Positions 1-63,318 of a stretch of DNA of 63,318 nucleotides are shown here, piece by piece (positions within the stretch are counted from its first letter, which is position 1; every line of letters begins with the position of its first letter). The stretch spans positions 1 through 63,318 of the IMG/VR virus record IMGVR_UViG_3300037993_001113. One strand, 5' to 3'. The notes below the pieces were generated by a model. It was not told where the DNA came from. It was given only the letters and a program-made list of their open reading frames with translations, and did not search any database. This stretch comes from a virus (taxonomy: Duplodnaviria; Caudoviricetes). Made by a program: the position numbers and the translations under genes.

Positions 1-132
1 CAGAGTTCAATATTGGCCAAAGCAACTGGACCGACGTCCTGATAAAGATCAACGACCTTACCCGGGTAGGGACTGATCCGTCTCTCGGACTGAGCTACGT
101 CAATGTCGTCGGAATACTGATCTATGGGAGCG
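1..132 (+). repeat. Terminal direct repeat (copy 1), circular-assembly overlap
   Basis: 1-132 is identical to 63187-63318 except G127 vs T63313. Confidence 0.97.
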
Positions 133-3068
133 GGGGAACGGTTAACGCCAGCGTGGGGGGGTGCTGGGTTGGGGGAGGTTACGGGCCTGACTGTAATTTC
201 AATATCTACGGCAATCAGGATCCCGAGATTCAGTGGCGCTATCGTTATCGAAACTCATCCACCGGAGCTCACTCGACGGTCAGTCCCGAAACGCGCAATG
301 GTGAAATACTTCGCCGGCAGGGAATTAATTTGACCGCTGCGGCCAGCAGTGATGCACAGGTTGATTATGTGGACTGGGAGCGCAGAGGAGGTTCAAACCC
401 GGACTGGCATTACGTTGGCTCGCAGCCTGTGGCCCTAGGCTACACATTCACCGACACCGTAACCGAAGCAGCAGCACAAATCGGCGATCCGCTGGAGGTT
501 ACATCTTATCAGCCATGGCCGGTAACCGATGTCCCGCATTCCGGGATGGCTCTGGTGGTCGGAACTTCGGTGGTTTATGAATCGGGAGATGAGTTCAATC
601 CGCGCTGGCTGAGAGGCACCGAAATCATCATTGGCGGTAATACATACAGTCTGTTCCAGCCGCCAACAAGCGACACGACGCTGACGCTGGCGCAGTCCGT
701 TCCGGGGACTCCGGGAACGATTTCCTTCTCGGTCCCGGAAGCGACAATCGAAGGTCAGTCGTTGTATGCGGGATGGCTTGATGAGGCCAACAACCGCATC
801 TGTGCCGTGGGGGACCCTCTGAATCCCGGCCTGATGTATTTCAGCAACAACGACAACCCCGACGGGGCCTCCGACAGTGGTTATATCGAGGTCACCACGC
901 CGTCAGAGCCGTTGCTAAACGGATTCTACGCCGAAGGCAGCAACTACGTGTTTACGTCTTCTTCGCTGTACCGGGTCGAGTCCACTCCGGGACAGGCTAA
1001 CCCATACACCAGTTATCGACTTGCAGGGATCGACGGGCTCGCCGGCCCGTGGGCCTTCGATGCGCAGCGCTTCATGTTGTTCTGGTGGGGTCCCGACGGG
1101 ATCTACATGTACAATTTCGGTGCGCAGGCGGTGAACATTACTGCACCGGATTTGTATCCGTTATTCCCCCATTCCGGCCAGTCCGGGCAGCAGGGTATTC
1201 CCGGAGTTCCGGTAAGCATCGGTGGCCAGACAATTTATCCGCCCGATTATGCCGAGACTACTTCGCTTCGGGTGGCCTACAGCGAGTCGTTTGTGTATTG
1301 CTCTTATCTGAACAATGCCTTGCTTTCCAACTACAACGAAACGCTGGTTTTTTCGCTGGACTCCAAAGGGTGGAGAAAAGACGCTTACAGCCCGAATGTG
1401 ACCAATTTTCTGCTGGAGAGAGGAGTTCCTAATCCGCTGCTTCTGGCGGGCGGAAGCGACGGTAATCTGTATCAGGTTTCATCCACAGCGACCGCAGACG
1501 CCGGAGGAGCTATCGCCTGGGCGGTTCTACCGCCTGCGCAAGACGCCGGCGACAGCCGCGCCAACAAGCAATGGGGGGATCTGCTGCTGGACTACAGCAC
1601 CGCTGCCAATGCCAATGCTCCGACGCTGGCGGTTTTCTGGGACGACCTTCTGGTTTCGGGACCGACTCCGGCGGTTGCTTTGTCCTCGTCGAGAACACAG
1701 AAGGTTCTCGATCTGATAACTCCCCCGCAAACCAGTGATACCCTGATTATTCATCGCAACATCACTACGCTGATCTCCGGAACGGGTCCGATCTGGCTTT
1801 ACGAATGGCAACCGTCGTACCTTCCGTTGCCCGAAAACACCACCGCACGCGTGGGGGACTGGCAAATCGGAGGACAGCCCGGTTATAAGTGGATCAATGG
1901 TGTGGTGATCCATATGGACACCGGCAACATCGCCAAGAGCTTCACAATCGAGTACGACAATCAGGTATCTACTGCGGCAATCACCGTTCAGCATAACGGT
2001 GAGCAAAGACTGCCGTATTACTTCGCTCCGATCTACGCCCATGAAGTCCGGCTCGTCCCGCAGGACGATGTGGTTTGCCGGGACTGGCATGATGAGGCGT
2101 GGATTTTCAACCCCGAGCCGGAATACGGGGGAGCTCTGGCGGTCAACTGGGTGAACGGAGGTCAGGAAGGGTATAAGTGGATCAACGGGATTCTTCTGCA
2201 TGCCGACACCTACAACAACGCCAAGGTCATTCAGGTTCAGTTTGATGGCAATGCCGGCCCGACGGTAAACATCACCATTCAGCACAACGGCGAGGAGGCT
2301 TTACCGTACTACTTCACTCCCGTTTACGCCCACGAGATGAGAATTGTCCCTCAGGACGCAGTGGTTTGGCGCTATTGGCCGGATACCGCCTGGATGTTCA
2401 ACATGGAGCCGGAGTACGGTGGGGCACTGGCCGTGAACTGGGTGGATGGAGGAACCCCACATTACAAGTTCGTGCAGGGCTTCCGTTTACATGCGGATAC
2501 GTTCGGCCAGAACAAGCAGATTCAGATCCTCTACGAAGGCGGGATTGCAGGACCCGTCCTGACGATCAACCATAACGGTGAAGAGACGCTTCCGTATTCG
2601 TGGACGCCTCCGTTCAAAGCTCATCTGATGTATATCAAGCCGCTGGATAACGTCCCCTGGCGTTACTGGCCCAATACAGAATGGGTCTATGAGATCGAAC
2701 CAGAGCCGGCGAATTACTGGATCACCCAACCTACGGCGATGGGACAGCAGGGCTATCTGCATACACGAGAGATGTGGCTGGCGTTCGCCGGCGCCACTGC
2801 CGGGGGTGTGGTCAGCGTGATAGTCGACGGAAATCTGACGGTTTTAGCCACTCTTCCTACCGCGGCATCACCGGTGAAGAAATACTTCCCTCTGCCGCCG
2901 CTGAAAGGGCTGTACTGGCAGCTCACCGGATCGGGCACAGGATTGCAGTTCTACGAAAAGGATATCGAGTTTCTGGTGAAGCCGTGGGCTTCGACCGGTC
3001 CCTATCAGAGGGTAAAGCCATTCGGCGACGTATCCGGTGGTGCCGGAGTATCGGGAGCGAAAATCTGA
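1..3068 (+). CDS. Tail tubular B/nozzle-like protein, 3' part
   Basis: Frame open from base 3. Beta-propeller-like segments (MYFSNNDNPD, WWGPDGIYMYN). Three ~97-aa internal repeats near the C-terminus. Confidence 0.75.
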   Translation, partial: EFNIGQSNWTDVLIKINDLTRVGTDPSLGLSYVNVVGILIYGSGGTVNASVGGCWVGGGYGPDCNFNIYGNQDPEIQWRYRYRNSSTGAHSTVSPETRNGEILRRQGINLTAAASSDAQVDYVDWERRGGSNPDWHYVGSQPVALGYTFTDTVTEAAAQIGDPLEVTSYQPWPVTDVPHSGMALVVGTSVVYESGDEFNPRWLRGTEIIIGGNTYSLFQPPTSDTTLTLAQSVPGTPGTISFSVPEATIEGQSLYAGWLDEANNRICAVGDPLNPGLMYFSNNDNPDGASDSGYIEVTTPSEPLLNGFYAEGSNYVFTSSSLYRVESTPGQANPYTSYRLAGIDGLAGPWAFDAQRFMLFWWGPDGIYMYNFGAQAVNITAPDLYPLFPHSGQSGQQGIPGVPVSIGGQTIYPPDYAETTSLRVAYSESFVYCSYLNNALLSNYNETLVFSLDSKGWRKDAYSPNVTNFLLERGVPNPLLLAGGSDGNLYQVSSTATADAGGAIAWAVLPPAQDAGDSRANKQWGDLLLDYSTAANANAPTLAVFWDDLLVSGPTPAVALSSSRTQKVLDLITPPQTSDTLIIHRNITTLISGTGPIWLYEWQPSYLPLPENTTARVGDWQIGGQPGYKWINGVVIHMDTGNIAKSFTIEYDNQVSTAAITVQHNGEQRLPYYFAPIYAHEVRLVPQDDVVCRDWHDEAWIFNPEPEYGGALAVNWVNGGQEGYKWINGILLHADTYNNAKVIQVQFDGNAGPTVNITIQHNGEEALPYYFTPVYAHEMRIVPQDAVVWRYWPDTAWMFNMEPEYGGALAVNWVDGGTPHYKFVQGFRLHADTFGQNKQIQILYEGGIAGPVLTINHNGEETLPYSWTPPFKAHLMYIKPLDNVPWRYWPNTEWVYEIEPEPANYWITQPTAMGQQGYLHTREMWLAFAGATAGGVVSVIVDGNLTVLATLPTAASPVKKYFPLPPLKGLYWQLTGSGTGLQFYEKDIEFLVKPWASTGPYQRVKPFGDVSGGAGVSGAKI

Positions 3069-4387
3069 TGGCACGCAGAGCCGGTCCTCCTCCGGTAGGA
3101 ATTAACCCGAATATTCCTCTTCCGATACAGCGTGATCTCCGCAAAGTTGCCGATTTCGCTTTTGATGCGCAGAGCAGGGCAGAAGCAGCCCAGGCGACAG
3201 CAGCAACAAAGTTTGGCAAAGAAGACCTGCTGGAGATCGCCACGGCCGTGCGTGCGGAGTTTCAACCTGGCGGCGAGGTCCCTTTCAGTATCACCGGGCT
3301 TCTGGGGCAGGCGGCGCAGCCGCAGATCGCGGGTCTGCCTACGCTGACGGCGCTTCCCATCGCCGGGGTTTACAATCAGGTCAACACCGCTGTGGTGGTG
3401 AATGGCGTGCTGTACGTGTATGCACGTCCGATAGGGAATCCTTCAGCACCTCCGGCGTGGACGCCGGTGTCCGCAGTCACGGTGATTGAAGACACCCATG
3501 CCAACCGCGTATCTCTGCCTCAGTATGCCGCCGCCAACTACCCGGCCGGACCGCACTTTGGAACGACGTTTTTCTGGGAGACAAACTCAACCCTGACTGA
3601 CCGTCAAAGTCTCTATGTTGTCCAGCAGATCAGCGGCGTAAATAAGTGGGTTTTCGTTACCGGACTCTACCGTGATGTAATCGGCAACATTCCAACGGAT
3701 TTGGGTACGCTCGATACTGGTTTCCTGTTCAGAATAACCGGGCAGTCACTTACCCTCCGTTGGCTTGGGACCGTGTGGTCTTACGACTCCGGCATCTACA
3801 TAGGCACATTTTCGGCAGTCGTTTCATTTGCGGCAGCACTTTCCGGCGTAGGAGCAGGGCCGCCGGCCTTTGATTCCACCTACGAACACAACTGGATATG
3901 GAACGGCTCAACGTTCATTCTGAACGGCGAGAGTTCCCAGCAACGGGTCATGACGGGAGGATCCGCCCCCCAAGGCGGCGTCTGGTATCCGTGCGATGGG
4001 GGAACTTATACGTGCGTAACGTCACCCATTGGCACCGCGAGTATACCTACTCAAAACCTGAACAATCCGGTTGGAACCCCACCCGAGCCAGCCCTGCTGA
4101 TGACTGGCGGAACGGCGGCGCTATCTCCAGCGACAGCACCGAAATGGGACGCCGCGGCGGTTACGGACGATGAAAGCTCGCATGCGCACAGTGTGGGAGA
4201 TACAACCGCAAATATCACCACCGTCGCCGGGGCCACGACGGTGGTAACCAGCGTGAACGGAACGACAGGCCCCGGGAGCGCGCACCATCACGCGCTAAGC
4301 AATGCAAACGCGAAGATCAACCCGCCGGGCGTGGCGAACGGCGGTCTTGCACAGTATTATGGAACGAGTTGGTTTATGAGGGCATGA
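3068..4387 (+). CDS. Tail protein with collar-like C-terminal region (putative short fibre/adaptor)
   Basis: TGATG coupling at 3068. 'PQGGVWYPCDG' and HxH motifs (HAHS, HHH) resemble tail-collar/fibre tips. Confidence 0.55.
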   Translation: MARRAGPPPVGINPNIPLPIQRDLRKVADFAFDAQSRAEAAQATAATKFGKEDLLEIATAVRAEFQPGGEVPFSITGLLGQAAQPQIAGLPTLTALPIAGVYNQVNTAVVVNGVLYVYARPIGNPSAPPAWTPVSAVTVIEDTHANRVSLPQYAAANYPAGPHFGTTFFWETNSTLTDRQSLYVVQQISGVNKWVFVTGLYRDVIGNIPTDLGTLDTGFLFRITGQSLTLRWLGTVWSYDSGIYIGTFSAVVSFAAALSGVGAGPPAFDSTYEHNWIWNGSTFILNGESSQQRVMTGGSAPQGGVWYPCDGGTYTCVTSPIGTASIPTQNLNNPVGTPPEPALLMTGGTAALSPATAPKWDAAAVTDDESSHAHSVGDTTANITTVAGATTVVTSVNGTTGPGSAHHHALSNANAKINPPGVANGGLAQYYGTSWFMRA

Positions 4388-6639
4388 TGAGATTGTTAAT
4401 TGGTTTTCTTATAGCAGCGGCCGCTTATGCTCAGTCCTACTGCCGGGTGTGGAACTGGGCTGAGCAGGGTAACCAGACCATTGCGGTTCTCGGGTATCAG
4501 TCCTCTCCGACAACGCCGGTCCAGGCGTCCTACCCCAACGCCACGATTACGGTTTTCACCAGCGGATCACAGAGCATCGCTTCAGCGACATACGTGAGCG
4601 GAGGGTCATTCACCGGTGCCCAGGGTTCCACAGCCACGGTCGCGTTCCTGGGTGTTCCGTTATCCGCGGGCAGCGGAGCCATCGGAACCCTGACACTGAC
4701 GGGAACCAACACGGTAGCTCCGGGTACGCCGATCGCCATCAATGCATCGGGCAGCGGGTTCCTCAACCCATCGGTCAGCGGTGTTTTGAGCAACGGGACC
4801 GCAACTGCTTCGGGAACCATTGTTTTGAAGAGTGTGATGACCGGCACGCTGGCAACGATCTATTCGGACAGTCTTGGAAACCCACAAACGAACCCGTTCA
4901 CTCTGACTGCCGGAAGCACAGCCAGTGGCAACGGCTACTCATTCTTCTACGCGCTGTGCGGGGCGCATGTAGATGTTCAGATTTCAGGAACCGGGGTTCC
5001 CGTACCCTTCACTCTGGGAGACATAATCGCTGGCGGAGGAGGAAGCAGCGGAGGAAATTCGGTAACGATATCATGTCCCGCTACAGGTGGTGATGTGGCT
5101 CCGGCAATCAATGCCGCGATCACTTACATTCAATCAGGCAGTGGCAGAGGTGGAGTGATATCGTTTACGGGAAGTTCGCAGACATGTACCATTGGCTCAA
5201 CCGTTGTTATTCCTGCTGGCATCACGCTGAATGTTCAGAGCGCCCAACTATCCAGCACGATAAATCCGGTGGTTCAGTTGGGCGGAAACTATTCCGCACT
5301 GGTCGGAGCACCTGGGGGAAGCGCTGAAATAAGTTCTTCGTGCACAACCGGGCGAGTCGTGTTCATTTCAAGCAGTATACCGAATAACGCAGTCTGGCAT
5401 CCCGAGGTCTCCAATCTGCACATTGACGTAACGGGAAGCGCGGGAAGCTGCAATGGTCTTGAAGCACAATCCTGGTACGGACATTATAACGATCTGTACA
5501 TCACACACTCCGGGGCTTCAGGAGGACTGGGCACAGGCAATGCCGTAGTGCTGGAGGATCAGGACCCGTCAGGAAACGGCGTCGGAGCTTATCTGAACAA
5601 TTTCACGAACCTGCGAGCCGGAGATAATCCCGGAGGCGTTCCTATGGGCTTCGGAACGGGGATTTTTCTGCACAATGAAAACGCCGCATGGGGAGTCACC
5701 CAAACCAATTTCTTCAACACATACTCGACTTGGAACAACGTGGCGCTGAAAACGCAGGCTACCACCAGCGTGCAGGTTCGCTGGACCAGCTTCTTCGGAG
5801 GAGGCCTGTCCTACAGCAACAGTGACAATGTGCAGTTGTCAGGCAGCGACCAGATTTCGTTCCATGGCGTGGACAACGAGGGCTCTGCAACCGGATACGG
5901 GATCAACTGCAACGGCTCAAACGGTGAGTTGTACGCAGGATTTGGCAGTTCCTTTGGAAATAACTCACTGGGGACCTATGCGGCAGCGTGCAGCGATACG
6001 GACGGTTTTGGTAAATCATGGGATGCCAGCGATCATGCGGGAGTTGACGAAGAAACGATCCTGTTCAACGGAAGTCTTCAGCGGCTGAAAATGCAAAATC
6101 TGGGTTACACCACTCCGACCGAGATCGGCTACCACTGGACCGGGAATATTTGGGAAATCGGAAATAATCTTAAGCGCATTTCAAGCACCCAGGCGAACCT
6201 CATTGATCCAACGCAGGGCGGCGGTATTCTTTCCATGGGTCTGGGTTCGCTTTGCTGGTATACGGCAACCGCCGGAAGCAATCCCAGAACCCTCACGCAG
6301 GTGTGGTGTTCGGCTCCGAATATGGTTGCCTCTTCCCTGCAATCGACTGGTCTGACGACTATCGGAACAAACCTTCAATTTGGAGCGGTTGGTTCTCATA
6401 TTCAGGAGGATGGGGCAAACGCCGACGCATCAGGGAAGTGCGGCATCAGCGGGACCACCTGCACCTATACTTTCAATACGCCCTATACGTCGAATGCTCC
6501 GGCATGTACGGCAAGCGATGAGAACAATCCGGCTCCCGTTCAGGTTGCGGTGAGCACGACGGCGGTTACGTTCACAATCGGGACCGGTGGAGCAAGCGGA
6601 GATAAGATTGATTTCCATTGCTTTGGATACCCGAATTAG
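4384..6639 (+). CDS. Tailspike-like beta-helix protein with N-terminal signal peptide
   Basis: MMRLLIGFLIAAAAYA-Q leader. 'DVAPAINAAI..G.GGVI' is a pectate-lyase-3-type cap followed by N/G/S-rich beta-helix coils. Confidence 0.65.
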   Translation: MMRLLIGFLIAAAAYAQSYCRVWNWAEQGNQTIAVLGYQSSPTTPVQASYPNATITVFTSGSQSIASATYVSGGSFTGAQGSTATVAFLGVPLSAGSGAIGTLTLTGTNTVAPGTPIAINASGSGFLNPSVSGVLSNGTATASGTIVLKSVMTGTLATIYSDSLGNPQTNPFTLTAGSTASGNGYSFFYALCGAHVDVQISGTGVPVPFTLGDIIAGGGGSSGGNSVTISCPATGGDVAPAINAAITYIQSGSGRGGVISFTGSSQTCTIGSTVVIPAGITLNVQSAQLSSTINPVVQLGGNYSALVGAPGGSAEISSSCTTGRVVFISSSIPNNAVWHPEVSNLHIDVTGSAGSCNGLEAQSWYGHYNDLYITHSGASGGLGTGNAVVLEDQDPSGNGVGAYLNNFTNLRAGDNPGGVPMGFGTGIFLHNENAAWGVTQTNFFNTYSTWNNVALKTQATTSVQVRWTSFFGGGLSYSNSDNVQLSGSDQISFHGVDNEGSATGYGINCNGSNGELYAGFGSSFGNNSLGTYAAACSDTDGFGKSWDASDHAGVDEETILFNGSLQRLKMQNLGYTTPTEIGYHWTGNIWEIGNNLKRISSTQANLIDPTQGGGILSMGLGSLCWYTATAGSNPRTLTQVWCSAPNMVASSLQSTGLTTIGTNLQFGAVGSHIQEDGANADASGKCGISGTTCTYTFNTPYTSNAPACTASDENNPAPVQVAVSTTAVTFTIGTGGASGDKIDFHCFGYPN

Positions 6640-8853
6640 ATGAGAGCTCGAATTACGATCATGCAGCTTTACCTTCTTCCCGGAAATTTCACGCGCCCTG
6701 ACAAACTGCATTGTCTGCGATTGTGGTTGTCAGCAGCGATTGTTAGCGCATCTCTCTGTGCTCAGAATGCAATCCCGGTAGTGTCGGCAGCCAATCCCGT
6801 ACAGGAGGGGCAGCCGTCAATCGGGGCCACCTGCATCATTCCCTCGCCTTTCTATGTAAACCTGAACACCGGCGCAATGACTTCGTGCCAGCACGTGCTC
6901 AGCGGGTACGGCGTGTGGACGGGGATATCCGGTTCGGGGAGCATTTTCGCCTCCTACCAGTTCGGAACGCAGGCGGCGCTTACCGGGACGGGGCTGTACC
7001 TGCAAACCACTTACCCGGCGATGTTCACGACCACGCAGACCGGCTCGGGAACGTCAGGAGCGCCCTATGTGGACGCGATCACGCTCACGTCTCAGAACGC
7101 TAATCAGGTGTTTGCCGCCCCGAACGGCTCTGCCGGTGCTCCTGGATTCAGGGCGCTCGTTGGCGCGGACCTTCCATTGCCTACAGCCAGTACTATCGGC
7201 GGTATCGAATCAATTACGGAAGCCACCCATAACTGGATTTCGTATATCGATACTTCCGGCGTTCCGCATCAATCTCAACCGGCCTGCGGTGACCTAAGTA
7301 ACGCGGGCACCGCGTGTCAGTCTAATACCTCGGCATTCCAGGCTGCTGCTGCTTCTGCGGTTGACCTTGGCGGTTCCTCCACTCCATTCCGCTATCTCTA
7401 CCTATACGGCGGGGGCTCGTTCGGCTCGAATGCCTATCAGTTTCTTGGGACCCCTACAGCCGCGCGAACCTTCACGCTCCCGGACGCAAACTCGAATCCA
7501 ATCCAGGGAATCGCCAACCCGAGCGATACGGAAGTTGTTAACTACATCGATACCAGCGGCGTTCAACATCGCATCGCGCAAAGCGGCGGGGGCACCGTCA
7601 CCGTAGTAGGCTCCGGGTCGCTCACAAACACGGAATGCGTCACGGGCGGCGGGACAACCACAATCCAGACACCAAGCGCGAATTGCACCGTGGACTCCAG
7701 CGGGAACCAGACTGTCAACAGCCTGCACACCGGCGGTGCTTCGCCGACCGACAGCGGCAGCGCGGTTTTCAACGGGATATCGAGCGGCGCAGTCGGTATC
7801 GGAGCTGCGGACGCGGCGGGAGCGTCAATCCTCTACGTTCTTCCGAGTACGAACGGGCTGGCCAATCAGGCTCTTATCGACACCGGCGCGACAACCTGCC
7901 CGACGCTTCCGGCGGGGTCTCCGACAGTCTGCCACCTGCTGCAGTTTGTCACGACGGTCGCCTCGGCCACGACCGCAACTAATGTGGCCGGCGGTGCGGT
8001 GGGTTCGCTTCCCTATCAAAGCGCAGCAGCAACTACACTGTTTGTTTCCGGCAATACGGCGGCTACCGATGAGGTCCTTGTGAGCCATGGAACCGGTTCA
8101 GCCGCGCAGGCACCTACGCTCACTAATACCCCCGCACTTGGCGGGGCCAATTTCACAGGAGTTCCGCTTGCCAGCATCATCAACGGCACGCAGGGTGGTT
8201 TGGTTGCGGGCGGCGGCAGTGCGGCTGCCCCTCAGGTTGGCGCGGCGGGAACAGCGAAGCAACTTGCACTATCGGGCGGCACGGGAGCACCGACATTCAT
8301 CGACTTCCCTGAACGCTACATGATCCCGGCGGCGAACTGCAACAACGCAACGGCTGGAGCAGGGTGGTCTATCGGATCGGGCGGCACGGTGACCTGTCGC
8401 GCGGGCACCAATAATCTCGGCGGGTTCGTATCAATCTCAGACACGGCGGGAACGTTCGCGCAGTTCATGGTGAGTATCCCGGCAGATTGGGACACGAGCA
8501 CATTGCCATATGTCGGTGTTGGATTCGAGGTTGCCAGTGACACTACCAGCGGGCACACCGTCATTCCTGAAGTGGCGATCTCCTGTCCAGGCGCAGTGAA
8601 CGGCACGGTTTCTGATGACCACGCACTGACCGGATATCTCGCGCTTACCACGGTCACTCTCGGCGGGAGCGCCGTTGCGCACGGGTTCTACACGACCTCA
8701 ATTCAGCTTGATTCGACGCGCATGAGCGGATGCGTGGCAGGTGGGTTCATGATCGTCTCGATAGGCAGGGCCACGGATACAGCAACGGGGGTGACCGGGT
8801 TCTACTATGCCGATGTGACCTTCCCGAGACTGCTAGCTGTACAGGCTAATTAA
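6640..8853 (+). CDS. Tail fibre-like G/T/S/A-rich protein (start uncertain; hydrophobic leader ending SLCA-Q)
   Basis: Fibre-type repeats (NQVFAAPNGSAGAPGFRALVGADLP); lies in the tail module. Confidence 0.6.
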   Translation: MRARITIMQLYLLPGNFTRPDKLHCLRLWLSAAIVSASLCAQNAIPVVSAANPVQEGQPSIGATCIIPSPFYVNLNTGAMTSCQHVLSGYGVWTGISGSGSIFASYQFGTQAALTGTGLYLQTTYPAMFTTTQTGSGTSGAPYVDAITLTSQNANQVFAAPNGSAGAPGFRALVGADLPLPTASTIGGIESITEATHNWISYIDTSGVPHQSQPACGDLSNAGTACQSNTSAFQAAAASAVDLGGSSTPFRYLYLYGGGSFGSNAYQFLGTPTAARTFTLPDANSNPIQGIANPSDTEVVNYIDTSGVQHRIAQSGGGTVTVVGSGSLTNTECVTGGGTTTIQTPSANCTVDSSGNQTVNSLHTGGASPTDSGSAVFNGISSGAVGIGAADAAGASILYVLPSTNGLANQALIDTGATTCPTLPAGSPTVCHLLQFVTTVASATTATNVAGGAVGSLPYQSAAATTLFVSGNTAATDEVLVSHGTGSAAQAPTLTNTPALGGANFTGVPLASIINGTQGGLVAGGGSAAAPQVGAAGTAKQLALSGGTGAPTFIDFPERYMIPAANCNNATAGAGWSIGSGGTVTCRAGTNNLGGFVSISDTAGTFAQFMVSIPADWDTSTLPYVGVGFEVASDTTSGHTVIPEVAISCPGAVNGTVSDDHALTGYLALTTVTLGGSAVAHGFYTTSIQLDSTRMSGCVAGGFMIVSIGRATDTATGVTGFYYADVTFPRLLAVQAN

Positions 8854-8854
8854 C

Positions 8855-9568
8855 ATGCCTCATTCACTGATCGCCATTCTCTGCTGGCTGTTTGCTGGGC
8901 AGTATGTGCCTTTCTCGTTCACTCCGGCTTCATCCAACAGTTTCACTCCGCAGAACCCCCTGACAAACTACACTTCAAACTGCGGCGGAACATCGGGGGG
9001 AACCTGCGCCACGGGATCACAGCCAACCGTGCCGATACACGTAACACGTCTCGTCGGATTCTGGATACTCGGGAACGGCTGTCCTACGGCTGGCACAACT
9101 GATGTGACCAGCACGAACGGAGACATCTGGACTAATAATGGCGGGACATACGATGGGGCTACCGGTTATGCAGTATGCGTCGCTGGGGTAGCAAACTCTC
9201 TCGGCGGAACGAATGACATCGTGACCGCATCGGTGCCAACCGGAGCTGCCCGAGGCATTTCCTATATGGACCTGACGTGGATGGGGACCACACCCACGTT
9301 GTCTTTTGTTTCAGCCAATACAACAAATTCAAGTCCGTGGGCGCTGGTAAATCCCTCGATATCCACAAATTCCGCAATCCTTCAGGTGTGTGGCGTCGCC
9401 ACGACTGGTTCGTACACAAGCGTGACAGGCGGATACGCTGGCGTGGCAGGTTCTAACCCGGCGAGCCGTTATAGTTGGTTTGTCTACAACACGTTAGTGG
9501 GCACGGGGAATGTTACGTGGCCGAGCACGACTGCTCAGAATTGCGCGGCAGTAATAGCCTACCAATAA
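8855..9568 (+). CDS. Putative tail-tip/accessory beta protein with hydrophobic N-terminus
   Basis: Tight operon spacing; T/S/G-rich, Cys pairs. Confidence 0.5.
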   Translation: MPHSLIAILCWLFAGQYVPFSFTPASSNSFTPQNPLTNYTSNCGGTSGGTCATGSQPTVPIHVTRLVGFWILGNGCPTAGTTDVTSTNGDIWTNNGGTYDGATGYAVCVAGVANSLGGTNDIVTASVPTGAARGISYMDLTWMGTTPTLSFVSANTTNSSPWALVNPSISTNSAILQVCGVATTGSYTSVTGGYAGVAGSNPASRYSWFVYNTLVGTGNVTWPSTTAQNCAAVIAYQ

Positions 9569-9569
9569 C

Positions 9570-12500
9570 ATGAAACCTGTCATCGTTTTCCTTCTCTTCG
9601 CGGTCGCTCTCGGCGCGACGACCTGCAACATCACGACCACCGGAACCATCCAGTCCGACGGCTCGGTAAGCGGGTCACCAAACCAGGGCGACGTGTATCA
9701 GATACAGGGGACCAACACCGGATACGCCTACGTAGACGATGACGCGGTTGCCAACGGTACTCTTGTTGTCACTTCGCCGAGCGGCGGGCACACTGTAACG
9801 ACAGGATTGTTCCTGCTGAACCAGCATTCAAACGGCGGCACGAATACATTCGCCGCACGTATTGCGGCGGGATACGTGGCGCCAGGTTCGTGGATGGCCG
9901 GGGTGTGGACATGGCAACTGAATTTCTCGGACGAACTAAGCAACACCTGCACAGCAACCGGATCGTATACGGTCGCCTCAACATGGAATGCTGCGAATGG
10001 CTTCCTGCGCCAATACCCCGGAACGACCAATCTCGTCACCGATGGCAATAATCAGGCATTCTGGGGTCTGGGGGGTCAATGGGTTGCGCCTTGGAACAGC
10101 AGCCCTTCATATTCCGTTTCGCCTAATTACGCAGGCACTCCTGCCAGCGCGATGGTGACCGTGAGCGGAACTGCCGTTACGTGGTCGAGCGGTGCACAGT
10201 TCTCCACCCAAACTCTTTCGGCGGGGGTCTACAACCAGATTTACATTTGCCCGACCGGTCCGTCAAGCTGCGTCTACTATGGCGGTCCCGGCGTAGTAGT
10301 CAACAACGCTACTTCCCTGACCCTCCCATCAAGCGGCGGCACCTATTCCACTCCGGTTCCTGCATACCTTGGCTTTGTTCGTGATTTCGGTTCAGGAGGA
10401 GGCCGCGCCATAGATTATCAGTCCACCTTTACGCAGGCAGCACAATTCATGAAGCAGTGGGGTGTTAACCTCACTCGCTTGTCGGACCTCAATAATCAGC
10501 CGGAAGGCATTGGCGGGACGTTCCTCGGAACAGGCTACAACACTTACAACTTCAATATGAGCGGGAACACTAACTGGGGCGCTCCGCATATCGATTCAGT
10601 GCTGGCTGCAATGCACGCGGCAGGAATCCATTTGAATATGGGTCCAATAACAGGGTTCAGCGGTGCCAGTAGTATCTGTCCAAGCTACGTCTGCACATCC
10701 GCCGAGCAATCGAACCTCCAGCATTACATTGCTTACGTTTCTGCCAGGTGGGGAGCATTTTCGGACTTCTATGAAATAGCTGCCGAGATGCATCCGACGC
10801 AGACCTGGGTTGATCATATCGGTGCTGCCCTGGCCACCGGAGTAAGCGGCATTGCCGGAGGAAATCCCGCGGATCCATACGGTCACTTCATCACGGTGTC
10901 CGACTGGCCTCCGTATCAGACAGGCTCGCTCCAGTACGGTCCCGGCACATCGACGCCCGACGCCTACATGAATCAGATTTCCATGGACAACGTGGACTCG
11001 ATGAACGGGACGGCGATCTACTCGTACGCCAGCAGTGGGTTCGGGTCGCCGGGGACCTATTACTGCGGAAACCAGAGTCCTTTACTGCCGAGCAATCAAA
11101 GCGAGGGTCCTTCGGGACCAAGTGCAGCTCCTCTCCCCGGAGGAAGCGGCGTGCTCGGAACCTATCCCGCAACCCAGAGTCCCGCTGTTCCGAACGATGA
11201 AGTAAACGGCGCGCGGATCGTTGATGAATTCTTTTCGCTGTGCGGAAAATCCACGGCTACGGCTTTCAATTTTCTGAGCGATTTCTTCCCGGTCAATTCA
11301 AGCACTCCGTTCATCGCCGAGACATGGCTGGACTTCACCCTGGGCAAGTACAACATCGGGAACTTCATGGTCGGTCTGGATCCGGCTGCCGTTCCGATCT
11401 CGGTTACTCTGGGCGGCGGCTGTGCGGGGGCTGCCTGTAATACTACCGGTCTTGGTTCGACTAACCACATGCGCTTTGGTATTCTCAGTTCGACCGGAAA
11501 CGCCACAACCGGCGTGCCCAACGCGGTGACTAATCCTACGGTAACCCTCACGGTCCCCCAGGCGTCCATGACGGGGGCCTGGGTGTTGCCTTCGACCGGG
11601 GCCACGCTCGCCACGTTTACAACTTCCGCTACGGCTGGTTCCCAGAGCTTCACTTACACCGGGACATTCAATGTGGACTTGTGGCTCCAGTTGGACGCCC
11701 CCACCGCAACAGTCACGCTGAACGGAGTGAATTACAACCTTCAGCAGCATCCGCGCGTGATGCTCGATGGTCCGAGCGGTGCTCTTTCGACAGCCCTGCA
11801 GAACACCGCCACCAGGGCGAACGTCAGCAACATCGCTTACGCGGCCCTGCAGACCCAGACTAACAACTACGTTTCGCAGGGCTATCAGAACCCCATGACC
11901 GACTACGCTCTGTGGTCGGACACTGGCAGCAGCAGCTACAACGCCTATCCCGGCAACAACACTCTCATGTGCGCCCTTATGTGGTGGGCACAGGGCGGCC
12001 CGAGCCAGTCGCCCATCGATCCGAATGGCTACCTGGCCTGCGCCGAGTACGGCATCGAAAATGCCATCCGCATCGTGGGGAACAGCGCGGCATGTCCGAC
12101 CGGCAGCAACTACTGCGGCCCGGTCTCCGCCGGCGAGCGCACCAACGATACTGACTATGTTCGGCAGTACATCATAGCCTATGCCCAGGCGTATTCCATC
12201 ATTCGCAGTCAACTGACGACCGGGCAACGGCAAACATTTGCCAACTATATGCTGAACGACTGGACGGCTTCGCAGGGTGGAATAGACACGACAGCCTGTA
12301 CACCCCAGTCAGTCACCCAGGGAACGGGAACTCTTTCGACAAGCGGCTCCAGCCAGACGGTGACCATTACCGGCGGGACGACATCTCAGATCGGAGTCGG
12401 ATACGTAATCTTCAACACTACCAGCACCGTGGGTCCAGGCTTTCAAAGTCAGTGGTCCCCTGCCACTGTCGTAACCGGGATCACCAACTCGACGACATTT

Positions 12501-14927
12501 ACGGTCAGCAATTCCGTCAACATCCCGTCAGGACTCTCGTTTCCGCTTATCTATTCGCCGCCATGGACGACCGGAAACTGCGGCATCGTCTGGTTCATGA
12601 AGCATCACTCGGCCAGCCCGCCGATTGCGCCAAACTATGTGGGAAATTATAACAGCGGCGGCGGGGATCTTGCTCCTGATTTGAACCTGAACCTGACCGG
12701 TATTATTGGCGAGTTAGCCATTGGTGACGCTTTGGCCGACGACGACCCCCGTGCCGTCACGCTGTTTGAGCAGGCATACAACTGGTACTACGCGAATCAG
12801 TACGGATTTTATCTCTCGGCGGACACTGGGTTTAGTTCGTCCGGTAACGCCTACTCCAACGCACGCACGCATCGGTTCAAGCATCAGGTGTATGAGATGA
12901 TCCAGAAGTCCGTTATCAGCGGACCGAACCTCGGTGGCCAGTATTTGACGCGGGAAATTCCTTTCGAGTTCATGGGGATGTTACCGGATTCGGTGCAGGG
13001 CAGCACTTACGATGTGATCCCGTTCCAACAGGCCGACGCAAACAAGTGGGGAACCGGATCGGGCGGAATTGAGACACTGTATACGATTGCCGGGATTCAA
13101 AGCACAGACCCCAGCACTCCATATCTCAACTACTATCTGATGACAAGGCGCGGCGACTATGTTGCTTCGAGTATGGGATCGAGCACAAGCTGGTCCGAAC
13201 CGACCGTCTACGCTTATATCTTTATGGACCCGGCGGCTACGCAGACGAACATTACCGGTTTTTCTACGCAATACCTTTTCAATGACACAGAATACTCAAC
13301 CTGCGTCAGTCTCGGACTAACCTGCTACCCGAACCAGACATGGTCACAAGTCCTGACCCGTTCGGGATGGTCATCAACGGACGACGTGGCGATGCTGGAG
13401 GCGGGATGGACCAACGGGTCAGACCACAGTTCCGGCGATACATCTGACGGCATGGGCAACTGGGGGGATTTTCGTATCTACCGTAACAGTGCGTTTCTGC
13501 TGGCCGACGACACCGGAGCGCAAACGGATCATACGAACAGCCCCGAACAGATGAACATGATCGAACTGGGCGCGGGAGCGAACTGGGCCCAGGGAACCAC
13601 ATATGAAAACTGGCCCACCCCATCTTATGATGTGTATTGCAGCAACGGAAGCGGGGGCGGCGGGTCTCGCTCTTACGGCGGCACATACGGCGGTTGCAAC
13701 GCACCGATCCTGCGCTGGGCTTCGACCGATCCGACCGGAGACAGTTCGAACCGGTACATGTACGTGATGACGGACATGAAGAATGTCTACAATCCAAATA
13801 ACATCACGAGCGCTCCGGTCCGGGTGCAGCGGCACATCATGCACTTCAAGAAGCCTTCCTATCAGGATTACTTTGTGGTTTATGACGACGTAGCGACGGG
13901 AGCGGCAACGACCATTGCAGCGCTGTGGCAGTACGGGCTGTGCGCCTGGGTTCCCGGTCAGGGTTCCAGTTCCCTCGGAACATGCGGGACGCCGGCCTCG
14001 GTAATCAACTTTTCGGGAAATACAGTCAGCGACACGCAGGCAAGTTCCCAACTGAATTCGACTTTCATCTATCCGGGCGCGGCAGGAACGCTGATCAATC
14101 AGGGCAACACGTACACCGGGCACAACATCCCCACCGGCCTCACCAACCGTCTCTACTCCTGCCAGGGTTCGAGCGGGACCTGCAATACTTCCGCAACCAG
14201 CTTCGAGGAGATCGTGGTTCACCAGCCGGTCAACGGCACCGGAACCATGCCGACGCTCACCGCGCTGACATGTTCAGGGACCGGAGGAAACTGTGCGGCA
14301 CAGCAGATTGCAGACAGCGGCTATCCGCGGGTGGCGATGTTTGCGCGCCAGGGCGTTTTATTGACCGGCGCGAGCTTCACGAGCACGCACAGCGGTACGG
14401 CGCAGTATCTTCTCGCGGGGTTCGCGCCGGCCTCGTACAACGTCACGGTGGGCGGCAGCGCGGTAACGGGATCTCCGTTCACGGTCAATTCCGGTGACAA
14501 CACGATCTACTTTGAGAGCACCGGCGGGGCGGTAGCCGTCTCGCAGGTTGGCGGCGTCGTAGTGCCCACGGTGACGACCACGACGGTCTCAGGTGTCACC
14601 TCGTCAGGCGGAACTACCGGGGGTACCGTAACGAGCAATGGCGGGGCATCGGTGACGAGCGAGGGAGTCTACTACGGGTTGTCTTCGCCTCCCGGCACGC
14701 TGTGCGCCGCCGGGGGAACGAGTTCACCGTTTACGGTTACGCTGGGAAGCGGCGGATGTACGGCGTTGAGTCCGAACACGGGCTATTATTATCAGGCTTG
14801 TGCGACCAACTCGGCGGGGCAGGGCTGCGGGAGCATTCTGAGCTTCACAACGCTGGTTTCTGCCGCTGGTCCGAGTGTGACCGTAAGCGGCGCGGTAAAG
14901 TTGAGCGGTAACACGGTGTTTCACTAA
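9570..14927 (+). CDS. 1785-aa multidomain putative polysaccharide depolymerase (glycoside-hydrolase-like barrel + heparinase II/III / alginate-lyase-like region + FN3-like C-terminus), signal peptide
   Basis: MKPVIVFLLFAVALGA leader; 'YIAYVSARWGAF..YEIAAE' GH-A-like; 'QHPRVMLD' and 'TRSGWSS..DH..GDFRIYR' heparinase-like; 'LSPNTGYYYQACATNSAG' FN3-like. Confidence 0.6.
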   Translation: MKPVIVFLLFAVALGATTCNITTTGTIQSDGSVSGSPNQGDVYQIQGTNTGYAYVDDDAVANGTLVVTSPSGGHTVTTGLFLLNQHSNGGTNTFAARIAAGYVAPGSWMAGVWTWQLNFSDELSNTCTATGSYTVASTWNAANGFLRQYPGTTNLVTDGNNQAFWGLGGQWVAPWNSSPSYSVSPNYAGTPASAMVTVSGTAVTWSSGAQFSTQTLSAGVYNQIYICPTGPSSCVYYGGPGVVVNNATSLTLPSSGGTYSTPVPAYLGFVRDFGSGGGRAIDYQSTFTQAAQFMKQWGVNLTRLSDLNNQPEGIGGTFLGTGYNTYNFNMSGNTNWGAPHIDSVLAAMHAAGIHLNMGPITGFSGASSICPSYVCTSAEQSNLQHYIAYVSARWGAFSDFYEIAAEMHPTQTWVDHIGAALATGVSGIAGGNPADPYGHFITVSDWPPYQTGSLQYGPGTSTPDAYMNQISMDNVDSMNGTAIYSYASSGFGSPGTYYCGNQSPLLPSNQSEGPSGPSAAPLPGGSGVLGTYPATQSPAVPNDEVNGARIVDEFFSLCGKSTATAFNFLSDFFPVNSSTPFIAETWLDFTLGKYNIGNFMVGLDPAAVPISVTLGGGCAGAACNTTGLGSTNHMRFGILSSTGNATTGVPNAVTNPTVTLTVPQASMTGAWVLPSTGATLATFTTSATAGSQSFTYTGTFNVDLWLQLDAPTATVTLNGVNYNLQQHPRVMLDGPSGALSTALQNTATRANVSNIAYAALQTQTNNYVSQGYQNPMTDYALWSDTGSSSYNAYPGNNTLMCALMWWAQGGPSQSPIDPNGYLACAEYGIENAIRIVGNSAACPTGSNYCGPVSAGERTNDTDYVRQYIIAYAQAYSIIRSQLTTGQRQTFANYMLNDWTASQGGIDTTACTPQSVTQGTGTLSTSGSSQTVTITGGTTSQIGVGYVIFNTTSTVGPGFQSQWSPATVVTGITNSTTFTVSNSVNIPSGLSFPLIYSPPWTTGNCGIVWFMKHHSASPPIAPNYVGNYNSGGGDLAPDLNLNLTGIIGELAIGDALADDDPRAVTLFEQAYNWYYANQYGFYLSADTGFSSSGNAYSNARTHRFKHQVYEMIQKSVISGPNLGGQYLTREIPFEFMGMLPDSVQGSTYDVIPFQQADANKWGTGSGGIETLYTIAGIQSTDPSTPYLNYYLMTRRGDYVASSMGSSTSWSEPTVYAYIFMDPAATQTNITGFSTQYLFNDTEYSTCVSLGLTCYPNQTWSQVLTRSGWSSTDDVAMLEAGWTNGSDHSSGDTSDGMGNWGDFRIYRNSAFLLADDTGAQTDHTNSPEQMNMIELGAGANWAQGTTYENWPTPSYDVYCSNGSGGGGSRSYGGTYGGCNAPILRWASTDPTGDSSNRYMYVMTDMKNVYNPNNITSAPVRVQRHIMHFKKPSYQDYFVVYDDVATGAATTIAALWQYGLCAWVPGQGSSSLGTCGTPASVINFSGNTVSDTQASSQLNSTFIYPGAAGTLINQGNTYTGHNIPTGLTNRLYSCQGSSGTCNTSATSFEEIVVHQPVNGTGTMPTLTALTCSGTGGNCAAQQIADSGYPRVAMFARQGVLLTGASFTSTHSGTAQYLLAGFAPASYNVTVGGSAVTGSPFTVNSGDNTIYFESTGGAVAVSQVGGVVVPTVTTTTVSGVTSSGGTTGGTVTSNGGASVTSEGVYYGLSSPPGTLCAAGGTSSPFTVTLGSGGCTALSPNTGYYYQACATNSAGQGCGSILSFTTLVSAAGPSVTVSGAVKLSGNTVFH

Positions 14928-14978
14928 GCATCGCACATACGTCCATTGGGGCAGGCAGAATCGGCGCACTACCGTTCA

Positions 14979-15008
14979 TTGCCTTACACATGCTCCCTGA
15001 TGTAAACT
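14979..15008 (+). promoter_or_regulatory. Putative sigma70-type promoter giving a leaderless mRNA
   Basis: TTGCCT-18-TAAACT with ATG 6 nt downstream and no SD. Confidence 0.35.
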
Positions 15009-15014
15009 TCACCC

Positions 15015-15383
15015 ATGGGCGCACCAGCTACCGGATACCCGCTGCAGCCACCTGCTTATATCGCAGGTACGATCACCATCAGCGCGGCGCAGGCGAACAC
15101 GCCGCAGCAGCTGCTGGCGCTGATTCAGGCGCAGCTGGACGCCAATTGTCCCGGCGTATGCCGGGCAATGAGCGTGCAGATCGACAACACCGTGCTGTAC
15201 GGCGGCTGCCAGTCGCAGGGCGGTACTTCCACCGCTCTCAGCACGAGCAATTACGGCTGGGAGCTGACCAGCACTTTCCCGATAAAAACATGGGGGAGCG
15301 ATTTCCCCGGATCGCAGGTTCCCATCGGCAACATGCAGATTTTCATGGCCGCCGGGACATTTCACGTCGAGGTACTGGTTTAA
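15015..15383 (+). CDS. Hypothetical virion-module protein
   Basis: Fits the operon; 122 aa. Confidence 0.6.
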   Translation: MGAPATGYPLQPPAYIAGTITISAAQANTPQQLLALIQAQLDANCPGVCRAMSVQIDNTVLYGGCQSQGGTSTALSTSNYGWELTSTFPIKTWGSDFPGSQVPIGNMQIFMAAGTFHVEVLV

Positions 15384-15392
15384 AGCCATTCC

Positions 15393-15995
15393 ATGAGCGG
15401 GTCACCCAGTCCCGGCAGCGGTTTGGCGCTGGAGCCGATCAGCGGCAACAGCCTGACGCAGTTCATCAGATCCATCGAAGGGCTCACCGGGACGCAGGGA
15501 CAGAACATCCTCGGGCAGGGATTGCAGGAGGAACAGTCCGGCATCAACGCCGCCGGTCCGGCACTCAGTTTCCTGACCAATCTTGTGAAAGGCGACCAGG
15601 CTGATGTAACGCAGGCCGCGCAGCCGCAGATCGACCAGATCACCCAGCAGTTCGATGCGATCCGTAACATGATATCGCTGCAACCGCGCGGCGGCGGCAA
15701 GACTACCGCGCTGGCGGAAGCGCCGTTTCAGAAGGCCGGCGATATTCAGCGCACCGAAGGCGCAATGCGCACACAGGCAGCCGGGCAGCTTGGCAACCTG
15801 TCTGTACAACTGGCTAATCTCGGTTTGGGCACCGCCGGTCTGGGCGAAGGGCTGGAATCGCTTTCGGCTACCACCGCACTCACCAAGGAAGGGCAGGATT
15901 ACAGCCAGCCATCGGCGCTGACGCAGGTACTGCAGGGATTGTCGTGGGCGACCGGCGCGGCCGAAACCGGAGCGCAGATATCGCAGTTGATCTAG
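15393..15995 (+). CDS. Putative DNA ejection/internal virion protein
   Basis: G/Q/A/L-rich helical protein, first of three after the tail genes. Confidence 0.55.
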   Translation: MSGSPSPGSGLALEPISGNSLTQFIRSIEGLTGTQGQNILGQGLQEEQSGINAAGPALSFLTNLVKGDQADVTQAAQPQIDQITQQFDAIRNMISLQPRGGGKTTALAEAPFQKAGDIQRTEGAMRTQAAGQLGNLSVQLANLGLGTAGLGEGLESLSATTALTKEGQDYSQPSALTQVLQGLSWATGAAETGAQISQLI

Positions 15996-16037
15996 TTATG
16001 TAGACTCTACAAAGGAACCGCACACAGGACCTCCTTC

Positions 16038-17840
16038 ATGGGCGCACTAACACAGTTGATCCAGATGAAACGCCAGCAGGAAGCGCAGGGCGTGGTGGAT
16101 TCGCTCGCGCCGTCGCAGTTCATCCTGAAGAGTTTCGAGAAAGACCCGTCGAGCGTGGACCCGACGGTGCTGGAACAGGCGTTGAAGAACATTCAGGAAA
16201 TCGGCAACGCCGAAAGTGGGCAGTCCGGTGGCGCAGGCGGAAAAGGTGGCAAGGGTAAAGGCGGGGGCGCGGGCGGTAAGGGCCTCGGCGATCTGTTCGC
16301 CAACATCGCATCGTTGGGTATCGCGGGCGTGCGCAAGCAGGAGCTGTCGCGACGCGAGCGAATGCAGACCGCCGAAACCGACGTGGCCCGCAGCAACCCG
16401 CTGTTGAAGTTGCGAACGCCGGAAGCCCGGCAGGAGATCGCCTTGCGCATGCAGGCGGTCGAAGCCGCTGAACAGCGCAAGCAGCAGCGGATCGCCGATC
16501 AGGAAGCGTACGAAGACCGGGTGAAACGCGCCGATGCCACCGGGGTTACCGGGCGCGACCGCACCGAATACCTGCTCACCGGGAAGTTTCCGACCGGCAC
16601 CGGTGCCACCGGGGGCGCGCCGCGTGTAGTTTACGGCAAGATCAAAGGGCAGGAAGCCGAAGGCGTGCAACCGTTGTCGTTCAACCCGCGCGACCCGAAC
16701 GGCTATATCGACGTCAACGGGCGCACTTACACCAAAGAACAGGTGGAGCTGACCGGGCCGCCCGCGCCCACCGACCGGTTGTTCGGGCGGTCGCTTGAAA
16801 TCGCCAAGATCGTGGAAGGGGAAGGATACAAGCGAGGCACCCCGGAGTACAATCAGCGGTTTGGGCAGATCGCCGCGGCGGATATCGGCACGTCGATTGC
16901 CGCGCAACAGCAACGGATGGGCATCGCCGGGTACGAATCCGGGATCGGCGCCGGGCAGGGGATACCGCCGGATCGCAGTGGGGGACCACCGGCACCGCCT
17001 GCCGCAACCGCTACGCCGTCTGCAGCACCTGCCGCAACCGCCGCCACACCTACCGCCACGCCGCCCGCGAAACCCCGGCTTACTCCGCGCACTGCAACCG
17101 CCACCCCGACACCTGCAGCCGTAAAATCCGACGTTATGACCGACCGGTTCGTGTCCATGTATATCGACTCGGTCTTCGGCAACCGTCCACCCGGTGGCGG
17201 CGCCGCCAACATCGGTGTGATCAAGGGACGCGATGCGCTGCGTAAGCGGCTGGGACTGGACCCGGTGACGTTCAGCGCGGTGATGGCTGGCGACAAGGCC
17301 GAAGTGAAAGCGATGTTCGACACGGTTGAGCGCAAGGTGGCTATCGAGCGCGTCAACAACGTGCTGGCGCTGGTGGGCGACCGCACCATCCAGAACGCGC
17401 AGCGGGTGGTAAATACGGGCAGTCCGTGGCTTACCCGTCCGTGGCGGAAGATCGAACGCGGCGCTACAGGCGACCCGGCGCTTGAAGCGTTCCTGATCGA
17501 TATGAACGAGATGACCCGGCAGTACACCACGCTGACCGCCGGCGGGGCGCTCAGCAAGGCGATGCTGCCTGAAGGCGCTGCCGAAAAGGTGGAAGCGATC
17601 CTCGACCCAAACGCGACCCTGCAGGAAGCCATCGCGCAAGTACAGGAAGTCAAACAGTTTGGCAGGATGGAGCAACAGGGTTTTGCCACCACGCAGCAGC
17701 ATATCGTGCAGAAGATCCTGAGCGACGTTGGCGGGCGTGGTGGTACCACGCATTTCACGGAAGGCAGTGATGCCTGGGACATCCCGGCGGACAAGGTTGA
17801 CGCGTTCAAACGCAAACATCCCAACGCAAGGGCACAGTAA
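16038..17840 (+). CDS. Putative DNA ejection/internal virion protein
   Basis: Coiled-coil, PAT-rich linker, typical podovirus position. Confidence 0.55.
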   Translation: MGALTQLIQMKRQQEAQGVVDSLAPSQFILKSFEKDPSSVDPTVLEQALKNIQEIGNAESGQSGGAGGKGGKGKGGGAGGKGLGDLFANIASLGIAGVRKQELSRRERMQTAETDVARSNPLLKLRTPEARQEIALRMQAVEAAEQRKQQRIADQEAYEDRVKRADATGVTGRDRTEYLLTGKFPTGTGATGGAPRVVYGKIKGQEAEGVQPLSFNPRDPNGYIDVNGRTYTKEQVELTGPPAPTDRLFGRSLEIAKIVEGEGYKRGTPEYNQRFGQIAAADIGTSIAAQQQRMGIAGYESGIGAGQGIPPDRSGGPPAPPAATATPSAAPAATAATPTATPPAKPRLTPRTATATPTPAAVKSDVMTDRFVSMYIDSVFGNRPPGGGAANIGVIKGRDALRKRLGLDPVTFSAVMAGDKAEVKAMFDTVERKVAIERVNNVLALVGDRTIQNAQRVVNTGSPWLTRPWRKIERGATGDPALEAFLIDMNEMTRQYTTLTAGGALSKAMLPEGAAEKVEAILDPNATLQEAIAQVQEVKQFGRMEQQGFATTQQHIVQKILSDVGGRGGTTHFTEGSDAWDIPADKVDAFKRKHPNARAQ

Positions 17841-19117
17841 TGCCGGACGAATTCGACCAGTACAAAGCGCGGTCGGCCGGCAGCGCATCGGGCGACGAAT
17901 TCGACCGGTACCGTGTCGCTGCGGGGCCGCCCAAACCGAAACTCAAACCCAAATCGGAGCAGAAAAGTCCTGCGGCGAAGTTCGGTGGCGCATTCTGGGA
18001 GAACCTGTCCGCTGCATTCAGTCCCGCTAATGTGCTGCGCGGACTGAGCGATATGGCTATCGCTTTTTCCGGCGATCCGGCGGCGTTCAGCGAAGAGAAT
18101 GTAAAACGAAAAGAACAGGTTTACGAAGGTTTGGCGGGCAGCACGGAACAGCCTTTTCGGGAGATCGCGCATGGCGCTCCCGCTGAGGGTGCCGGACATC
18201 TGCTGGGCATAGCGGCGCCTTACGCAGTGGATGAAGTTGTCGGCCGCGGGCTGGGTAAGATTGCGCGCAAAACCCTGCCCGCCGCGGCCCGATCCGTGTA
18301 CGAAGCCGAACTACGCCCCGGTACGAAACCTTCGCTTGCGCAGCGCGCCGAAATGGTTGAGCGCGGGATCGAAGGCAACCTGCCGATAGAAGAGAAGTCG
18401 CTGGGCAAACTGGAAGCCGCAATAAAAGCCAACAAGGACAAGATCGACACACTAACCAAGGACCCGGCGAGTCCGTACGCGGCGCGCACGGTACCGGTAG
18501 CGGACGTATTGTTGCCGGTAGACCAGTTTATTCAGCGTGTCGCCCGCGTGGACAAGGGCGCGGCAAAGGCGCTCATGCAGCGGCGTGCGCAGTGGGCAAG
18601 GTCGCTCGGCGGAGGACCGGATACTACTATCGCGGCGGCGCAGGCGCTCAAGGAAGACCTGTATGCGGCGATTAACAGCGGGTCCTATGCCGGAACCGCT
18701 GAACCGGGCACGCTGGTACAGGGGCGTAAACTTGCGGCGCGCGGAATCAAAAAGGCAATCGAAGACGCGGTACCGGAGCAGCCAATCCGAAAGATCAACC
18801 ACGCGATAGAAACCGACATTCGGCTGAAGGACACGATCAACAGCGCAATCAAACGGCACCCGTCATGGATCAACGACTGGGCGGTGTTCGTATTGGGAGC
18901 CGGGGCGGGAGAGGCGTTGGGCGGGCATATCGGCGGAGGCGCGGCGGCGGTTGGAGCGCTGACCCGGATGGCCGCGCGCAACCCCCGTATTATGAGCCGT
19001 CTGGCTATTGCGCTGGACCGCAGCGGCAACGCGGATCTGGCCGCGGCGCTTAAACCGGCAACGGCGGCGGCACAGGTCGGCGCTGCGGTAAACGGGGGAG
19101 CGACATCAAACTGGTAA
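17840..19117 (+). CDS. Putative DNA ejection/internal virion protein
   Basis: TAATG coupling; N-terminal 'DEFDQY/DEFDRY' repeats; Gly-rich hydrophobic C-terminal segment. Confidence 0.55.
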   Translation: MPDEFDQYKARSAGSASGDEFDRYRVAAGPPKPKLKPKSEQKSPAAKFGGAFWENLSAAFSPANVLRGLSDMAIAFSGDPAAFSEENVKRKEQVYEGLAGSTEQPFREIAHGAPAEGAGHLLGIAAPYAVDEVVGRGLGKIARKTLPAAARSVYEAELRPGTKPSLAQRAEMVERGIEGNLPIEEKSLGKLEAAIKANKDKIDTLTKDPASPYAARTVPVADVLLPVDQFIQRVARVDKGAAKALMQRRAQWARSLGGGPDTTIAAAQALKEDLYAAINSGSYAGTAEPGTLVQGRKLAARGIKKAIEDAVPEQPIRKINHAIETDIRLKDTINSAIKRHPSWINDWAVFVLGAGAGEALGGHIGGGAAAVGALTRMAARNPRIMSRLAIALDRSGNADLAAALKPATAAAQVGAAVNGGATSNW

Positions 19118-19119
19118 CC

Positions 19120-19371
19120 ATGCCGGAAATCAACTGGAAACTGGATGTCGGACACATCATTACGATCCTTGCGCTGCTGATCGGAGGCGCGGTAGGCTGG
19201 GGTGCCGTCAATCAGAAAATGGAGGAACACACACGCGCGCTACAGGATATGCGCACGGAACTGACTCTGATTCACGAGAAAGTGGATGCCATCAGCATTC
19301 AGCAGGCCGTTACCGCCACGCAGTTGCAGGAACGGGAGCGGCTGGCGGACGAAAAACAATCAAGCAAGTAG
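19120..19371 (+). CDS. Small membrane protein (one TM + coiled coil), possible lysis protein
   Basis: TM segment IITILALLIGGAVGW. Confidence 0.55.
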   Translation: MPEINWKLDVGHIITILALLIGGAVGWGAVNQKMEEHTRALQDMRTELTLIHEKVDAISIQQAVTATQLQERERLADEKQSSK

Positions 19372-19401
19372 AGTAGACTGGTTACAGGAAGGAGTTCCGT
19401 T

Positions 19402-19605
19402 GTGGATCTCATCACATTGCTTGTCGCGGTGATTGTCGTGGTCGCGGTCGTCTGGGGCGGTTTCTGGGTGTGCGACCGCGCCGGGTTCCCGGTGCCCGTC
19501 AAATGGATCTGGGGCGCGGTGTGCCTGATCGTGCTCATCTGCCTTGTGCTAAATCAGGTAGGTGGTGGCGCCGGGCTGCGCACGCCGTTGTGGCACGGCA
19601 GGTAA
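19402..19605 (+). CDS. Two-TM small membrane protein, holin candidate
   Basis: SD AGGAG, GTG start, two hydrophobic helices. Confidence 0.55.
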   Translation: MDLITLLVAVIVVVAVVWGGFWVCDRAGFPVPVKWIWGAVCLIVLICLVLNQVGGGAGLRTPLWHGR

Positions 19606-19995
19606 TCACTCGATATCGAACGGAACGATCCGCGCGTACACGAACGGTTCGCTCTCCGCATACGCCGCGTCGATCTGTTCGGCACTCACCCCCTGCGCCA
19701 GCAGCCGCTCCTTGCTGAGTGTCTTCCGCGTGGTCCACCCGCTGTAGGAGAACCCGTTGAGCCCGTGGCGCAAACCCTTCAGCCCGTACGCCTCGCAGAT
19801 AGCGCCGAGTTCAGCTTTAATGCGCTCAATCTCTTCTTCGGCTTCGGACTTCTTCGCCGCCTGTCTCACAGCCTTCTTCAACAGCTCGACGGCGCGGGCG
19901 AAGGTGTCGTGATCGTCGATTACCGACGCGATGGGCAGGTTGCTGCCGGATGCGGACAACAAACGCTTCTTTTCTTCTGACATTGCTGCGTTCAC
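19606..19995 (-). CDS. Hypothetical protein (coiled coil)
   Basis: Overlaps the polA stop; last gene of the minus arm. Confidence 0.6.
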   Translation of the reverse strand: MNAAMSEEKKRLLSASGSNLPIASVIDDHDTFARAVELLKKAVRQAAKKSEAEEEIERIKAELGAICEAYGLKGLRHGLNGFSYSGWTTRKTLSKERLLAQGVSAEQIDAAYAESEPFVYARIVPFDIE

Positions 19996-21455
19996 TCCTT
20001 ATCTTTCCAACGTCGTAAAACCTCGCAATCGGCGCGGATGGGCACACGCCACAGGCGCTCGCCGGTGTCGCGGTCGTCCATCACATGCTCGAAGATACCG
20101 ACCATGCAGGCGCCCACCGCGTCGGCGTAGTCTTCGTCCACTTCAGCAACGATTTGATCGTGTATGCTCAACAATGCTTCACAGTGCAGTCCGGTACCGC
20201 GGAACGTGTCGAACGTGTCCTCGGTTTCCGCCATTACCAGCTTTGTCTGTTCCGCATTGCTGGCGGTAATCGCATGATTCTGCGCCTCGCGCAGTCCTTC
20301 GCTTACCTTATACGGCAGGCTGGAGCGCACCTGCGGGATGTAGCGGGGACGGCCCCACGGGTCCCATACGAATCCGTAGCGTCGAGCCCGGTAGTGTTCC
20401 TGAGCGAAGTACGCGGCAACCTCGGGGTGTTCCCGGTACCACTGCTGTATAAACCGGTCGCACCATTCCTCCGTAAGCCAGTCCGGCGGGGATATTCCCG
20501 CCGCCCAGTAGTCGCCAACCAGTTGCGACAGCAATCCCTTTTTGGTGACACCGTTCTGGATACCGAAGTTGGTCCGTTTGCTTGGCATCCGGTGCAGGTA
20601 CTTGTCCACTTTAGCCGGATCCTCAATGTGGAACGTCTGCATCGCGGTGTGCATGTGCGGATCGAAGAACGGGTCTTCATTGAACCGCGCGATCAGCACC
20701 GGGTCATTGGCTAAATGCACCATGTCGCGGAACTCCATGCCGGAGAAGTCAACCGACACAAGGCGCGTGCCTGGGGAGGCAACGAACGCCGCGCGGATGC
20801 GGGCGCCCAGCGAACTGCGGATAGGTATCTGCTGCAGGTTCGGCTTGCGGCTGCTGAGCCTTCCTGTGATCGCCCGTGTGGTGGTGAATGTCGTGTGCAA
20901 ACGGTTTGTAGACTCTACATGGGGAAGTTCGCACAGCGGGCAGCAGGGGCCTGCCGGGTGTAACCGTGCCATTGCGGGCAGGGCGTCGCAGAACGCACTG
21001 CGCAGTTTCGCGCGTTCCCGGTAAGCAATCACCAATGGCACCACCGGGTGCTGATCGCGTACCAGATCGAGGTTCTTCCGTCCGGTCGATACCTTGCCGC
21101 CGCCGGTAGACTTAAGCTTTGTATTGCGGCCAACGCCCAGCAGATCGAACAGCAGCTCGCGGATCTGTTCGGCGCTGGATGCGTTGATGCCGGCCGATCC
21201 TTCTTCTTCTTCAATTGCTGCGGCGGATGCGCTGAACCGGTCCAGAGCGAACGGCGGAATGTAGGACGCTATCTGCTTTTGCAGGTCCGCCATTTCGGCG
21301 GCGAACTGCACCGACAGTTCCTGCAGGTATGGCACGTCAACCGCGATCCCGACACGCGACATCCGGTTGAGCGTTGGCAGGATGGATAAGTCCAAACGCC
21401 GGACGTTTTCAAGATCCGGCTGTCCGGGCAGCGTTATGCCGTTATAGAGAGGCAC
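19992..21455 (-). CDS. polA: DNA polymerase family A, polymerase domain only
   Basis: TGRLSSRKPNLQQIP, motif A DFSGMEFR, motif B KRTNFG, motif C IHD. Confidence 0.92.
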   Translation of the reverse strand: MPLYNGITLPGQPDLENVRRLDLSILPTLNRMSRVGIAVDVPYLQELSVQFAAEMADLQKQIASYIPPFALDRFSASAAAIEEEEGSAGINASSAEQIRELLFDLLGVGRNTKLKSTGGGKVSTGRKNLDLVRDQHPVVPLVIAYRERAKLRSAFCDALPAMARLHPAGPCCPLCELPHVESTNRLHTTFTTTRAITGRLSSRKPNLQQIPIRSSLGARIRAAFVASPGTRLVSVDFSGMEFRDMVHLANDPVLIARFNEDPFFDPHMHTAMQTFHIEDPAKVDKYLHRMPSKRTNFGIQNGVTKKGLLSQLVGDYWAAGISPPDWLTEEWCDRFIQQWYREHPEVAAYFAQEHYRARRYGFVWDPWGRPRYIPQVRSSLPYKVSEGLREAQNHAITASNAEQTKLVMAETEDTFDTFRGTGLHCEALLSIHDQIVAEVDEDYADAVGACMVGIFEHVMDDRDTGERLWRVPIRADCEVLRRWKDKE

Positions 21456-21458
21456 GGG

Positions 21459-21665
21459 TCAGTCTTCGTCGTCGCCTTCTTCGTCGTTGCCTTCCCGGTC
21501 GTCTTCATCCGGTTCGTCGTCTTCATCCGGCGCGTCGTCCGCTTCGATCATGCAGTCTTCGCTGCAATAGGGCTTGCCGGAATCGCCGATCCACGGATCG
21601 CCATCGAATTCCGCTTCGCATTCGGCGCAGGTTGTAATTTCGTTCTCGTCAGGCGTGGAACTCAT
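21459..21665 (-). CDS. Small zinc-ribbon protein with acidic tail
   Basis: SD AAGGAG; CAEC...YCSEDC then a D/E-rich tail. Confidence 0.65.
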   Translation of the reverse strand: MSSTPDENEITTCAECEAEFDGDPWIGDSGKPYCSEDCMIEADDAPDEDDEPDEDDREGNDEEGDDED

Positions 21666-23076
21666 CTCTGTCTCCTTCGTGTATTCGGAACGCATCGCCG
21701 CGCCGGCGCGCCAGTTCAACCGCGACCCGCCCCGTCCAGTCCGCGTCGCCCACGGCGTAGTTTACAGCCTCTTCCATGGTGCAGTTGGCTATCCCCGGCA
21801 CGGGGTAGCCCCCGCATCTTGCCTCCACATGCGACACCATCCATTCGTTCAGCGGGTCCTGCCAGAACGCGTTCAGCCTGGGTTCGTCGTTGGCGCCCCA
21901 CGGGTTGTATTCGCCGTCAGGCGCGGTGTTGTCCAGCAGACGTTTGAGCAGCGACTCCAGATCGCTTTTACGTACCTCATCCGCCAGCGGTTTGCCGGTC
22001 TTCTTATGAAATCTGCTGCTGCGCCACTGCAGATCCAGCACCGCGACCCGATACGCTTCGAGCATCCAGTCCTGCAGGGCGCGGATCGACGCCGGCCATA
22101 CGGTTTCCTGATAACTGGTCATGGTGTGGCGGAACAACCGGTAGACCAGCGGCTTAAGGCCCTGCGGCAGGTTGCCAAGGTGGAATGCTTCCTGCATGGT
22201 GTCGCCTGAGGGCAGAATGTCGCATCCCAGCTTATGCAACACTTCCATATCGTAGGAGGCGTTGTGGAAGATCGTACGGTATAGAGACAGACCGGCAAAC
22301 AAATGACGCAGTGTGCGTTTGTCTACAGCTCGTATGAGAACACCCTGTCTGGGTTGCCATGACACCTGCACCGACCACGGATGGCCCGCATGGCTTTCCG
22401 TATCGATGGCCAGCACTGATGCGTTCTCCATCCCACGCAGACCTTCAGTATCCGTTATCAGTTTGTAGTCGACCGGTTCAGGCGCCGGGCCCCCGATGAA
22501 CGCTTCGTAACCTCTGCGGTGCATGTCCAAAGTGCCGCTCAGCCCCTGCCAGTCGTCCATACACACCTGCATCCAGCGGGACTCGTGCAGGCCGATAGCG
22601 GGATGGTACATTGGCACCAGCCAGCCTTCCCACCCGAACAGCGTGCCGACCTTGCCAGTGTGTTGTGGGATGCCGTGGTGAAGCTCCAGTCGGATACCCG
22701 GCACCAGACTGCAGGCGCTGCTGCCGCACAACACGATCACTTCCGGTTGCGTTCGCGCGATCTCTTCCGCTACGTGGTGCCGGGCGCACGCGGCAATGGT
22801 CTTGTCGTCCGGCGCTTTGTTGGCAGCGTGTCCGCATAACACGGTGTTGCAGACGCGGACCTGCGAGCGGTCGAGCCCGGCCAGCGGCAGGTAAAGCTCG
22901 TCCAGTTCCTGGCCGGTTTTCCCGCAAGCAACCCTGCCCTGCCGGTTCTCGTCCTGCCCCGGACGCTCCATGACGATCAGCACGGATGACGGTTGCGGTC
23001 CGTCCCCGCCTATCGCATGGAGCGATTCGTTGCCCGCGTTAGGGCAGTCCGGGCAGCGCTGGCACCAGGCAGGCAT
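21649..23076 (-). CDS. Uracil-DNA glycosylase (family-4-like) fused to a PolA-type 3'-5' exonuclease
   Basis: CxxCxxC, ERPGQDE, NTVLC, YHPA (UDG); IDTES, HNASYD, YAVGDA (ExoI-III). Confidence 0.88.
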   Translation of the reverse strand: MPAWCQRCPDCPNAGNESLHAIGGDGPQPSSVLIVMERPGQDENRQGRVACGKTGQELDELYLPLAGLDRSQVRVCNTVLCGHAANKAPDDKTIAACARHHVAEEIARTQPEVIVLCGSSACSLVPGIRLELHHGIPQHTGKVGTLFGWEGWLVPMYHPAIGLHESRWMQVCMDDWQGLSGTLDMHRRGYEAFIGGPAPEPVDYKLITDTEGLRGMENASVLAIDTESHAGHPWSVQVSWQPRQGVLIRAVDKRTLRHLFAGLSLYRTIFHNASYDMEVLHKLGCDILPSGDTMQEAFHLGNLPQGLKPLVYRLFRHTMTSYQETVWPASIRALQDWMLEAYRVAVLDLQWRSSRFHKKTGKPLADEVRKSDLESLLKRLLDNTAPDGEYNPWGANDEPRLNAFWQDPLNEWMVSHVEARCGGYPVPGIANCTMEEAVNYAVGDADWTGRVAVELARRRGDAFRIHEGDRDEFHA

Positions 23077-23080
23077 AGCG

Positions 23081-23281
23081 CTACGCGTCCCTTGTCACCG
23101 TGCCATTGTCGGCACTGACGCTTTCGACAAACTCTTCCCGGATGCGCCAGATATCAACGGTGCAGTGTTCCGCGGCAGCAGTGATCTTCGCCCAGGCCTC
23201 GATATTGATCAGGTCCTGCGCGAACGATTGCACCGGGTGGCCGTCGCGGGTGACACCGACAGCTACAGCGCGGTATTTCAT
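23081..23281 (-). CDS. Hypothetical protein
   Basis: ATGA coupling to the upstream gene. Confidence 0.55.
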   Translation of the reverse strand: MKYRAVAVGVTRDGHPVQSFAQDLINIEAWAKITAAAEHCTVDIWRIREEFVESVSADNGTVTRDA

Positions 23282-24054
23282 TGCGGTTCTTCTCCTCTCA
23301 GCCATGCGACAATACCCGTCGCGCTGCCTGCCCCGAAGTGTTTTACGTTACCCTTGCGATCCGTCCACGCTACCCGCCGCCAGTCGCGCGGTGTGGCCAG
23401 CACCATGTCGGAAACGCTGGCAAAATGCTTGCCCACGTCCCATGCCTTCGCGTCGATACCCGGTATCTGCGCCGCTACCAGCGTCACCGGGTTCGCCTCG
23501 CCGTGCATGATGTTCACCGCCCCGCGCTTCTGCTGGCTGGGGTCGTTGGTGAACAAGGCATCATGAGACCGATGCAGCTCGTAATCCTTGTCCCACCAGA
23601 ACCAGCGGGATGCGTAGAGCGCGGCGGTTTCGGCAGGAGACTGTGTGCGCCACACGCGTACCCCGGTCAGCTCCGTCATGCTGTACAGGTAGCTGTCCAC
23701 CTGCCGGTAGCTGATTCCCGCGCCGCGGTGGTACAGCGGTATCCACCGTCCCTGCGCGGGAACCTCGATTTCGCCGTTCGGTCCGGGGCGCCAGATGGAT
23801 TCGATCACCAGTTCCACACGGTCGTACAGACCGAACATGCCGCGCAGCTGATGACCGCTGAGCCGACGGTCCTGCATGCAGGCGATCAGATCGGTGATGC
23901 GCTTGCGTTCGTAACCGATCAGCAGGCCCTGTGAGGAGCGGATAGCCAGGTCGCCGAAGTCCAGCCTGGTAACGGTAAGCGGCAGACCGTACTGCTGCAG
24001 GTGGTCGAGCAGCGTGCGGTCCTCGCGGTCGTCCAGCAATAGTGACATTGGCAC
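23278..24054 (-). CDS. ERCC4/XPF-family structure-specific nuclease (resolvase-like)
   Basis: DDRE...LDFGD...YERKRITDL; C-terminal HhH-like IPGI. Confidence 0.85.
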   Translation of the reverse strand: MPMSLLLDDREDRTLLDHLQQYGLPLTVTRLDFGDLAIRSSQGLLIGYERKRITDLIACMQDRRLSGHQLRGMFGLYDRVELVIESIWRPGPNGEIEVPAQGRWIPLYHRGAGISYRQVDSYLYSMTELTGVRVWRTQSPAETAALYASRWFWWDKDYELHRSHDALFTNDPSQQKRGAVNIMHGEANPVTLVAAQIPGIDAKAWDVGKHFASVSDMVLATPRDWRRVAWTDRKGNVKHFGAGSATGIVAWLRGEEPQ

Positions 24055-24067
24055 ACCGGTACACCGG

Positions 24068-24412
24068 CTAATTACCGCGCGGATTGCTTCGTCCCGGCGG
24101 CCCGCCGAATCCCGGATCGCCGGGCATCAGCACACTGCGCTTCGCCGCTTCCGTTGCAGCGCGTTCACGCTCCCGCGCTTCGTACCGTTCGACTTTCGCA
24201 TCGCCGATCAGTTTGTTAAAGCACTCGGTGAAACCCGCCGTTCGTTTGGCCGGTCCGCGTGTACCGAACAACCGCCGCCCCAGCAGTTCCGCGAACGTTG
24301 CGACGCTGGCCAGCTGATTGGCGGACACATTAGTATTCCGGTAATGCTCGATCTGCTCCAGCAGCGCCTGATCGAACTGCGCGGCGGTAACCCGGTCCTT
24401 TTGGCGTTTCAT
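24068..24412 (-). CDS. Hypothetical protein
   Basis: SD GGAGG; fits the operon. Confidence 0.6.
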   Translation of the reverse strand: MKRQKDRVTAAQFDQALLEQIEHYRNTNVSANQLASVATFAELLGRRLFGTRGPAKRTAGFTECFNKLIGDAKVERYEARERERAATEAAKRSVLMPGDPGFGGPPGRSNPRGN

Positions 24413-24416
24413 CGCT

Positions 24417-25313
24417 TCACCGCGCCTCCTGCCGTAACGCCAGTTCCGCGTCCATCCAGGTTTCCTGCACTATCCTGCGTTCGTTCGGGTCGCGGCTCAT
24501 CCTGAAATCCCGCCAGTCGCGCAGCGCGGTGCGGTCGTCGGTCTGCACGGACTTTGCGAAATGCGCGCCCCACTGCGCTTCGCTGAGGCTGCCCCCGTAA
24601 CACCCGGTGCCGCCGGAGCGGCTGTAATCCGGCCACAGCATAAACAACCCGTGCAGGTACATCAGCCAGTGGGCGCTGTAATCGAAGCCTTTGGGTTCGG
24701 CCTGTTTGCAGTTCCACTGCGGGCTGAGCAGCCGCAGGTACGGGTCGCGCAGGAACGCGGTGCCGCCGCAGGTGTTGATGCCGTTGCCCATATGCACCAG
24801 CGCCGGGTCGGGTATGCGGCGTTCGGCGGCGTACTGCGCCGGGATGGTTTCGTGATAGCAGCAGCAACCGATCGCACAAGGCGACGGGTTTCCTTCGCCG
24901 TCCGTTTCCGCCAGCTCCAGCCTTTTTGTGTATTCGCAAAGCAGGAACGCATCGGGCGACAGCACCACGTCGTCTTCGACATACACCGCGATGTCCGCCC
25001 CGGCGCTGAAGGCGTAGTCGAGCAGCCATTTGCTTAATACATGTGGGTCAGACTCGCAGGCTTCCTCCACAATTTCAAATGGTATATCCCGGTTGTCTTC
25101 AATAACCGTGTGCACAACCTGACGCACCAGCGGGTGCTCGTGCCAGTTGACCGGCATACCGATCAGGATGCGGTCGGCCCAGCGGCCGAGCAGTCCGCGT
25201 TTCGCGTACGATCTTCCGCTCCACCGCTGCGCCCGCGCAATCGATTCCAGACATAACCGGGTTTGCAGCGGACGCCGGAACGTGCTGACCACAACGATAT
25301 TGCTTCCGTCCAT
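24417..25313 (-). CDS. GT-A fold glycosyltransferase
   Basis: VVVSTFRRP..LCLESI; YVEDD (DxD-like). Confidence 0.78.
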   Translation of the reverse strand: MDGSNIVVVSTFRRPLQTRLCLESIARAQRWSGRSYAKRGLLGRWADRILIGMPVNWHEHPLVRQVVHTVIEDNRDIPFEIVEEACESDPHVLSKWLLDYAFSAGADIAVYVEDDVVLSPDAFLLCEYTKRLELAETDGEGNPSPCAIGCCCYHETIPAQYAAERRIPDPALVHMGNGINTCGGTAFLRDPYLRLLSPQWNCKQAEPKGFDYSAHWLMYLHGLFMLWPDYSRSGGTGCYGGSLSEAQWGAHFAKSVQTDDRTALRDWRDFRMSRDPNERRIVQETWMDAELALRQEAR

Positions 25314-25492
25314 TACACGATCCTCCACAACAAAACGGCGATTACCGCCAGCAGCAGGATTATTACGCCGCAGGCCCATACGAACATAGTACGCGCAAAG
25401 CAGAACCTGCGGAACCAGTAGCCAATAGTGTCGGTATTTATTTCTTCCAGTGTCCTCAGCCTGCCTGTTTTTCCATTGGTATATTTAGTCAC
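25313..25492 (-). CDS. Small membrane protein
   Basis: GTGA overlap; C-terminal TM helix. Confidence 0.5.
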   Translation of the reverse strand: MTKYTNGKTGRLRTLEEINTDTIGYWFRRFCFARTMFVWACGVIILLLAVIAVLLWRIV

Positions 25493-26175
25493 CCTTCGAT
25501 ACCTCCCCGCACAATCCACGATGTCCCGCGCACTTCCACGGTTTTTCTCTTTACTTTGCCCAGGCCGTCCGCAAAGAACGCTTTGGTCGCGCGCCTCACC
25601 CCGTCGAATTCTTCGGTGTAGTCGTGCCCGGCGATCATCCCGCCGGGGGCTATCAGCGGGTACCATGCTTTCAGCTCCCGCAGCACGTGATCGTATTCGT
25701 GATCGTCATCCAGAAATACGAAATGCACCGGGTGCACGGGGGGCGCGCCCATGTGCGTTACCGCCGAAGCGCGGAACAGCCAGGCGGCCTCCAGCGAGTC
25801 CATACGCAGGATGCGCAGCGGGTCGGGGCTGAGCCCGCTTTGCTCCACGAAATACGCGAAGGTCTCGAACATATTGTTGTTGTGCTCGCGGTGCACGCGC
25901 GGTTCGATATGCCCCGCGGCGAACGATTCATCGCTGAACATGCCGGGGTTGTTCTTCGGAGTGCATCCCCAGGTGTCCACGCAGTATACGCGCAGCCGTT
26001 TATCCGCGTTGCGGGCGGCTTCGGCCAGGTATACCGCGCTTTTACCCCAGAACGAGCCGCATTCGATCAGCAGGCTTCCGGGCGGAGCTGTAGCGACTGC
26101 TTCGTCGTATATATCGAGGAACGGACTCCAGTCCGAAGGGATGGCGTTATGCAGGGTTGGTTTTTGCGTTTGCAT
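25489..26175 (-). CDS. Class I SAM-dependent methyltransferase (Methyltransf_24-like)
   Basis: IECGSFWGKS, VDTW, VFLDDDHEY, PGGMIAGHDY. Confidence 0.88.
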   Translation of the reverse strand: MQTQKPTLHNAIPSDWSPFLDIYDEAVATAPPGSLLIECGSFWGKSAVYLAEAARNADKRLRVYCVDTWGCTPKNNPGMFSDESFAAGHIEPRVHREHNNNMFETFAYFVEQSGLSPDPLRILRMDSLEAAWLFRASAVTHMGAPPVHPVHFVFLDDDHEYDHVLRELKAWYPLIAPGGMIAGHDYTEEFDGVRRATKAFFADGLGKVKRKTVEVRGTSWIVRGGIEG

Positions 26176-27520
26176 CGATGTCTTCCAGTACCTGATCGGC
26201 AATGTCTTCGGCGATCCAGTGCAACGGTTCCTGCTGCCGGTACAGCCGCATGGCCGGACTGTACCAGCGGCACGGTTCGCCGGGAAGTCCCCAGCGCCAG
26301 CACGACGACACCGGCAGCAGCACCGTGCAGGGAATCTCCAGCACGCCGCACAAATGCGCCAGCGCAGTATCCACGGTCAGCACATGGTCCATGCTGCAAA
26401 GGTATTCGGCGGTCGTCCGCCAGTCCTGCATACGGTCGTATTCGCAGATCAGCCGAGGCGGCTGCGCGAACGACGTTTTGCTGTAGATATCCGCGCGTTC
26501 CGGCGACAGGCAGTATAGTTCCAGCCCGGATGCCGCAAATAACCCGCCTTCGGTTTCCGTCTGCGCGTGCAACCAGTCGGTTACCTCGCAGGCGACACCG
26601 TACGGCAGGCTTTTGGTGCGTATCGGCGAGGAGTTTTCTTCGGCGCGCCAGCATACGCCAAGACGGAACGGACCGCCGGTGCGTCGATCGGTCCGGTAGA
26701 AAGGTATGTCCCCCCAAGGAAGCAACGGCTGCTGCGGTATGTCCCCCCAGCCGCGTACGCCGAAAACCGCGGGCAGGCTCATAATACTCGTGCAGTATTT
26801 CCATTCGCCGAACCGGATGTTGTCCCGATGCACAACAAATACCTGATCGACGCCCAGGCCGCTCCAGTCGCAAAGATCCGCGCATGATTGCGACATGACC
26901 ATAAGACCGACGCGCGGCAGGTGGTATTGCCGCTTCAGCAACGGCAGCCAGCGCATGCACATAAACAGGTCGCCATAGCCGCCTTCAGCCTGCACCAGCA
27001 GACTACCCGGCTGATCGGGCTGATCGGTGAGCGAGTCGTCGCAGGGTTGGAACAACGCACTGCCCGGCCACGGCTGCCAGCTCACATTACACCGTCCGGC
27101 TTCGTAATAATACAATCCTTCCTCGAACCTGCCCAGCCGCATCAGCGACTGCCCGTACCCCAGCGCGCTGTACTGAAACTGGACGGCGTGGGTGGTCGGT
27201 GTGCCGTGAGCGCGCAACAGGTCCAATGCCTGACCGTAGTAAGCGACAGCACGTTCGAATTCTCCCTCGGCGGTAGCCAGCTGTCCACCCTGATGCCATA
27301 CACTGGATTCGTCTCCACGCGCTTTCATTATGTTAGTTGCGACCATCCTGGCTTGCGCCTGGTACCCGTATTTGCGCAGCGCTGTTACCGCCTGCAACAG
27401 GTCCAGGTACTGCCGGTCGCACATAGGCGTATCCGTATCGCCAGGCCCCGGTCCGGGTGCGGTGGACGGCACCTTCGGATCTTCGGTGCGGTGTTGTATT
27501 ACCTGCGTGTCGCCCGGCAT
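26147..27520 (-). CDS. TPR-containing GT9-like glycosyltransferase
   Basis: TPR helices; AEGGYGDLFM; DHVLTVDTALAHLCG; WRW..WY..RLYRQ. Confidence 0.85.
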   Translation of the reverse strand: MPGDTQVIQHRTEDPKVPSTAPGPGPGDTDTPMCDRQYLDLLQAVTALRKYGYQAQARMVATNIMKARGDESSVWHQGGQLATAEGEFERAVAYYGQALDLLRAHGTPTTHAVQFQYSALGYGQSLMRLGRFEEGLYYYEAGRCNVSWQPWPGSALFQPCDDSLTDQPDQPGSLLVQAEGGYGDLFMCMRWLPLLKRQYHLPRVGLMVMSQSCADLCDWSGLGVDQVFVVHRDNIRFGEWKYCTSIMSLPAVFGVRGWGDIPQQPLLPWGDIPFYRTDRRTGGPFRLGVCWRAEENSSPIRTKSLPYGVACEVTDWLHAQTETEGGLFAASGLELYCLSPERADIYSKTSFAQPPRLICEYDRMQDWRTTAEYLCSMDHVLTVDTALAHLCGVLEIPCTVLLPVSSCWRWGLPGEPCRWYSPAMRLYRQQEPLHWIAEDIADQVLEDIDANAKTNPA

Positions 27521-27768
27521 GGCTTCATTTCCTCCAGTAGTATGCTCGCGATCAGATCGATCCTGCGTACCCGGCGGATGTTCGCCGACGCGTAGCCCGC
27601 GAACGCGTCCGGGTCGATATTCTCTATCCGGTGCGCGGCGCGGTATGCGGCGGCCTCGGCCTCCCTGCCGGATATCGCCGGGCGCCTGCGGGGCGCGGGC
27701 ACAATCGCAACATGCGCGTCCGGTGCTGGCCGGTCCGGCAGATTGGTTCTTACCGCCTGTAGCTTCAT
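27499..27768 (-). CDS. Hypothetical protein
   Basis: ATGA coupling; fits the operon. Confidence 0.5.
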   Translation of the reverse strand: MKLQAVRTNLPDRPAPDAHVAIVPAPRRRPAISGREAEAAAYRAAHRIENIDPDAFAGYASANIRRVRRIDLIASILLEEMKPCRATRR

Positions 27769-28565
27769 TCCCAGTCCTCCGAAGCGCTGTCAGGGCGCAA
27801 CTGCTGCGCCAGATACTTGAATTCGCACAGATCCCCCAGCAACAGCCGCTGCCCCTGTTCGCCCTGTAACGCCGCGCGGTCCTGGCACATACGCACGTCG
27901 ATCCAGAACCCGTCGGCGATGTCGAACCTTGTTTCCACCAGAGCGTTGGCGTGAAAACCGATCTGTTTGTACCCTTTGGGCTCGTCGAATCCCTGCGCAA
28001 CGTCCTTCACATAGGCTTCCCCGCCCTGAAAGGACATCACTACGTTTTTGCTCTCCAGGCTTACCAGAAACTCCTGGAATTCATCGTTGATCGGACCGTA
28101 CGCTTTCTTCGCCGAAGCGGCGTCCGCACTGAACCGGCTCGACTTTCCGTAGTAAGCGCACGCCATCATGTTGTAAAGCGTCGTGCCATCGTCGATACCG
28201 ATGGTCTTCACCTCCGGCCGCGCCAGCAGCGCCCATGCAGACGCCTTGATCTTGTCCACCAGTTCGCGATGAAACTTCTTGCTTTCCTCGCGCTCCATCA
28301 GCGCCATGGTCATCGGGTTGGCATACTTGTACAGCTCGTCCGGGTTCTTCGGCCACAGAATGGTGCGGTGCGGGTACAGTTCGCGCTTGACCTGTTCGAT
28401 GGTCGGGAGCGTTTTGCGCTGCAACGGTATAACTCCCAACCCCGGCGCGGTTCCGATCAATCGGGTTTTGCCTGTGCCCGGCCGCCCGAATACCGCGATA
28501 AACAGGTTGCCAGGCGGACCGAGGCGCAAGGGCTCGAACACAACCGGTATAACGGTGTCCTTCAT
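27765..28565 (-). CDS. AAA_24/Sak4-like P-loop ATPase (ssDNA annealing)
   Basis: FGRPGTGKT Walker A, TIGIDD Walker B; next to nuclease and SSB-like genes. Confidence 0.72.
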   Translation of the reverse strand: MKDTVIPVVFEPLRLGPPGNLFIAVFGRPGTGKTRLIGTAPGLGVIPLQRKTLPTIEQVKRELYPHRTILWPKNPDELYKYANPMTMALMEREESKKFHRELVDKIKASAWALLARPEVKTIGIDDGTTLYNMMACAYYGKSSRFSADAASAKKAYGPINDEFQEFLVSLESKNVVMSFQGGEAYVKDVAQGFDEPKGYKQIGFHANALVETRFDIADGFWIDVRMCQDRAALQGEQGQRLLLGDLCEFKYLAQQLRPDSASEDWE

Positions 28566-29182
28566 TCTCCGTACCCCGCTGCAACCGCCGCGTCCCGGTT
28601 GACTTCGATCATCGTTTGCATTTCCGCGAGCTCCTTTGCGCTGAACCCGACCAGATAGCGGGTGTACACCGGGTCCGGCCACTCCATCGCGCTCAGCACA
28701 TGCCAGCGCACGATGTCGCATCCGTACCCAAGGCAATAACCAGCGCCCTGGCACATCCACAGCCATTTGCGTTTGATAAGGTCGGCACCGGTGTACTTTT
28801 TAGCGCGATTGAATTTGAATTCTTCCACACACGGCAACCCGGCGTCCTTCAGCAGCGACAACCCGTCGCAGGTCATAATCACCGGGTCGTTCGCTTCGCC
28901 GGGCTGCCACAGAATCTCCCGATACAGGCTGACCGCAAACTCCTCCCAGGCATGGCCCATCAGCCAGCGCAGCGGGAATTCCTCTTCGGAGATCTGCTCC
29001 AGGTATGCAGTAATACGCGACTTCTCAGCGACGTACTTCAGCAACCCGGACAGGTGCAGGCCGGGCGTGCGCGGCGCGGGCATTATGTAACCGTCTGCAC
29101 CGACGGACCGGGGCAAAGGTACCCGGCGCAGAAGATCCATGCGGTCGAGCGTCACATCGGTTTCGCTGATGAGGGTTGGCAT
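28562..29182 (-). CDS. PD-(D/E)XK exonuclease
   Basis: GHAWE, TCDG, EEFK, Q..GY motifs. Confidence 0.72.
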   Translation of the reverse strand: MPTLISETDVTLDRMDLLRRVPLPRSVGADGYIMPAPRTPGLHLSGLLKYVAEKSRITAYLEQISEEEFPLRWLMGHAWEEFAVSLYREILWQPGEANDPVIMTCDGLSLLKDAGLPCVEEFKFNRAKKYTGADLIKRKWLWMCQGAGYCLGYGCDIVRWHVLSAMEWPDPVYTRYLVGFSAKELAEMQTMIEVNRDAAVAAGYGE

Positions 29183-29187
29183 GGCGT

Positions 29188-29424
29188 TTACGACCCCGAC
29201 CGCGACCGCGACCACGGCCCTGACCGCGACCCCGACCGCGACCACGGCCCTGACCCTGACCGCGACCCTGACAGCGACCACGACCGCGACCCCGACCGCG
29301 ACCACGACCGCGACCCCGACCGCGACCCCGACCGCGACCACGACCGCGACCCCGACCGCGACCCTGACCGCGACCACGACCACGACGACCTCTCGTATCC
29401 GGCCCGCAACAGCGCCCCGTTCAT
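29188..29424 (-). CDS. Low-complexity Ser/Arg/Gly/Trp repeat peptide
   Basis: MNGALLRAGYER-(SRSG/SRSW)n built from 6/12-bp tandem repeats. Confidence 0.6.
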   Translation of the reverse strand: MNGALLRAGYERSSWSWSRSGSRSGSRSWSRSGSRSGSRSWSRSGSRSWSLSGSRSGSGPWSRSGSRSGPWSRSRSGS

Positions 29425-29427
29425 TTG

Positions 29428-29730
29428 TTACCTTACCTGCCGCGGGGCATGAACAATCTGCACCGCATCGATAATCGTTCCGCGGCCAATCGCTACCAGA
29501 CCATCCGGGAACGGTTCCACTTCATTAAGTTCAGACGGGTCGCGGAGGGCCTTGTGAAACCGCCCGGTGTCGGCAATCCACGCGGCATCCCGCAGGATAA
29601 CTTCATGATCGTCGATTGACACAAGTACGCCGGTGTCGATCATGGTGACAGTGCGAATCAGATAAGGTTTGCCGGGTTGCCAGAAACGTTCCGGTAACGG
29701 CTTTGACTTTGTGTTTTTGGTTTTTTCCAT
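29428..29730 (-). CDS. Small Sm-like beta protein (DUF6948-like)
   Basis: YLIRTVT..TG.L....EVIL.DAAWIADTGRF. Confidence 0.6.
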   Translation of the reverse strand: MEKTKNTKSKPLPERFWQPGKPYLIRTVTMIDTGVLVSIDDHEVILRDAAWIADTGRFHKALRDPSELNEVEPFPDGLVAIGRGTIIDAVQIVHAPRQVR

Positions 29731-29875
29731 ATTTCGACTCCATTAAATGTTGGGGAATTATAATTCCCAAATGTTGTTGGGGGCTGGGCCGCCGCATTGG
29801 CAGTACGTTTGTTGCCTGAGCCCCCGTAAGCAGTGACTACACTGCGTGCTGTCCGGCGGTTGCGGTGGCTTACCG

Positions 29876-30841
29876 TTACGCCGGAAACTCGAACCCTCCG
29901 GCTTCGGTTGGCACCGCTCCGTAAACCTGCGCCATGGCGATGCAGTACTCTTCGGTCAGCAGATCCATAACCGCCTTCTTTTGTCCCTGCGGCACCGGCG
30001 GTTTGTGTGTGCCCATGCCCATGAGGCACTGCATGCGCAGCTTTTTACCGTCGGCTATGGTCTTACCTTTGAGCGATGGCACTACCGTATTGGCGATAAT
30101 CGCTTCGGCAAGCGTGTCGGCGTCAGAAGCGTCGCTGCCGGCGGGTGCGGCCGCAGGTGCGGGTCCGGTCGCGCCCGCTGCCGCCGCCTTCGCCGGCGCC
30201 TTACCCTTTGCCGCCGGTGCCTTCGCTGCTGCGGCAGCCTTTTCGTACGGAAACTGCCGGATTTCCTTCACCACAAACCTGGTGCTGTCGAAGTCGTCGC
30301 CTGCGCGTTTCTCGTTCTGCAGCGTGGTGAAGTACGCGCGCAACCCGATCAGATCCGGGAAGTACGTGCGCTTGAGCACTGCAGGTTTGAAACCCCTCTC
30401 TTCCAAACTCTTGCAAAACCGCATCCACTTGGTGTTTTCGTTGATGCGGTAGCCATCCTGCACGGCGAACAACGTGTCGCCTTCGGCACCCAGTTCGCCG
30501 CCCATATCTGCAGGGTCTACGTCCGTGTCGCCGTCGGGAAAACGGCCTGGCCTGCAGGTTTCGAGCAGCCCGGTAGCTTTGTCGGGAGACTGTATGGATA
30601 ACAATACCTGCTCGGGCTGATCGGCGGCCCTGTTGCCGTCGCCGTCCAGATGACGCTGGATAGTCAGTTCGGCAAACAGCGCCGGCGGGCTCTGAAACCC
30701 GGCGGGCCGGTTGCCCTTCGCCTCTTTCATCGGCTGAAACTGGAATACGACCGCCTTGCAGTCGATCACTTCGCCCCAGCCGTCCTGATATGTGCCCTGA
30801 AAATGGAAAGCATCCTCCGGGGCGCTGGATACACGTGGCAT
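29876..30841 (-). CDS. Putative ssDNA-binding protein
   Basis: SD AGGAGG; beta-rich N-domain, A/P/K linker; sits in the recombination module. Confidence 0.45.
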   Translation of the reverse strand: MPRVSSAPEDAFHFQGTYQDGWGEVIDCKAVVFQFQPMKEAKGNRPAGFQSPPALFAELTIQRHLDGDGNRAADQPEQVLLSIQSPDKATGLLETCRPGRFPDGDTDVDPADMGGELGAEGDTLFAVQDGYRINENTKWMRFCKSLEERGFKPAVLKRTYFPDLIGLRAYFTTLQNEKRAGDDFDSTRFVVKEIRQFPYEKAAAAAKAPAAKGKAPAKAAAAGATGPAPAAAPAGSDASDADTLAEAIIANTVVPSLKGKTIADGKKLRMQCLMGMGTHKPPVPQGQKKAVMDLLTEEYCIAMAQVYGAVPTEAGGFEFPA

Positions 30842-30863
30842 TAAAGATCCTCCTGTGGACCGG

Positions 30864-32477
30864 TTAAGTGTTTTTCGGTGTCGCCACCGGTGTTACCCGC
30901 GGCGGCGCGGGCGGAACGGACTGAACGGTAAAAATACGGAATCCGGGCGGTGTGTACGACCTGCCGTCCGGTCCGCCAAGCTGCCTGACCGCGTTGTCCA
31001 GAACGAACAGTTCGGAGCGGTCGGTTTCGCTGCGCACCGCGCGCCCGCGCATTTGCACAAGTTTCTGCGCGGCATAGTGCAAACGGTATCCCGGAATCTG
31101 CGCACAGCGTTCTTTAATTACCCGCTGCGTTTCGTTGGGGAACGGGAATTTAAGGCAGATCTGGACTTCACACTGGGTGTCGGGGAAGTCGAATCCCTCT
31201 TCAACACTGGGTGTGACAAGGATAGTTCCCGGACCTGCGGACCGGAATCGGTCCAGACAATCCGGCAGTTCGCTTCCTGCTGTATTCCTAATAAATCTTC
31301 CAGCGTGACGCGAATATCGCAGGGCTCGTTCGGAGCGAGCATAACTGACAGTATGGACGATTGTCTTCCGGTCTGCACGGCTGTCGATAATCGCGTCCAT
31401 CGCTTCGATGACTTTTTTGTAGTCTTCATCGGTAGATTTCCATGTGAGCTTTACGGTGGGCAGGTGGTACACCGGCGCGTTGGACGGCGGAAACACGCTC
31501 GGCCACGCGCGGTAATTATACGGTTGGTCCTGCGACATGAGCAGGCGTAAAGTGAATTCGTTGAGCGAGGCGCTCATCATGAGCACACGGGGGATGCCGG
31601 AAAACAGTGAGCGCGTGTAACCGTTGAGCCGGACAGGTTCGAAGGTGACGTGCCCGGTGCGCTCGTCCGCCTGCCAGATCCAGTTCGGAGTCATCTTCAG
31701 AATGCGTCTGCACCGGTCTGCCAGATCCACGTCGTCTTCGTCCGTGCTGTTACCCAGTGCTTCCAGTTTGTCCTTCGCCCAGACACGCCACAGGTGTGCG
31801 TCTTCTTCCGGTCCGGGGTACATTACGCCCGAGGCAGCGAACGCTTTATATTTGCCTGTTTCACCGGCATGCAGCCGCACCGATACGAATTCCGAAAGTT
31901 GCTGACCGGCATTGTGTGCTTCGTCGCAGATCAGCAGGCCGATAGGATCGTACTTTTCCAGCGCTTCGCTGTTGTGTTTGCGCGCGTGCAGCCAGTACGC
32001 GTAGTTGGTGACCGCCAGCGGTGCGAGGTTGGCAGCTTCCACGGCGCGTGTATATGGACAGCCATCCGTTTTGCTGCGGCTGCATTCGGCGTCGTACCCG
32101 GCTTCGCAGTTGCCGTATGCACTGCAACGGTAGTTTGCACGTCCCCGAATGTCCGCGACCAGCCCGCCGAAGTCGCCGAGGATCTGCTGTTGCAACGCCT
32201 TCGTGGCGACAACGTATACCGCGCGAACGCCAAGCAGTCTGGCCAGCGCTACGGCGATCAGCGTTTTGCCAGCGCCGGTTGCCAGGCACGCGGCGTTTGT
32301 AGACTCTACACATTCGTTAAGGAGCCAGTCCAGCGCCTGCCGCTGGGGTTGCCGGAACGATGTGAACTTAGCCGGGAGGCCAAGGGACTGCGGGTCGCTG
32401 GCGACCCCCAACGGGTTTTCGGCGTGCTGTGTCATCTCAGCAATACAATACTTATCAGATTGGTTATCGGTTGTCAA
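30864..32477 (-). CDS. SF2 DinG/XPD-like helicase
   Basis: ATGAGKT, Cys cluster, DEAH, SAS, EGFDFP, QMRGRAVR. Confidence 0.88.
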   Translation of the reverse strand: MTTDNQSDKYCIAEMTQHAENPLGVASDPQSLGLPAKFTSFRQPQRQALDWLLNECVESTNAACLATGAGKTLIAVALARLLGVRAVYVVATKALQQQILGDFGGLVADIRGRANYRCSAYGNCEAGYDAECSRSKTDGCPYTRAVEAANLAPLAVTNYAYWLHARKHNSEALEKYDPIGLLICDEAHNAGQQLSEFVSVRLHAGETGKYKAFAASGVMYPGPEEDAHLWRVWAKDKLEALGNSTDEDDVDLADRCRRILKMTPNWIWQADERTGHVTFEPVRLNGYTRSLFSGIPRVLMMSASLNEFTLRLLMSQDQPYNYRAWPSVFPPSNAPVYHLPTVKLTWKSTDEDYKKVIEAMDAIIDSRADRKTIVHTVSYARSERALRYSRHAGRFIRNTAGSELPDCLDRFRSAGPGTILVTPSVEEGFDFPDTQCEVQICLKFPFPNETQRVIKERCAQIPGYRLHYAAQKLVQMRGRAVRSETDRSELFVLDNAVRQLGGPDGRSYTPPGFRIFTVQSVPPAPPRVTPVATPKNT

Positions 32478-33784
32478 CGGATTTCGTCATCGTCCGACAT
32501 CCGCAGGAACGCTTCCGACTGCGCCGTCAGCTTCCACAACCCGCTGCCGTTCGGCCGGTCGGTATCGGTGAGCCCGTGCATGCGCAGGTCTTCGAGCGTT
32601 CTTGCCGCCGCGCCGTTACCGATGCGCAGCGCGGCGGCTACGGTAACCAGCGCCTGCGCGCCGGTCTGCAACACGCGCACCGCTTTGGCGCGTACCGCCG
32701 GCAGGCTGTCGATGGCGCACTGGCACAGTACCCTGCGTATCTCGCTCGGTTCGCATCCGATATGCTCCATCCCCCGCTGCAGATGCGCAAATGTATTGGC
32801 CAGCCGCGGTCCCAGCGCGCTGCGGCTGACACCTACGATTTCCCCGGTGCCGCGTTTGTCCCGCATAACGGCGGACCTGCCCCTGGCCGTAAACATTGCC
32901 AGCATTCCGATAAACCGCTTTTCCGGTGCGCTCAGTTCCCTGGGCGGTTTCGGCGCGTTCCAGTCCAGATCGGCATCGCGAAACCAGGTTTCGAACAATC
33001 CGCGCAGCATATCCGTTTTGTCCGTTCCGTCGGGACTGCTTAGTGCGCTGGCAATCTCGTGGTAACCGTCGCTTTCCGGGTACCGGTACATTATGCACCG
33101 CTCCCCCATTTCCGCATTGGCCTGCGCGTGATCGGGGTGATCGATCGCGTCGGTACACGCCGCCAGAAACCCGATACGTCCGTGAAAACTGATGGTGCGT
33201 CCGCCGTCGGTGCCGGTGTCGCGCTGATAATGCTGATCGTGCAGCATGCCTATCGCGCCCATCAGCGCGCGCGTTTCGCGCGGGTCGCAGGCAAGCACGG
33301 TACGGGCGAAGTCGAGCATGACAAGCGCGCCGCGGTATTTGCCTCCGGCGTCCCTGACGGCCAGTCCTTTGAGCAGTCCGCCGGTGGCGTCGGCAGCGGT
33401 GTCGCGTTTCGACGACGCCGACAGCAGCGCAGCCTTGCCGGACAGGTCGCCGCATTCGCGCACACCGGGCAGTCCGAGCAGTGGGCGCAGCAGTTCGGTT
33501 TTGCCGCTTTCCGGCGGGCCGATCAGCATCAGCCACACCGGGTAGCCGCGCAGCGTGTTGGCCGCCAGCGCTCCGCAGACCGCATACAGCGGACCGGGGT
33601 CGGGAAAATACAGCAGCGACTGCACGGCTGCGGCCAGCCGGTGAATCGGCGTGCGCGGCGATGCCAGCGGCGAACGCGTGGATGAAACCAGGAAGGGACG
33701 CAGGCGCGGCGGTTCGCGCGGGTCGCCGGAGACGGAAGCGGCACTGGCAGCAGGCAATATCGGCACACGGATTCCCGGCAGCAA
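32474..33784 (-). CDS. AAA+ ATPase (MCM/primase-helicase C-terminal-like) with C-terminal winged HTH
   Basis: GPPESGKT, GPRLA, terminal HTH; start uncertain. Confidence 0.65.
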   Translation of the reverse strand: MLPGIRVPILPAASAASVSGDPREPPRLRPFLVSSTRSPLASPRTPIHRLAAAVQSLLYFPDPGPLYAVCGALAANTLRGYPVWLMLIGPPESGKTELLRPLLGLPGVRECGDLSGKAALLSASSKRDTAADATGGLLKGLAVRDAGGKYRGALVMLDFARTVLACDPRETRALMGAIGMLHDQHYQRDTGTDGGRTISFHGRIGFLAACTDAIDHPDHAQANAEMGERCIMYRYPESDGYHEIASALSSPDGTDKTDMLRGLFETWFRDADLDWNAPKPPRELSAPEKRFIGMLAMFTARGRSAVMRDKRGTGEIVGVSRSALGPRLANTFAHLQRGMEHIGCEPSEIRRVLCQCAIDSLPAVRAKAVRVLQTGAQALVTVAAALRIGNGAAARTLEDLRMHGLTDTDRPNGSGLWKLTAQSEAFLRMSDDDEIR

Positions 33785-33912
33785 AATAACAGCAATTAAC
33801 AGTATTTACCGAACGGGTCTTACATTATCACCGAAAGGGATGGGAATGCAACAGCCATGAAAATGCGGCGGTGTCCTTATATCCACACGTCCGAGCCGTA
33901 TCGCGCATGTGC

Positions 33913-34143
33913 TCAATCAGCCTGACCTTGTTCGGCGAACTTAGGCTTTGTTCCCATGCACCTGATTGCTACACGGAAACATCGTGGAGAATCCTGGGGC
34001 CATAGCTTCACGCTGATCACCGCGGTGAGGCCCTCACGCACGTCATCGCCGCTGAGGTTCAGTTGCGAGGTTGGATCGCGCCCAGCGATGATCTTTGAGG
34101 AACTGCGCCTGAATCGATCCGTCTCAGTATTGCGACTTTTCAT
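33913..34143 (-). CDS. Small ORF containing a 19-aa GyrB segment
   Basis: NLSGDDVREGLTAVISVKL at 34003-34059. Confidence 0.5.
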   Translation of the reverse strand: MKSRNTETDRFRRSSSKIIAGRDPTSQLNLSGDDVREGLTAVISVKLWPQDSPRCFRVAIRCMGTKPKFAEQGQAD

Positions 34144-34151
34144 TGTTGTTC

Positions 34152-34439
34152 CTATTGTTGTTCCTTCCTGTTCCTTCCATCCCTCCCGCTCTCCTCAGCC
34201 TGATCTATTGCCGGAGTTGAGTTCGTTAGCGCCTTCAACAATGGATACTTGTCGCTCCATCGGAATGTGCAGTTCTGATGCTGACGACACAGCCCATTAG
34301 CGATGGGACGGCGCTTGCATGGACGTTGTTCGTAATATCTCTCGAAGCCGCTTCGTCCTCGACCGCTGTAACGCAACTGCTCGCGCACGTAAACGATAGC
34401 ATCGCAGGATTCGTCCGGAGTTGTGGGCTCTCCCGTCAT
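34152..34439 (-). CDS. Hypothetical protein (CxxH zinc-finger-like)
   Basis: ATGA coupling; C..C....LCRQH. Confidence 0.55.
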   Translation of the reverse strand: MTGEPTTPDESCDAIVYVREQLRYSGRGRSGFERYYEQRPCKRRPIANGLCRQHQNCTFRWSDKYPLLKALTNSTPAIDQAEESGRDGRNRKEQQ

Positions 34440-34693
34440 TGCGGACGTTCAATCCTCACGCGGATACCGGGAATCTTGGCAAGATTGCGTTCGGCAGCGT
34501 TGACAGCAAGCAGGTCATATAGGTAGAACACCTGGTCTCGCGTCCGGTCTCCGAATAATGCACACCCCGAATCGCAACCGAGCACCGCGCCGTCACTGTC
34601 GAAAGAGTAGCCTACAGCTTTCATGATGTCCTGATCCTTCTCGATGTCCACTCCGCCGTCGTACTCGACAAAAATCCGATACGATGTTTCCAC
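34436..34693 (-). CDS. Hypothetical protein
   Basis: SD GGAGG, GTG start. Confidence 0.55.
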   Translation of the reverse strand: METSYRIFVEYDGGVDIEKDQDIMKAVGYSFDSDGAVLGCDSGCALFGDRTRDQVFYLYDLLAVNAAERNLAKIPGIRVRIERPQ

Positions 34694-34797
34694 TAGCTAG
34701 AACCTCCTTCCATCCCTTCCCTCCGTAGGCGATGAGCGCGAGAGGGCTGTCATCCGCGACCTGAGGAACGCAATAGTCTCCTGCCCAGCCTTTTTAA

Positions 34798-36078
34798 TTA
34801 CGCTTTGCCGCTTTGCCGCTTTGCCGCTTTCTTCGCAGGCTTCGCTGTTGTGTGCCGCGCCTGCGCTTCCTCCACCAGCACGGCAATCCGGTTCCAGTGC
34901 GCGATAACATCCTTGCCGGCTGCGTCGCCGCGCGTCCACGCGGTCTTCAGCACGGCGCAGAACGACCGCATGATATCCGGGTAAGCGGCTGAACACAGCG
35001 AGTCCAGCAGGCAGATAAGATCGGCAACGGTACGGGTGACCGCATGCGGACCTTTGCCGGTGTCGCGGTCGCGGGTGGCCTTAAGTTCACGGGCAGCTTC
35101 GGCGATCTGCGCGCGGGTGGGCACAACGGGCCGGTCAGGCGCTTCGGCCTCCGCGCGTCCGGTTTTTTCCTTTGCGCGTTCAGCCTTTTTCGTTGCGCGT
35201 TCAGCCTTTTCCTTTTCCCGCCGCGCCGCGCTTTCCCGGCGCAGCTGCGCCATCCACTCTTTCCGTTGCGCCGGGGTACGCTCCGCGGCAGGTACCGCCT
35301 GGGTAGTTTTGCCTGTCCCGGCCGGCTTACCGGATACTGTTTGCCGCGCATTAGCGCCCGCTGGCGTGTTCGCGCCAGGCTTCCCCGTGGTTTGGTCCGG
35401 GGACGGCTGCGCAACCGCTTCCCGCTCGGCTTTCTGCACAGCCAGTTCGACTACCGCGTCCGCCTGCGCCGGTTCGACGTGGGTGAGCGTGTAGAATGCG
35501 GCATCCGCGCCCATCCTGCCGTCCGCAACCAGTGCCAGCAGACTGTCGTACACGTCCTGCGCCATACCCTCCGGTTTGTGCAGCAGTTTGTCGCACTGGC
35601 TGACGGTTGCTCTGGACACCCCGCAGTACTGCGCGACCTCGCGGGTGCCGGTCCAGCCGTGGCGCTCGCGCACCGCCCGGAACAAATGCGCCATCTGGAC
35701 GGCGGTGTAACCCTGCCGGTCTAAGTTGGCGCGAACCGCCAGCCGCAGCGGGTCGCCGCCGGTTGCTCCGTCCACCACGCACTCCAGCGGAAACGGCGTG
35801 CCGTCGCCTTCGATCGTCAGCGCGGCAGTCAGCCTGCGCCGCCCGTCGAGCACCCGATGCTGCGGGTCTACGATCAGCGGGACAAGCTGACCTTCGCTCA
35901 GCAGCGAACGCTTAAGCGCTTCGAGCCGGCGGGCTTCGTTTGCGGCCGGCGGGCCGGGCCTTGCTTCCGCTGTTTCCGGCAGCAGGCCGATTTCGGACGG
36001 CGCGAGCATTATTGTCGCTCTTGGCGCGGGCAGCGGCGGGTATGTTTCCCCGCCTAGTACGTATTCGACTCTGGGCAT
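34798..36078 (-). CDS. parB: ParB/Spo0J-family CTPase with HTH
   Basis: SLLSEGQLVPLIV, VLDGRRRL, ANLDR, HTH REVAQYCGVSRATVSQ; SD GGAG. Confidence 0.82.
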   Translation of the reverse strand: MPRVEYVLGGETYPPLPAPRATIMLAPSEIGLLPETAEARPGPPAANEARRLEALKRSLLSEGQLVPLIVDPQHRVLDGRRRLTAALTIEGDGTPFPLECVVDGATGGDPLRLAVRANLDRQGYTAVQMAHLFRAVRERHGWTGTREVAQYCGVSRATVSQCDKLLHKPEGMAQDVYDSLLALVADGRMGADAAFYTLTHVEPAQADAVVELAVQKAEREAVAQPSPDQTTGKPGANTPAGANARQTVSGKPAGTGKTTQAVPAAERTPAQRKEWMAQLRRESAARREKEKAERATKKAERAKEKTGRAEAEAPDRPVVPTRAQIAEAARELKATRDRDTGKGPHAVTRTVADLICLLDSLCSAAYPDIMRSFCAVLKTAWTRGDAAGKDVIAHWNRIAVLVEEAQARHTTAKPAKKAAKRQSGKA

Positions 36079-36382
36079 CGGGGGTTTCTCCTGGCAGTTC
36101 GGACGGCGTTGTTCCCGCCGGTTTGTGCAATGCCGCCACCTGCGCAAGGTCCCAGCCGAGGTAGGCGGCCAGCCGTTCGGCAAACCGCATCGACGGCCGG
36201 GCCGCGCCGTGCAGCACCCGCGACAGGTAATCGGGCACTACCTGCAGCGATTCGGCCATGGCGGCGATGTTGTAGGGACGCCACGGTCCCTTGGGGGGTT
36301 GTCCGGTGCGCGACGGCGCGCGGCGCGGCACCAGCGGGGATACCGGAGGGAGCGCGGCGGCGGAATGTACGCGTTTGCTCAT
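35912..36382 (-). CDS. XRE/Cro-like HTH regulator
   Basis: IAAMAESLQVVPDYLSRVLHGAARPSMRFAERLAAYLG. Confidence 0.72.
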   Translation of the reverse strand: MSKRVHSAAALPPVSPLVPRRAPSRTGQPPKGPWRPYNIAAMAESLQVVPDYLSRVLHGAARPSMRFAERLAAYLGWDLAQVAALHKPAGTTPSELPGETPDAQSRIRTRRGNIPAAARAKSDNNARAVRNRPAAGNSGSKARPAGRKRSPPARSA

Positions 36383-36418
36383 ACACGTTCGGTCCCCGGC
36401 GGCGCGTGCGAACCATTG

Positions 36419-36448
36419 CTGCCTCTGCCCTGCTGTGCTTCCGGGAGC
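36419..36448 (-). promoter_or_regulatory. 30-nt leader element, copy A
   Basis: GCTCCCGGAAGCACAGCAGGGCAGAGGCAG on the - strand is identical to 54740-54769 on the + strand. Confidence 0.7.
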
Positions 36449-36486
36449 AACGGCCCGCATGACAACGCCTGCCGGGTACGCTACGA

Positions 36487-36515
36487 ATCATTACATAACC
36501 GTACCGGTAAGTCAA
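36487..36515 (-). promoter_or_regulatory. Putative promoter of the HTH-parB operon
   Basis: TTGACT-16/17-TAATGAT. Confidence 0.45.
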
Positions 36516-36597
36516 GAATGAAAAATGGTAAACCGCACTGGTGCGCCGGGCTGGCACCGCCACGCGCCGCCGGTACGCGCACAAGGACCATGACCTA

Positions 36598-36752
36598 CGG
36601 GAGAGAAATATAAATTTTATCCAAATGTCGCAACCCTAAGAAGAAGAATGCGCGCGCGCGGGCGCGCCGGGCGCGGTAAGAGAATCTGTATAGCTTTCCT
36701 TTTTCTTATCTTAGGGATGCGACATATGGATAAATAATTTTTTTCTCTCCCG
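36598..36752. repeat. Imperfect 44-bp AT-rich inverted repeat (candidate origin)
   Basis: Arms at 36598-36641 and 36709-36752 with a (GC)n-containing spacer. Confidence 0.8.
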
Positions 36753-36776
36753 CTTGTTTTGTTGTATCCTGTTGTT

Positions 36777-37601
36777 ATGAAAGCACCTTATCGAAGCGTG
36801 AAGAAAAGATCGGACCTGTTTTACGTCGGTCAGCGCCTGGGTAAGGACAGCATGCTGCAGGTCAGCGGGTCGGTCGATCCGCTGTCATGGCGTCAGGTAA
36901 TCTGCCTGTGCGACTGCGGAAACACCGTTGTGCTGCCCTATCAGCACGCTTACGCGGGAAGGTTTTCCTGCGGCTGCAGACGCCGCATACGGCAGGATTG
37001 TGCCGATCATGCCGGGTTACGGGTGCACAACGGCGCCGGAAATAACGGCGAAGGACGCACGCTGACGGTATTGTGCCGCGATGAAAAAACCCAGTTGTGG
37101 ATTTACCTGTGCGAGTGCTGCGCCGCAACTTTCGATGTGCCGCGCGGAATGGAGCGCGGTGTGCGCGGCAGCCTGCGCGGCATCGCCGGCGAAACCTGCC
37201 CTAACTGGATTCCGTTTTACCCGAACGGCGGATGCGGTCTGAGCGATGCATACTGGGAACGTTACGGGCGGCCCGTGGAAGCCGATTACGGACTGGCCAT
37301 GCACAACCCGCCGGGGCATAACAGCGCCGATAAAGACTATACCTGGGCGGCGCCGTTTTACAAACCGGAACGGGTGAAGCGCGGCAGTGGCGGCGAAGTG
37401 CTCGGGGTATACGGGCTGCCGACCGAGGGGACGCCGCCGGGGCCGCGGCCAACCAGCGTATGGGCGCACCCGGAACTGCCGGATCTGCCTGCAGCAGTCT
37501 TTGCAACGCCGGTACCCGAAGATATGGACGGAATGGCTGCAGTGCTGGCGGAAATAGACTGGATCGCGCCGCCCGTGCCGGAGCGAAGCGGACGGATGTA
37601 G
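36777..37601 (+). CDS. Cys-rich protein resembling the N-terminal repeats of AP2/HNH endonucleases
   Basis: CLCDCGN..SCGC and CECC motifs; only + strand gene in the - arm; no clear HNH core. Confidence 0.55.
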   Translation: MKAPYRSVKKRSDLFYVGQRLGKDSMLQVSGSVDPLSWRQVICLCDCGNTVVLPYQHAYAGRFSCGCRRRIRQDCADHAGLRVHNGAGNNGEGRTLTVLCRDEKTQLWIYLCECCAATFDVPRGMERGVRGSLRGIAGETCPNWIPFYPNGGCGLSDAYWERYGRPVEADYGLAMHNPPGHNSADKDYTWAAPFYKPERVKRGSGGEVLGVYGLPTEGTPPGPRPTSVWAHPELPDLPAAVFATPVPEDMDGMAAVLAEIDWIAPPVPERSGRM

Positions 37602-37657
37602 TCTCTACAAACGCAAACGGCGGGTGAGGGGTTGGCCTTTCCACCGCATCGCCCGGA

Positions 37658-37942
37658 TCACTCGAACCCGATCCAGTCGCCAGCGTTCGCTTCCAGCCCC
37701 GTGCGTGTGTACACTTCCGTTGTGCGTACGCTGGCGTGTCCGAGCGTTGCCTGTATCGTTTCGAGCGGGCAGCCTGCGTTGCGGGCAAGCCGTGCATGAG
37801 TGCGGCGCAGGTCGTGCGGCTGCAGGTCCGGTATACCGATGGCCGCGCCGTAACGCCGCACGATGTCGCGTACTGCGGCGGGAGACAGCGATCCGTTGAT
37901 AGTGCCGGTGGAAGTGATACTGCGGAGGATATAGTCAGGCAT
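37658..37942 (-). CDS. Tyrosine recombinase, C-terminal half
   Basis: PHDLRRT, LGHAS, TTEVY; its ATG overlaps the upstream stop (ATGCCTGA). Confidence 0.85.
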   Translation of the reverse strand: MPDYILRSITSTGTINGSLSPAAVRDIVRRYGAAIGIPDLQPHDLRRTHARLARNAGCPLETIQATLGHASVRTTEVYTRTGLEANAGDWIGFE

Positions 37943-38336
37943 CGGGCTTCGCTGTCCATACCGCATACTGATCTTTAGTAAGCTGTACATTAGCAACCAT
38001 ATAGCGGGAGTCCTTTACGTCTGCGGTGTACGAGCAGTGCGAGCAGCCCGAGCAGCGCGAGCAGCGCGAGCAGACCGAGCAGTCCGAGCAGCGCGAGCAG
38101 TCCGAGCAGAGCGAGCAGTCCGAGCAGCCCGAGCAGTCCGAGCAGAGCGAGCAGCCCGAGCAGTCCGAGCAGTCCGAGCAGCCCGAGCAGTGCGAGCAGC
38201 CCGAGCAGTGCGAGCAGAGCAAGCAGTCCGAGCAGCCCAAGCAGCCCGAGCAGTCCGAGCAGTCCGAGCAGGATAGATCTGCTTTAACCGCTACTTCCCG
38301 TTTTGTTGCCGCTGTCATAATTTCGTCGATTGTCAT
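37935..38336 (-). CDS. (CxxC)n Cys-repeat protein
   Basis: About 26 tandem 9-bp units coding C-S-x; SD AAGGA. Confidence 0.75.
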   Translation of the reverse strand: MTIDEIMTAATKREVAVKADLSCSDCSDCSGCLGCSDCLLCSHCSGCSHCSGCSDCSDCSGCSLCSDCSGCSDCSLCSDCSRCSDCSVCSRCSRCSGCSHCSYTADVKDSRYMVANVQLTKDQYAVWTAKPDA

Positions 38337-38357
38337 TGGTTTATGTCCTTAATTTCA

Positions 38358-38419
38358 TTCATCCATTCGGTTAGTATTTCCGCCGTCCAGACGGGCACTG
38401 CGATTGTGCGCGTGCGGCC
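38358..38419 (-). repeat. 62-bp direct repeat, copy 1 (duplicate of the recombinase N-half 3' end)
   Basis: Identical to 39029-39090. Confidence 0.95.
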
Positions 38420-38568
38420 CGGGCCGCGCCGTGCAGCACCTCGCCGATAGCGTCTTCACGCGCCTGCGCGTAATCGTATGACGGGCCGGACCGGATCGCC
38501 GTTTCGCGAACCTGCAGAATGCGTTCGAACAATTCCACAAGTAAAACAACATCGCGTCGCGTCAACAT
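38371..38568 (-). CDS. Small chimeric ORF
   Basis: SD AAGGAG; the 3' part is built from HTH-gene and recombinase-gene sequence. Confidence 0.5.
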   Translation of the reverse strand: MLTRRDVVLLVELFERILQVRETAIRSGPSYDYAQAREDAIGEVLHGAARAARAQSQCPSGRRKY

Positions 38569-38581
38569 CGCGCTGTCTCCT

Positions 38582-39016
38582 TTATCCGTTGATTTCGTAA
38601 TGTATGCTGATCGACGTAGTTAGCAGACACAGCACCAGTGCGGTTGTGCCATCCGGCGGATAGGATGACAGGATCATGTTGCCTTTGTGCTCTCCGCACA
38701 CCGAAACACACCAGGTACCTGCAAAAAACGATGCAGTGCCTTTAATATCATGCGATGTGACACCGGTGTGCTTGTCCGCGTGTGGCGTAGCGATCTCGAA
38801 CGGTTCTGCCAGTTCCGGTATCTCGTGGTGCCTGAACCATAAATACAAACTGCGGATCGCACCGCGTTTTACATTAGGTTCGAGCATTACCTCCATACGT
38901 CCCCAGCGTTCGTGCTTCAACTGCGGAATGGGTATACGGTAGTCCCATCCGTACTTTTGGTCCTGATATTGTGCCGCATCGCGGAACACCACAGGCTTAT
39001 CGGCTTTCTTTGTCAT
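38582..39016 (-). CDS. Hypothetical protein
   Basis: ATGA-coupled to the recombinase N-half; SD AAGGAG. Confidence 0.65.
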   Translation of the reverse strand: MTKKADKPVVFRDAAQYQDQKYGWDYRIPIPQLKHERWGRMEVMLEPNVKRGAIRSLYLWFRHHEIPELAEPFEIATPHADKHTGVTSHDIKGTASFFAGTWCVSVCGEHKGNMILSSYPPDGTTALVLCLLTTSISIHYEING

Positions 39017-39648
39017 CTTTCAAGCTCCTTCATCCATTCGGTTAGTATTTCCGCCGTCCAGACGGGCACTGCGATTGTGCGCGTGCGGCCGCCCTTGCCG
39101 GTCAGATTGGCTATCAGCATACGGCCGCTGCGGGTGACAATGTGATCGGTGGTAAGCGCGCAAGCCTCGCTCCTGCGCAGGCCGCAACCCACCAGCAACG
39201 CCAGCACCGCGCGGTCGCGTTTGCCCTGTAAAGTGCTGCCATCCGGCGCCGTCAGCAGCGCGTAAGCCTGCTCCGCATTGAGCCAGCAACCCGTTTTTGT
39301 GCCGCGCACGGGCCTGGCGCGGATACGCTCTATTTGTGCTGCGGTTGTTTGTGCGATCCACCCGAGGTCGGCGGCTTCGCCTGCCAGCCGTTTGAGCGCC
39401 GCCAGCGCCTGGTTCAGCGTTGCAGCGCCTTTACCCTGCGCGGCGAGCGACCGTAAATGCCGTTGCACGGTTTCGCGGTCGAGCGTTGCATTGCCGGCGC
39501 GCATGTAACCGGCGATCTGTGCCTTGTAACTGCGCTGCGTGGACGGCGACAGGCCGGTCAGCGCTGCGGCGATACAGCGGGCCGGAAGATCGGTGGCCGC
39601 AGGCGTGGCGGTCACGGTTGTCACGGCATTCGCAGTCGCGGTTGTCAT
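39013..39648 (-). CDS. Tyrosine recombinase, N-terminal half (core-binding domain + catalytic R and K)
   Basis: STQRSY, RDRAVLALLVGCGLRRSE, GKGGRTR; stops before the HxxR box. Confidence 0.88.
   Translation of the reverse strand: MTTATANAVTTVTATPAATDLPARCIAAALTGLSPSTQRSYKAQIAGYMRAGNATLDRETVQRHLRSLAAQGKGAATLNQALAALKRLAGEAADLGWIAQTTAAQIERIRARPVRGTKTGCWLNAEQAYALLTAPDGSTLQGKRDRAVLALLVGCGLRRSEACALTTDHIVTRSGRMLIANLTGKGGRTRTIAVPVWTAEILTEWMKELER
39029..39090 (-). repeat. 62-bp direct repeat, copy 2
   Basis: Identical to 38358-38419. Confidence 0.95.
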
Positions 39649-40349
39649 TGGCTTTTCTGCGGTAACCGCGCCTTCCAGAAACCGTTGCATACGTCTGTAC
39701 TGCAACCCATGAGCGCTACGGTTACATCCTGTCCGTCTTCCGTTTCGGCTTTGAACATGGCCGGTCTGTACGCAATGCTGTCGCTGCCTGCGCGTTTCGG
39801 CGTTTCAAAGTACACGGTCACCTCGCGTACGGGTTTGTTCGTACCGGCATCGGTCACCTTTTTGAGCAGTGCGCATACCTCGTACAATTGTTCGACCGCG
39901 AAGCTGCAGGCGAACGCGGCATTGCGCGGGTCGGATATTACGCGATCGATGTCCGGGAAGCGGTTGCCGGTTTCGTTCGCTTCCGCGCATTTGACAACAG
40001 TGCTGTTAGTACCATCGCTTACGGCAAGCGCGAACCCGTCCGGCGACTGCGTAACGGCGGCGCACGCAAGCACGGGGATAGTGTTTTTGGCGGGTATCGC
40101 CCCGGCCAGCATTTTTGCGTCGCCGGCGGGCAGCAGCAGGTGCGGAAATATGTCGGTCGCGGTTGCTTCGCCGTTACCGGGCACCGGGAACGATTCGGCT
40201 TTCAGCTCGGGCACGGCTGCAATCCGCGCGAGCTTTATACCATCGGTCGCCGCGGTGTACTCCGGGGCGATCAGTATGTTGGAAAGCCTAAAGCTGTTTT
40301 GCTCCGTTGAGCAGAACGCGGCTACCGCGAGGTTGTGTTTATTCAGCAT
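39645..40349 (-). CDS. Beta-sliding-clamp-like protein
   Basis: AATDGIKLA and RFPDIDRVI motifs resemble DnaN domains; SD AAGGA. Confidence 0.55.
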   Translation of the reverse strand: MLNKHNLAVAAFCSTEQNSFRLSNILIAPEYTAATDGIKLARIAAVPELKAESFPVPGNGEATATDIFPHLLLPAGDAKMLAGAIPAKNTIPVLACAAVTQSPDGFALAVSDGTNSTVVKCAEANETGNRFPDIDRVISDPRNAAFACSFAVEQLYEVCALLKKVTDAGTNKPVREVTVYFETPKRAGSDSIAYRPAMFKAETEDGQDVTVALMGCSTDVCNGFWKARLPQKSQ

Positions 40350-40530
40350 CGGTTCCTTTCCTGTCGCCGAACCATGCACTGGACAGCCTTGTATCCTGAC
40401 CGCGCCCCCGCTGGTGATCGGTCCAGTAGCTTACGCCGTTAACGGCGCCCCACAGCGTATCGCGTGCGGTTACAAGATCGCTGCCCGGTGAGCTTAAGAT
40501 TGCTTCGAGCTGCCGTACCCATGCTGCCAT
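40339..40530 (-). pseudogene. C-terminal fragment of a DUF932-like protein
   Basis: TLWGAVNGVSYWTDH..TRLSSAWFG; only 63 aa. Confidence 0.55.
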
Positions 40531-40984
40531 AACCTAACAGGCAAGTCAAGTATATAATGATGTCAATAGCGAAAGTATTTGTACAAGCGGCGAAACGGTA
40601 AGGCAGGTAAACCGACAGCTGGCACAACAGGCAGCCAGGCACATTGCAGCCAAGCACAACGGGAGCAGGATGTTCAGCGAAACGACGGGCGAAGCCCGGC
40701 GTAAGCTGCACAGACTGCGACCTATAGCAGCAACCGTGTAAGCGCACCGCAGGCCGCAGGCGACAGCAGACCTTGCAACATGCAACATCGCTTGCAACCC
40801 GTATGCGCATCGTGCTACGAATTAACAGGTTCGTGCTACGGCAGTGAGCCTGTTGACCCGTTGCGTATCGACGGTAAGGCAGCGGCGCAGGCGGCAATAA
40901 AGGGCACTTATTTGCGCACATCAGGTGGGAAAGGGTATGCGCGGCAGCCGGCAGGGACGCAAGCCGTGCGCACACATACACGCA

Positions 40985-41004
40985 TACGTTCCACGTGGAA
41001 CGTA
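40985..41004. promoter_or_regulatory. parS-like palindrome
   Basis: Perfect palindrome TACGTTCCACGTGGAACGTA; the core matches the chromosomal parS consensus GTTnCACGTGnAAC. Confidence 0.72.
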
Positions 41005-41023
41005 GCACGAATGCCTGTGCAAC

Positions 41024-41039
41024 TGTAATACAGCTTACA
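41024..41039. promoter_or_regulatory. Operator-like TGTAA-N6-TTACA, copy 1
   Basis: The 16-mer TGTAATACAGCTTACA is identical at 54687-54702. Confidence 0.55.
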
Positions 41040-41289
41040 CAATTGTACTCACGCTAATGTACGTTATCGGCAGCAGCACGGGTGTGGCGCCCGGCAGGTG
41101 TGCGGTTAATAGTGAAGGGGGTGTGGCGTGCAGATTGCGGCTTGACTCCGTCCCCGCATTCCTGCAATGATTTTCAAAATAATAAGCGATTTTTTAGGTA
41201 GGTTATTTTTCAATCGCTTCATGGCGGCAACGGCGCCGCAGCAACGCGCGCTGAGACCGCGAAAGCGGGATCGAGCGCAATAGTACACG

Positions 41290-41946
41290 TTACAGCAACG
41301 CGATGATTTGTTTGCCGATGTACTCGCTGTAAGCGGGCGGGATAGCTTCGCGGGTCTCATGCCTGCCCATCCACGGCACGCCCATTTCATCGCGCCATAG
41401 TTTCTCCGGGTCCTGTCTGCCGAACTCGCGGTAGATGCGCTCGCGGCTTTCCGCCCGGTGCGGGTTGAGCACACGCACACTGCGATTGCACTGTATGCCA
41501 TCCGGCGGCAGCAGCGGCACCGCGCTTTCGAACAGCCTGTGGCGGTGCACCCGCATGCCGAACGCGGTGCCGCACAGCACCAGCGGGTTGCGCAGTGGGG
41601 CTCCGGGTACGTTCTCGATCACCCATATTGCGCCGCTGGCTTCCAGCCGTTCGCGCACCGGATCGATCAGCCTCGGCTTTGGCGTTGCCAGATGCCGCAT
41701 GGCGATGCTGTAACTCTGGCACGGCGGGCTCGCCCACACAAAATCGGGAGCAACACTGTCAATCGTGAAGGTCATCGCGTCGTCCTGTATAAACACTTCC
41801 CCGCAGTAGCGCGGTTGCGACTTAATATCCACGCCGACAACGAAGAAACCCGCGCGCTGCAGGCCTTTGGTCGCTCCGCCTGCCCCGCAGAACAGGTCGA
41901 GCGCGACAGGGCGGTCAACGGGGTGCGTGTCCGGTGTGACTATCAT
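41290..41946 (-). CDS. DNA cytosine-C5 methyltransferase (short phage type)
   Basis: DLFCGAGG, ASPPCQ, IENV. Confidence 0.88.
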   Translation of the reverse strand: MIVTPDTHPVDRPVALDLFCGAGGATKGLQRAGFFVVGVDIKSQPRYCGEVFIQDDAMTFTIDSVAPDFVWASPPCQSYSIAMRHLATPKPRLIDPVRERLEASGAIWVIENVPGAPLRNPLVLCGTAFGMRVHRHRLFESAVPLLPPDGIQCNRSVRVLNPHRAESRERIYREFGRQDPEKLWRDEMGVPWMGRHETREAIPPAYSEYIGKQIIALL

Positions 41947-42020
41947 ATACGCCTGCGCATGCGCAACGCGATCCCGTACGGCTTCCGAGCCGGGCGTGGA
42001 TCGCTATGGCAGTGTTACGT

Positions 42021-42470
42021 TCACTCCATCCAGTTGACGCAGCCTGCCGTAATGCATTTTGCATGCATGTGGCCGTTGTATCCCGCGACGCTGTAGCCTA
42101 GTGTGCCGCCGCATCCGGCCGGACAGTCCATCTGCCCGGTACCGCCGTGACCGCGACCCAGCCCGGCAGCCTTCGCGTGTTCGTGCGCGGCGTTAATGCA
42201 CCGCACGGTGAGTTTGGCGCGTTCGTGATGACTACGCTCCTCCGCTTCTGCCTGTTCGCGCGTCGGCGTCTCTCGTTTGTCGCATGTGGTCGTTGCCTCC
42301 GGGTCGCCTGTGCACAGCAAATGTGCGTAGCATCCCGGCCCGGTGCCGAACAGATCGCTGTATACAACACCCGCTTTGCAGGATTCGTTGACAAACACCC
42401 CGTTGAAGTGCACGCAGGTGCGCATGCGGTCTTCAATGCTCTTCTGAAATCGTATCTCGCTTCTGGTCAT
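42021..42470 (-). CDS. Cys/His-rich hypothetical protein
   Basis: CVHFNG...CPAGCGG..NGHMHAKC; ATGA coupling. Confidence 0.65.
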   Translation of the reverse strand: MTRSEIRFQKSIEDRMRTCVHFNGVFVNESCKAGVVYSDLFGTGPGCYAHLLCTGDPEATTTCDKRETPTREQAEAEERSHHERAKLTVRCINAAHEHAKAAGLGRGHGGTGQMDCPAGCGGTLGYSVAGYNGHMHAKCITAGCVNWME

Positions 42471-43540
42471 GTCAGTATCCTTTGTGTCCGGTCCGCCAGC
42501 GTTCTGTAATCCGCATTGGCAATTCTGAACCTCCACGGGTGCCATGCATACCCGGTCGGCATGGAGTAGTTAATCCGTTCGGTCACAATCCCGTGCGCGC
42601 GCAGGCGTTTCAGCTCTCTTTTTACATAGGTGTCTATCTGCGCGCCCGCCGCGATGAACTCTTTGTGCCGGGATTTGCCGCCGCTGCGCAGCAGCGCGCA
42701 CTGCTCCAGCAACCATCCGGTCATATACGGCACCGTGTCGCGCATGACGCGTTCAGCCGCCCGCCAGTCCGGCGGTCTGCCGTCGCCGTACAACATTGCA
42801 ATCCCCCGCGCAATCGCCGCGAGGTTACCGGTGAGCGCTTCCCAGTCGGTCTGTATCGGGCAGAGCTTCTGCAGTAGTTCGCACCAGTAAAGAAACGACG
42901 GCGGATGCAGTGGTGCCGCGATGCCATGCACAAGCGTGACATTACCCTGCTGTTCGCCGTGGCAATGCAGGGGTGCGAGCGCCGCTGCTGTGGCAGCGGA
43001 GAATGCCGACCGCCGCAGATCGATGTCTAATACGCGCCGGGTCAAACGCGCAAGCTCCGTTGCGTCCGCGTCCCGGTTCAGCAGGCATGCCTGACTGCTT
43101 TTCGGATGCGTCATGCGCAACCGTACGCACATCGCCAGCAGGATTGCGTAGCTGTGTGTGGCCATCAGCAGACCGGCGCCCCGGCCGCTGGCCGGCAGCC
43201 TGCGCCATTCGGCATCTACCCAGACGCCCGGCGCATCGGTGCGCCGCATGCCGATCCAGGCCTGCAGCATTGTCTCCGCGGCCTGCGACCGCGACACTCT
43301 GGGAACCGCCAGCGAACGCACCGTAAGCCCTTCGCAGCCGCCACCCAGGCTGAACCACGCGCCCGCGGTATCCCGGTTGGGATAGTCGGTTTCGAGTATC
43401 ACCCACGGCCGCTTCATACCGGTGCAGCCGGCAGGCAGGCACGCGGACAATAACACATCCACCGCCTGCGTGTCGGTCACGCCCCACCGGGCGGACAGAT
43501 GCGCGTGCAGGTCGGCGATACGCTGCGGGAAAGGGTTCAC
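42467..43540 (-). CDS. Hypothetical protein, possible degenerate paralogue of the 32474-33784 ATPase
   Basis: Similar layout, no Walker A. Confidence 0.55.
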   Translation of the reverse strand: MNPFPQRIADLHAHLSARWGVTDTQAVDVLLSACLPAGCTGMKRPWVILETDYPNRDTAGAWFSLGGGCEGLTVRSLAVPRVSRSQAAETMLQAWIGMRRTDAPGVWVDAEWRRLPASGRGAGLLMATHSYAILLAMCVRLRMTHPKSSQACLLNRDADATELARLTRRVLDIDLRRSAFSAATAAALAPLHCHGEQQGNVTLVHGIAAPLHPPSFLYWCELLQKLCPIQTDWEALTGNLAAIARGIAMLYGDGRPPDWRAAERVMRDTVPYMTGWLLEQCALLRSGGKSRHKEFIAAGAQIDTYVKRELKRLRAHGIVTERINYSMPTGYAWHPWRFRIANADYRTLADRTQRILT

Positions 43541-43815
43541 AAAATGCCCGTGTATTGTCGTAAAGCCATGTCGATGTACCGCGCGTCTTCACCCGTGAAG
43601 CGCAGGCAGTCTTCCTGTGAGGCCAGCCACACATGAGTGTGCTCGCCGGGGCCTGCGCAGTAAAGCCACTGCACGACAGCGGACAGGTTCAGGTAGTGCA
43701 TGAACGGCCCGACTTCCCAGTGAAACCAGTTTACCGGCACGGCTGGAGGCACTACGTGCATGGCGGTTGTGTTGGCTGTCTTACGGCTCACTGGTGCTTT
43801 ATTTGGATTTTTCAT
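43537..43815 (-). CDS. Hypothetical protein
   Basis: First gene of the - arm; GTGA overlap. Confidence 0.5.
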   Translation of the reverse strand: MKNPNKAPVSRKTANTTAMHVVPPAVPVNWFHWEVGPFMHYLNLSAVVQWLYCAGPGEHTHVWLASQEDCLRFTGEDARYIDMALRQYTGIL

Positions 43816-43917
43816 TTTCCACTTGCGAAGTCTAGTATACCCGTGGCATGATGGCAATGCAACAGGCGTATGCAACAGCAATGTGGCTTAATGACGCAAC
43901 GGAGGTACACTGTCGCC

Positions 43918-44700
43918 ATGGCTCGTTTACCTTCGAACCTGACCTACAACGATATGACCGGCGCGGAGTGGACGGAAGTCGCCGTGGACTGGTTTCGCCG
44001 CCTGTTGCAGCAGCAGCCCTGGGCGCAGCCGCACATCACGCTTCCTAACGCTAAAATGACGCTGGACTGCCATGTCGCTATCGACATGTGGCCCGGCGGT
44101 ACGGTGCCTGTAGCCAGTCCGCCCGAGCGTCTGGATATCGCCGGGGCGGTCACGGTGGAAAATGTGGTTGGCGCAACCGGCGCAACCGGCGCATTGGAGC
44201 ACAGCGAAACCGACCTGCATGCCGTGGTCAGCGCCGCCCCGCAGCCCGGCGGGTCGCCCCCGGATATGATCCGTGAAGCGCACGGTTTGCCGATCCCCGT
44301 GCCCGGTTACGGCCCCCGCGACACCGGCAGCCATTTGTTCCTGCATGATGTCATGGTTGAAACCGAGCGCCGCGGAACGCCTGCGGAAGGCTATACATTT
44401 GCCGCCGAACCCGTGCCGCCTCCGGTGAATGTTACCGGTCAGGAGATCCCGGTGGAACGCGGCGCGATCACGCTGCGCGCCGACGGCGAACCATTGCGGC
44501 ATGAAAGCGGCATGCAGGTTACCGCCGGCAAGCACATCGCATCGGTGAAGACCTTCGGCGACGAGCGCGGCGCCGCCTACGGCAGCGTTAATGGCGTATA
44601 CGACGCAGGGCCGGCCGGGCTGATGAGCGGACGCGGAGGCGGCGGGCTGTACAGCGACGGGCGGTCGCGGTTGTCGTTCGGCAATAACAACAAAGGGTAG
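43918..44700 (+). CDS. Hypothetical protein
   Basis: SD GGAGG; first gene of the + arm. Confidence 0.65.
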   Translation: MARLPSNLTYNDMTGAEWTEVAVDWFRRLLQQQPWAQPHITLPNAKMTLDCHVAIDMWPGGTVPVASPPERLDIAGAVTVENVVGATGATGALEHSETDLHAVVSAAPQPGGSPPDMIREAHGLPIPVPGYGPRDTGSHLFLHDVMVETERRGTPAEGYTFAAEPVPPPVNVTGQEIPVERGAITLRADGEPLRHESGMQVTAGKHIASVKTFGDERGAAYGSVNGVYDAGPAGLMSGRGGGGLYSDGRSRLSFGNNNKG

Positions 44701-44715
44701 CAAAGGAGATCGACG

Positions 44716-45240
44716 ATGAATACAACAGCGGACCCGCACGGGGTTGTAACCGGCAGCGGCGGTATGCAGCAGACCGGCGTTGACGAACAGGGATCGCGCA
44801 TTGTTCGCTCGCTTGCCCCGCCCATCGCATTGGAACCCGGCAGTATCGTAACCGTGCGCATGGCCGCGCACGTGCGTTCGCCGGGTATGTCCGAATACTT
44901 CTCCCCCGCCGTGGTGCTCGCTCAGTACGATGACGACTGGGGCAGCATCGACGCGCTGGTGTGGGATTCGAGCGCCGGTACGCATTTCGCCAATGGTTAC
45001 CATACCCGCGAACTGGCTGCCGATATGCAGAACGGCCGTCCGACCGGCGGAATGGTTGAAACGCGGAGCAACATAGGCAGAGTGCTGTTCAGTCCGGATG
45101 TGTTCGCTTCCATGCAGCAGACGCTCGAAGAACTGCATCTGGATTTTATTTCGCTGAAACGGCTGGTGCAGGATTTGCAGGGAAAACCTGCGGTGCAACC
45201 GGTGCAGCCGATAACGGTGCAACCGGCTAAACCGAAGTAG
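44716..45240 (+). CDS. Hypothetical protein
   Basis: SD AAGGAG. Confidence 0.65.
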   Translation: MNTTADPHGVVTGSGGMQQTGVDEQGSRIVRSLAPPIALEPGSIVTVRMAAHVRSPGMSEYFSPAVVLAQYDDDWGSIDALVWDSSAGTHFANGYHTRELAADMQNGRPTGGMVETRSNIGRVLFSPDVFASMQQTLEELHLDFISLKRLVQDLQGKPAVQPVQPITVQPAKPK

Positions 45241-45258
45241 CTCTGTTGCAATGCCGCT

Positions 45259-45690
45259 ATGCCGCTTTTGTCCATTATCGCCGATGTAACTGGTCTTACC
45301 GGCGAGATCCGCGAGTCCAACGTACTGCTGCGCCGTATCGCCGAAGCTCTGGAACGAGTGAGCCCGCCGTTGCCCTCCCGCGACCTGCCCGGCCACCCTC
45401 CCGCAGACCCCGATGCCCCGCCCCCCGCTCACTCGTTCGCCGAATCGCCGCTCGAATACGAATCGCGCACGTCGCGCGAAGCAGCGCTTGCGCAATCGCT
45501 CGGTTTCGCCGGCTGGTCCCCGGACTTTCAGAAGCTGTTGTGGGAGGAGCGCGAGCGCCTTATGCAGCCGTCGAGGTACCGAAATGAAGAAGGCGAATGG
45601 GTCGAAACCCCCGAGCGCACCGAAAGCGAAGCGGAAGCGTGCCTCCGGGAAGCGGTCGGGATCGCTAAAAGCGCGTACAACACGCGGTAG
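45259..45690 (+). CDS. Hypothetical protein
   Basis: Protein-like composition. Confidence 0.55.
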   Translation: MPLLSIIADVTGLTGEIRESNVLLRRIAEALERVSPPLPSRDLPGHPPADPDAPPPAHSFAESPLEYESRTSREAALAQSLGFAGWSPDFQKLLWEERERLMQPSRYRNEEGEWVETPERTESEAEACLREAVGIAKSAYNTR

Positions 45691-46450
45691 CAAAGCGGAA
45701 GCGATCGAAATCGCTCCCGTAACGCAGAACCCGCCCCCGGCGCGTCCGGTGCTGCCCGCGCCGCTGACCACCGATCACCGTGTAACGCCGCATGAGCCGC
45801 TTTCACTGCCTTTGCCTCCGACCCCCATGTCGGCGGCCTTCCGGTTTGTGGAACCGGTATGGCGCAACTACATCATGTATGTGGATATGGAATCCCGCGA
45901 GGGCAACGCAGATGCCGCCCGTTACCTTCATTGCTGGCAGTCGCTTACCCCCGAGGAACAGCGCCTGCACATGCCCGAGCAGCTGTGCGAGCTTGCTTCC
46001 GTGCATTCCTGGGACGTGGTCGGCTGGGTATCCCGGCAGATGTTCGCGGAAGGCAACGCGCAGGCGGCGATGTGTATGAGCGTCAACCGGTCGCGGGTGT
46101 TGCAGAAGGTCGCCGAGTACGCCGCCGCCGACGCAGCCAACTACAAAGATCGGGAGCTGTTCGCGAAGACCGCCGGGCTGATGCCGGTTGCGTCCCGCGG
46201 CGGCGGCGGTAGTGTACCGGTGACCATCTTCAACGCGCCGATGGCTACCAGCAACGCGGTCGCGGGGGTCAGGAGCGAATCCGGCCCGGTGCATGCAAGC
46301 GGACTGCGCGATATGGACAGCGAGATCGTGGAACTGTCCCGTGTGATGCAGCAGGGCGGCACCGCGTGCCGGGCAGAACGCGAACCGGCGGAACCGGACG
46401 ACGATGAGGACGAGGACAAAACCGATGACGACTACGAAGAAGACACCTGA
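45584..46450 (+). CDS. Putative terminase small subunit (start uncertain)
   Basis: Helical core and acidic tail, upstream of TerL. Confidence 0.4.
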   Translation: MKKANGSKPPSAPKAKRKRASGKRSGSLKARTTRGSKAEAIEIAPVTQNPPPARPVLPAPLTTDHRVTPHEPLSLPLPPTPMSAAFRFVEPVWRNYIMYVDMESREGNADAARYLHCWQSLTPEEQRLHMPEQLCELASVHSWDVVGWVSRQMFAEGNAQAAMCMSVNRSRVLQKVAEYAAADAANYKDRELFAKTAGLMPVASRGGGGSVPVTIFNAPMATSNAVAGVRSESGPVHASGLRDMDSEIVELSRVMQQGGTACRAEREPAEPDDDEDEDKTDDDYEEDT

Positions 46451-46649
46451 CCCGGTCCGCGAGCACCGCGACTTGCTGGACATATACTGGTCGCTGGTGC
46501 GCGACGCCGCAGCGGACTACCCGGAGCGCTACACGGACACGCAGGTGGCCATGATCCATACCGCGGCGGACCTGCAGCCGGCGGTGCGGGATGCATGGAT
46601 GGCTGTGCCGGAGACGCAACGTTCACCGCATCCGTTCATGCCGGGGTAA
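46425..46649 (+). CDS. Hypothetical protein
   Basis: SD GAGG. Confidence 0.5.
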   Translation: MTTTKKTPDPVREHRDLLDIYWSLVRDAAADYPERYTDTQVAMIHTAADLQPAVRDAWMAVPETQRSPHPFMPG

Positions 46650-46659
46650 ATGTACAACC

Positions 46660-46863
46660 ATGTGCGCTTATGTAAAAACCGGATGTCCTCCCGGACGAAA
46701 ACAAACCTGCTGGTGCGGTTCCTGCCTTAAATGCAGACATCGAATGTATATGACGAACTGGCGGCTGCGCGGTCAGGAGAAGTTAAACCGGCGTGACGCG
46801 GATAAAGAGGACGGCGAAGCGGTGCGTGTGTTGTATTTTCTTGCTTCCAAATCGACGATGTAA
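46660..46863 (+). CDS. Small Cys-rich protein
   Basis: CWCGSCLKC. Confidence 0.4.
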   Translation: MCAYVKTGCPPGRKQTCWCGSCLKCRHRMYMTNWRLRGQEKLNRRDADKEDGEAVRVLYFLASKSTM

Positions 46864-46888
46864 AGCGGAACAACGGTATGCTGTTGTT

Positions 46889-49201
46889 GTGTACAGCCGT
46901 CGTATCGTCGCGCGCAATCTGGACCGGTACCTTGCTTCCCTGAAACCGGATGCGCTCCCGACGGCGCAAAAGCACCTCGCCCCGGTCAGCCGTATCGAAT
47001 TCGCCCGCGCCGTCGCTCACTTCGACACGCTGGTCGAACGCGACAACGACACCGGACGGCTGATCCCGGTGCGCAACGTCACCCCGGACGGCAGGCAGGT
47101 GTTCGACTCGCAGGGCCGGGTGCTGCTGCAATGGCAGGACACGCTGACACCGGAGGAAGCGCAATGGCTCAAATATCAGCGTATCCTGTGCGCGCTGGAC
47201 TTCTGGTACTGGGTGGAGCGTGCAGTATGGATCAAAGACACAGACAACGAAACGGTGCGGATGACCCTGTGGCGGTCGCAGGAGATCTTTCTGGAGATCG
47301 TCGCGGACATGGAGGATCAGGAGATCGCGATCTTCCTGATTATCCTGAAGGCAAGGCAGCTCGGGATCTCACGGATTATCACGTTGATCCTCTTACACAG
47401 GGTCGTTTTCGACTCGAATATCAACGCCTATTTGGCCAGTTCGACGGACAAAAAAACGCTGAAGCTGTTCAAGCTGATTTCCTTCGTGCTTGTCAGAATG
47501 CCGTTCTGGATGCAGCCCGGAAGTTCGCAGCCGGGCAAACTAGGCAAGGTAGACCAGGCCGGTAAACTATTGGAGTTTTTCAATGGCTCAGCTATCACGA
47601 TGGAACACGGTCAGCAGACCACCGGCATGGCCAGAGGCGATAGTCCTAACGTTGCTCACCTCAGCGAACTCGCCGAATTCGATGATATGGACTCACTCGT
47701 GGATTCAGCACTGCTGCGCGGCATGCACCCTTCGCCACGAAGTTTTCTGGCTCTCGAAGGCACCGCTGCCGGTATTCACAACTCCTGGCATGACCACTGG
47801 GAAGCCGCCAAGGAGCAGTGGCCGCAGCGCCGCGGCCGCCTCCGCCCGTTGTTCCTCCCCTGGTTCGTAGGCGGGCTCTACCCCAAACCCGTAGACCTGC
47901 TGTCACGTCCGGTGCCCGCCGATTACTCCACATCCATGGCCCCATGGGCGCTGACCCATGCGCGTATGGCCGAAGAGTCCGTACGGCAGTCCGACTACCT
48001 GTCCAAAGCCCTCGGCTCCAACTGGTTCATGCCGCTGGAGCAGATCTGGTACTACGAATGCGAACGCGCCGACGCGATCCGTAAGAACACGCTGAACAAG
48101 TTCCTGTCCGAAATGCCCGCGACCGACGATGAAGCATTCAACAGTACGAATGTGACTGTCTTTGACGTTGACACAATCAACTTTTACACCGCCAATGTGC
48201 GCACGCAGCCCGTATGGGGTGTGTTCGGCATTCGCGGACCGTCCGAATTCGTCCCTCCGCGCATCCAGCCGCATGACATCCTTGTAGACTCTACAAAGCC
48301 GCCCATCGATATTCTGGCCGATGCCGGCGGCGGGGTGAAAATACCGTTTCAGCTGGTGCCGCTGCAGTTTCGCGGATGGGATTACGAAGGCGACAGCAAA
48401 AAGGGTTCGGTGGACAAGATTTACGTATTCCAACCGCCCATGGACGGTTTCGAATACTACTTCGGGGTAGACACCGGCGACGGCATCGACAAGGACCGGA
48501 CGGTTATCGAAGGCTTGCGCAAATACTCGCTGGAAGGTCCCACCGCGCAGGTGCTCGAATTCGCCAGCGGGCACATGGGCGCCCTCGATGTGTGGCCGCT
48601 GCTGCTGGCGCTCGGTACATGGTACAGCGTTCCCGACCGCCGCGGCAACCGCCGTCAGCCCTGTATGGCTATCGAATGCCGCGGCAAGGGTGATATGCCG
48701 CAGCACGTGCTGCGCCTGATGAACTGGCATAATTTCCATTTGTGGAACGACAACCGGATCGATCACAAACAACTGGACCTGTCGCGCGCGCAGAAGTTGG
48801 GGGTGTTCACTAATTTCTACTTTCGCGCGGCCATGATCGATCACATCGTCACTTCGCTGCGCAACGGCGAAATAGAAATCCATTCGCCGTTCTTCGTGAA
48901 GGAAATGCGGTCGCTCGAAGGCGACGAATACGAACAGCAGCTGCGCGCCGGTCACGGCGGACACGACGACCGGATTATGGCGCTGGGGTTTGCCTTAACG
49001 TCGTTCAGCAAGTTCGACGCGGAATACTGGCGGGCGACCAAGGTAATGGCTTACTCGGGGCGCAACCCGGCGATGGCCGCATACGGTACGACCGGACTGC
49101 TGCCCGGAACCGAGGGAAGCGCATTGCAGGTTCAGCGCGGCGGACAGCGGCAGTACGCGTCCTGGGTTTACGGGGCGCAGTGCGATACGTCGGGGCTGTA
49201 G
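46889..49201 (+). CDS. terL: Terminase large subunit
   Basis: LKARQLGIS, HLSELAEF, GVDTGDG, HDDRIMALGFA; start inferred at GTG 46889. Confidence 0.92.
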   Translation: MYSRRIVARNLDRYLASLKPDALPTAQKHLAPVSRIEFARAVAHFDTLVERDNDTGRLIPVRNVTPDGRQVFDSQGRVLLQWQDTLTPEEAQWLKYQRILCALDFWYWVERAVWIKDTDNETVRMTLWRSQEIFLEIVADMEDQEIAIFLIILKARQLGISRIITLILLHRVVFDSNINAYLASSTDKKTLKLFKLISFVLVRMPFWMQPGSSQPGKLGKVDQAGKLLEFFNGSAITMEHGQQTTGMARGDSPNVAHLSELAEFDDMDSLVDSALLRGMHPSPRSFLALEGTAAGIHNSWHDHWEAAKEQWPQRRGRLRPLFLPWFVGGLYPKPVDLLSRPVPADYSTSMAPWALTHARMAEESVRQSDYLSKALGSNWFMPLEQIWYYECERADAIRKNTLNKFLSEMPATDDEAFNSTNVTVFDVDTINFYTANVRTQPVWGVFGIRGPSEFVPPRIQPHDILVDSTKPPIDILADAGGGVKIPFQLVPLQFRGWDYEGDSKKGSVDKIYVFQPPMDGFEYYFGVDTGDGIDKDRTVIEGLRKYSLEGPTAQVLEFASGHMGALDVWPLLLALGTWYSVPDRRGNRRQPCMAIECRGKGDMPQHVLRLMNWHNFHLWNDNRIDHKQLDLSRAQKLGVFTNFYFRAAMIDHIVTSLRNGEIEIHSPFFVKEMRSLEGDEYEQQLRAGHGGHDDRIMALGFALTSFSKFDAEYWRATKVMAYSGRNPAMAAYGTTGLLPGTEGSALQVQRGGQRQYASWVYGAQCDTSGL

Positions 49202-49205
49202 CGGG

Positions 49206-49268
49206 TGCGCTTTCGCAACGCCTGCGCTTTCGCAATGCTTGCTATTCCCGATCTGACCGGTATATAAT
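49206..49268 (+). promoter_or_regulatory. Promoter with tandem operator-like repeats
   Basis: TGCGCTTTCGCAA x2 (49206-49218, 49223-49235), then TTGCTA-18-TATAAT. Confidence 0.6.
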
Positions 49269-49315
49269 CGTCCACGAAATTCAGTCAGTGAAGCCAAAGG
49301 AGGCTTTAACCCGTT

Positions 49316-49804
49316 ATGCCTATCGATCTTACCGCTCCGCCCGCAGTGCTAAATCCTAACTCGGGCGAGATAGCGCTCAATATGAAACTGATGATCGAGG
49401 AAGCGCTTGACGACCGCAGGCGCCGCAACAACAACGCCGCGACGTTCGACAAGGCTATCGACGCCATAACCGTAGCCGGTCGCGAGGACGCGCAGGTGCT
49501 GAAATACCTCGCTACCACCGGGCTGTTGCAGCTCGGACAGACCGGCGCAACCGAGAATCAGGCTGCCGCCGGGCCGCAGTACACCGCTGCCGGAGCCGAG
49601 GACACAGCTAATGCCGGTGTGTCCGTTTCCGCACAGGCGGTCGCCACTTCACTGGGCAACCTGGCCAGCGCGCTGGTGCCGATCATTACAGCGGCGGGCG
49701 GTATCGTTACCGCGCAGACTCTCGCGGCGCTGCTGCCGGTTGTGGTCACCGCTGTCGGCGGTGCTTCGACCCCTTCGCAGACGCAGGCCAAACCTTCAAG
49801 CTAA
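49316..49804 (+). CDS. Hypothetical Ala-rich protein with hydrophobic C-terminus
   Basis: SD AGGAGG. Confidence 0.65.
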   Translation: MPIDLTAPPAVLNPNSGEIALNMKLMIEEALDDRRRRNNNAATFDKAIDAITVAGREDAQVLKYLATTGLLQLGQTGATENQAAAGPQYTAAGAEDTANAGVSVSAQAVATSLGNLASALVPIITAAGGIVTAQTLAALLPVVVTAVGGASTPSQTQAKPSS

Positions 49805-49851
49805 CTGGCGCTGCGTGGTGCGGATACAATTTTCAATGGAGTGAGGTGCAC

Positions 49852-50112
49852 ATGTTGTCGTTTCTTTCCGCTTTGAAGCATATTGGAGAAGATATCGAAG
49901 CAGGCATTACGGTGGCCGCTCCGATTATCGGCATCTTCGTTCCGGCTGCCGGTCCGATCCTTACCGATATCGCCGAAATCATCGTCGAACTGGAAGGCAT
50001 CGGGGCCAACCCGGCGAACACCAACCTGAGCCCGGTCACGCAGGCGGTGGCAACTGTAAGCGCGGTAAAACAGCATACCGCGTCCAAAGCCACGGCCACT
50101 GTGTCCGGTTAG
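49852..50112 (+). CDS. Small hydrophobic protein
   Basis: SD GAGG. Confidence 0.6.
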   Translation: MLSFLSALKHIGEDIEAGITVAAPIIGIFVPAAGPILTDIAEIIVELEGIGANPANTNLSPVTQAVATVSAVKQHTASKATATVSG

Positions 50113-50205
50113 ATACCCATAACGGGTCCGTTCCGTCCGGCGCACAGCTCCTCCCACCGCAACACCGTGCGCCGGCCGGGATACGGTAAGAAGGATCTCC
50201 ACGTA

Positions 50206-50460
50206 ATGGCCTGGCGCGCTTTGCAGTCAACCCATCTGAACGGCGGAGATTACGACCCGGATACGCAGACGCTGATGCTCCAGTTCGTTAACGGCGCGGT
50301 GTACCGGTATACCGGAGTACCGCAGCACAAAGCGGATACGCTTTTCCAGTCTTCTTCTCCGGGCGGGTACTTTCACGACCACATCCGGGGGCAGTACACT
50401 GAAGTGAAGATCGGCGAAGGGAGCACACGCACCGGACGCCGCAGCACACGAAAGTATTAA
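50206..50460 (+). CDS. KTSC-domain protein
   Basis: YDPDTQTL.LQF.NG.VYRY.GVP...S.G.YF..HIR. Confidence 0.85.
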   Translation: MAWRALQSTHLNGGDYDPDTQTLMLQFVNGAVYRYTGVPQHKADTLFQSSSPGGYFHDHIRGQYTEVKIGEGSTRTGRRSTRKY

Positions 50461-50474
50461 AGTATTATCGCGTT

Positions 50475-51200
50475 ATGCCCATGATTTCCTACCGCTGCCC
50501 GGACTGCGGATCGGACGACGAATGCTTTAAGCATGTTGCCGCCGACGCACCTGACACCATGCCCTGTCGCGGTGTGCGGATCGCCGAGGCGCAAACGGAG
50601 CGTATCGAACGCCGTGTTCCACAGCCGGACGGAACGGAGCTGATCGAATATGAAGAGGTCTGCCTCGCCCCGGTTATGGAAGTGTGTGGCGGTACTGCGC
50701 GTAAACGAGAGTCTTTTCCCGGCGAGTTGTGGAATCGACCTGCTCGCGGTTTCGAACCCCTAGTTGTCTTTGAAGCGGCGAACCCGGAAAGCCTACCGCC
50801 AGGACGCAGCAAATACTACATCCCCGGCCGCAACTACGAGCCGACTGAGCCCGGCTACCGCCGCATCGAACTTACTTCGATGGCCGAGTACAACCGGTGG
50901 GTGAAGGCTGCCAACACTTACGAAACCGACCGGATGAAGGACCACCGCAGCATGCATGAGTACTACTGGAATGCGCGGCGCACCGCCATGCGCGACCATG
51001 TGAACGCGCGCATCCGGCACAATTCGGTGCTGCAGTCGATTGCGCGGCTGGTGCGCGCCCGCAGCGACGCCAAAACGCTGAAGCGTTACGGCAAACCGCT
51101 CGACGCGCATTTTCACGCGCAGCTGTTGGAATTCACCCAGGGCAACATGCAGGATTACTGCGATAAGGACACCGGATGGAAAGCGACAAGAGCGCGATGA
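50475..51200 (+). CDS. FmdB-like zinc-ribbon protein
   Basis: MPMISYRCPDCG. Confidence 0.6.
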   Translation: MPMISYRCPDCGSDDECFKHVAADAPDTMPCRGVRIAEAQTERIERRVPQPDGTELIEYEEVCLAPVMEVCGGTARKRESFPGELWNRPARGFEPLVVFEAANPESLPPGRSKYYIPGRNYEPTEPGYRRIELTSMAEYNRWVKAANTYETDRMKDHRSMHEYYWNARRTAMRDHVNARIRHNSVLQSIARLVRARSDAKTLKRYGKPLDAHFHAQLLEFTQGNMQDYCDKDTGWKATRAR

Positions 51201-51565
51201 GTTTCAGGACGGATGAAAATTACAACCCCTGCGCGTTTACAACCGATATCGCGCATGAAGCGGGCCTTGCAATCGGCGTCGATTACGCAGTCGGAACGCA
51301 GTTTCCGCCTCTGCCGGACGGATCGCCGTCACCGTATTTCACCGCAAAGCTGCTCGGCGACCCGGTGCAAACGTCCATTCGGGTGATCGACGCCATCGGT
51401 TACTACACGCGCTCGGGCGGCGAACGCTGGACTTACATCGCTGTGCCGAAGTTCGTATGGAATGCGCTCACGCCCCCGCAGCAGCGCGACGTGATCGGTT
51501 TTCACTACGAACGCGAGGGCGGCACCGCTATGCGCGGGTTGTTCCCGAACTACGGCAAGGGGTAG
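51197..51565 (+). CDS. Hypothetical protein, possible cell-wall hydrolase
   Basis: RTD.NYNP resembles NNP-motif lysozyme-like proteins; weak. Confidence 0.35.
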   Translation: MSFRTDENYNPCAFTTDIAHEAGLAIGVDYAVGTQFPPLPDGSPSPYFTAKLLGDPVQTSIRVIDAIGYYTRSGGERWTYIAVPKFVWNALTPPQQRDVIGFHYEREGGTAMRGLFPNYGKG

Positions 51566-51574
51566 ACTTACACT

Positions 51575-53791
51575 GTGAACCGTCACCCCGGTTACAGTCC
51601 TGTAGACACCGCCTACCTGTGCCCGCAGCCCTTTGAACACGACCGTTCGCGGCAGGAATGGCGGGCATGCGACCCGTCGGACCTGTTTGCCTGGACACAG
51701 CAGATGCTTGCTGACGGTCGATCGTATCTAAGATTACAAAGCGCTTACAATTACATCAGCGACGGTATGGACATTATCAACGGCGAATTCCTCGTCACCG
51801 ATGTGCAGTCGCTGTCTAATGTACGGACAGAGGCTACGGCGCGTAATACCCGCGAAATCGTTGCCGCGCAGACCAACCTGCGCATGATCCCGTCGTTCAA
51901 ATCGGAAGCCGAACAGTACCGTGAACAAAATCAGATCCTTAATAACAGCTTTCTGTGCTGGCAAAACCTTACTTTTGCCGACCGTGCGCTGCGCCGCGCC
52001 TGGCAGTGGGCCTGCGTCGGCGGCACCGGCTATATAGGCCCGCGTTACGATCCGAACTACTACTACCGCGGCGAGGGAGACATCGTCTGGGACGCTTACG
52101 GACCTCTGGATGTAATCCCTCTGGGGCTTCCGCCGTCACTGTCCGTTCAGGGCGCCTACGCGGTCGGGCTGCGTAAACGGATGCCGGTACACCAGGTGTG
52201 GCGGATGTTCCCGTTGCAGCGCGACAATATCAAAGCCGCCCGTGTCAACACCGCCGGACGCGGCATGGTGATCGCGCAGTCGGTAAAGTATGCGACGGCG
52301 GTACTGAAACGATTTTCGCAGGGCGCCCGTCAGCCGGAACAGACCAACACCTGGGATGACGTAGACGTTTATTACATCTATGTAGATGACGACAGCGTTA
52401 ACGAAACCGGGCATCCGCTGAATATCTGCGGCCCCGACGGCCAGTGGGGCACGTCGTGGAGCTACACGGTTCCGTTTGTCGGGCAGGACATCCCGACCGG
52501 ACGTATGTTGCAGGGTGGCGTGCCGGAGCGTCGGCAGGCGCGCCGGGAAGATTGTCTGATCTACCCGAACCGCCGCCTGATCATTTGCACCGACACCTGC
52601 GTGGTGAACCCGGCGCCGGAGCACCAGTCGTCCTACCGCTGGGACGGCCGTGTGCCCATTGTGCAGTTCCGCGCCGACGACTGGGCATGGAATTTTCTGG
52701 GCTTCCCGGTAACCCGGTATGGGCAGTCAATCGAAAAACTGATGATCGAGCTTTGGCGCGGCGTCGGCGACCAGATGAATTGCCGTCTGAATCCGCCCGC
52801 GTTCTTCGACCGCAACAGCACCGCGATGAGCCTGCTGCAAACAGCCAACCCTCGTATTCCCGGTCTGCGCACGGGGCTCGATATGAACCTCAACCCCGCT
52901 GCCGGCCAGTGGACTCCCATGATGCCGCGCGACTGGTACGATACCAACCCGGCGATTATAGAGACTGCGGCGAAGATCCTTCCCGAAATTCTTAAAGAGC
53001 AGATGGGTCTTGCCGACACACAGGCGATGGCGCGCGCCAGGCAGGTCCCTTCCGGCGACACCGCGCAGCGCCTGCTCGAATCTATGGGCGCATTGCCGAA
53101 AGATCAGTCCCGCAACATGGAAGAAGGCATTCGTATGCTGGGCGAATTGTGGAAATCGGACTGGTTCCAGTTCGCCACGGCCAAACGGCGTATGCAGATG
53201 CTGGGGGCGGACGGCGTTACCGAAGAGGATTTCGACTACGAACCCGGCACGCTGGTGCCGTTAACGGAAGATCCGCAGGCAAAAGGCAAATGGCTGGAAA
53301 TGACGCAGGGGCCGGGGGGCACCTGGAACTATCAGCCAAACGCCGGATCGGATGGTACCGGCGTTCGCATGCCTTCCATGGCTGTGGCGCAGTTTGAGCG
53401 CGCCCGGTGGCACGCGCGTAATTTCACTTTCAGCGTCACCCCGTACAGCCTGCACGATTTCAACAGTACAACCCGTAAGCTGATGCTGATGCAGGCGTTA
53501 AAACTCGGTTTCCCGTTGTCCTGGTGGACGCAGGCGCGGGAGATACTGGATATCAAAGACTTTGGGCCATGTCTGGTGCCCGACGGCGCAGGCGGGATGC
53601 GGGAGGCGCGTACAGAGGTGGAGCGTTACACCGCGCAGCTGGAGATTATGGCACGGGTTGCGCAGGCAACCGGCGGAGGTAAAGGCGGGCAGGGCGGGCG
53701 CGGACGCGGGCATCCGCAGACGTTTCAGGCAAGCCCTAAAATAGAGCAGAAGGGCGGCGGGGACAGCACGACCAGGACTTCGCGGCAATAG
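51575..53791 (+). CDS. Portal protein
   Basis: 738 aa between terminase and scaffold/capsid; 'GGTGYI', GFP-stem region, SGD motif. Confidence 0.8.
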   Translation: MNRHPGYSPVDTAYLCPQPFEHDRSRQEWRACDPSDLFAWTQQMLADGRSYLRLQSAYNYISDGMDIINGEFLVTDVQSLSNVRTEATARNTREIVAAQTNLRMIPSFKSEAEQYREQNQILNNSFLCWQNLTFADRALRRAWQWACVGGTGYIGPRYDPNYYYRGEGDIVWDAYGPLDVIPLGLPPSLSVQGAYAVGLRKRMPVHQVWRMFPLQRDNIKAARVNTAGRGMVIAQSVKYATAVLKRFSQGARQPEQTNTWDDVDVYYIYVDDDSVNETGHPLNICGPDGQWGTSWSYTVPFVGQDIPTGRMLQGGVPERRQARREDCLIYPNRRLIICTDTCVVNPAPEHQSSYRWDGRVPIVQFRADDWAWNFLGFPVTRYGQSIEKLMIELWRGVGDQMNCRLNPPAFFDRNSTAMSLLQTANPRIPGLRTGLDMNLNPAAGQWTPMMPRDWYDTNPAIIETAAKILPEILKEQMGLADTQAMARARQVPSGDTAQRLLESMGALPKDQSRNMEEGIRMLGELWKSDWFQFATAKRRMQMLGADGVTEEDFDYEPGTLVPLTEDPQAKGKWLEMTQGPGGTWNYQPNAGSDGTGVRMPSMAVAQFERARWHARNFTFSVTPYSLHDFNSTTRKLMLMQALKLGFPLSWWTQAREILDIKDFGPCLVPDGAGGMREARTEVERYTAQLEIMARVAQATGGGKGGQGGRGRGHPQTFQASPKIEQKGGGDSTTRTSRQ

Positions 53792-53815
53792 ATGACAGGA
53801 AACACGGGGGCTGAT

Positions 53816-54001
53816 ATGCCGTCATCACAGGTAATGCACGAATACAAGGCCGGGCGGCTGCATTCCGGCAGCAAACACGGGCCGAAGGTTAAGAACCGTA
53901 AGTAGGCCGTCGCGATCATGCTGTCGGAAAAGCGTAAGGAGAAGTCGCAGGGCGGCAGTTACCATGGAAAACGGAAACGGTCGCGGTCCAAAAGCAGATA
54001 G
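53816..54001 (+). pseudogene. DUF6496-like small basic protein with in-frame TAG at 53903-53905
   Basis: VMHEYKAGRLHSGSKHGPKVKNRK*AVAIMLSE. Confidence 0.7.
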
Positions 54002-54239
54002 CACCGGCAGCACCGGCAGCCTGCTGAACGGACACTCCCTGTCCCGTCTGGCCGGCGCGGTACCTTCCGCGAAGCTCGTGCAGGAAGTCCGCCTGCCCGC
54101 CGCCCGTATGGCCGATGTGCTCGAAACCATCCACCAGCTCGGGCACGCGGGAAAGTTGTCGATCAACTTCGCGCACGGCAAAGCCGTGGACATGGTGTGG
54201 TCGATCACGCGCGAGGCGAAACCGCATGGCGACCTGTAG
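53964..54239 (+). CDS. Hypothetical protein
   Basis: Fits the operon. Confidence 0.55.
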   Translation: MENGNGRGPKADSTGSTGSLLNGHSLSRLAGAVPSAKLVQEVRLPAARMADVLETIHQLGHAGKLSINFAHGKAVDMVWSITREAKPHGDL

Positions 54240-54259
54240 GTTTGTAGAGTTTACAAACA

Positions 54260-54679
54260 ATGAAGAACAAAAGGAGTAAAGGTGAGCTGGATCGATTTCG
54301 CGTGAATCGGATTGAGCTGAAACGTAAGTATCTCTGGTTGGAAGTCATTGTCTTCAGTAGACCGGGTTACATGGCGCGTGGGTCTTACCACCTGGGTATA
54401 AATGCGCGTAACACAATGGGATTATGGCGTCCTGTATTTCCCAAGGATGTACGTATCAATCGTGGTCGTATTGGTACTATGCGACTGGTGCGTGGACGTA
54501 ATTTGGAACTTATTGCAATGCACGAGTCGGTGCATGCCGCGTTTGGTCTTTCGGCGTATCGAAAGAGATGGCCTGTTGACGGAGATGATCGTGAGGAGTT
54601 TATTGCGCGTGTTGCCGAGTACATTTTCGGCCAGATCCAGCGTCGCCTGCGCGTCATGAATTATTATCGTTACACTTGA
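54260..54679 (+). CDS. Hypothetical protein with HExxH motif (lower GC)
   Basis: MHESVHAA...REEF. Confidence 0.55.
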   Translation: MKNKRSKGELDRFRVNRIELKRKYLWLEVIVFSRPGYMARGSYHLGINARNTMGLWRPVFPKDVRINRGRIGTMRLVRGRNLELIAMHESVHAAFGLSAYRKRWPVDGDDREEFIARVAEYIFGQIQRRLRVMNYYRYT

Positions 54680-54704
54680 CATCCGTTGTAATACAGCTTA
54701 CAGT
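54676..54704 (+). promoter_or_regulatory. Sigma70-type promoter upstream of the capsid operon, overlapped by TGTAA-N6-TTACA
   Basis: TTGACA-17-TACAGT. Confidence 0.65.
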
Positions 54705-54739
54705 CATTGCTGAAGGGCGTTCGTCGCGGCACGACCGGC

Positions 54740-54769
54740 GCTCCCGGAAGCACAGCAGGGCAGAGGCAG
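54740..54769 (+). promoter_or_regulatory. 30-nt leader element, copy B
   Basis: Identical to the reverse complement of 36419-36448. Confidence 0.7.
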
Positions 54770-54810
54770 TAACGCAGTACGGTTCGGTTCCTTTCTCCCG
54801 GTTGACAGCT

Positions 54811-54868
54811 GAAGGCAGACCGATACGGTGTTGTCATCCACCGTACCGGGCTGCCTTCGGCGTTTTTT
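54811..54868 (+). terminator. Long hairpin + T-tract (terminator/attenuator)
   Basis: GAAGGCAG.CCG.TACGGTG pairs with CACCGTA.CGG.CTGCCTTC, followed by GGCGTTTTTT. Confidence 0.55.
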
Positions 54869-54957
54869 GGGGTGCCTTTCTTACTGCCGTGGCGTACCGC
54901 TCTCCTCCGTGAGTAACGATAGCCGGATATACCGGCGGTCGTGGAAAGGAGTATGCC

Positions 54958-55026
54958 ATGGAACTTTTTGGCGTGCAGGAGACTGCAAACCGCCGACGGG
55001 GCAAGCACCGCAGCAAAAAGCGTTAA
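54958..55026 (+). CDS. 22-aa Arg/Lys-rich peptide MELFGVQETANRRRGKHRSKKR
   Basis: SD AAGGAG 6 nt upstream. Confidence 0.45.
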   Translation: MELFGVQETANRRRGKHRSKKR

Positions 55027-55139
55027 GCGCCGATGTTGTGAGGTATCGCCGCCGGACAGGTAATCGACTACCCGATCCGGCGGTGTTCCTTTAACCGTTA
55101 ACATTTAACCCTTTGTAAAACCGTTCGTATCACGTTTCG

Positions 55140-55487
55140 ATGCCTGATGTTCACTCACCCGCGTCAGCGTCCCCGTCCATGATGGCCGGTATGAACCCGC
55201 CCCCGCCGGACACCGGCGGCGACGATATGTCCGGGCGTATTCCCGGCGCGGGGCAGCCCGGTCCCTCCGGGGCGCAATCGCAGCAAAACAGTTCGGCGGA
55301 CGCGAAGCTGAACAAGGACATTCAGATACTGCGGGCGGCGGAAGCGCAGCTGATGGAGATGGCATCGAGCTATCCGGCGGCTACCAAGGCTCTCCGCACC
55401 GCTTCGGAAGCGATCCGCGCGGCACAAAGGCAGATTGTCAGTTCGCCGGGTACGGCCGAGCCCCCGGTGCCCAATACCACCGCGTGA
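55140..55487 (+). CDS. Hypothetical head-module protein
   Basis: P/G-rich N-terminus plus helix pair. Confidence 0.6.
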   Translation: MPDVHSPASASPSMMAGMNPPPPDTGGDDMSGRIPGAGQPGPSGAQSQQNSSADAKLNKDIQILRAAEAQLMEMASSYPAATKALRTASEAIRAAQRQIVSSPGTAEPPVPNTTA

Positions 55488-55554
55488 CAGGCGGGGCGCT
55501 GATAAGGCATCCGGGATAAGCCGCAACCGTCCCATGGCGGCGGAAGGATAGTGA

Positions 55555-56598
55555 ATGCCGGTCGATAAAGCACTGCTCGAATCGTGTATTGCCGAAGCCG
55601 CCGGAGGCGACGCCGAAATGGCGGCGTTCCTGCTGGACCGGTACACGAAGAACGACGCACTGGCGGTAAAATTCGTCGGCGGGTACACGCGTACCGCCGA
55701 TTACACGAAGAAGTCGCAGGAATTAGCCGAGCAGCGCAGGCAGCTTGGCGATGTGGACGGACAACTGAAGGCCGCGCGCGCCGCGCTGGTCGCCGCCGAC
55801 GCGGAAAAAGCCGCGATTATGAAAGAAGTGGCGGTTGGCAGGATCAGCACGGCCAAGGCGAAGGCGCTGATGGAGATTTTGCGCGACAAGTATCAGTTGA
55901 CCGACGAGGACCTTCCCGGCATGTCGGAACTGATCGAAACACGCAAACAGGGCGCTGTGGTGGATAACACCCCGGATCTGGACACCCGGCTGGCCGTTTT
56001 CAAAGCGGACATCCTGAAGGAAGCGGAAGCGAAGTTCGCCGGTCAGATGATTCCCGAACTGGGCGCGATGGCGTCGCTGCCGATCATCTGGTCGGAAATC
56101 AACCGCGAACATCAGGAACTTACCGGCAAGCCGCTCACCTTCGCCGAACAGCAGGAAATCCTGAAGGTTGCCCGTGAGGGCACGCACGGCGGCCTGCGCG
56201 ACGTATGGGAGCAGAAGTTCAACATTGCCGGAGACAGCGGACTGCGCATGCAGAAACGCCTTGAAAGTGAAAAGGTACGCTGGGCCGAGGAACGCGACAG
56301 GGCCGATGCGGACGCCCGCAGCAAAGCGGCATTGGAAGTGGTTACCGGCCCCAGGCCGAACGACTTCACCGACGGCGGGGCGGGGATCAGCGGCGCGTTC
56401 AAAACCAGGTTCCGTACATTTGAGACCGATCCCGTAAAGGCTGCCGGACCGGCGGGAGATGGCATTCCTGTATTGCAGGTCGCGCCGGGGCAGCATGTGC
56501 GGCAGGGCGGCGCGGGCCGCATGCCGGCGGCGCAGCGGGCTGCGCAGAAGTTTCTGGAGCGCGGAGGCTCTGCCGGTTACGGCAGGAAGGCGTCCTGA
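55555..56598 (+). CDS. Capsid scaffolding protein
   Basis: ADYTKKSQELAEQRR motif, coiled coil, directly before the capsid gene. Confidence 0.78.
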   Translation: MPVDKALLESCIAEAAGGDAEMAAFLLDRYTKNDALAVKFVGGYTRTADYTKKSQELAEQRRQLGDVDGQLKAARAALVAADAEKAAIMKEVAVGRISTAKAKALMEILRDKYQLTDEDLPGMSELIETRKQGAVVDNTPDLDTRLAVFKADILKEAEAKFAGQMIPELGAMASLPIIWSEINREHQELTGKPLTFAEQQEILKVAREGTHGGLRDVWEQKFNIAGDSGLRMQKRLESEKVRWAEERDRADADARSKAALEVVTGPRPNDFTDGGAGISGAFKTRFRTFETDPVKAAGPAGDGIPVLQVAPGQHVRQGGAGRMPAAQRAAQKFLERGGSAGYGRKAS

Positions 56599-56633
56599 CG
56601 CAGGACAACAGATCATTTTAGGAGGTAACTGCT

Positions 56634-57761
56634 TTGGCAGACCCGTTGTTAGATCCTATCAACGAGACCACGCTTCCCGAAGTTAACCAGGACGCTATCG
56701 AGGATGAGTTTTTCCTGTCCTCGGTATTTCAGGCTCACCTTCGCAGCAAGTGTCTCATACCCTTCGAAGGCGGCGCGTTCATGCGCAACCTGCAATTGTA
56801 CGCGCCGCTTCTCGGTGGTGCCTACCCCAAAGGCATGGGCGGTTTCAACCTGACCAAACCGCTCACTATCAGCAGCAATGTGTTCGACCCGCGTTATTAC
56901 GTGGTGATGATTATCGAATACCTCGAAGACATTTCGGTCCTGAACACCGGCGATCTCGCGGTCTTCTCGCTGCTTGAAACCGATATGGCGAACGCATACC
57001 TGACAATGTCCACGATCATGGCTTTGGACATCCAGCAGAACGGACAGATCGCGCCCCGCACAATCAATATTAACGGCTGGGTTGAAGCCTACAACAACGG
57101 TGTGGACCCGTCTTACGAAGGCGGGGTCTACGGTACCTACGGCACCGCGCAGCGCAACGGTAACATCGGTGCGGCGCTGAACGGCAATACCTACTGGGGC
57201 GGGCAGGCATCCGGTGCCGCCGGAACCATCCAGTACGCGCAGTTCAACGCGATGTACATTCTGGCGGTGCGCGGGCAGGATCAGCCGGATCTGTTCACCT
57301 GCAACAAGCCGCTGAACAACTTCGTCGAGAACCGTATTCAGCAGCAGCAGCGGTTCGGCATGGACGGCGCGGGTGTGCGCGACCCGTTCTTCGGCGCGAT
57401 GGGCTTCCGTTTCAAAAACGCCATCGTGATGATCGACGATTACTTTCCGTCGAGCTTCAACTCGTTCGGGAAGACCAATAACCCCGGCGGCAGCAATCTG
57501 ACCGGTACTGTAACTACCGGTCCGGCGACGCTCAGCAACTTCCCGGTGAGCACCGCCTGCACCGTCGGCGAGGTCGGTTGCTTCCATAACCTCGGACGGA
57601 TCGCTTTCCGTCTGTCGGCATCCAGCGAATTCGGCTTTATGCCGACCGATTTCATCCGGGCTCCCGACAACACCCGCGTTGCCTCGCAGTTAAAGGCCGC
57701 GGTCAACCTCGAAGACGTTGCGCCGTGGTCCGCCGTACAGGGTTACGGCTGGGTCAGCTAA
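56634..57761 (+). CDS. Major capsid protein
   Basis: SD AGGAGG + TTG; 375 aa; 'ININGW', 'QPDL', 'GF.F.NA.VMIDDY'. Confidence 0.82.
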   Translation: MADPLLDPINETTLPEVNQDAIEDEFFLSSVFQAHLRSKCLIPFEGGAFMRNLQLYAPLLGGAYPKGMGGFNLTKPLTISSNVFDPRYYVVMIIEYLEDISVLNTGDLAVFSLLETDMANAYLTMSTIMALDIQQNGQIAPRTININGWVEAYNNGVDPSYEGGVYGTYGTAQRNGNIGAALNGNTYWGGQASGAAGTIQYAQFNAMYILAVRGQDQPDLFTCNKPLNNFVENRIQQQQRFGMDGAGVRDPFFGAMGFRFKNAIVMIDDYFPSSFNSFGKTNNPGGSNLTGTVTTGPATLSNFPVSTACTVGEVGCFHNLGRIAFRLSASSEFGFMPTDFIRAPDNTRVASQLKAAVNLEDVAPWSAVQGYGWVS

Positions 57762-57776
57762 AGGAGGACATGAGAG

Positions 57777-58463
57777 ATGCCGGCAAATCGCAGTGCTAAT
57801 CAGTCCATCCAGATCACGCAGAAGTATCTGAACACCGCCAGCTACGCGGGCGATCCGACGCCCGGAGCGGTTATTTCCACAGCGCAGGTATCGGGCAGCA
57901 TCGTGCAGCCTTACGCGGGGTTTATCGGCGGTATACTGACGCTCTCCACCGCTCAGGCGGCGAACCTGAGCGATCCGGTTAACGGTCCGCTGCTGTTCGG
58001 CGGAGACTACCAGTACGTGCAGTTCTACGCTGCGTCCAGCGGCACCGCCGCGCAGGGGCAGATCGTTTTCTGGCTGTCGCAGCCTACCGGCAACTTCCAG
58101 CAGGGTAATTTTATCGTTACCCCGGATATCGCATTGCTGGGCGGCGGCGACCCGCAGCAGATCGCCGGTATCGCTCTGTGCAACACCGGTAAAGGCAACT
58201 ACTGGTTTATTCAGGTCGCCGGTATCGCCGAAGTGAAGTTCAAGGCGTCGCCGCTGAACGTATTCTCGCCGATGGTCGAGGACTACGTCTCAATCGACTT
58301 CAACACGCCCAGCGCGAATGCGGACGTGATCGGCGCCAACGCCACCCTGACCCCGGCGATCCTCAAAGGTCTGATCGGGCGCGCCTGGTACCGCGTCCCG
58401 GTTGCCGGTCAGATTTCGCCGGTATTTCTCGGCGTTGCCGGTCCGACGTACATGCCGTCGTAA
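57777..58463 (+). CDS. Capsid decoration/cement-like protein
   Basis: SD AGGAGG; 'YQYVQF', 'GNYWFIQVAG' directly after MCP. Confidence 0.55.
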   Translation: MPANRSANQSIQITQKYLNTASYAGDPTPGAVISTAQVSGSIVQPYAGFIGGILTLSTAQAANLSDPVNGPLLFGGDYQYVQFYAASSGTAAQGQIVFWLSQPTGNFQQGNFIVTPDIALLGGGDPQQIAGIALCNTGKGNYWFIQVAGIAEVKFKASPLNVFSPMVEDYVSIDFNTPSANADVIGANATLTPAILKGLIGRAWYRVPVAGQISPVFLGVAGPTYMPS

Positions 58464-58481
58464 GGGAGGATCATCGATACC

Positions 58482-58868
58482 ATGATTATCACTCCTTTCG
58501 CGGACTCGCCCCGCAACGGCGCATGGGGAGATCGTCCCTATGCGCCTCTTGACTGGACCGGACCGGCCAGCTACGTGCCGGTTGTCAACAATTCAGCAAA
58601 TCCGCTCGCACCGCCAACCGGCGGGCAGGCAATTAACGCGGCTAACTTCGGTTTGGCTACGCCAAATATCGAAGGTATCTTCGTTGTTGGAAGCAGCATT
58701 TCTGGCACTTACACCGTGCAGGCTTTTCAGTACGCCGCTTACAATCAGGGGCAGGGCAATAATACTTGGCTGCTGCGGTGGATCGTAGCGGCCACCGGGG
58801 CCGAAGTCGGCGCGGGCGTCAATCTGTCCGCCGAGATCGTGCGTCTGGTAGCGTTCGGTTTGCAGTAG
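58482..58868 (+). CDS. Virion structural protein
   Basis: 'EVGAGVNLSA' C-terminus; head module. Confidence 0.55.
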   Translation: MIITPFADSPRNGAWGDRPYAPLDWTGPASYVPVVNNSANPLAPPTGGQAINAANFGLATPNIEGIFVVGSSISGTYTVQAFQYAAYNQGQGNNTWLLRWIVAATGAEVGAGVNLSAEIVRLVAFGLQ

Positions 58869-58890
58869 CGCAGGAGCGCAGCGGGTATCC

Positions 58891-59967
58891 ATGCCCACCA
58901 ATCCATATCCGCTGCTGACCTTCCAGCAGCTCTACAAGGAGCTGACCGGGGAGATATCGCCGCTGCCCGATCCGATGGCGGCGCGCATTATCAACCGCGC
59001 ATGGAAGCGCATCAACGACTGGCGGATGTGGTCGTGGCAGGTAATAGCCAATGCGCAGTTATTTGTGCCCGCTGTAATCTCGGTCGGCACATGTAGTGTT
59101 GTTTTTAACAGCACAATGGTGGTTATGTCTCCGTCGGCAACGGCGGCTCTAAACACGGTGGCTTTCGGCAATCCGCCGCTGGCGTCGCCGATCCTCGGTG
59201 TAGGTTATCAGATCAGGCTGGGCAGCAGCGCAACCGCTCTGCAGTCGCCTGTCGGACCGAATTACACTATCACCGGCTGGGACGGCAACGGCAATATGAC
59301 CATCGACGCTCCTTACGGCCAGGCGTCCGGCACCGGCCTGCAATACCAGGTGCTCAAAGCCTTCTACGCCGCGCCGTTTCTGCCGGTTACTTCCACCGGT
59401 ACGGACGGTCAGTTTGCCCGGTATCTGTCGATTACCAACCTGCTGGACGGTTATGCGATCACCGGCCGCCAGTTGTATTTTTCGCAGGAGGAGCTGAACC
59501 GGATCGACCCGCAGCGCGGCGGGCAGGGCGATGCGTACATCCTGGCGTACCTGCAACATAACTCGCGGGGACAACCGGTGTATGAAATGTATCCGAACCC
59601 GGTGAATACCGCAAACACCTACCAGGCAAACTACGTAAGCAAAGGGCCGCTGCTGACAATGACCGCGCAGCTGCCGCAGGTCAGCTACGCTCTCGACGAC
59701 GCGGTGACGTTTCAGGCCAAAGTGTTCGCGGGCCAGTGGGCGATGGCGAACGTTACCCGATTTAAGGATCTGCAGGGCACCAACTGGGTGCAGTACTGCG
59801 CGGAGATGGAACGGGAACGAAAGGTAACATTGCTGAGCTGTTGCAGGGAGGATGACGAGATCATGCCGTCGCCGAAGCCGTTCGTGTTCAACGGCGGGTT
59901 CAGCTTCCCGCTGGGCGGTGAATTCCTGCAGTCGCACGATATCAGCAGTATTCTGCCTCCGGTATAA
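58891..59967 (+). CDS. Head-tail adaptor-like protein
   Basis: IINRAW.RI..W.W N-helix, YPNP motif. Confidence 0.55.
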   Translation: MPTNPYPLLTFQQLYKELTGEISPLPDPMAARIINRAWKRINDWRMWSWQVIANAQLFVPAVISVGTCSVVFNSTMVVMSPSATAALNTVAFGNPPLASPILGVGYQIRLGSSATALQSPVGPNYTITGWDGNGNMTIDAPYGQASGTGLQYQVLKAFYAAPFLPVTSTGTDGQFARYLSITNLLDGYAITGRQLYFSQEELNRIDPQRGGQGDAYILAYLQHNSRGQPVYEMYPNPVNTANTYQANYVSKGPLLTMTAQLPQVSYALDDAVTFQAKVFAGQWAMANVTRFKDLQGTNWVQYCAEMERERKVTLLSCCREDDEIMPSPKPFVFNGGFSFPLGGEFLQSHDISSILPPV

Positions 59968-59992
59968 TGTAGACTCTACAAAGGAGATCTGA

Positions 59993-60181
59993 ATGCGCAA
60001 AACAACGCATGGCGGATCGGGCATGATCGGCGGGGTCCGCTCGCCCATGGCCGCCAGAGGACACGGTATTGTCGTCGATAAACCGAAAATGCACCCACCC
60101 GGCTGCGACATTTCGCGGCGCAGCGGCACCGGGCGCACTCCGCCGGTCAGTTCGCCGCAGAAAGCGAGGGACAACGTATGA
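59993..60181 (+). CDS. Small basic protein
   Basis: SD AAGGAG. Confidence 0.5.
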   Translation: MRKTTHGGSGMIGGVRSPMAARGHGIVVDKPKMHPPGCDISRRSGTGRTPPVSSPQKARDNV

Positions 60182-60372
60182 AAACCAGCAAAGGCGGCAG
60201 TGCACATCTTGGGCCGCTGCGCTCGCCAATGGCGAAGGACAGCAACGGGCTGATAAAAAAGGGAAGCCTGCGCCCGAAGGTTGCCGATAACACGATGCGC
60301 CCGGAGATCCCGGTGGCCGGGGCGCGTGTGCGTTCGGCGCAGACAGCGGGCAAAGTAGTCAAGCCGTTCTAG
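60178..60372 (+). CDS. Small basic protein (paralogue of the previous one)
   Basis: ATGA coupling; shared GGS....RSPMA. Confidence 0.5.
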   Translation: MKTSKGGSAHLGPLRSPMAKDSNGLIKKGSLRPKVADNTMRPEIPVAGARVRSAQTAGKVVKPF

Positions 60373-60387
60373 GAGGCTGGCCCGGCG

Positions 60388-61701
60388 GTGGCGTTCCAGT
60401 ACATCACCTTCACTACCGCCGCCCAGCAGCTTGCCGGTCGGCTGCAGGACCCGAACCTCGTCTACTGGAACCAGCCGAATGAGCTTCTGGAGTGCCTGTA
60501 CGAGGCTGTTCGCTTTAATCAGGCGCTCACGGGATCTTACAAGCAAAAGCTGAACTTCAACACTGCTGCGAGGAAGAACTACTACAGTCTTAGCGATCCT
60601 TCGGTAGTCCCCAACACCCCTCTTCAGAACTTCGTCACTGATGTTGAGGTCGCCAACAACATCCTCGCGGCATTGCTTGAGCCGCCGCTGACCACGGGAT
60701 GGACCGGGACCGGACAATTTACCTTTGCTCAGTTACAGGCGGCCATGCAGGCGCGTCTGAACCGCTTTATCGGCGATACGGGGCGGCAGGTTACGCAGCA
60801 GAACATTGGCGGTCCTTCCCCTCCGATTGATCTGGTTTCTCTTCCTGACGGGGTTCTGGACGTTCGCAGGGCCGCCTGGATGCCTCTTCCCGGAGTGCAG
60901 ATTTATCCGCTGGGAAGAATGGACGAGTGGGCGGAACAGACCTACATCCCCGCGGCCACCCAGCAACCCACCCAGCCGATAGCTTACAGCGTGTACGGAG
61001 TGCCTCCGCAGACGCTTCGGTGCATTCCTCCTCCATTGTCCAACGGAGAAATCGATCTGCTGATCGTTCAGTCCGGTGTGACTCTTAACCTGAATCCGGC
61101 GAGCCCGGTAGTTATCGGTATCAGCGACGACCTGACCCCTGCTGTTAAATGGGGAGCGCTGGCGGATCTGCTGGGGTCGGACGGTCCTTCCCGCGATTAC
61201 GCTCGGGCCGCGTATTGTGAACAGCGGTATCGGGAATTCGTCGAGGTCGCCCGTATCTATGCTTCGGTGCTGACCGGATCCATCAACAACGTCACCTGCG
61301 GGATCGGGTCCGTGTTTGATCTGGACTTCTATCAGCCGGACTGGCAGCAGACTTCGGGTCCTCCCACATTCGTGGGGATAGCCGGGCGTCATCTTGCCTG
61401 TGTGGGGCAGACCCCCGACGGAGTTTACGGCATTAGCCTGTGGACCTGCGCAAACGCCCCCGTCAGCGGCTACATGCAGATCGGCCGGGACCAGATCGAT
61501 CCTGTTCTCGACTATGCCCAGCACATCGCTTCTTTCAAAATGGGCGGAGCGGAGTTTGACGGAACTGATCGTCTGTATCAGAATCTGATCACCAGCGCCA
61601 AAGCACAGAACGGACGGCTGGAGGCCATTGCGTTCTACAAGTGTCAGGCTGAACTTCCTGCGACCAAAGGCGACATGGAAATGGCGAGGATGATTGCCTG
61701 A
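60388..61701 (+). CDS. Head-tail adaptor/tail tubular A-like protein
   Basis: SD AGGAGG; 'RLQDP..YW...EL'; precedes the nozzle gene. Confidence 0.55.
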   Translation: MAFQYITFTTAAQQLAGRLQDPNLVYWNQPNELLECLYEAVRFNQALTGSYKQKLNFNTAARKNYYSLSDPSVVPNTPLQNFVTDVEVANNILAALLEPPLTTGWTGTGQFTFAQLQAAMQARLNRFIGDTGRQVTQQNIGGPSPPIDLVSLPDGVLDVRRAAWMPLPGVQIYPLGRMDEWAEQTYIPAATQQPTQPIAYSVYGVPPQTLRCIPPPLSNGEIDLLIVQSGVTLNLNPASPVVIGISDDLTPAVKWGALADLLGSDGPSRDYARAAYCEQRYREFVEVARIYASVLTGSINNVTCGIGSVFDLDFYQPDWQQTSGPPTFVGIAGRHLACVGQTPDGVYGISLWTCANAPVSGYMQIGRDQIDPVLDYAQHIASFKMGGAEFDGTDRLYQNLITSAKAQNGRLEAIAFYKCQAELPATKGDMEMARMIA

Positions 61702-63318
61702 TGGACTTCAGGAGAATTCCCGGAAAGTTCGCCTATACCGGGATGGACATCCACCATCCGCCCGATCTGCTTCCTGACGGAAGATGCTCGCTTTTGTTCA
61801 ATCTTCAGCCCGACACGCAGACCGGAGCACTGACCACCCGCCCGGCAATTGCATCGCTTGCCACGACCGCTGCGGACGTTCCGATTCACTCCATCTGCCG
61901 GATGAACGACAGCACCCCTGAGGCTTCATCCAACCCATTCAGCCGCTTCGTGGGGGCCGGGACAGTGCTCTACTCGGGCGCCGGAGGCTCTCTTTCTTCT
62001 CTCGACACCGGTTTCAGCGGGAATCCTCTGGCAATGGTTCCGTATCGCCCCCCACAGTCCCCCGAACCATGGCTGTATGTATTCGATTCGGCAAAGCAGC
62101 AGCGCTACAAGACCGACAACTCCAGCAAACAGAATATCGGCATAGCCGCCCCGATTTCGGAGCCATCTTCGGCTAGGATCGAGCCGCTCTACAAGATTTT
62201 CAGCAACACGGAAGCCGGGGAAAATGCCTGGTCCGGTCTCTACGGAACCGGCGGAACCATTGGCTCGGTCCTGAGCGCGGTCGCGCGTATTCCGGCGGGC
62301 GCCACGGCTCCGGTGATCCTGTACGACTCCGGGACTACCGGAATGGCCTGCATTGCGGCTTCAGCTTCAAATTATGGCTGGATGACTGCTTCATCCATGG
62401 TGATTGTCGGCGGGGAAAACGTAGTAATCGAACAGGTTTTTCCGGCGATAGTTTCAACCGGCACTACGGTAGCCGCGATTCAGTACGACAGTGGTTCATC
62501 CGGGTTATGCACAATTGTTCCGGCAACGCCGCTTCCGGGCGTCGCGCGTAATCAACTGCTGCTGCTGGGAATAGGACCGACTCCGGTAAGAGTGCTCAGT
62601 GTCACCGCGGCTCCTGACGGATCGTACAGTTTCCGTTGCAATACCGGGGGAACTACCATATCTGCCGGGGCTGCGATAACCTCACCGCCAAACTTCCGTG
62701 CCTGGACCACCAGCAACCATGTCGGCGGGGTCGGTCTTACCGGAGACTGCGTTACCGCTACGCTGACTCCCACCGTCGCAAATGGTTCGATGTCTGCGGT
62801 CATGGCAGGGGCGACCGGTCCGGTTACTTCTTCGCTGGATCTCACCAATGTCGGCGGCAGGCCGATCCAGAACGAAGACTATCTGCATGTGAGTCTCTGG
62901 TTTGACAATCCGCAGTGGGTGACCGAGGTTCATCTGATGCTGAACGTTGACGCCGCCGATGCGGATTTTCAGCACAATTACTATTACTACGTTCTTCGTC
63001 AGTCCGATTTTGCGCAATCTGCTCTGGGGGGGGCTACACCGGGCACCCTTCCGACCGTCAGCGCACAACTTTCCGCCGTTGAGTACGGGATTGCTTCACA
63101 ACTAACCAGCGAGGAAGTTGTGCCGATCGCTCCCCAGCCTGCTTATCCGATCCCGGAGAATCCGTCCACAGCTTCACCGGACCCCGCAGAGTTCAATATT
63201 GGCCAAAGCAACTGGACCGACGTCCTGATAAAGATCAACGACCTTACCCGGGTAGGGACTGATCCGTCTCTCGGACTGAGCTACGTCAATGTCGTCGGAA
63301 TACTGATCTATGTGAGCG
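61701..63318 (+). CDS. Tail tubular B/nozzle-like protein, 5' part (continues across the junction into 1..3068; ~1517 aa total)
   Basis: ATG overlaps the TGA of the previous gene. The frame (MDFRRIPGKFAYTGMDIHHPPDLLPDG...) is open to the window end and joins the 153..3068 frame through the repeat. Position follows the adaptor genes, as in podoviruses. Confidence 0.75.
   Translation, partial: MDFRRIPGKFAYTGMDIHHPPDLLPDGRCSLLFNLQPDTQTGALTTRPAIASLATTAADVPIHSICRMNDSTPEASSNPFSRFVGAGTVLYSGAGGSLSSLDTGFSGNPLAMVPYRPPQSPEPWLYVFDSAKQQRYKTDNSSKQNIGIAAPISEPSSARIEPLYKIFSNTEAGENAWSGLYGTGGTIGSVLSAVARIPAGATAPVILYDSGTTGMACIAASASNYGWMTASSMVIVGGENVVIEQVFPAIVSTGTTVAAIQYDSGSSGLCTIVPATPLPGVARNQLLLLGIGPTPVRVLSVTAAPDGSYSFRCNTGGTTISAGAAITSPPNFRAWTTSNHVGGVGLTGDCVTATLTPTVANGSMSAVMAGATGPVTSSLDLTNVGGRPIQNEDYLHVSLWFDNPQWVTEVHLMLNVDAADADFQHNYYYYVLRQSDFAQSALGGATPGTLPTVSAQLSAVEYGIASQLTSEEVVPIAPQPAYPIPENPSTASPDPAEFNIGQSNWTDVLIKINDLTRVGTDPSLGLSYVNVVGILIYVS
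63187..63318 (+). repeat. Terminal direct repeat (copy 2)
   Basis: Matches 1-132 with 1 mismatch. Confidence 0.97.

Follow-up and report, generated by a model that had tools for sequence, protein, structure and literature searches.

A dispersed 13-bp palindrome in a phage genome is a predicted docking site for the phage's own ParB-like protein

Why does one 13-bp palindrome recur along a phage genome, inside genes as well as between them? The window, by which we mean the whole 63,318-nucleotide stretch analysed here, is an entire IMG/VR virus record (CheckV completeness 100%); the genome originates from peat soil. All five exact copies of TGTAGACTCTACA listed in the initial annotation, and both of its variants, were found again (Table 1), the variants being the only other matches to TGTAGACTCTACA with up to two mismatches. 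These seven sites, three intragenic and four at gene boundaries, compare with 0.70 expected, and every exact copy has C as its centre base on the plus strand. The abundance is indeed far above chance, as first supposed, since none of 100 dinucleotide-preserving shuffles contained even one copy against the five observed. Among TGTA-Nx-TACA arrangements with spacers of 0-11, spacer 5 alone is enriched (eight copies vs 0-2 for each of the others). The sequence TGTATCAGATACA may be a chance match; it is the sole candidate inside a 19-kb gap otherwise devoid of sites.

Table 1. Palindrome sites and associated genes in the window
Feature	Position	Strand	Context
TGTAGACTCTACA, exact site	15999..16011		Intergenic: 3 nt past gene 15393-15995, 26 nt ahead of gene 16038-17840
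TGTAGACTCTACA, exact site	20907..20919		Within DNA polymerase A gene (polA, 19992-21455, minus); peptide HVESTN
TGTAGACTCTACA, exact site	32298..32310		Within helicase gene (30864-32477, minus); peptide CVESTN
TGTAGTCTCTACA, variant	37597..37609		Contributes the TAG that ends gene X (36777-37601)
TGTAGACTCTACA, exact site	48283..48295		Within terL (46793/46889-49201, plus); peptide LVDSTK
TGTAGAGTTTACA, variant	54243..54255		3 nt past gene 53964-54239
TGTAGACTCTACA, exact site	59968..59980		Abuts stop of gene 58891-59967; 12 nt ahead of gene 59993-60181
TGTATCAGATACA	9694..9706		Match to outer TGTA-N5-TACA only
ParB/Noc/KorB-like protein, 426 aa	34798..36078	minus	Proposed motif reader
Xre-type HTH protein (Pfam HTH_31)	35912..36385	minus	Directly upstream of ParB-like gene, ends overlap
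Gene X, Cys-rich (CxCxCG...SCGC) protein	36777..37601	plus	Divergent from HTH/ParB-like operon

The three intragenic copies force VEST or VDST peptides into their proteins, as the initial annotation had pointed out, and encode three of the four V[DE]ST tetrapeptides in the window, by means of the codons GTA, TCT and ACA, which account for 18%, 6% and 15%, respectively, of usage within their own amino acids. The enrichment survives the codon-aware null that had been named as a check: synonymous-codon shuffles yield a mean of 0.000 copies, and the observed three were reached in 0/200. The motif spells V[DE]ST in related phages too (10/10 in G439, 9/10 in G440 and 4/5 in G015), these peptides arising because only the frame needing neither a stop (TAG) nor Cys is used. 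Selection at the DNA level acts on the motif, TGTAGACTCTACA. The further claim that the sites are fairly evenly spaced has weak support: the coefficient of variation (CV) of the gaps in the window is 0.46 vs a random mean of 0.81, a fraction of 0.051 of simulations being as low, and it falls below the random mean in 8/8 genomes, each of them marginal when taken singly (0.025-0.30) and with syntenic sites common to them.

Enrichment in relatives, another of the checks put forward, was also found. The family form of the motif is TGTAG-N3-CTACA (TGTAGA-C-TCTACA in the window), enriched at this spacing alone, and it occurs in 6-23 partly syntenic copies per genome. Sequence comparison indicates conservation with turnover, in which the polA site is family-wide and the helicase and terL sites are new in the window lineage. 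Of the eight other records combining this part of polA with an Arg-type ParB-like protein (see below), seven have the polA site in synteny (the exception is G015). Its HVEST codons read CAT GTA GAG TCT ACA in Arg-type genomes vs CAC GTA GAG TCT ACG in G023. The helicase site is lineage-specific, relatives having other residues at this place, and the terL site lies in a variable stretch where relatives have INKSL, VNHDL, IDSSL and others. The 54243 site has syntenic counterparts behind a homologous gene in G001, G009 and G002, and the 59968 site has one in G001. Across the family 69% of sites are intragenic, and many lie within operons, 3-30 nt ahead of start codons, a placement that would fit a simple roadblock repressor just as well. 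The 3' end of gene X bears a site in 5/5 genomes checked, and so does, in 4/5, the divergent stretch preceding the HTH/ParB-like operon; the window lacks this site of the four relatives, with no half-site in 36300-36900. Gene X, flanked by motif sites in relatives, was considered as the motif reader and rejected, as it is absent from the motif-bearing G015 and G440.

We propose, with a probability of roughly 0.7, that an orphan ParB/Noc/KorB-like protein encoded by the phage itself has the palindrome as its cognate DNA site, to which it is predicted to bind. This reading is the most likely, given that across related phages the two are found together and vary in step. In the protein, an N-terminal ParB/Srx domain bearing a DGRRRLTA box is followed by a helix-turn-helix (HTH), whose recognition helix reads SRATVSQC, by a disordered linker and by a C-terminus made of helices; the N-terminus has a conserved peptide, MPRVETV. 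Its AF2 model (pLDDT 74.5; residues 20-223 confident) is matched by Foldseek to Myxococcus ParB-CTPgammaS (7bnr, E 1.7e-8), to B. subtilis ParB (6sdk), Noc (7ol9/7nfu) and Caulobacter ParB (6t1f), and to KorB (8qa9, TM 0.66 on target) and the operator-bound KorB DNA-binding domain (1r71, TM 0.61), so that the modelled protein shares the fold of ParB, Noc and KorB. At the sequence level, the match to a PHROG ParB family reaches only E 5.8e-7, the best PDB sequence match is Noc 7ol9 (E 0.0039), and a Pfam search at E 1e-3 returned no match for the window protein; its database homologues carry PF02195. The counterpart of the ENLQR box reads RANLDR, with Ala in place of Glu, a change that may alter hydrolysis or even the handling of nucleotide. 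A ParA partner was looked for and not found, which makes classical partition unlikely, and inspection of the N-terminus by eye revealed no LG[KR]GL-type ParA-binding motif.

The site and the gene travel together. Each of the 11 records in which an HMM detects the ParB-like gene has the core GTAG-N3-CTAC, at 2-23 copies (0.36-0.92 expected from base composition); copies number 0, 1, 0, 0, 0 and 0 in six related complete genomes that lack the gene (0.66-0.85 expected). G017 keeps the polA module and a homologue of the HTH protein (E 1e-11), and has neither the ParB-like gene nor any site. Searching with the ParB-like alignment as seed brought up three new contigs, all of them site-rich (7 in 27 kb, 20 and 22), and five of nine new short metagenome contigs with the gene have 1-3 sites 0.4-2 kb upstream, the other four spanning just 1.5-2.2 kb. 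The distribution of the motif cuts across structural-gene phylogeny, in which G015, G439 and G440 are distant but site-rich, and G008 is close and without T..A sites. Since the ParB-like and Xre HTH genes are adjacent throughout, with only G004 and G017 separating the two candidates, co-occurrence alone cannot tell one reader from the other.

Where the recognition helix of the ParB-like protein reads S-R-A (nine records), T..A flanks 84 of the 96 core sites and C..G flanks none. With S-V-A (G023), C..G flanks 10/12 sites and T..A none; with S-T-A (G004), C..G flanks both of only two sites; and with S-P-A (L272), the outer bases of five sites are a mixture of T and C. The alignments show the palindrome's outermost base pair changing together with the ParB-like specificity residue, through a small number of independent changes, about three events (Arg vs Val, Thr and Pro), the non-Arg proteins lying among Arg-type ones in the ParB-like tree. 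Two Arg-bearing genomes, G011 and G003, have degenerate sites, with T..A in 1/3 and 5/10 core sites. The covarying residue aligns with the R of Spo0J GKSRPHIAN and the Q of Noc GKGQSTIAN (ParB R173/Noc Q173). Position 173 is one of four experimentally defined ParB/Noc specificity residues and reads the outermost base, with Q173 variants favouring A at outermost position 1 (PMC7383237). Co-occurrence, covariation and the ParB/Noc/KorB-fold model together support the earlier suggestion of phage ParB sites in the manner of KorB.

The reader might instead be the small Xre-type HTH repressor, with scattered operators blocking transcription in the fashion of L5 stoperators and the ParB-like protein a bystander or acting elsewhere. 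We regard this as unlikely, although the HTH gene adjoins the ParB-like gene in every site-bearing record covering the region and has sites in its own upstream region in 4/5 genomes, a 13-bp palindrome with half-site centres ~9 bp apart fits any HTH dimer, and many sites occupy short spacers of co-directional genes. In the HTH protein, the helix presumed to read DNA (G[RK][IV]L) has a basic residue in 9/9 T..A-type records and Asn in G023. However, the G004 protein keeps Arg at this helix position, yet the sites there are C..G-flanked; the homologue in G017 is present without any site whatever; and the sites are palindromic and mostly intragenic, unlike L5 stoperators, which are asymmetric and oriented with transcription. 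The clean covariation is with the ParB-like residue, at a specificity position known from experiment (PMC7383237). The HTH protein may otherwise act as a co-regulator.

Three further explanations were considered. A target of cutting, nicking or modification, whether as T5/phiKMV-like interruptions or as methylation or restriction at GA(C/G)TC, is improbable. Its appeal is that the motif centre GASTC is a subset of GANTC, that type IIS and nicking enzymes with GAGTC sites are known, that the window's exact copies share a centre base on one strand, and that the phage encodes methyltransferase-like proteins and a protein with an ERCC4 nuclease domain. In relatives, however, the centre base is mixed and tracks the gene strand, mostly with GAG (Glu) on the coding strand; in G002 and G011 the arms are retained and the GASTC centre is not; most relatives that have sites lack the two methyltransferases of the window; and the published phage nick consensus sequences are, to our knowledge, unrelated to the palindrome. 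Still less probable is service to a host protein, either a nucleoid organiser (MatP, Noc, SlmA), as the initial annotation had also envisaged, or a host regulator exploited by the phage. Shared hosts could explain why the motif cuts across structural-gene phylogeny, but a host factor predicts neither the covariation with a phage residue nor the co-occurrence with a phage gene, and the suggested k-mer check of candidate host chromosomes revealed no enrichment, the motif occurring in 7/401 genomes, one copy each, of the phylum of a MAG with a related capsid gene, which may not be the host's. Least probable of all is an RNA or single-stranded DNA hairpin with a 5-bp stem and 3-nt loop, acting as a processing site or a promoter like the N4 early promoters. 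In the family form two inverted 5-bp arms flank a 3-nt spacer, and several copies lie just upstream of ribosome-binding sites, but compensatory stem variants were not seen, the window having no further sites within two mismatches, and sites lie on both sides of transcription switch points. Arm variants in relatives, TGTAG..GTACA (G011) and ..TCTCCA (G003), break pairing, which indicates that sequence is conserved rather than pairing.

For the ParB-like protein, a mechanism can be envisaged by analogy with its relatives. A dimer would place one HTH domain in each of two successive major grooves, where the Arg that opens each recognition helix would read the outer T(G). As in ParB, Noc and KorB, the N-terminal domains would bind nucleotide (CTP) and close into a clamp, which would leave the palindrome along flanking DNA, so that 6-23 roughly evenly spread loading sites could coat the whole 60-kb genome. 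The need for spread would explain why selection wrote sites into coding sequence. The foremost purpose would be genome-wide transcription control, for example temperate-phage silencing, with autoregulation of the HTH/ParB-like operon, and the next in rank compaction or positioning of phage or prophage DNA. Binding, nucleotide dependence, sliding and these roles are all predictions from the sites and the fold, as are loading and silencing at the sites.

Among the closest known arrangements is that of KorB, whose OB operators on the IncP plasmid RK2 are 13-bp palindromes in many copies over a ~60-kb replicon, some far from promoters, with arms TTTAG vs TGTAG in the phage. Both pair a ParB-fold protein having an HTH with a dispersed 13-bp palindrome, the phage protein by predicted binding. 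According to PMC11790492, KorB on binding CTP forms a clamp that slides away from distal sites and brings about long-range silencing, with assistance from KorA, a small HTH protein encoded in the same control region; the phage likewise has a small HTH gene directly upstream of the ParB-like gene. Unlike RK2, the replicon is a phage, an IncC/ParA partner was not found, the sites are largely inside genes, the similarity to KorB is detectable by fold alone, no second operator type was identified for the HTH protein, and its contact with the ParB-like protein is only putative. In Bacillus, the orphan ParB paralogue Noc works without ParA, nucleating at dispersed palindromic NBS by use of a CTP switch (PMC8429893). 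The phage protein resembles it in that no ParA was found and in its covarying position, equivalent to residue 173. Noc, however, is a chromosomal protein whose amphipathic N-terminal helix anchors DNA at the membrane, where the phage protein has the MPRVETV peptide, and the NBS is 16 bp vs 13 bp for the phage site.

Among phages, the 13-bp stoperators of mycobacteriophage L5, of which Brown et al. in 1997 reportedly described some tens, often in short intergenic spacers, with gp71 silencing the prophage, are similarly repeated over the genome. They serve a plain HTH repressor, unlike the present sites, which covary with a ParB-fold protein. In N15, IR sites are said, from work by Ravin and Lane in 1999 and Ravin et al. 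in 2008, to be scattered over the phage genome and to affect late genes. N15 SopB is, as here, a phage-encoded ParB-family protein with several separate inverted repeats, IR1-4 (PMC7205306), four in number vs 7-23 here and in relatives. N15 also encodes SopA, where no ParA was found in the present phage, and its prophage is established as a plasmid. Canonical ParABS differs in its ParA, for which no counterpart was found here, in the LG[KR]GL-type motif not seen by eye in the phage N-terminus, and in its sites, clustered at one locus rather than genome-spread. It shares with the phage system the protein fold, the HTH and the Arg at the 173-equivalent position, and parS starts with TGT, as the phage site does.

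The five exact copies of the palindrome TGTAGACTCTACA proposed in the initial annotation are all present in the complete 63,318-bp virus record, and copies are found in 0 of 100 dinucleotide-preserving shuffles. Allowing up to two mismatches adds only the two variants that had also been named, giving seven sites against 0.70 expected. As was claimed, the three intragenic copies encode VEST or VDST peptides, namely HVESTN in polA, CVESTN in the helicase and LVDSTK in terL, while the remaining four sites lie at gene boundaries, one of them providing the TAG stop of the Cys-rich gene X. The motif encodes three of the four V[DE]ST tetrapeptides of the window, though the three codons are rare, and a codon-aware null is likewise rejected, the observed count being reached by none of 200 synonymous shuffles. 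The centre base is C in all five exact copies and mixed in relatives and within genomes; its identity in the window is explained by Glu/Asp codon choice on the coding strand together with gene strand. Gaps between window sites range from 4.9 to 19.3 kb, and the related contigs G439 and G440 have one site per ~3 kb. The description of the sites as fairly evenly spaced survives as a trend, with gaps more even than random in eight of eight genomes, but each genome is individually marginal. A 14-mer scan of viral contigs was uninformative (at least 120 single matches), and a literature search on the motif strings found nothing related.

Coordinates of the palindrome sites and other features of the window
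Feature	Position	Strand	Remarks
Region of very large ORFs without family match	1-14927		first 14 kb; G+C 0.56-0.58 (0.59-0.63 elsewhere)
ORF	8855-9568		no homologue in any relative examined
1785-aa ORF	9570-14927		no homologue in any relative examined
Site, exact	15999		
Gene	19606-19983		
DNA polymerase A	19992-23076		two ORFs, 68-aa ORF between
ORF	19992-21455		polymerase domain
Site, exact	20907		in polA
ORF	21649-23076		uracil-DNA-glycosylase-like domain and 3'-5' exonuclease
Methyltransf_24/CmcI-like methyltransferase	25489-26202		common to relatives G002 and G011 only
Sak4-like AAA_24 protein	27765-28766		
Tandem array	29191-29386		12-nt unit, 16.3 copies; within gene 28562-29383
Site, exact	32298		in helicase
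GPPESGKT protein	32474-33784		
ParB-like protein	34798-36078	-	426 aa
N-terminal peptide of ParB-like protein	36057-36078	-	M-P/A-R-V-E-T/Y-V
Xre HTH protein	35912-36385	-	
Sigma-70-like promoter match	36515-36487	-	
Inverted repeat	36598-36641/36709-36752		44-nt arms, 84% complementary, 67 nt apart, GC-rich centre
Gene X	36777-37601	+	Cys-rich
Site, variant	37597		
ORF, 112 aa	37658-37996		matches C-terminal third of integrase family only
Tandem array	38031-38271		9-nt unit CGAGCAGTC, 26.8 copies
Second recombinase match	38965-39285		region 38582-39705; internal TGA
C5-cytosine methylase-like ORF, 218 aa	41290-41946		N-terminal part of family only; in no relative
Site, exact	48283		in terL
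Gene followed by syntenic site	53964-54239		
Site, variant	54243		
Gene followed by syntenic site	58891-59967		
Site, exact	59968		
Two tandem small basic paralogues	59993-60372		62 and 64 aa; GG-x-MIGGVRSPMA motif; just downstream of site 59968
First small basic virion-module protein	59993-60181		

Searches with terL and the capsid protein, and afterwards with the ParB-like protein, supplied the relatives, whose whole records were compared; the sequencing runs comprised 24 DNA runs, all as contigs (20 peat, 3 wetland and 1 soil metagenome). A terL nucleotide search against cultured-phage records gave no match. The form shared by the family, TGTAG-N3-CTACA, consists of two inverted 5-bp arms separated by 3 bp, and when TGTA-Nx-TACA was tried with spacers of 0-11, enrichment was seen at spacer 5 only. 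TGTA-N5-TACA is present 8 times in the window, 8 in G001, 7 in G003, 10 in G002, 11 each in G011 and G015, 20 in G439 and 22 in G440, with 6 copies in a 34-kb fragment (G009) and 7 in a 27-kb fragment (G438). A strict A-S-T centre is kept in the window, G015, G439 and G440; G002 has a variable, GC-rich centre, and G011 is relaxed at the inner base of the stem.

The motif is thus enriched in relatives, a comparison that the initial annotation had called for, and in part at syntenic places, with sites in polA and, in several genomes, after homologues of the two genes so marked in the table. Among the 13 site-bearing records, 91 of the 131 sites counted when one stem mismatch is allowed are intragenic (69%, against ~91% coding DNA), indicating that intergenic spacers are favoured and that the sites are not confined to them. 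Intragenic copies are nearly always read as x-V-x-x-T; of the other two frames, one holds TAG and one requires Cys. This frame usage suggests a signal at the DNA level, accommodated in proteins at the positions of least harm. The polA site is old: conservation extends to its peptide, CELPHVESTWRLH, and seven of the eight other records of the Arg type (defined by the ParB-like protein, below) having that stretch carry the site, G015 reading HDAPT instead. The helicase and terL sites lie in variable stretches with other residues in relatives, and are new in the window's lineage, V-E/D-S-T there having been imposed by the motif.

Comparison of gene content between site-bearing and site-free genomes narrowed the choice of protein reading the motif. 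Gene X is flanked by sites in five genomes, yet is absent from the site-rich G015 and G440; gene 19606-19983 is found in site-free genomes too, and the first small basic virion-module protein also in G008 and G004, records without T..A sites (that is, sites with T and A as the outermost base pair flanking the core GTAG-N3-CTAC). The candidates left are the two products of one operon, the Xre HTH protein and the ParB-like protein. A locus search with the single ParB-like protein found no relative and an alignment was required; seeding with the ParB-like alignment gave three additional contigs, all three site-rich. The metagenome scan with a closer alignment required S-R-A in its pattern and covers Arg types only. 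Site-free relatives yielded no other palindrome of comparable significance. The decisive comparative result on the reader is a rescan of the supposedly site-free genomes with the core GTAG-N3-CTAC, which uncovered a C..G variant in four of them: G023 has 12 core sites, 10 with C..G flanks, G004 has two, both C..G, and the fragments G008 and G010 have two and one C..G sites, respectively. The core motif is present in 11 of 11 records with the ParB-like gene, compared with 0-1 copies in the six complete relatives lacking it by HMM (G005, G006, G007, G017, G021 and G024, with 0, 1, 0, 0, 0 and 0 core sites).

The outer base pair varies with one residue of the recognition helix of the ParB-like protein. 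In nine records with helix S-R-A (the Arg type), 84 of 96 core sites are T..A and none C..G; with S-V-A (G023) none of the 12 is T..A; S-T-A is the helix of G004, with its two C..G sites; and with S-P-A (L272) the outer bases are mixed T/C over five sites. The C..G-flanked form is CGTAGACTCTACG. At the polA site HVEST is spelled CAT GTA GAG TCT ACA in Arg-type genomes and CAC GTA GAG TCT ACG in G023, synonymous changes located exactly at the outer motif positions. The helix Arg aligns with R of Spo0J GKSRPHIAN and Q of Noc GKGQSTIAN, and is position 173 of the ParB/Noc specificity residues; experimentally, this specificity is set by four residues including 173, and Q173 variants favour A at the outermost site position (PMC7383237). 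The two non-Arg proteins branch among those of the Arg type in the ParB-like protein tree, within a clade that is poorly resolved, so that the residue label needs two changes.

By its modelled N-domain fold and its central HTH the ParB-like protein is assigned to the ParB/Noc/KorB family. The AF2 model (pLDDT 74.5) is confident over residues 20-223, beyond which come a disordered linker and a helical C-terminus, and matches Myxococcus ParB-CTPγS, B. subtilis ParB, Noc, Caulobacter ParB and RK2 KorB; the N-terminal ParB/Srx fold matches N-domain plus DNA-binding-domain structures at E 1.7e-8 to 4e-6, and Foldseek matches the DNA-bound DNA-binding domains of ParB, Noc and KorB (6s6h, 6y93, 1r71). 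A Pfam scan of the window protein gave no match at 1e-3, but PF02195 is found on database homologues (36-42% identity), the PHROG ParB family matches the window protein at E 5.8e-7, and phmmer matches Noc and Spo0J across N-domain and HTH (E ~0.004-0.006). The HTH TREVAQYCGVSRATVSQCDKLL aligns with those of ParB and Noc. The first nucleotide box, DGRRRLTA, aligns to GERRwrA of Noc/Spo0J; the second (ENLQR-type) is RANLDR in the window, where Ala replaces a Glu that relatives mostly keep (HENxxR, YENMHR or IENIQR), and nucleotide handling is therefore uncertain. The N-terminal peptide is near-invariant in six clade-A ParB-like proteins, the remaining N-terminus being disordered, and may be a short partner-binding motif.

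The best-supported reading of these sequence comparisons is that the sites and the ParB-like protein would form a phage counterpart of KorB and Noc, in which an orphan ParB-fold protein loads at many dispersed palindromes across the genome; spacing slightly more even than random would suit a need for whole-genome cover. For the protein at its sites we infer binding, nucleotide dependence, sliding and a biological role. Repeats of N15 SopB are scattered over the genome, with an effect on late genes. Four separate repeats are bound by N15 SopB (PMC7205306). Mobile elements and phages are reported to carry orphan ParB proteins commonly (PMC12704722). KorB is established to close into a clamp in a CTP-dependent manner, to slide away from distal sites and, together with the small HTH protein KorA, to silence at long range (PMC11790492). 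The case at hand stands apart in three respects: it lacks ParA, its site density is high and its sites are embedded in coding sequence. No ParA-type KGGxGK[ST] Walker A is found in window ORFs of at least 100 aa, where P-loop-compatible Walker A motifs occur only in the Sak4-like and GPPESGKT proteins; unlike classical ParABS/SopABC, no adjacent ParA is found and the sites are not clustered at one locus. In KorB/KorA-type regulation a small HTH partner binds and locks the clamp; a candidate for such a partner is the Xre HTH protein, whose gene is found directly upstream of the ParB-like gene in all records spanning the locus. A predicted complex of ParB-like residues 18-225 with Xre HTH residues 12-100 gave a score of 0.00 and no verdict either way. 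L5-type stoperators are asymmetric and oriented with transcription, whereas the phage site is palindromic with asymmetry at the centre base only. Phage ParBs that activate thymidine dioxygenase have no DNA-binding domain (bioRxiv 10.1101/2025.08.14.668559), an architecture different from that of the HTH-bearing ParB-like protein, and a Pfam scan of the window finds no thymidine dioxygenase. We found no paper on DNA sites or roles of phage orphan ParB-fold proteins, though the supplements of PMC12704722, outside our coverage, may list family members or relevant sites.

The Xre HTH protein, sharing the operon, could itself be the reader. This fits less well, as the basic residue of its putative recognition helix is retained in G004 despite the C..G sites, and G017 has an HTH homologue with neither ParB-like gene nor sites. 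The initial annotation had left the choice between sites for the phage ParB and sites for a host nucleoid-organising protein. Co-occurrence, outer-base covariation and the ParB fold favour the former; on the host side, where sites of the matS or NBS kind would be present in many chromosomal copies, the motif is found in 7 of 401 candidate-phylum genomes, one copy each, the phylum being that of a Terriglobales MAG with a related capsid gene and possibly not the host's. Less probably, the palindrome could serve as a hairpin element, against which there are no compensatory stem variants, or as a nick or modification site, for which the window does encode methyltransferases; most site-bearing relatives lack these, and the GASTC centre is missing from G002 and G011.

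Returning to the phage ParB-like protein as reader, we can extend the proposal, with a probability of roughly three in ten, to a peat-soil phage family with an orphan, ParA-less, nucleotide-gated clamp of ParB/KorB type, loaded at 6-23 sites deliberately placed in coding sequence round the genome, so that one protein would cover an entire phage or prophage of 60 kb and switch it. Divergence of residue and outer base (Arg with T..A, Val/Thr with C..G, Pro relaxed) at all sites at once would create 'immunity' or incompatibility groups, a natural replay of the laboratory-mapped ParB-to-Noc specificity switch. The protein-site pairing is ready-made, with up to 23 sites per genome and a clear binding prediction, and its natural specificity variants differ by one helix residue and one base pair. 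It offers a directly testable case of ParB-family specificity evolution in which a protein and dozens of its sites have to change together, and illustrates how essential genes accommodate a scattered DNA signal, in one frame, as V-E/D-S-T peptides and with synonymous outer-base changes. If true, KorB-like long-range control, known on plasmids, would also operate in phages of a little-studied soil phylum.

In 8 of 10 genomes searched the ParB-like locus has tyrosine recombinase genes nearby, making a temperate or plasmid-like lifestyle plausible, although the window copies appear truncated or interrupted. Homologues of the 112-aa integrase-like ORF are in open frames of 336-551 aa in relatives; the damaged-looking window genes are either pseudogenes or assembly errors. 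The HTH/ParB-like operon and gene X diverge from an AT-rich region that contains the long inverted repeat; the repeat may serve as an origin, an attachment site or a second operator. In the capsid-bearing MAGs G035-G037, TGTA-N5-TACA is several-fold rarer than the reversed pattern (5 vs 16, 1 vs 15 and 4 vs 37), which may be mere TA depletion. One 61-kb contig binned with an actinobacterial MAG has the size of a phage genome and was probably placed there in error. In G002 the polA site is inside one called 926-aa ORF, and this genome is rich in GACC-rich peptide repeats similar to those of the tandem arrays. The region of very large ORFs, probably a swapped host-recognition module, coincides with a 19-kb stretch without a good site. 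The tandem small basic paralogues are conserved in the virion module family-wide.

Follow-up and report, generated by a model that had tools for sequence, protein, structure and literature searches.

The split recombinase gene and its neighbors

The window analyzed here is the whole 63,318-nucleotide virus record IMGVR_UViG_3300037993_001113 (Duplodnaviria; Caudoviricetes). At 37658-39648 its minus strand carries five tightly packed, head-to-tail open reading frames (ORFs): the N-terminal half of a tyrosine recombinase (N-half), three passenger ORFs, and the C-terminal half of the recombinase (C-half). The N-half (39013..39648, minus strand; 211 amino acids [aa]) comprises a SAM-like core-binding domain and the first part of the catalytic domain, includes R158, E161, and K185, and ends in EWMKELER. 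The C-half (37658..37942, minus strand; 94 aa) holds strands beta4-beta5, the motif H43-x-x-R46, H69, and the nucleophile Y78. The catalytic roles of these residues are assigned from the family motif and from an alignment with XerA. In Pfam, the N-half matches positions 2-85 of the 172-position PF00589 profile (E = 7.7e-12; 45.8 bits) and the C-half positions 104-167 (E = 2.1e-12; 47.6 bits); the two cover complementary parts of the profile, both above the curated threshold of 27.1 bits. The core-binding domain of the N-half matches PF02899 (E = 8.9e-5; 23.1 bits versus a cut-off of 22.3). These two ORFs give the only PF00589 matches in the record, and no single polypeptide contains the whole catalytic domain, which is divided between ORFs lying 1,070 nt apart.

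As read from the sequence, stop and start codons overlap at three of the five ORF starts. The N-half start overlaps the stop of the upstream gene as ATGA, the start of the first passenger overlaps the N-half stop as ATGA, and the C-half ATG overlaps the stop of the last passenger as ATGCCTGA. The upstream gene (39645..40379, minus strand; 244 aa) belongs to the same leftward gene string and has only weak PHROG matches (phrog_947, a processivity factor, E = 4.4e-7; phrog_3007, E = 3.7e-4). The recombinase locus also adjoins ParB-like, helicase, and methyltransferase genes. A promoter and terminator scan of 37300-40600 returned nothing exceeding the chance level. A 44-nt inverted repeat lies in an intergenic region at 36598-36752. 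The first-pass annotation had described a recombinase gene split into two frameshift-free ORFs whose starts overlap the upstream stops, with three same-strand genes (here ORFs of 144, 65, and 133 aa) in the roughly 1.07 kb between them; both halves are intact, Pfam confirms their identity, and this anatomy and its coordinates hold.

Passenger ORFs and a duplicated N-half end

The passenger next to the N-half, ORF144 (38582..39016, minus strand), begins with the ATG that overlaps the N-half stop and has its ribosome-binding site, AAGGAG, within the tail codons of the N-half. It belongs to no known family: the ESM Atlas gave no match at 0.9 or above and none with a TM of at least 0.5, and our scan of viral contigs yielded no relatives. 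ORF65 (38371..38568, minus strand) is preceded by AGGAG 8 nt upstream of its ATG. The last passenger, ORF133 (37935..38336, minus strand), would encode a Cys-Ser-x tripeptide repeat protein. Its coding status is uncertain because it consists of about 24 or more tandem 9-nt repeats (37977-38298) and is also crossed by open frames on the opposite strand. It matches phrog_15341, a family of unknown function, at E = 5.8e-13, possibly on composition.

The 3′ end of the N-half occurs twice, a feature that the first-pass annotation did not mention: it forms a 65-nt direct repeat whose copies share 98% identity, with an exact match over 62 nt. Copy A (39026..39090) encodes the last ~20 N-half codons, and copy B (38355-38419), together with its own tail, forms the relic of an earlier N-half 3′ end (38333..38419, minus strand). 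In the recombinase frame the relic ends in EWMNEIKDINQ, its TGA overlaps the ORF133 ATG, and it is 84% identical to N-half residues 186-210 by tblastn. The last ~16 codons of ORF65 lie within copy B in a frame that differs from the recombinase frame, and the 3′ part of ORF65 is probably a chimeric or truncated end. The duplication shows that the passengers accumulated in two steps. On the reading favored below, two generations of cargo are stacked, ORF133 being the older and a 671-nt block (ORF144 plus ORF65) the later; the block would have brought the second copy of the last 65 nt of the N-half.

Structural position of the split

Aligned with full-length relatives, the end of the N-half and the start of the C-half fall in one short loop, with at most ~5 loop residues missing, in line with the earlier impression that joining the halves would lose little or nothing. 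AlphaFold2 modeling of P0022, an intact relative, gave a structure (pLDDT, 85.7) in which the main split corresponds to loop 224-228, which links helix 210-223 and beta4. The nearest solved structures are XerC/XerD-like and XerA recombinases (4a8e and 5hxy), and another intact relative, P0020, matches 4a8e across the split region at E = 9.2e-13.

When the N-half and C-half were cofolded, each supplied as an alignment, the score was 0.87, versus 0.00 for the best of three controls; 0.87 was reached by 58/80 solved complexes and 2/110 mismatched pairs. The partners had pLDDT values of at least 77, runs agreed in at least 91% of contacts, and residue 5 of the C-half contacted N-half residues 165-166. 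Any two halves of a known fold should score this well, so the result adds little; it may come down to the resemblance of the pair to intact recombinases of solved structure.

Recurrence of the split

Beyond the window, the split was seen in at least seven viral contigs, 16 N-half proteins, and 37 stand-alone C-half proteins; many of the database proteins that represent stand-alone halves derive from short contigs and were counted at the protein level. The N-half's 23 best matches have 44-100% identity. Six of them are full length (297-327 aa); the remaining 17, one of which is the window's own, measure 203-242 aa and all stop at one alignment column, past EWxxE, with short, differing tails. 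The 37 other stand-alone C-halves are 88-161 aa long and show 60-78% identity. Two IMG/VR scans yielded six more loci with an N-half, cargo, and a C-half (L003, L004, L005, L008, L011, and L205), as well as one (L022) with an N-half and two cargo ORFs, after which the contig ends. The recombinase was contiguous in 22/40 loci of the first scan and 71/78 of the second.

The best 80 of 207 matches in bacterial genomes came mostly from Acidobacteriota metagenome-assembled genomes at no more than 48% identity; in 60 of these 80 loci a single frame runs through without interruption, in 11 the frame changes (L086, among these, has 433 extra nt), and nine have no downstream C-half match. Among the best 80 of 499 metagenome contigs, 66 are intact, and the two closest (L123 and L138) are too short to show a C-half. 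Among GenBank phages, nothing close to the N-half turned up: the top match in 11 records has <35% identity. In a representative library, which is unfit as a census owing to clustering at 50% identity and metagenome fragments, the C-half profile gave 11 matches at E ≤ 1e-30, four of 119-142 aa and seven of 231-417 aa.

Most splits fall in the same loop, and every readable locus has different passengers there. Across loci, the cargo amounts to 200-1,070 nt of unrelated coding sequence: no two of the 11 cargo ORFs are similar at E ≤ 0.05, and the G+C content of the cargo is below that of the halves in 6/7 loci. A Pfam and PHROGs scan covered eight of the 11 (all but L205_82, L022_89, and L022_76), and none of these eight matched an endonuclease family. 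Apart from the phrog_15341 match of ORF133, the scan gave only weak matches of the L004 cargo to DUF6931 (E = 0.0064, below threshold) and phrog_38757.

Conservation and phylogeny of the halves

All 19 split N-halves compared keep R158, E161, and K185, and H43, R46, H69, and Y78 are likewise invariant in 38/38 stand-alone C-halves. The called start of the C-half lies at most 12 residues from the first conserved strand in 32/38 proteins and at most five in 26/38, a typical start being M[KR]LLRSI. In the five split loci closest to the window, the C-halves are 59-76% and the N-halves 40-56% identical to those of the window. For 10 pairs among the window, L003, L004, L005, and L205, the dN/dS (NG86) of the C-half was 0.07-0.24 (pN, 0.21-0.28; pS, 0.59-0.75), and that of the N-half was 0.11-0.29 or had a saturated dS; these ratios are rough because dS is near saturation, and with more than one origin of the split, some of the divergence separating the loci would be older than the splits. 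On these comparisons, both halves are under purifying selection.

In a tree of the N-region with 71 rows, the split state requires at least seven changes, at least three of them forced by strongly supported branches. The data are compatible with a constraint that groups the 22 main-site split rows into one clade (p-AU = 0.669). Intact relatives (P0010/P0013/P0022/L006, P0019, P0020, and P0021) sit among the split forms in this poorly resolved tree. In L008 the break comes ~15 residues later, within the turn that joins beta4 and beta5, so this split is an independent event. The split persists across lineages that are ~50% diverged.

Alternative explanations

An assembly artefact or chimera is extremely unlikely. 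The 62-nt exact repeat and the tandem 9-nt repeat are hard for assemblers, and contigs of four independent peat or wetland sequencing runs break there; however, the N-half, ORF144, ORF65, and C-half stretches occur in contigs of all four runs, which cover the locus in 28-30 of 30 bins and differ from the window by one letter outside the tandem repeat. The at least seven other viral contigs, which come from other samples, share this architecture. The order around the 62-nt repeat (a tandem arrangement or a circle plus an empty site) is taken solely from the original assembly. No joints appear in the contigs of the four runs, but contigs of this kind end at the 62-nt repeat and lose rare variants, so a joined or cassette-less form could have escaped them; the 24 matching peat or wetland runs listed include no RNA runs. 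A loose end at 38419 in run X4, considered as a 2.2-kb deletion variant, is explained by a 22-nt string common to 36197-36218 and 38420-38441. Insertion of a foreign ORF normally destroys a gene, and some relatives in bacterial genomes look degraded (the 11 frame changes and nine loci lacking a C-half match among the best 80 of 207), so that the recombinase could be dead and its halves decaying relics. Conservation largely refutes this, and we give it very little credence: both halves are intact ORFs in 7/7 loci where both are readable, the catalytic residues are invariant in the 19 N-halves and 38 C-halves, C-half start codons lie mostly at the first conserved strand, and the split has persisted across the ~50% diverged lineages at a C-half dN/dS of 0.07-0.24. 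It is also improbable that one half only is in use, for instance the N-half as a DNA-binding or regulatory protein, with the other kept for an unrelated reason or as a recent relic. The complete core-binding domain of the N-half could bind DNA by itself, but the C-halves are even better conserved than the N-halves (59-76% versus 40-56%), with invariant catalytic residues; the N-half retains its catalytic R, E, and K; and the 94-aa C fragment, which supplies strands and helices to the N-half subdomain, is unlikely to fold alone.

The recombinase might instead have a recombination site inside its own gene at the split, SSV- or integron-like, into which circular cassettes integrate site-specifically. 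Cargo that differs per locus yet sits at nearly the same position would fit, as would the 65-nt direct repeat flanking the 671-nt block, since a circle with that sequence would leave such a repeat on integrating; the k-mer contigs of the four runs that break at the repeat are compatible with a free circle and an empty site. We nevertheless consider this quite unlikely. A search of seven loci for direct repeats of at least 12 nt flanking the cargo, a length above that of short, degenerate core sites, found none in the other six, the ORF133/C-half junction lacks the 65-nt repeat, and unequal recombination between two related phages explains that repeat equally well. Moreover, L008 and the separately placed L011 and L022 are insertions at other points or in other lineages, and a selected permissive loop therefore fits better than a fixed att core. 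Alternatively, one chain could be restored by DNA excision, RNA splicing of an intron, protein trans-splicing by a split intein, or ribosome bypass. Phage genes interrupted by introns, inteins, and bypass elements are known, and purifying selection on both halves would fit this too, but it is very unlikely. Even with permissive settings (E up to 1), Rfam detected neither introns nor ribozymes in 37000-40000, its lone match (E = 0.51) lying outside the locus, and no intein Pfam domain matched at the locus. An intein-N is roughly 100 aa and an intein-C roughly 35 aa long; the N-half tails of 1-31 aa (mostly 10 or fewer) and the C-half leaders (median, 3.5 aa) are too short for split-intein halves. 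The cargo, moreover, is 200-1,070 nt of unrelated coding sequence, and the C-halves bear their own start codons.

A probable two-chain recombinase with a permissive loop

We favor a naturally fragmented "gene in pieces" (probability, roughly 0.6), i.e., a two-chain recombinase that would assemble noncovalently and whose permissive loop would be a hotspot for passenger genes. The recurrence of the split with differing passengers, combined with the good conservation of both halves, suggests that this is probably a working two-chain enzyme rather than a dead gene. Foreign ORFs would have entered a surface loop of the catalytic domain, between the helix after strand beta3 and strand beta4. The N chain would thereby retain the core-binding domain, Arg-I, the Glu, and the beta-hairpin Lys, and the C chain would retain beta4-beta5, H-x-x-R, the His, and the Tyr nucleophile. 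The five head-to-tail ORFs probably form one transcript. Translation would be coupled along it, as the passenger ribosome-binding site in the last N-half codons and the overlap of the C-half ATG with the stop of the last passenger suggest. We infer that the two chains then come together noncovalently to form one active site; the enzyme may serve the phage in either integration or multimer resolution. The loop would act as a hotspot within the gene, with passengers turning over between related phages.

Several proposals of the first-pass annotation can be set against these results. Its two-chain reading gains from the conserved split, purifying selection, invariant catalytic residues, and differing cargo, which would be consistent with assembly and activity in trans. 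Its view of the gene as a cassette-insertion site fits the same split carrying different cargo in the at least seven other viral contigs; there is no sign of site-specific cassette recombination, shared flanking repeats of at least 12 nt being absent in 6/7 loci. The rearrangement-dependent switch that it offered instead finds no support: there are no flanking repeats able to restore the gene, and the C-halves bear conserved start codons. As to the two outcomes that it had named as contrary to its reading, relatives are not all intact and the halves do not evolve neutrally (C-half dN/dS, ~0.07-0.24), and the agreement of the window with contigs from four independent runs argues against misassembly.

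A more far-reaching version, which we regard as unlikely, is that in a clade of soil/peat phages one loop of the only recombinase gene has become a gene-capture platform, an in-gene analogue of an integron, in which the enzyme works as two chains and translation of the passengers gates synthesis of the catalytic C chain. Passengers would be acquired either through the recombinase acting on a site inside its own coding sequence or through homology-driven exchange between coinfecting relatives.

If the chains assemble, the recombinase would be a first: the literature searched, which largely excluded subscription journals and supplements, reports no natural two-gene tyrosine recombinase besides the SSV type. 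Evolution would then have repeatedly reached the permissive loop later chosen by split-Cre engineers and would offer natural self-assembling split points for recombinase tools. The locus would also be a case of passengers building up and being replaced within a phage gene that looks essential rather than between genes; this bears on the spread of phage accessory genes because the conserved flanks offer homology for exchange. There would also be a warning for annotation, as pipelines label such halves truncated integrases or pseudogenes, and predictions of lifestyle for these peat phages of roughly 63 kb would be led astray.

Comparison with known systems

The fold and catalytic motifs match those of XerC/XerD-like and XerA recombinases, which, unlike the split recombinase, are single polypeptides. 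Integrons (IntI, attI, and attC) likewise combine a tyrosine recombinase locus with variable, promoterless, same-strand passenger ORFs. Integron cassettes, however, adjoin an intact intI and carry attC sites, whereas the ORFs here lie inside the interrupted recombinase gene, and repeats of at least 12 nt are absent around the cargo in 6/7 loci.

A tyrosine recombinase gene present as an N part and a C part is also known from the SSV-type "suicidal" integrases of archaeal viruses and plasmids. According to Badel et al. (2020, PMC7253208), the att site lies within the ORF, and integration leaves the N and C parts at opposite ends of the element as inactive pseudogenes. In contrast, the halves described here are 0.2-1.1 kb apart, stand in N-to-C order within the virus genome, and are complete, apparently coupled ORFs under purifying selection.

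Engineered Cre split at K244/N245 (beta4/beta5) regains activity without dimerizing peptides, as reported by Rajaee and Ow (2017, PMC5633763). Both splits cut a loop of the catalytic domain; mapped by secondary-structure order rather than residue alignment, the L008 split falls in the same hairpin as that of Cre and the main split one loop earlier. Split Cre is man-made, whereas the recombinase split is natural, conserved, and tied to passenger genes.

A further parallel is nrdA of Aeromonas phage Aeh1, in which mobE, a mobile endonuclease gene, separates nrdA-a from nrdA-b; according to Crona et al. (2011, PMC3045599), the two polypeptides assemble noncovalently, share one active site, and restore function. 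In both cases, an inserted ORF has divided a phage enzyme gene in two, and no splicing element is involved. Assembly is shown for Aeh1 NrdA, and for the split recombinase we infer it; the Aeh1 tails are essential interaction domains, whereas the split-recombinase tails are very short. The enzyme here is instead a tyrosine recombinase, and a homing endonuclease insert was not matched in the eight scanned cargo ORFs. Also unlike Aeh1 nrdA, the inserts differ from locus to locus and can stack, and the split is clade-wide and arose more than once.

Structure of the split recombinase locus

In this phage, whose record of 63,318 bases is 100% complete by CheckV and lacks end repeats, the tyrosine recombinase is encoded by an N-half (39648-39013; 211 aa) and a C-half (37942-37658; 94 aa), with three passenger ORFs between them: ORF144 (39016-38582), ORF65 (38568-38371), and ORF133 (38336-37935). 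All five run head to tail on the minus strand. The N-half covers positions 2 to 85 and the C-half positions 104 to 167 of the 172-position Phage_integrase model (Pfam PF00589); each exceeds the curated threshold separately, they are the only matches to this model in the whole phage, and the N-half also matches a SAM-like core-binding domain. At three of the five ORFs the start overlaps the upstream stop, as ATGA where the N-half follows a 244-aa gene and where ORF144 follows the N-half, and as ATGCCTGA where the C-half follows ORF133. The 13-nt spacer between ORF144 and ORF65 contains AGGAG. The ORFs, their overlaps, and the complementary Pfam coverage thus confirm the first-pass annotation, which had described one recombinase gene in two coupled halves with three ORFs between. 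The upstream 244-aa gene (39645-40379, minus strand) weakly matches two PHROG families, one a DNA polymerase processivity factor and the other RusA-like; tblastn against the tested related loci gave no counterpart.

Two repeats in this block had been overlooked in the first-pass annotation. The last 65 nt of the N-half (39026-39090) occur again at 38355-38419 (98% identity; 62 nt exact). In the recombinase frame, to which tblastn was also applied, the second copy reads ...EWMNEIKDINQ followed by a TGA that overlaps the ATG of ORF133; ORF65 terminates within the repeat in another frame. The sequence of the second copy suggests the end of an earlier N-half, to which ORF133 would have been the passenger. 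The 671-nt block of ORF144 and ORF65 would then be a later arrival, bringing a second N-half end, and the most economical source of the duplication is unequal recombination between two related phages with different passengers. ORF133 itself contains at least 24 tandem 9-nt repeats (37977-38298) encoding (Cys-Ser-x)n, and the opposite strand across them also has open frames, so its coding status is less sure. This stretch had higher depth and many loose ends in four sequencing runs, which points to similar repeats in other genomes of those samples. A 22-nt string (CCGGGCCGCGCCGTGCAGCACC) is common to 36197-36218, in an HTH-like ORF (35912-36460; motif VLHGAARP), and 38420-38441, in the 3′ part of ORF65 adjoining the second repeat copy. 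It may be microhomology used in rearrangement or may be due to chance; in one run it produced a loose end that falsely suggested a deletion.

Recurrence of the split in related phages

A protein search with the N-half returned 46 proteins. Among the 23 best matches (44 to 100% identity), 17, the window's own included, are 203 to 242 aa long and all end at one alignment column, directly after a conserved W-x-x-E; their tails are short and differ from one another (for example, LER, IREVEECN, Q, L, LKKENS, and ISE). The other six are full-length relatives (297 to 327 aa) that continue after W-x-x-E through a loop, A-G-x-x-x-G, into Y-L-L-R-S-I, exactly the point at which the window's C-half starts (MPDYILRSI...); aligned to full-length homologues, the two halves therefore meet at one loop. 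The C-half search found 37 other stand-alone proteins (88 to 161 aa; 60 to 78% identity). The called start lies at most 12 residues from the LLRS strand in 32 of the 38 C-halves and at most 5 in 26, the commonest form being M-K/R-L-L-R-S-I. One match, P0080, seems to be a piece of an unsplit gene. For several N and C proteins the contigs have the same length (64,030; 42,791; 3,535; and 1,808), which suggests that these proteins are pairs.

Loci from two IMG/VR scans were classed by tblastn of both halves. The first scan (n = 40) gave 5 split loci (L003, L004, L005, L008, and L011), 22 contiguous in one frame, 11 distant loci without a C match, one frameshift within the N part (L029), and one N-half without a C match (L022). 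The second, using a C-half profile (n = 78 classed), gave 71 contiguous loci, one without an N part, and six split, namely, the same five and L205. L022 is a further split locus; after its N-half, which ends ...KGKNQ, come two ORFs of 89 and 76 aa that are coupled, and its contig stops before any C-half could appear. Bacterial-genome relatives have at most 48% identity and are mostly Acidobacteriota MAGs; among the best 80 of 207 matches, 60 have both parts contiguous in a single frame, 11 shift to another frame, and in 9 no C match follows downstream. No close relative of the recombinase was found in the GenBank phages searched.

The split occurs in at least seven other loci, and its cargo is different in each. 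The N-to-C gaps span 200 to 1,070 nt. Each of the other six loci in which both halves can be read has a single passenger ORF there (268, 195, 67, 88, 111, and 82 aa), and the window has three. The ribosome-binding site of the passenger (AAGGAG or GGAG) in most of the loci sits inside the last N-half codons, which accounts for the short, variable N-half tails, and C-half starts overlap or abut the stop of the last passenger. No pair among 11 passenger ORFs was similar at an E value of ≤0.05, and none recurred elsewhere in the fetched loci except for one paralogue within L022. There, a partial paralogue of the first passenger (89 aa), with 70% identity to it, lies ∼1.9 kb upstream on the same contig (5684-5851 and 7651-7920), so at least this passenger duplicates within its phage. 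Passengers are lower in G+C than the halves in six of seven loci; the exception is L004, which has an Ala-rich repeat protein (1586-1780; 195 aa) in which a 46-nt tandem repeat encodes Ala-rich AARAADAAAYAAA units, with a weak, subthreshold match to DUF6931.

Gene order is common to split loci (the window, L003, L005, L205, and partly L004) and the intact locus L006, with, in order, a convergent ORF280 homologue, an HTH-like ORF, a ParB-like protein, a 436-aa protein, and a helicase. The split phages and L006 are one phage group. Contigs of relatives are often 62 to 64 kb (63,561; 63,203; 62,933; 62,337; 64,030; 63,003; and 62,510), suggesting that these phages, at roughly 63 kb, form a coherent group; the sequencing runs containing the window's own sequence are peat and wetland metagenomes. 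The Cys-rich ORF280 (36759-37601, plus strand), convergent on the C-half, has a weak PHROG match to an HNH endonuclease (phrog_374; E = 1.5e-4), and tblastn finds two or three tandem partial copies in L003 and L006. Its homologues adjoin intact recombinase genes as well as split ones, so it is independent of the split. Between ORF280 and the HTH-like ORF/ParB module lies an intergenic, A+T-rich inverted repeat with 44-nt arms (36598-36641 and 36709-36752; 84% complementary; 67 nt between), a candidate operator, parS, origin, or recombination site of the split recombinase.

Selection and origins

The residues H43, R46, H69, and Y78 are invariant in 38 of 38 C-halves. Selection was assessed by pairwise NG86 comparison of the seven loci with both halves, with ranges taken from the 10 pairs among the window, L003, L004, L005, and L205. 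C-halves had a pN of 0.21 to 0.28 and a pS of 0.59 to 0.75, and N-halves a pN of 0.28 to 0.44 and a pS of 0.66 to 0.81. The contrast between silent and replacement changes is plain in both halves. The corresponding dN/dS values, 0.07 to 0.24 for C-halves and 0.11 to 0.29 for N-halves where dS was computable, are rough because dS is near saturation, and they place both halves under purifying selection.

On a quick maximum-likelihood tree of the N region (71 rows, 191 columns), most split forms cluster, together with a few intact ones, in a group whose branching is poorly resolved. The split state changes at least seven times, and at least three changes are forced by strongly supported branches; L011 groups with intact L017, and L022 with intact L027 and L031. 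Holding the 22 main-site split rows together was not rejected by the AU test (P = 0.669), and the constrained tree had the higher likelihood. The tree is compatible with, though it does not prove, one old origin of the main split group followed by long maintenance. Besides the main group there are at least two or three more splits of independent origin. In L008 the cut comes ∼15 residues later, with an N-half that includes ...GKLLRGLKGETAQ before the stop and a C-half that starts MTASLAPSTV.

Position of the cut in the fold

The intact relative P0022, as modeled with AlphaFold2 (mean pLDDT, 85.7), has strands at 184-187, 190-197, and 203-207, a helix at 210-223, a loop at 224-228, strands at ∼229-234 and 240-243, and a helix at 246-259. 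The main split position corresponds to loop 224-228 of this model, and that of L008 to the predicted turn joining the two strands that follow. By sequence, the closest relatives of known structure are the XerA-type recombinases 4a8e (E = 9.2e-13) and 5hxy, which align straight through the split region. Cre cut between strands 4 and 5 (K244/N245) is reported to regain near-wild-type activity in E. coli and Arabidopsis, reassembling without dimerizing peptides (Rajaee and Ow, PMC5633763); the natural cuts were placed on Cre by secondary-structure order rather than residue alignment.

When the halves were cofolded, each given as an alignment, they scored 0.87 versus 0.00 for the best control, with a partner pLDDT of at least 77 and at least 91% contact agreement between runs. 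Among solved complexes, 58 of 80 reached that mark, as did 2 of 110 mismatched pairs; for the alignments made here these counts are only approximate. In the model, the first C-half strand is predicted to pack against N-half residues 165-166, and the C-half helices on residues 120-170. As this fold has many solved structures, the pass speaks for likeness rather than for binding of these particular copies.

Alternative explanations

Against a misassembly, which the first-pass annotation had raised, contigs of four independent peat/wetland runs match the window and cover 28 to 30 of 30 bins; outside the tandem repeat they differ from it in just one letter. These contigs end at the 62-nt repeat, around which the order is that of the original assembly. 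A permissive Rfam scan of the locus gave no intron match. The tails and leaders fall far below the length of split-intein halves, and Pfam intein domains are absent. An integron-like array is contradicted by the lack of repeats of ≥12 nt bounding the passengers in six of seven loci. The recombinase might itself capture cassettes at a site inside its own gene, for which the window's 65-nt duplication is the sole point in favor; we consider this quite improbable and regard the duplication as a likely footprint of passenger exchange between relatives.

Proposed mechanism and relation to known systems

Foreign ORFs occupy a permissive loop of the recombinase gene, and they differ between relatives and turn over, while both halves are kept by selection in a tightly packed, overlapping arrangement. 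We put the probability that the split is real, conserved, and selected at about 0.9. With distinctly less certainty, the N and C chains probably work as a two-chain enzyme, one of two readings proposed earlier from the sequence alone. The five ORFs would form one transcript, for which the finding of no promoter- or terminator-like sites above chance on that strand is weak support, and translation of passengers and C-half would be coupled. The N chain (core-binding domain, R158, E161, and K185) and the C chain (H43, R46, H69, and Y78) would then assemble one active site noncovalently. Because the gene sits in a module with ParB, a helicase, and a methyltransferase, the enzyme may serve in integration or multimer resolution. 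The simplest account of the repeated landing is that insertions elsewhere in the gene would be lethal to function and hence go unseen and that, after the split, the conserved halves could provide flanking homology for passenger exchange between coinfecting relatives.

In SSV-type suicidal integrases, integration is described as leaving the halves as inactive pseudogenes, one at each end of the element (PMC7253208), whereas the halves studied here are adjacent, in N-to-C order, and conserved. SSV-type integrases aside, no natural two-gene tyrosine recombinase was found in the full-text literature searched, which covered few subscription journals and no supplements. Among known phenomena, the phage "gene in pieces" comes nearest; in Aeh1, nrdA is split by mobE and reassembled noncovalently (PMC3045599). 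Compared with that case, the enzyme class, a tyrosine recombinase, is new; the split recurs across a clade, with several independent origins in neighboring loops; and the passengers are diverse and stackable, those tested having no endonuclease-family match.
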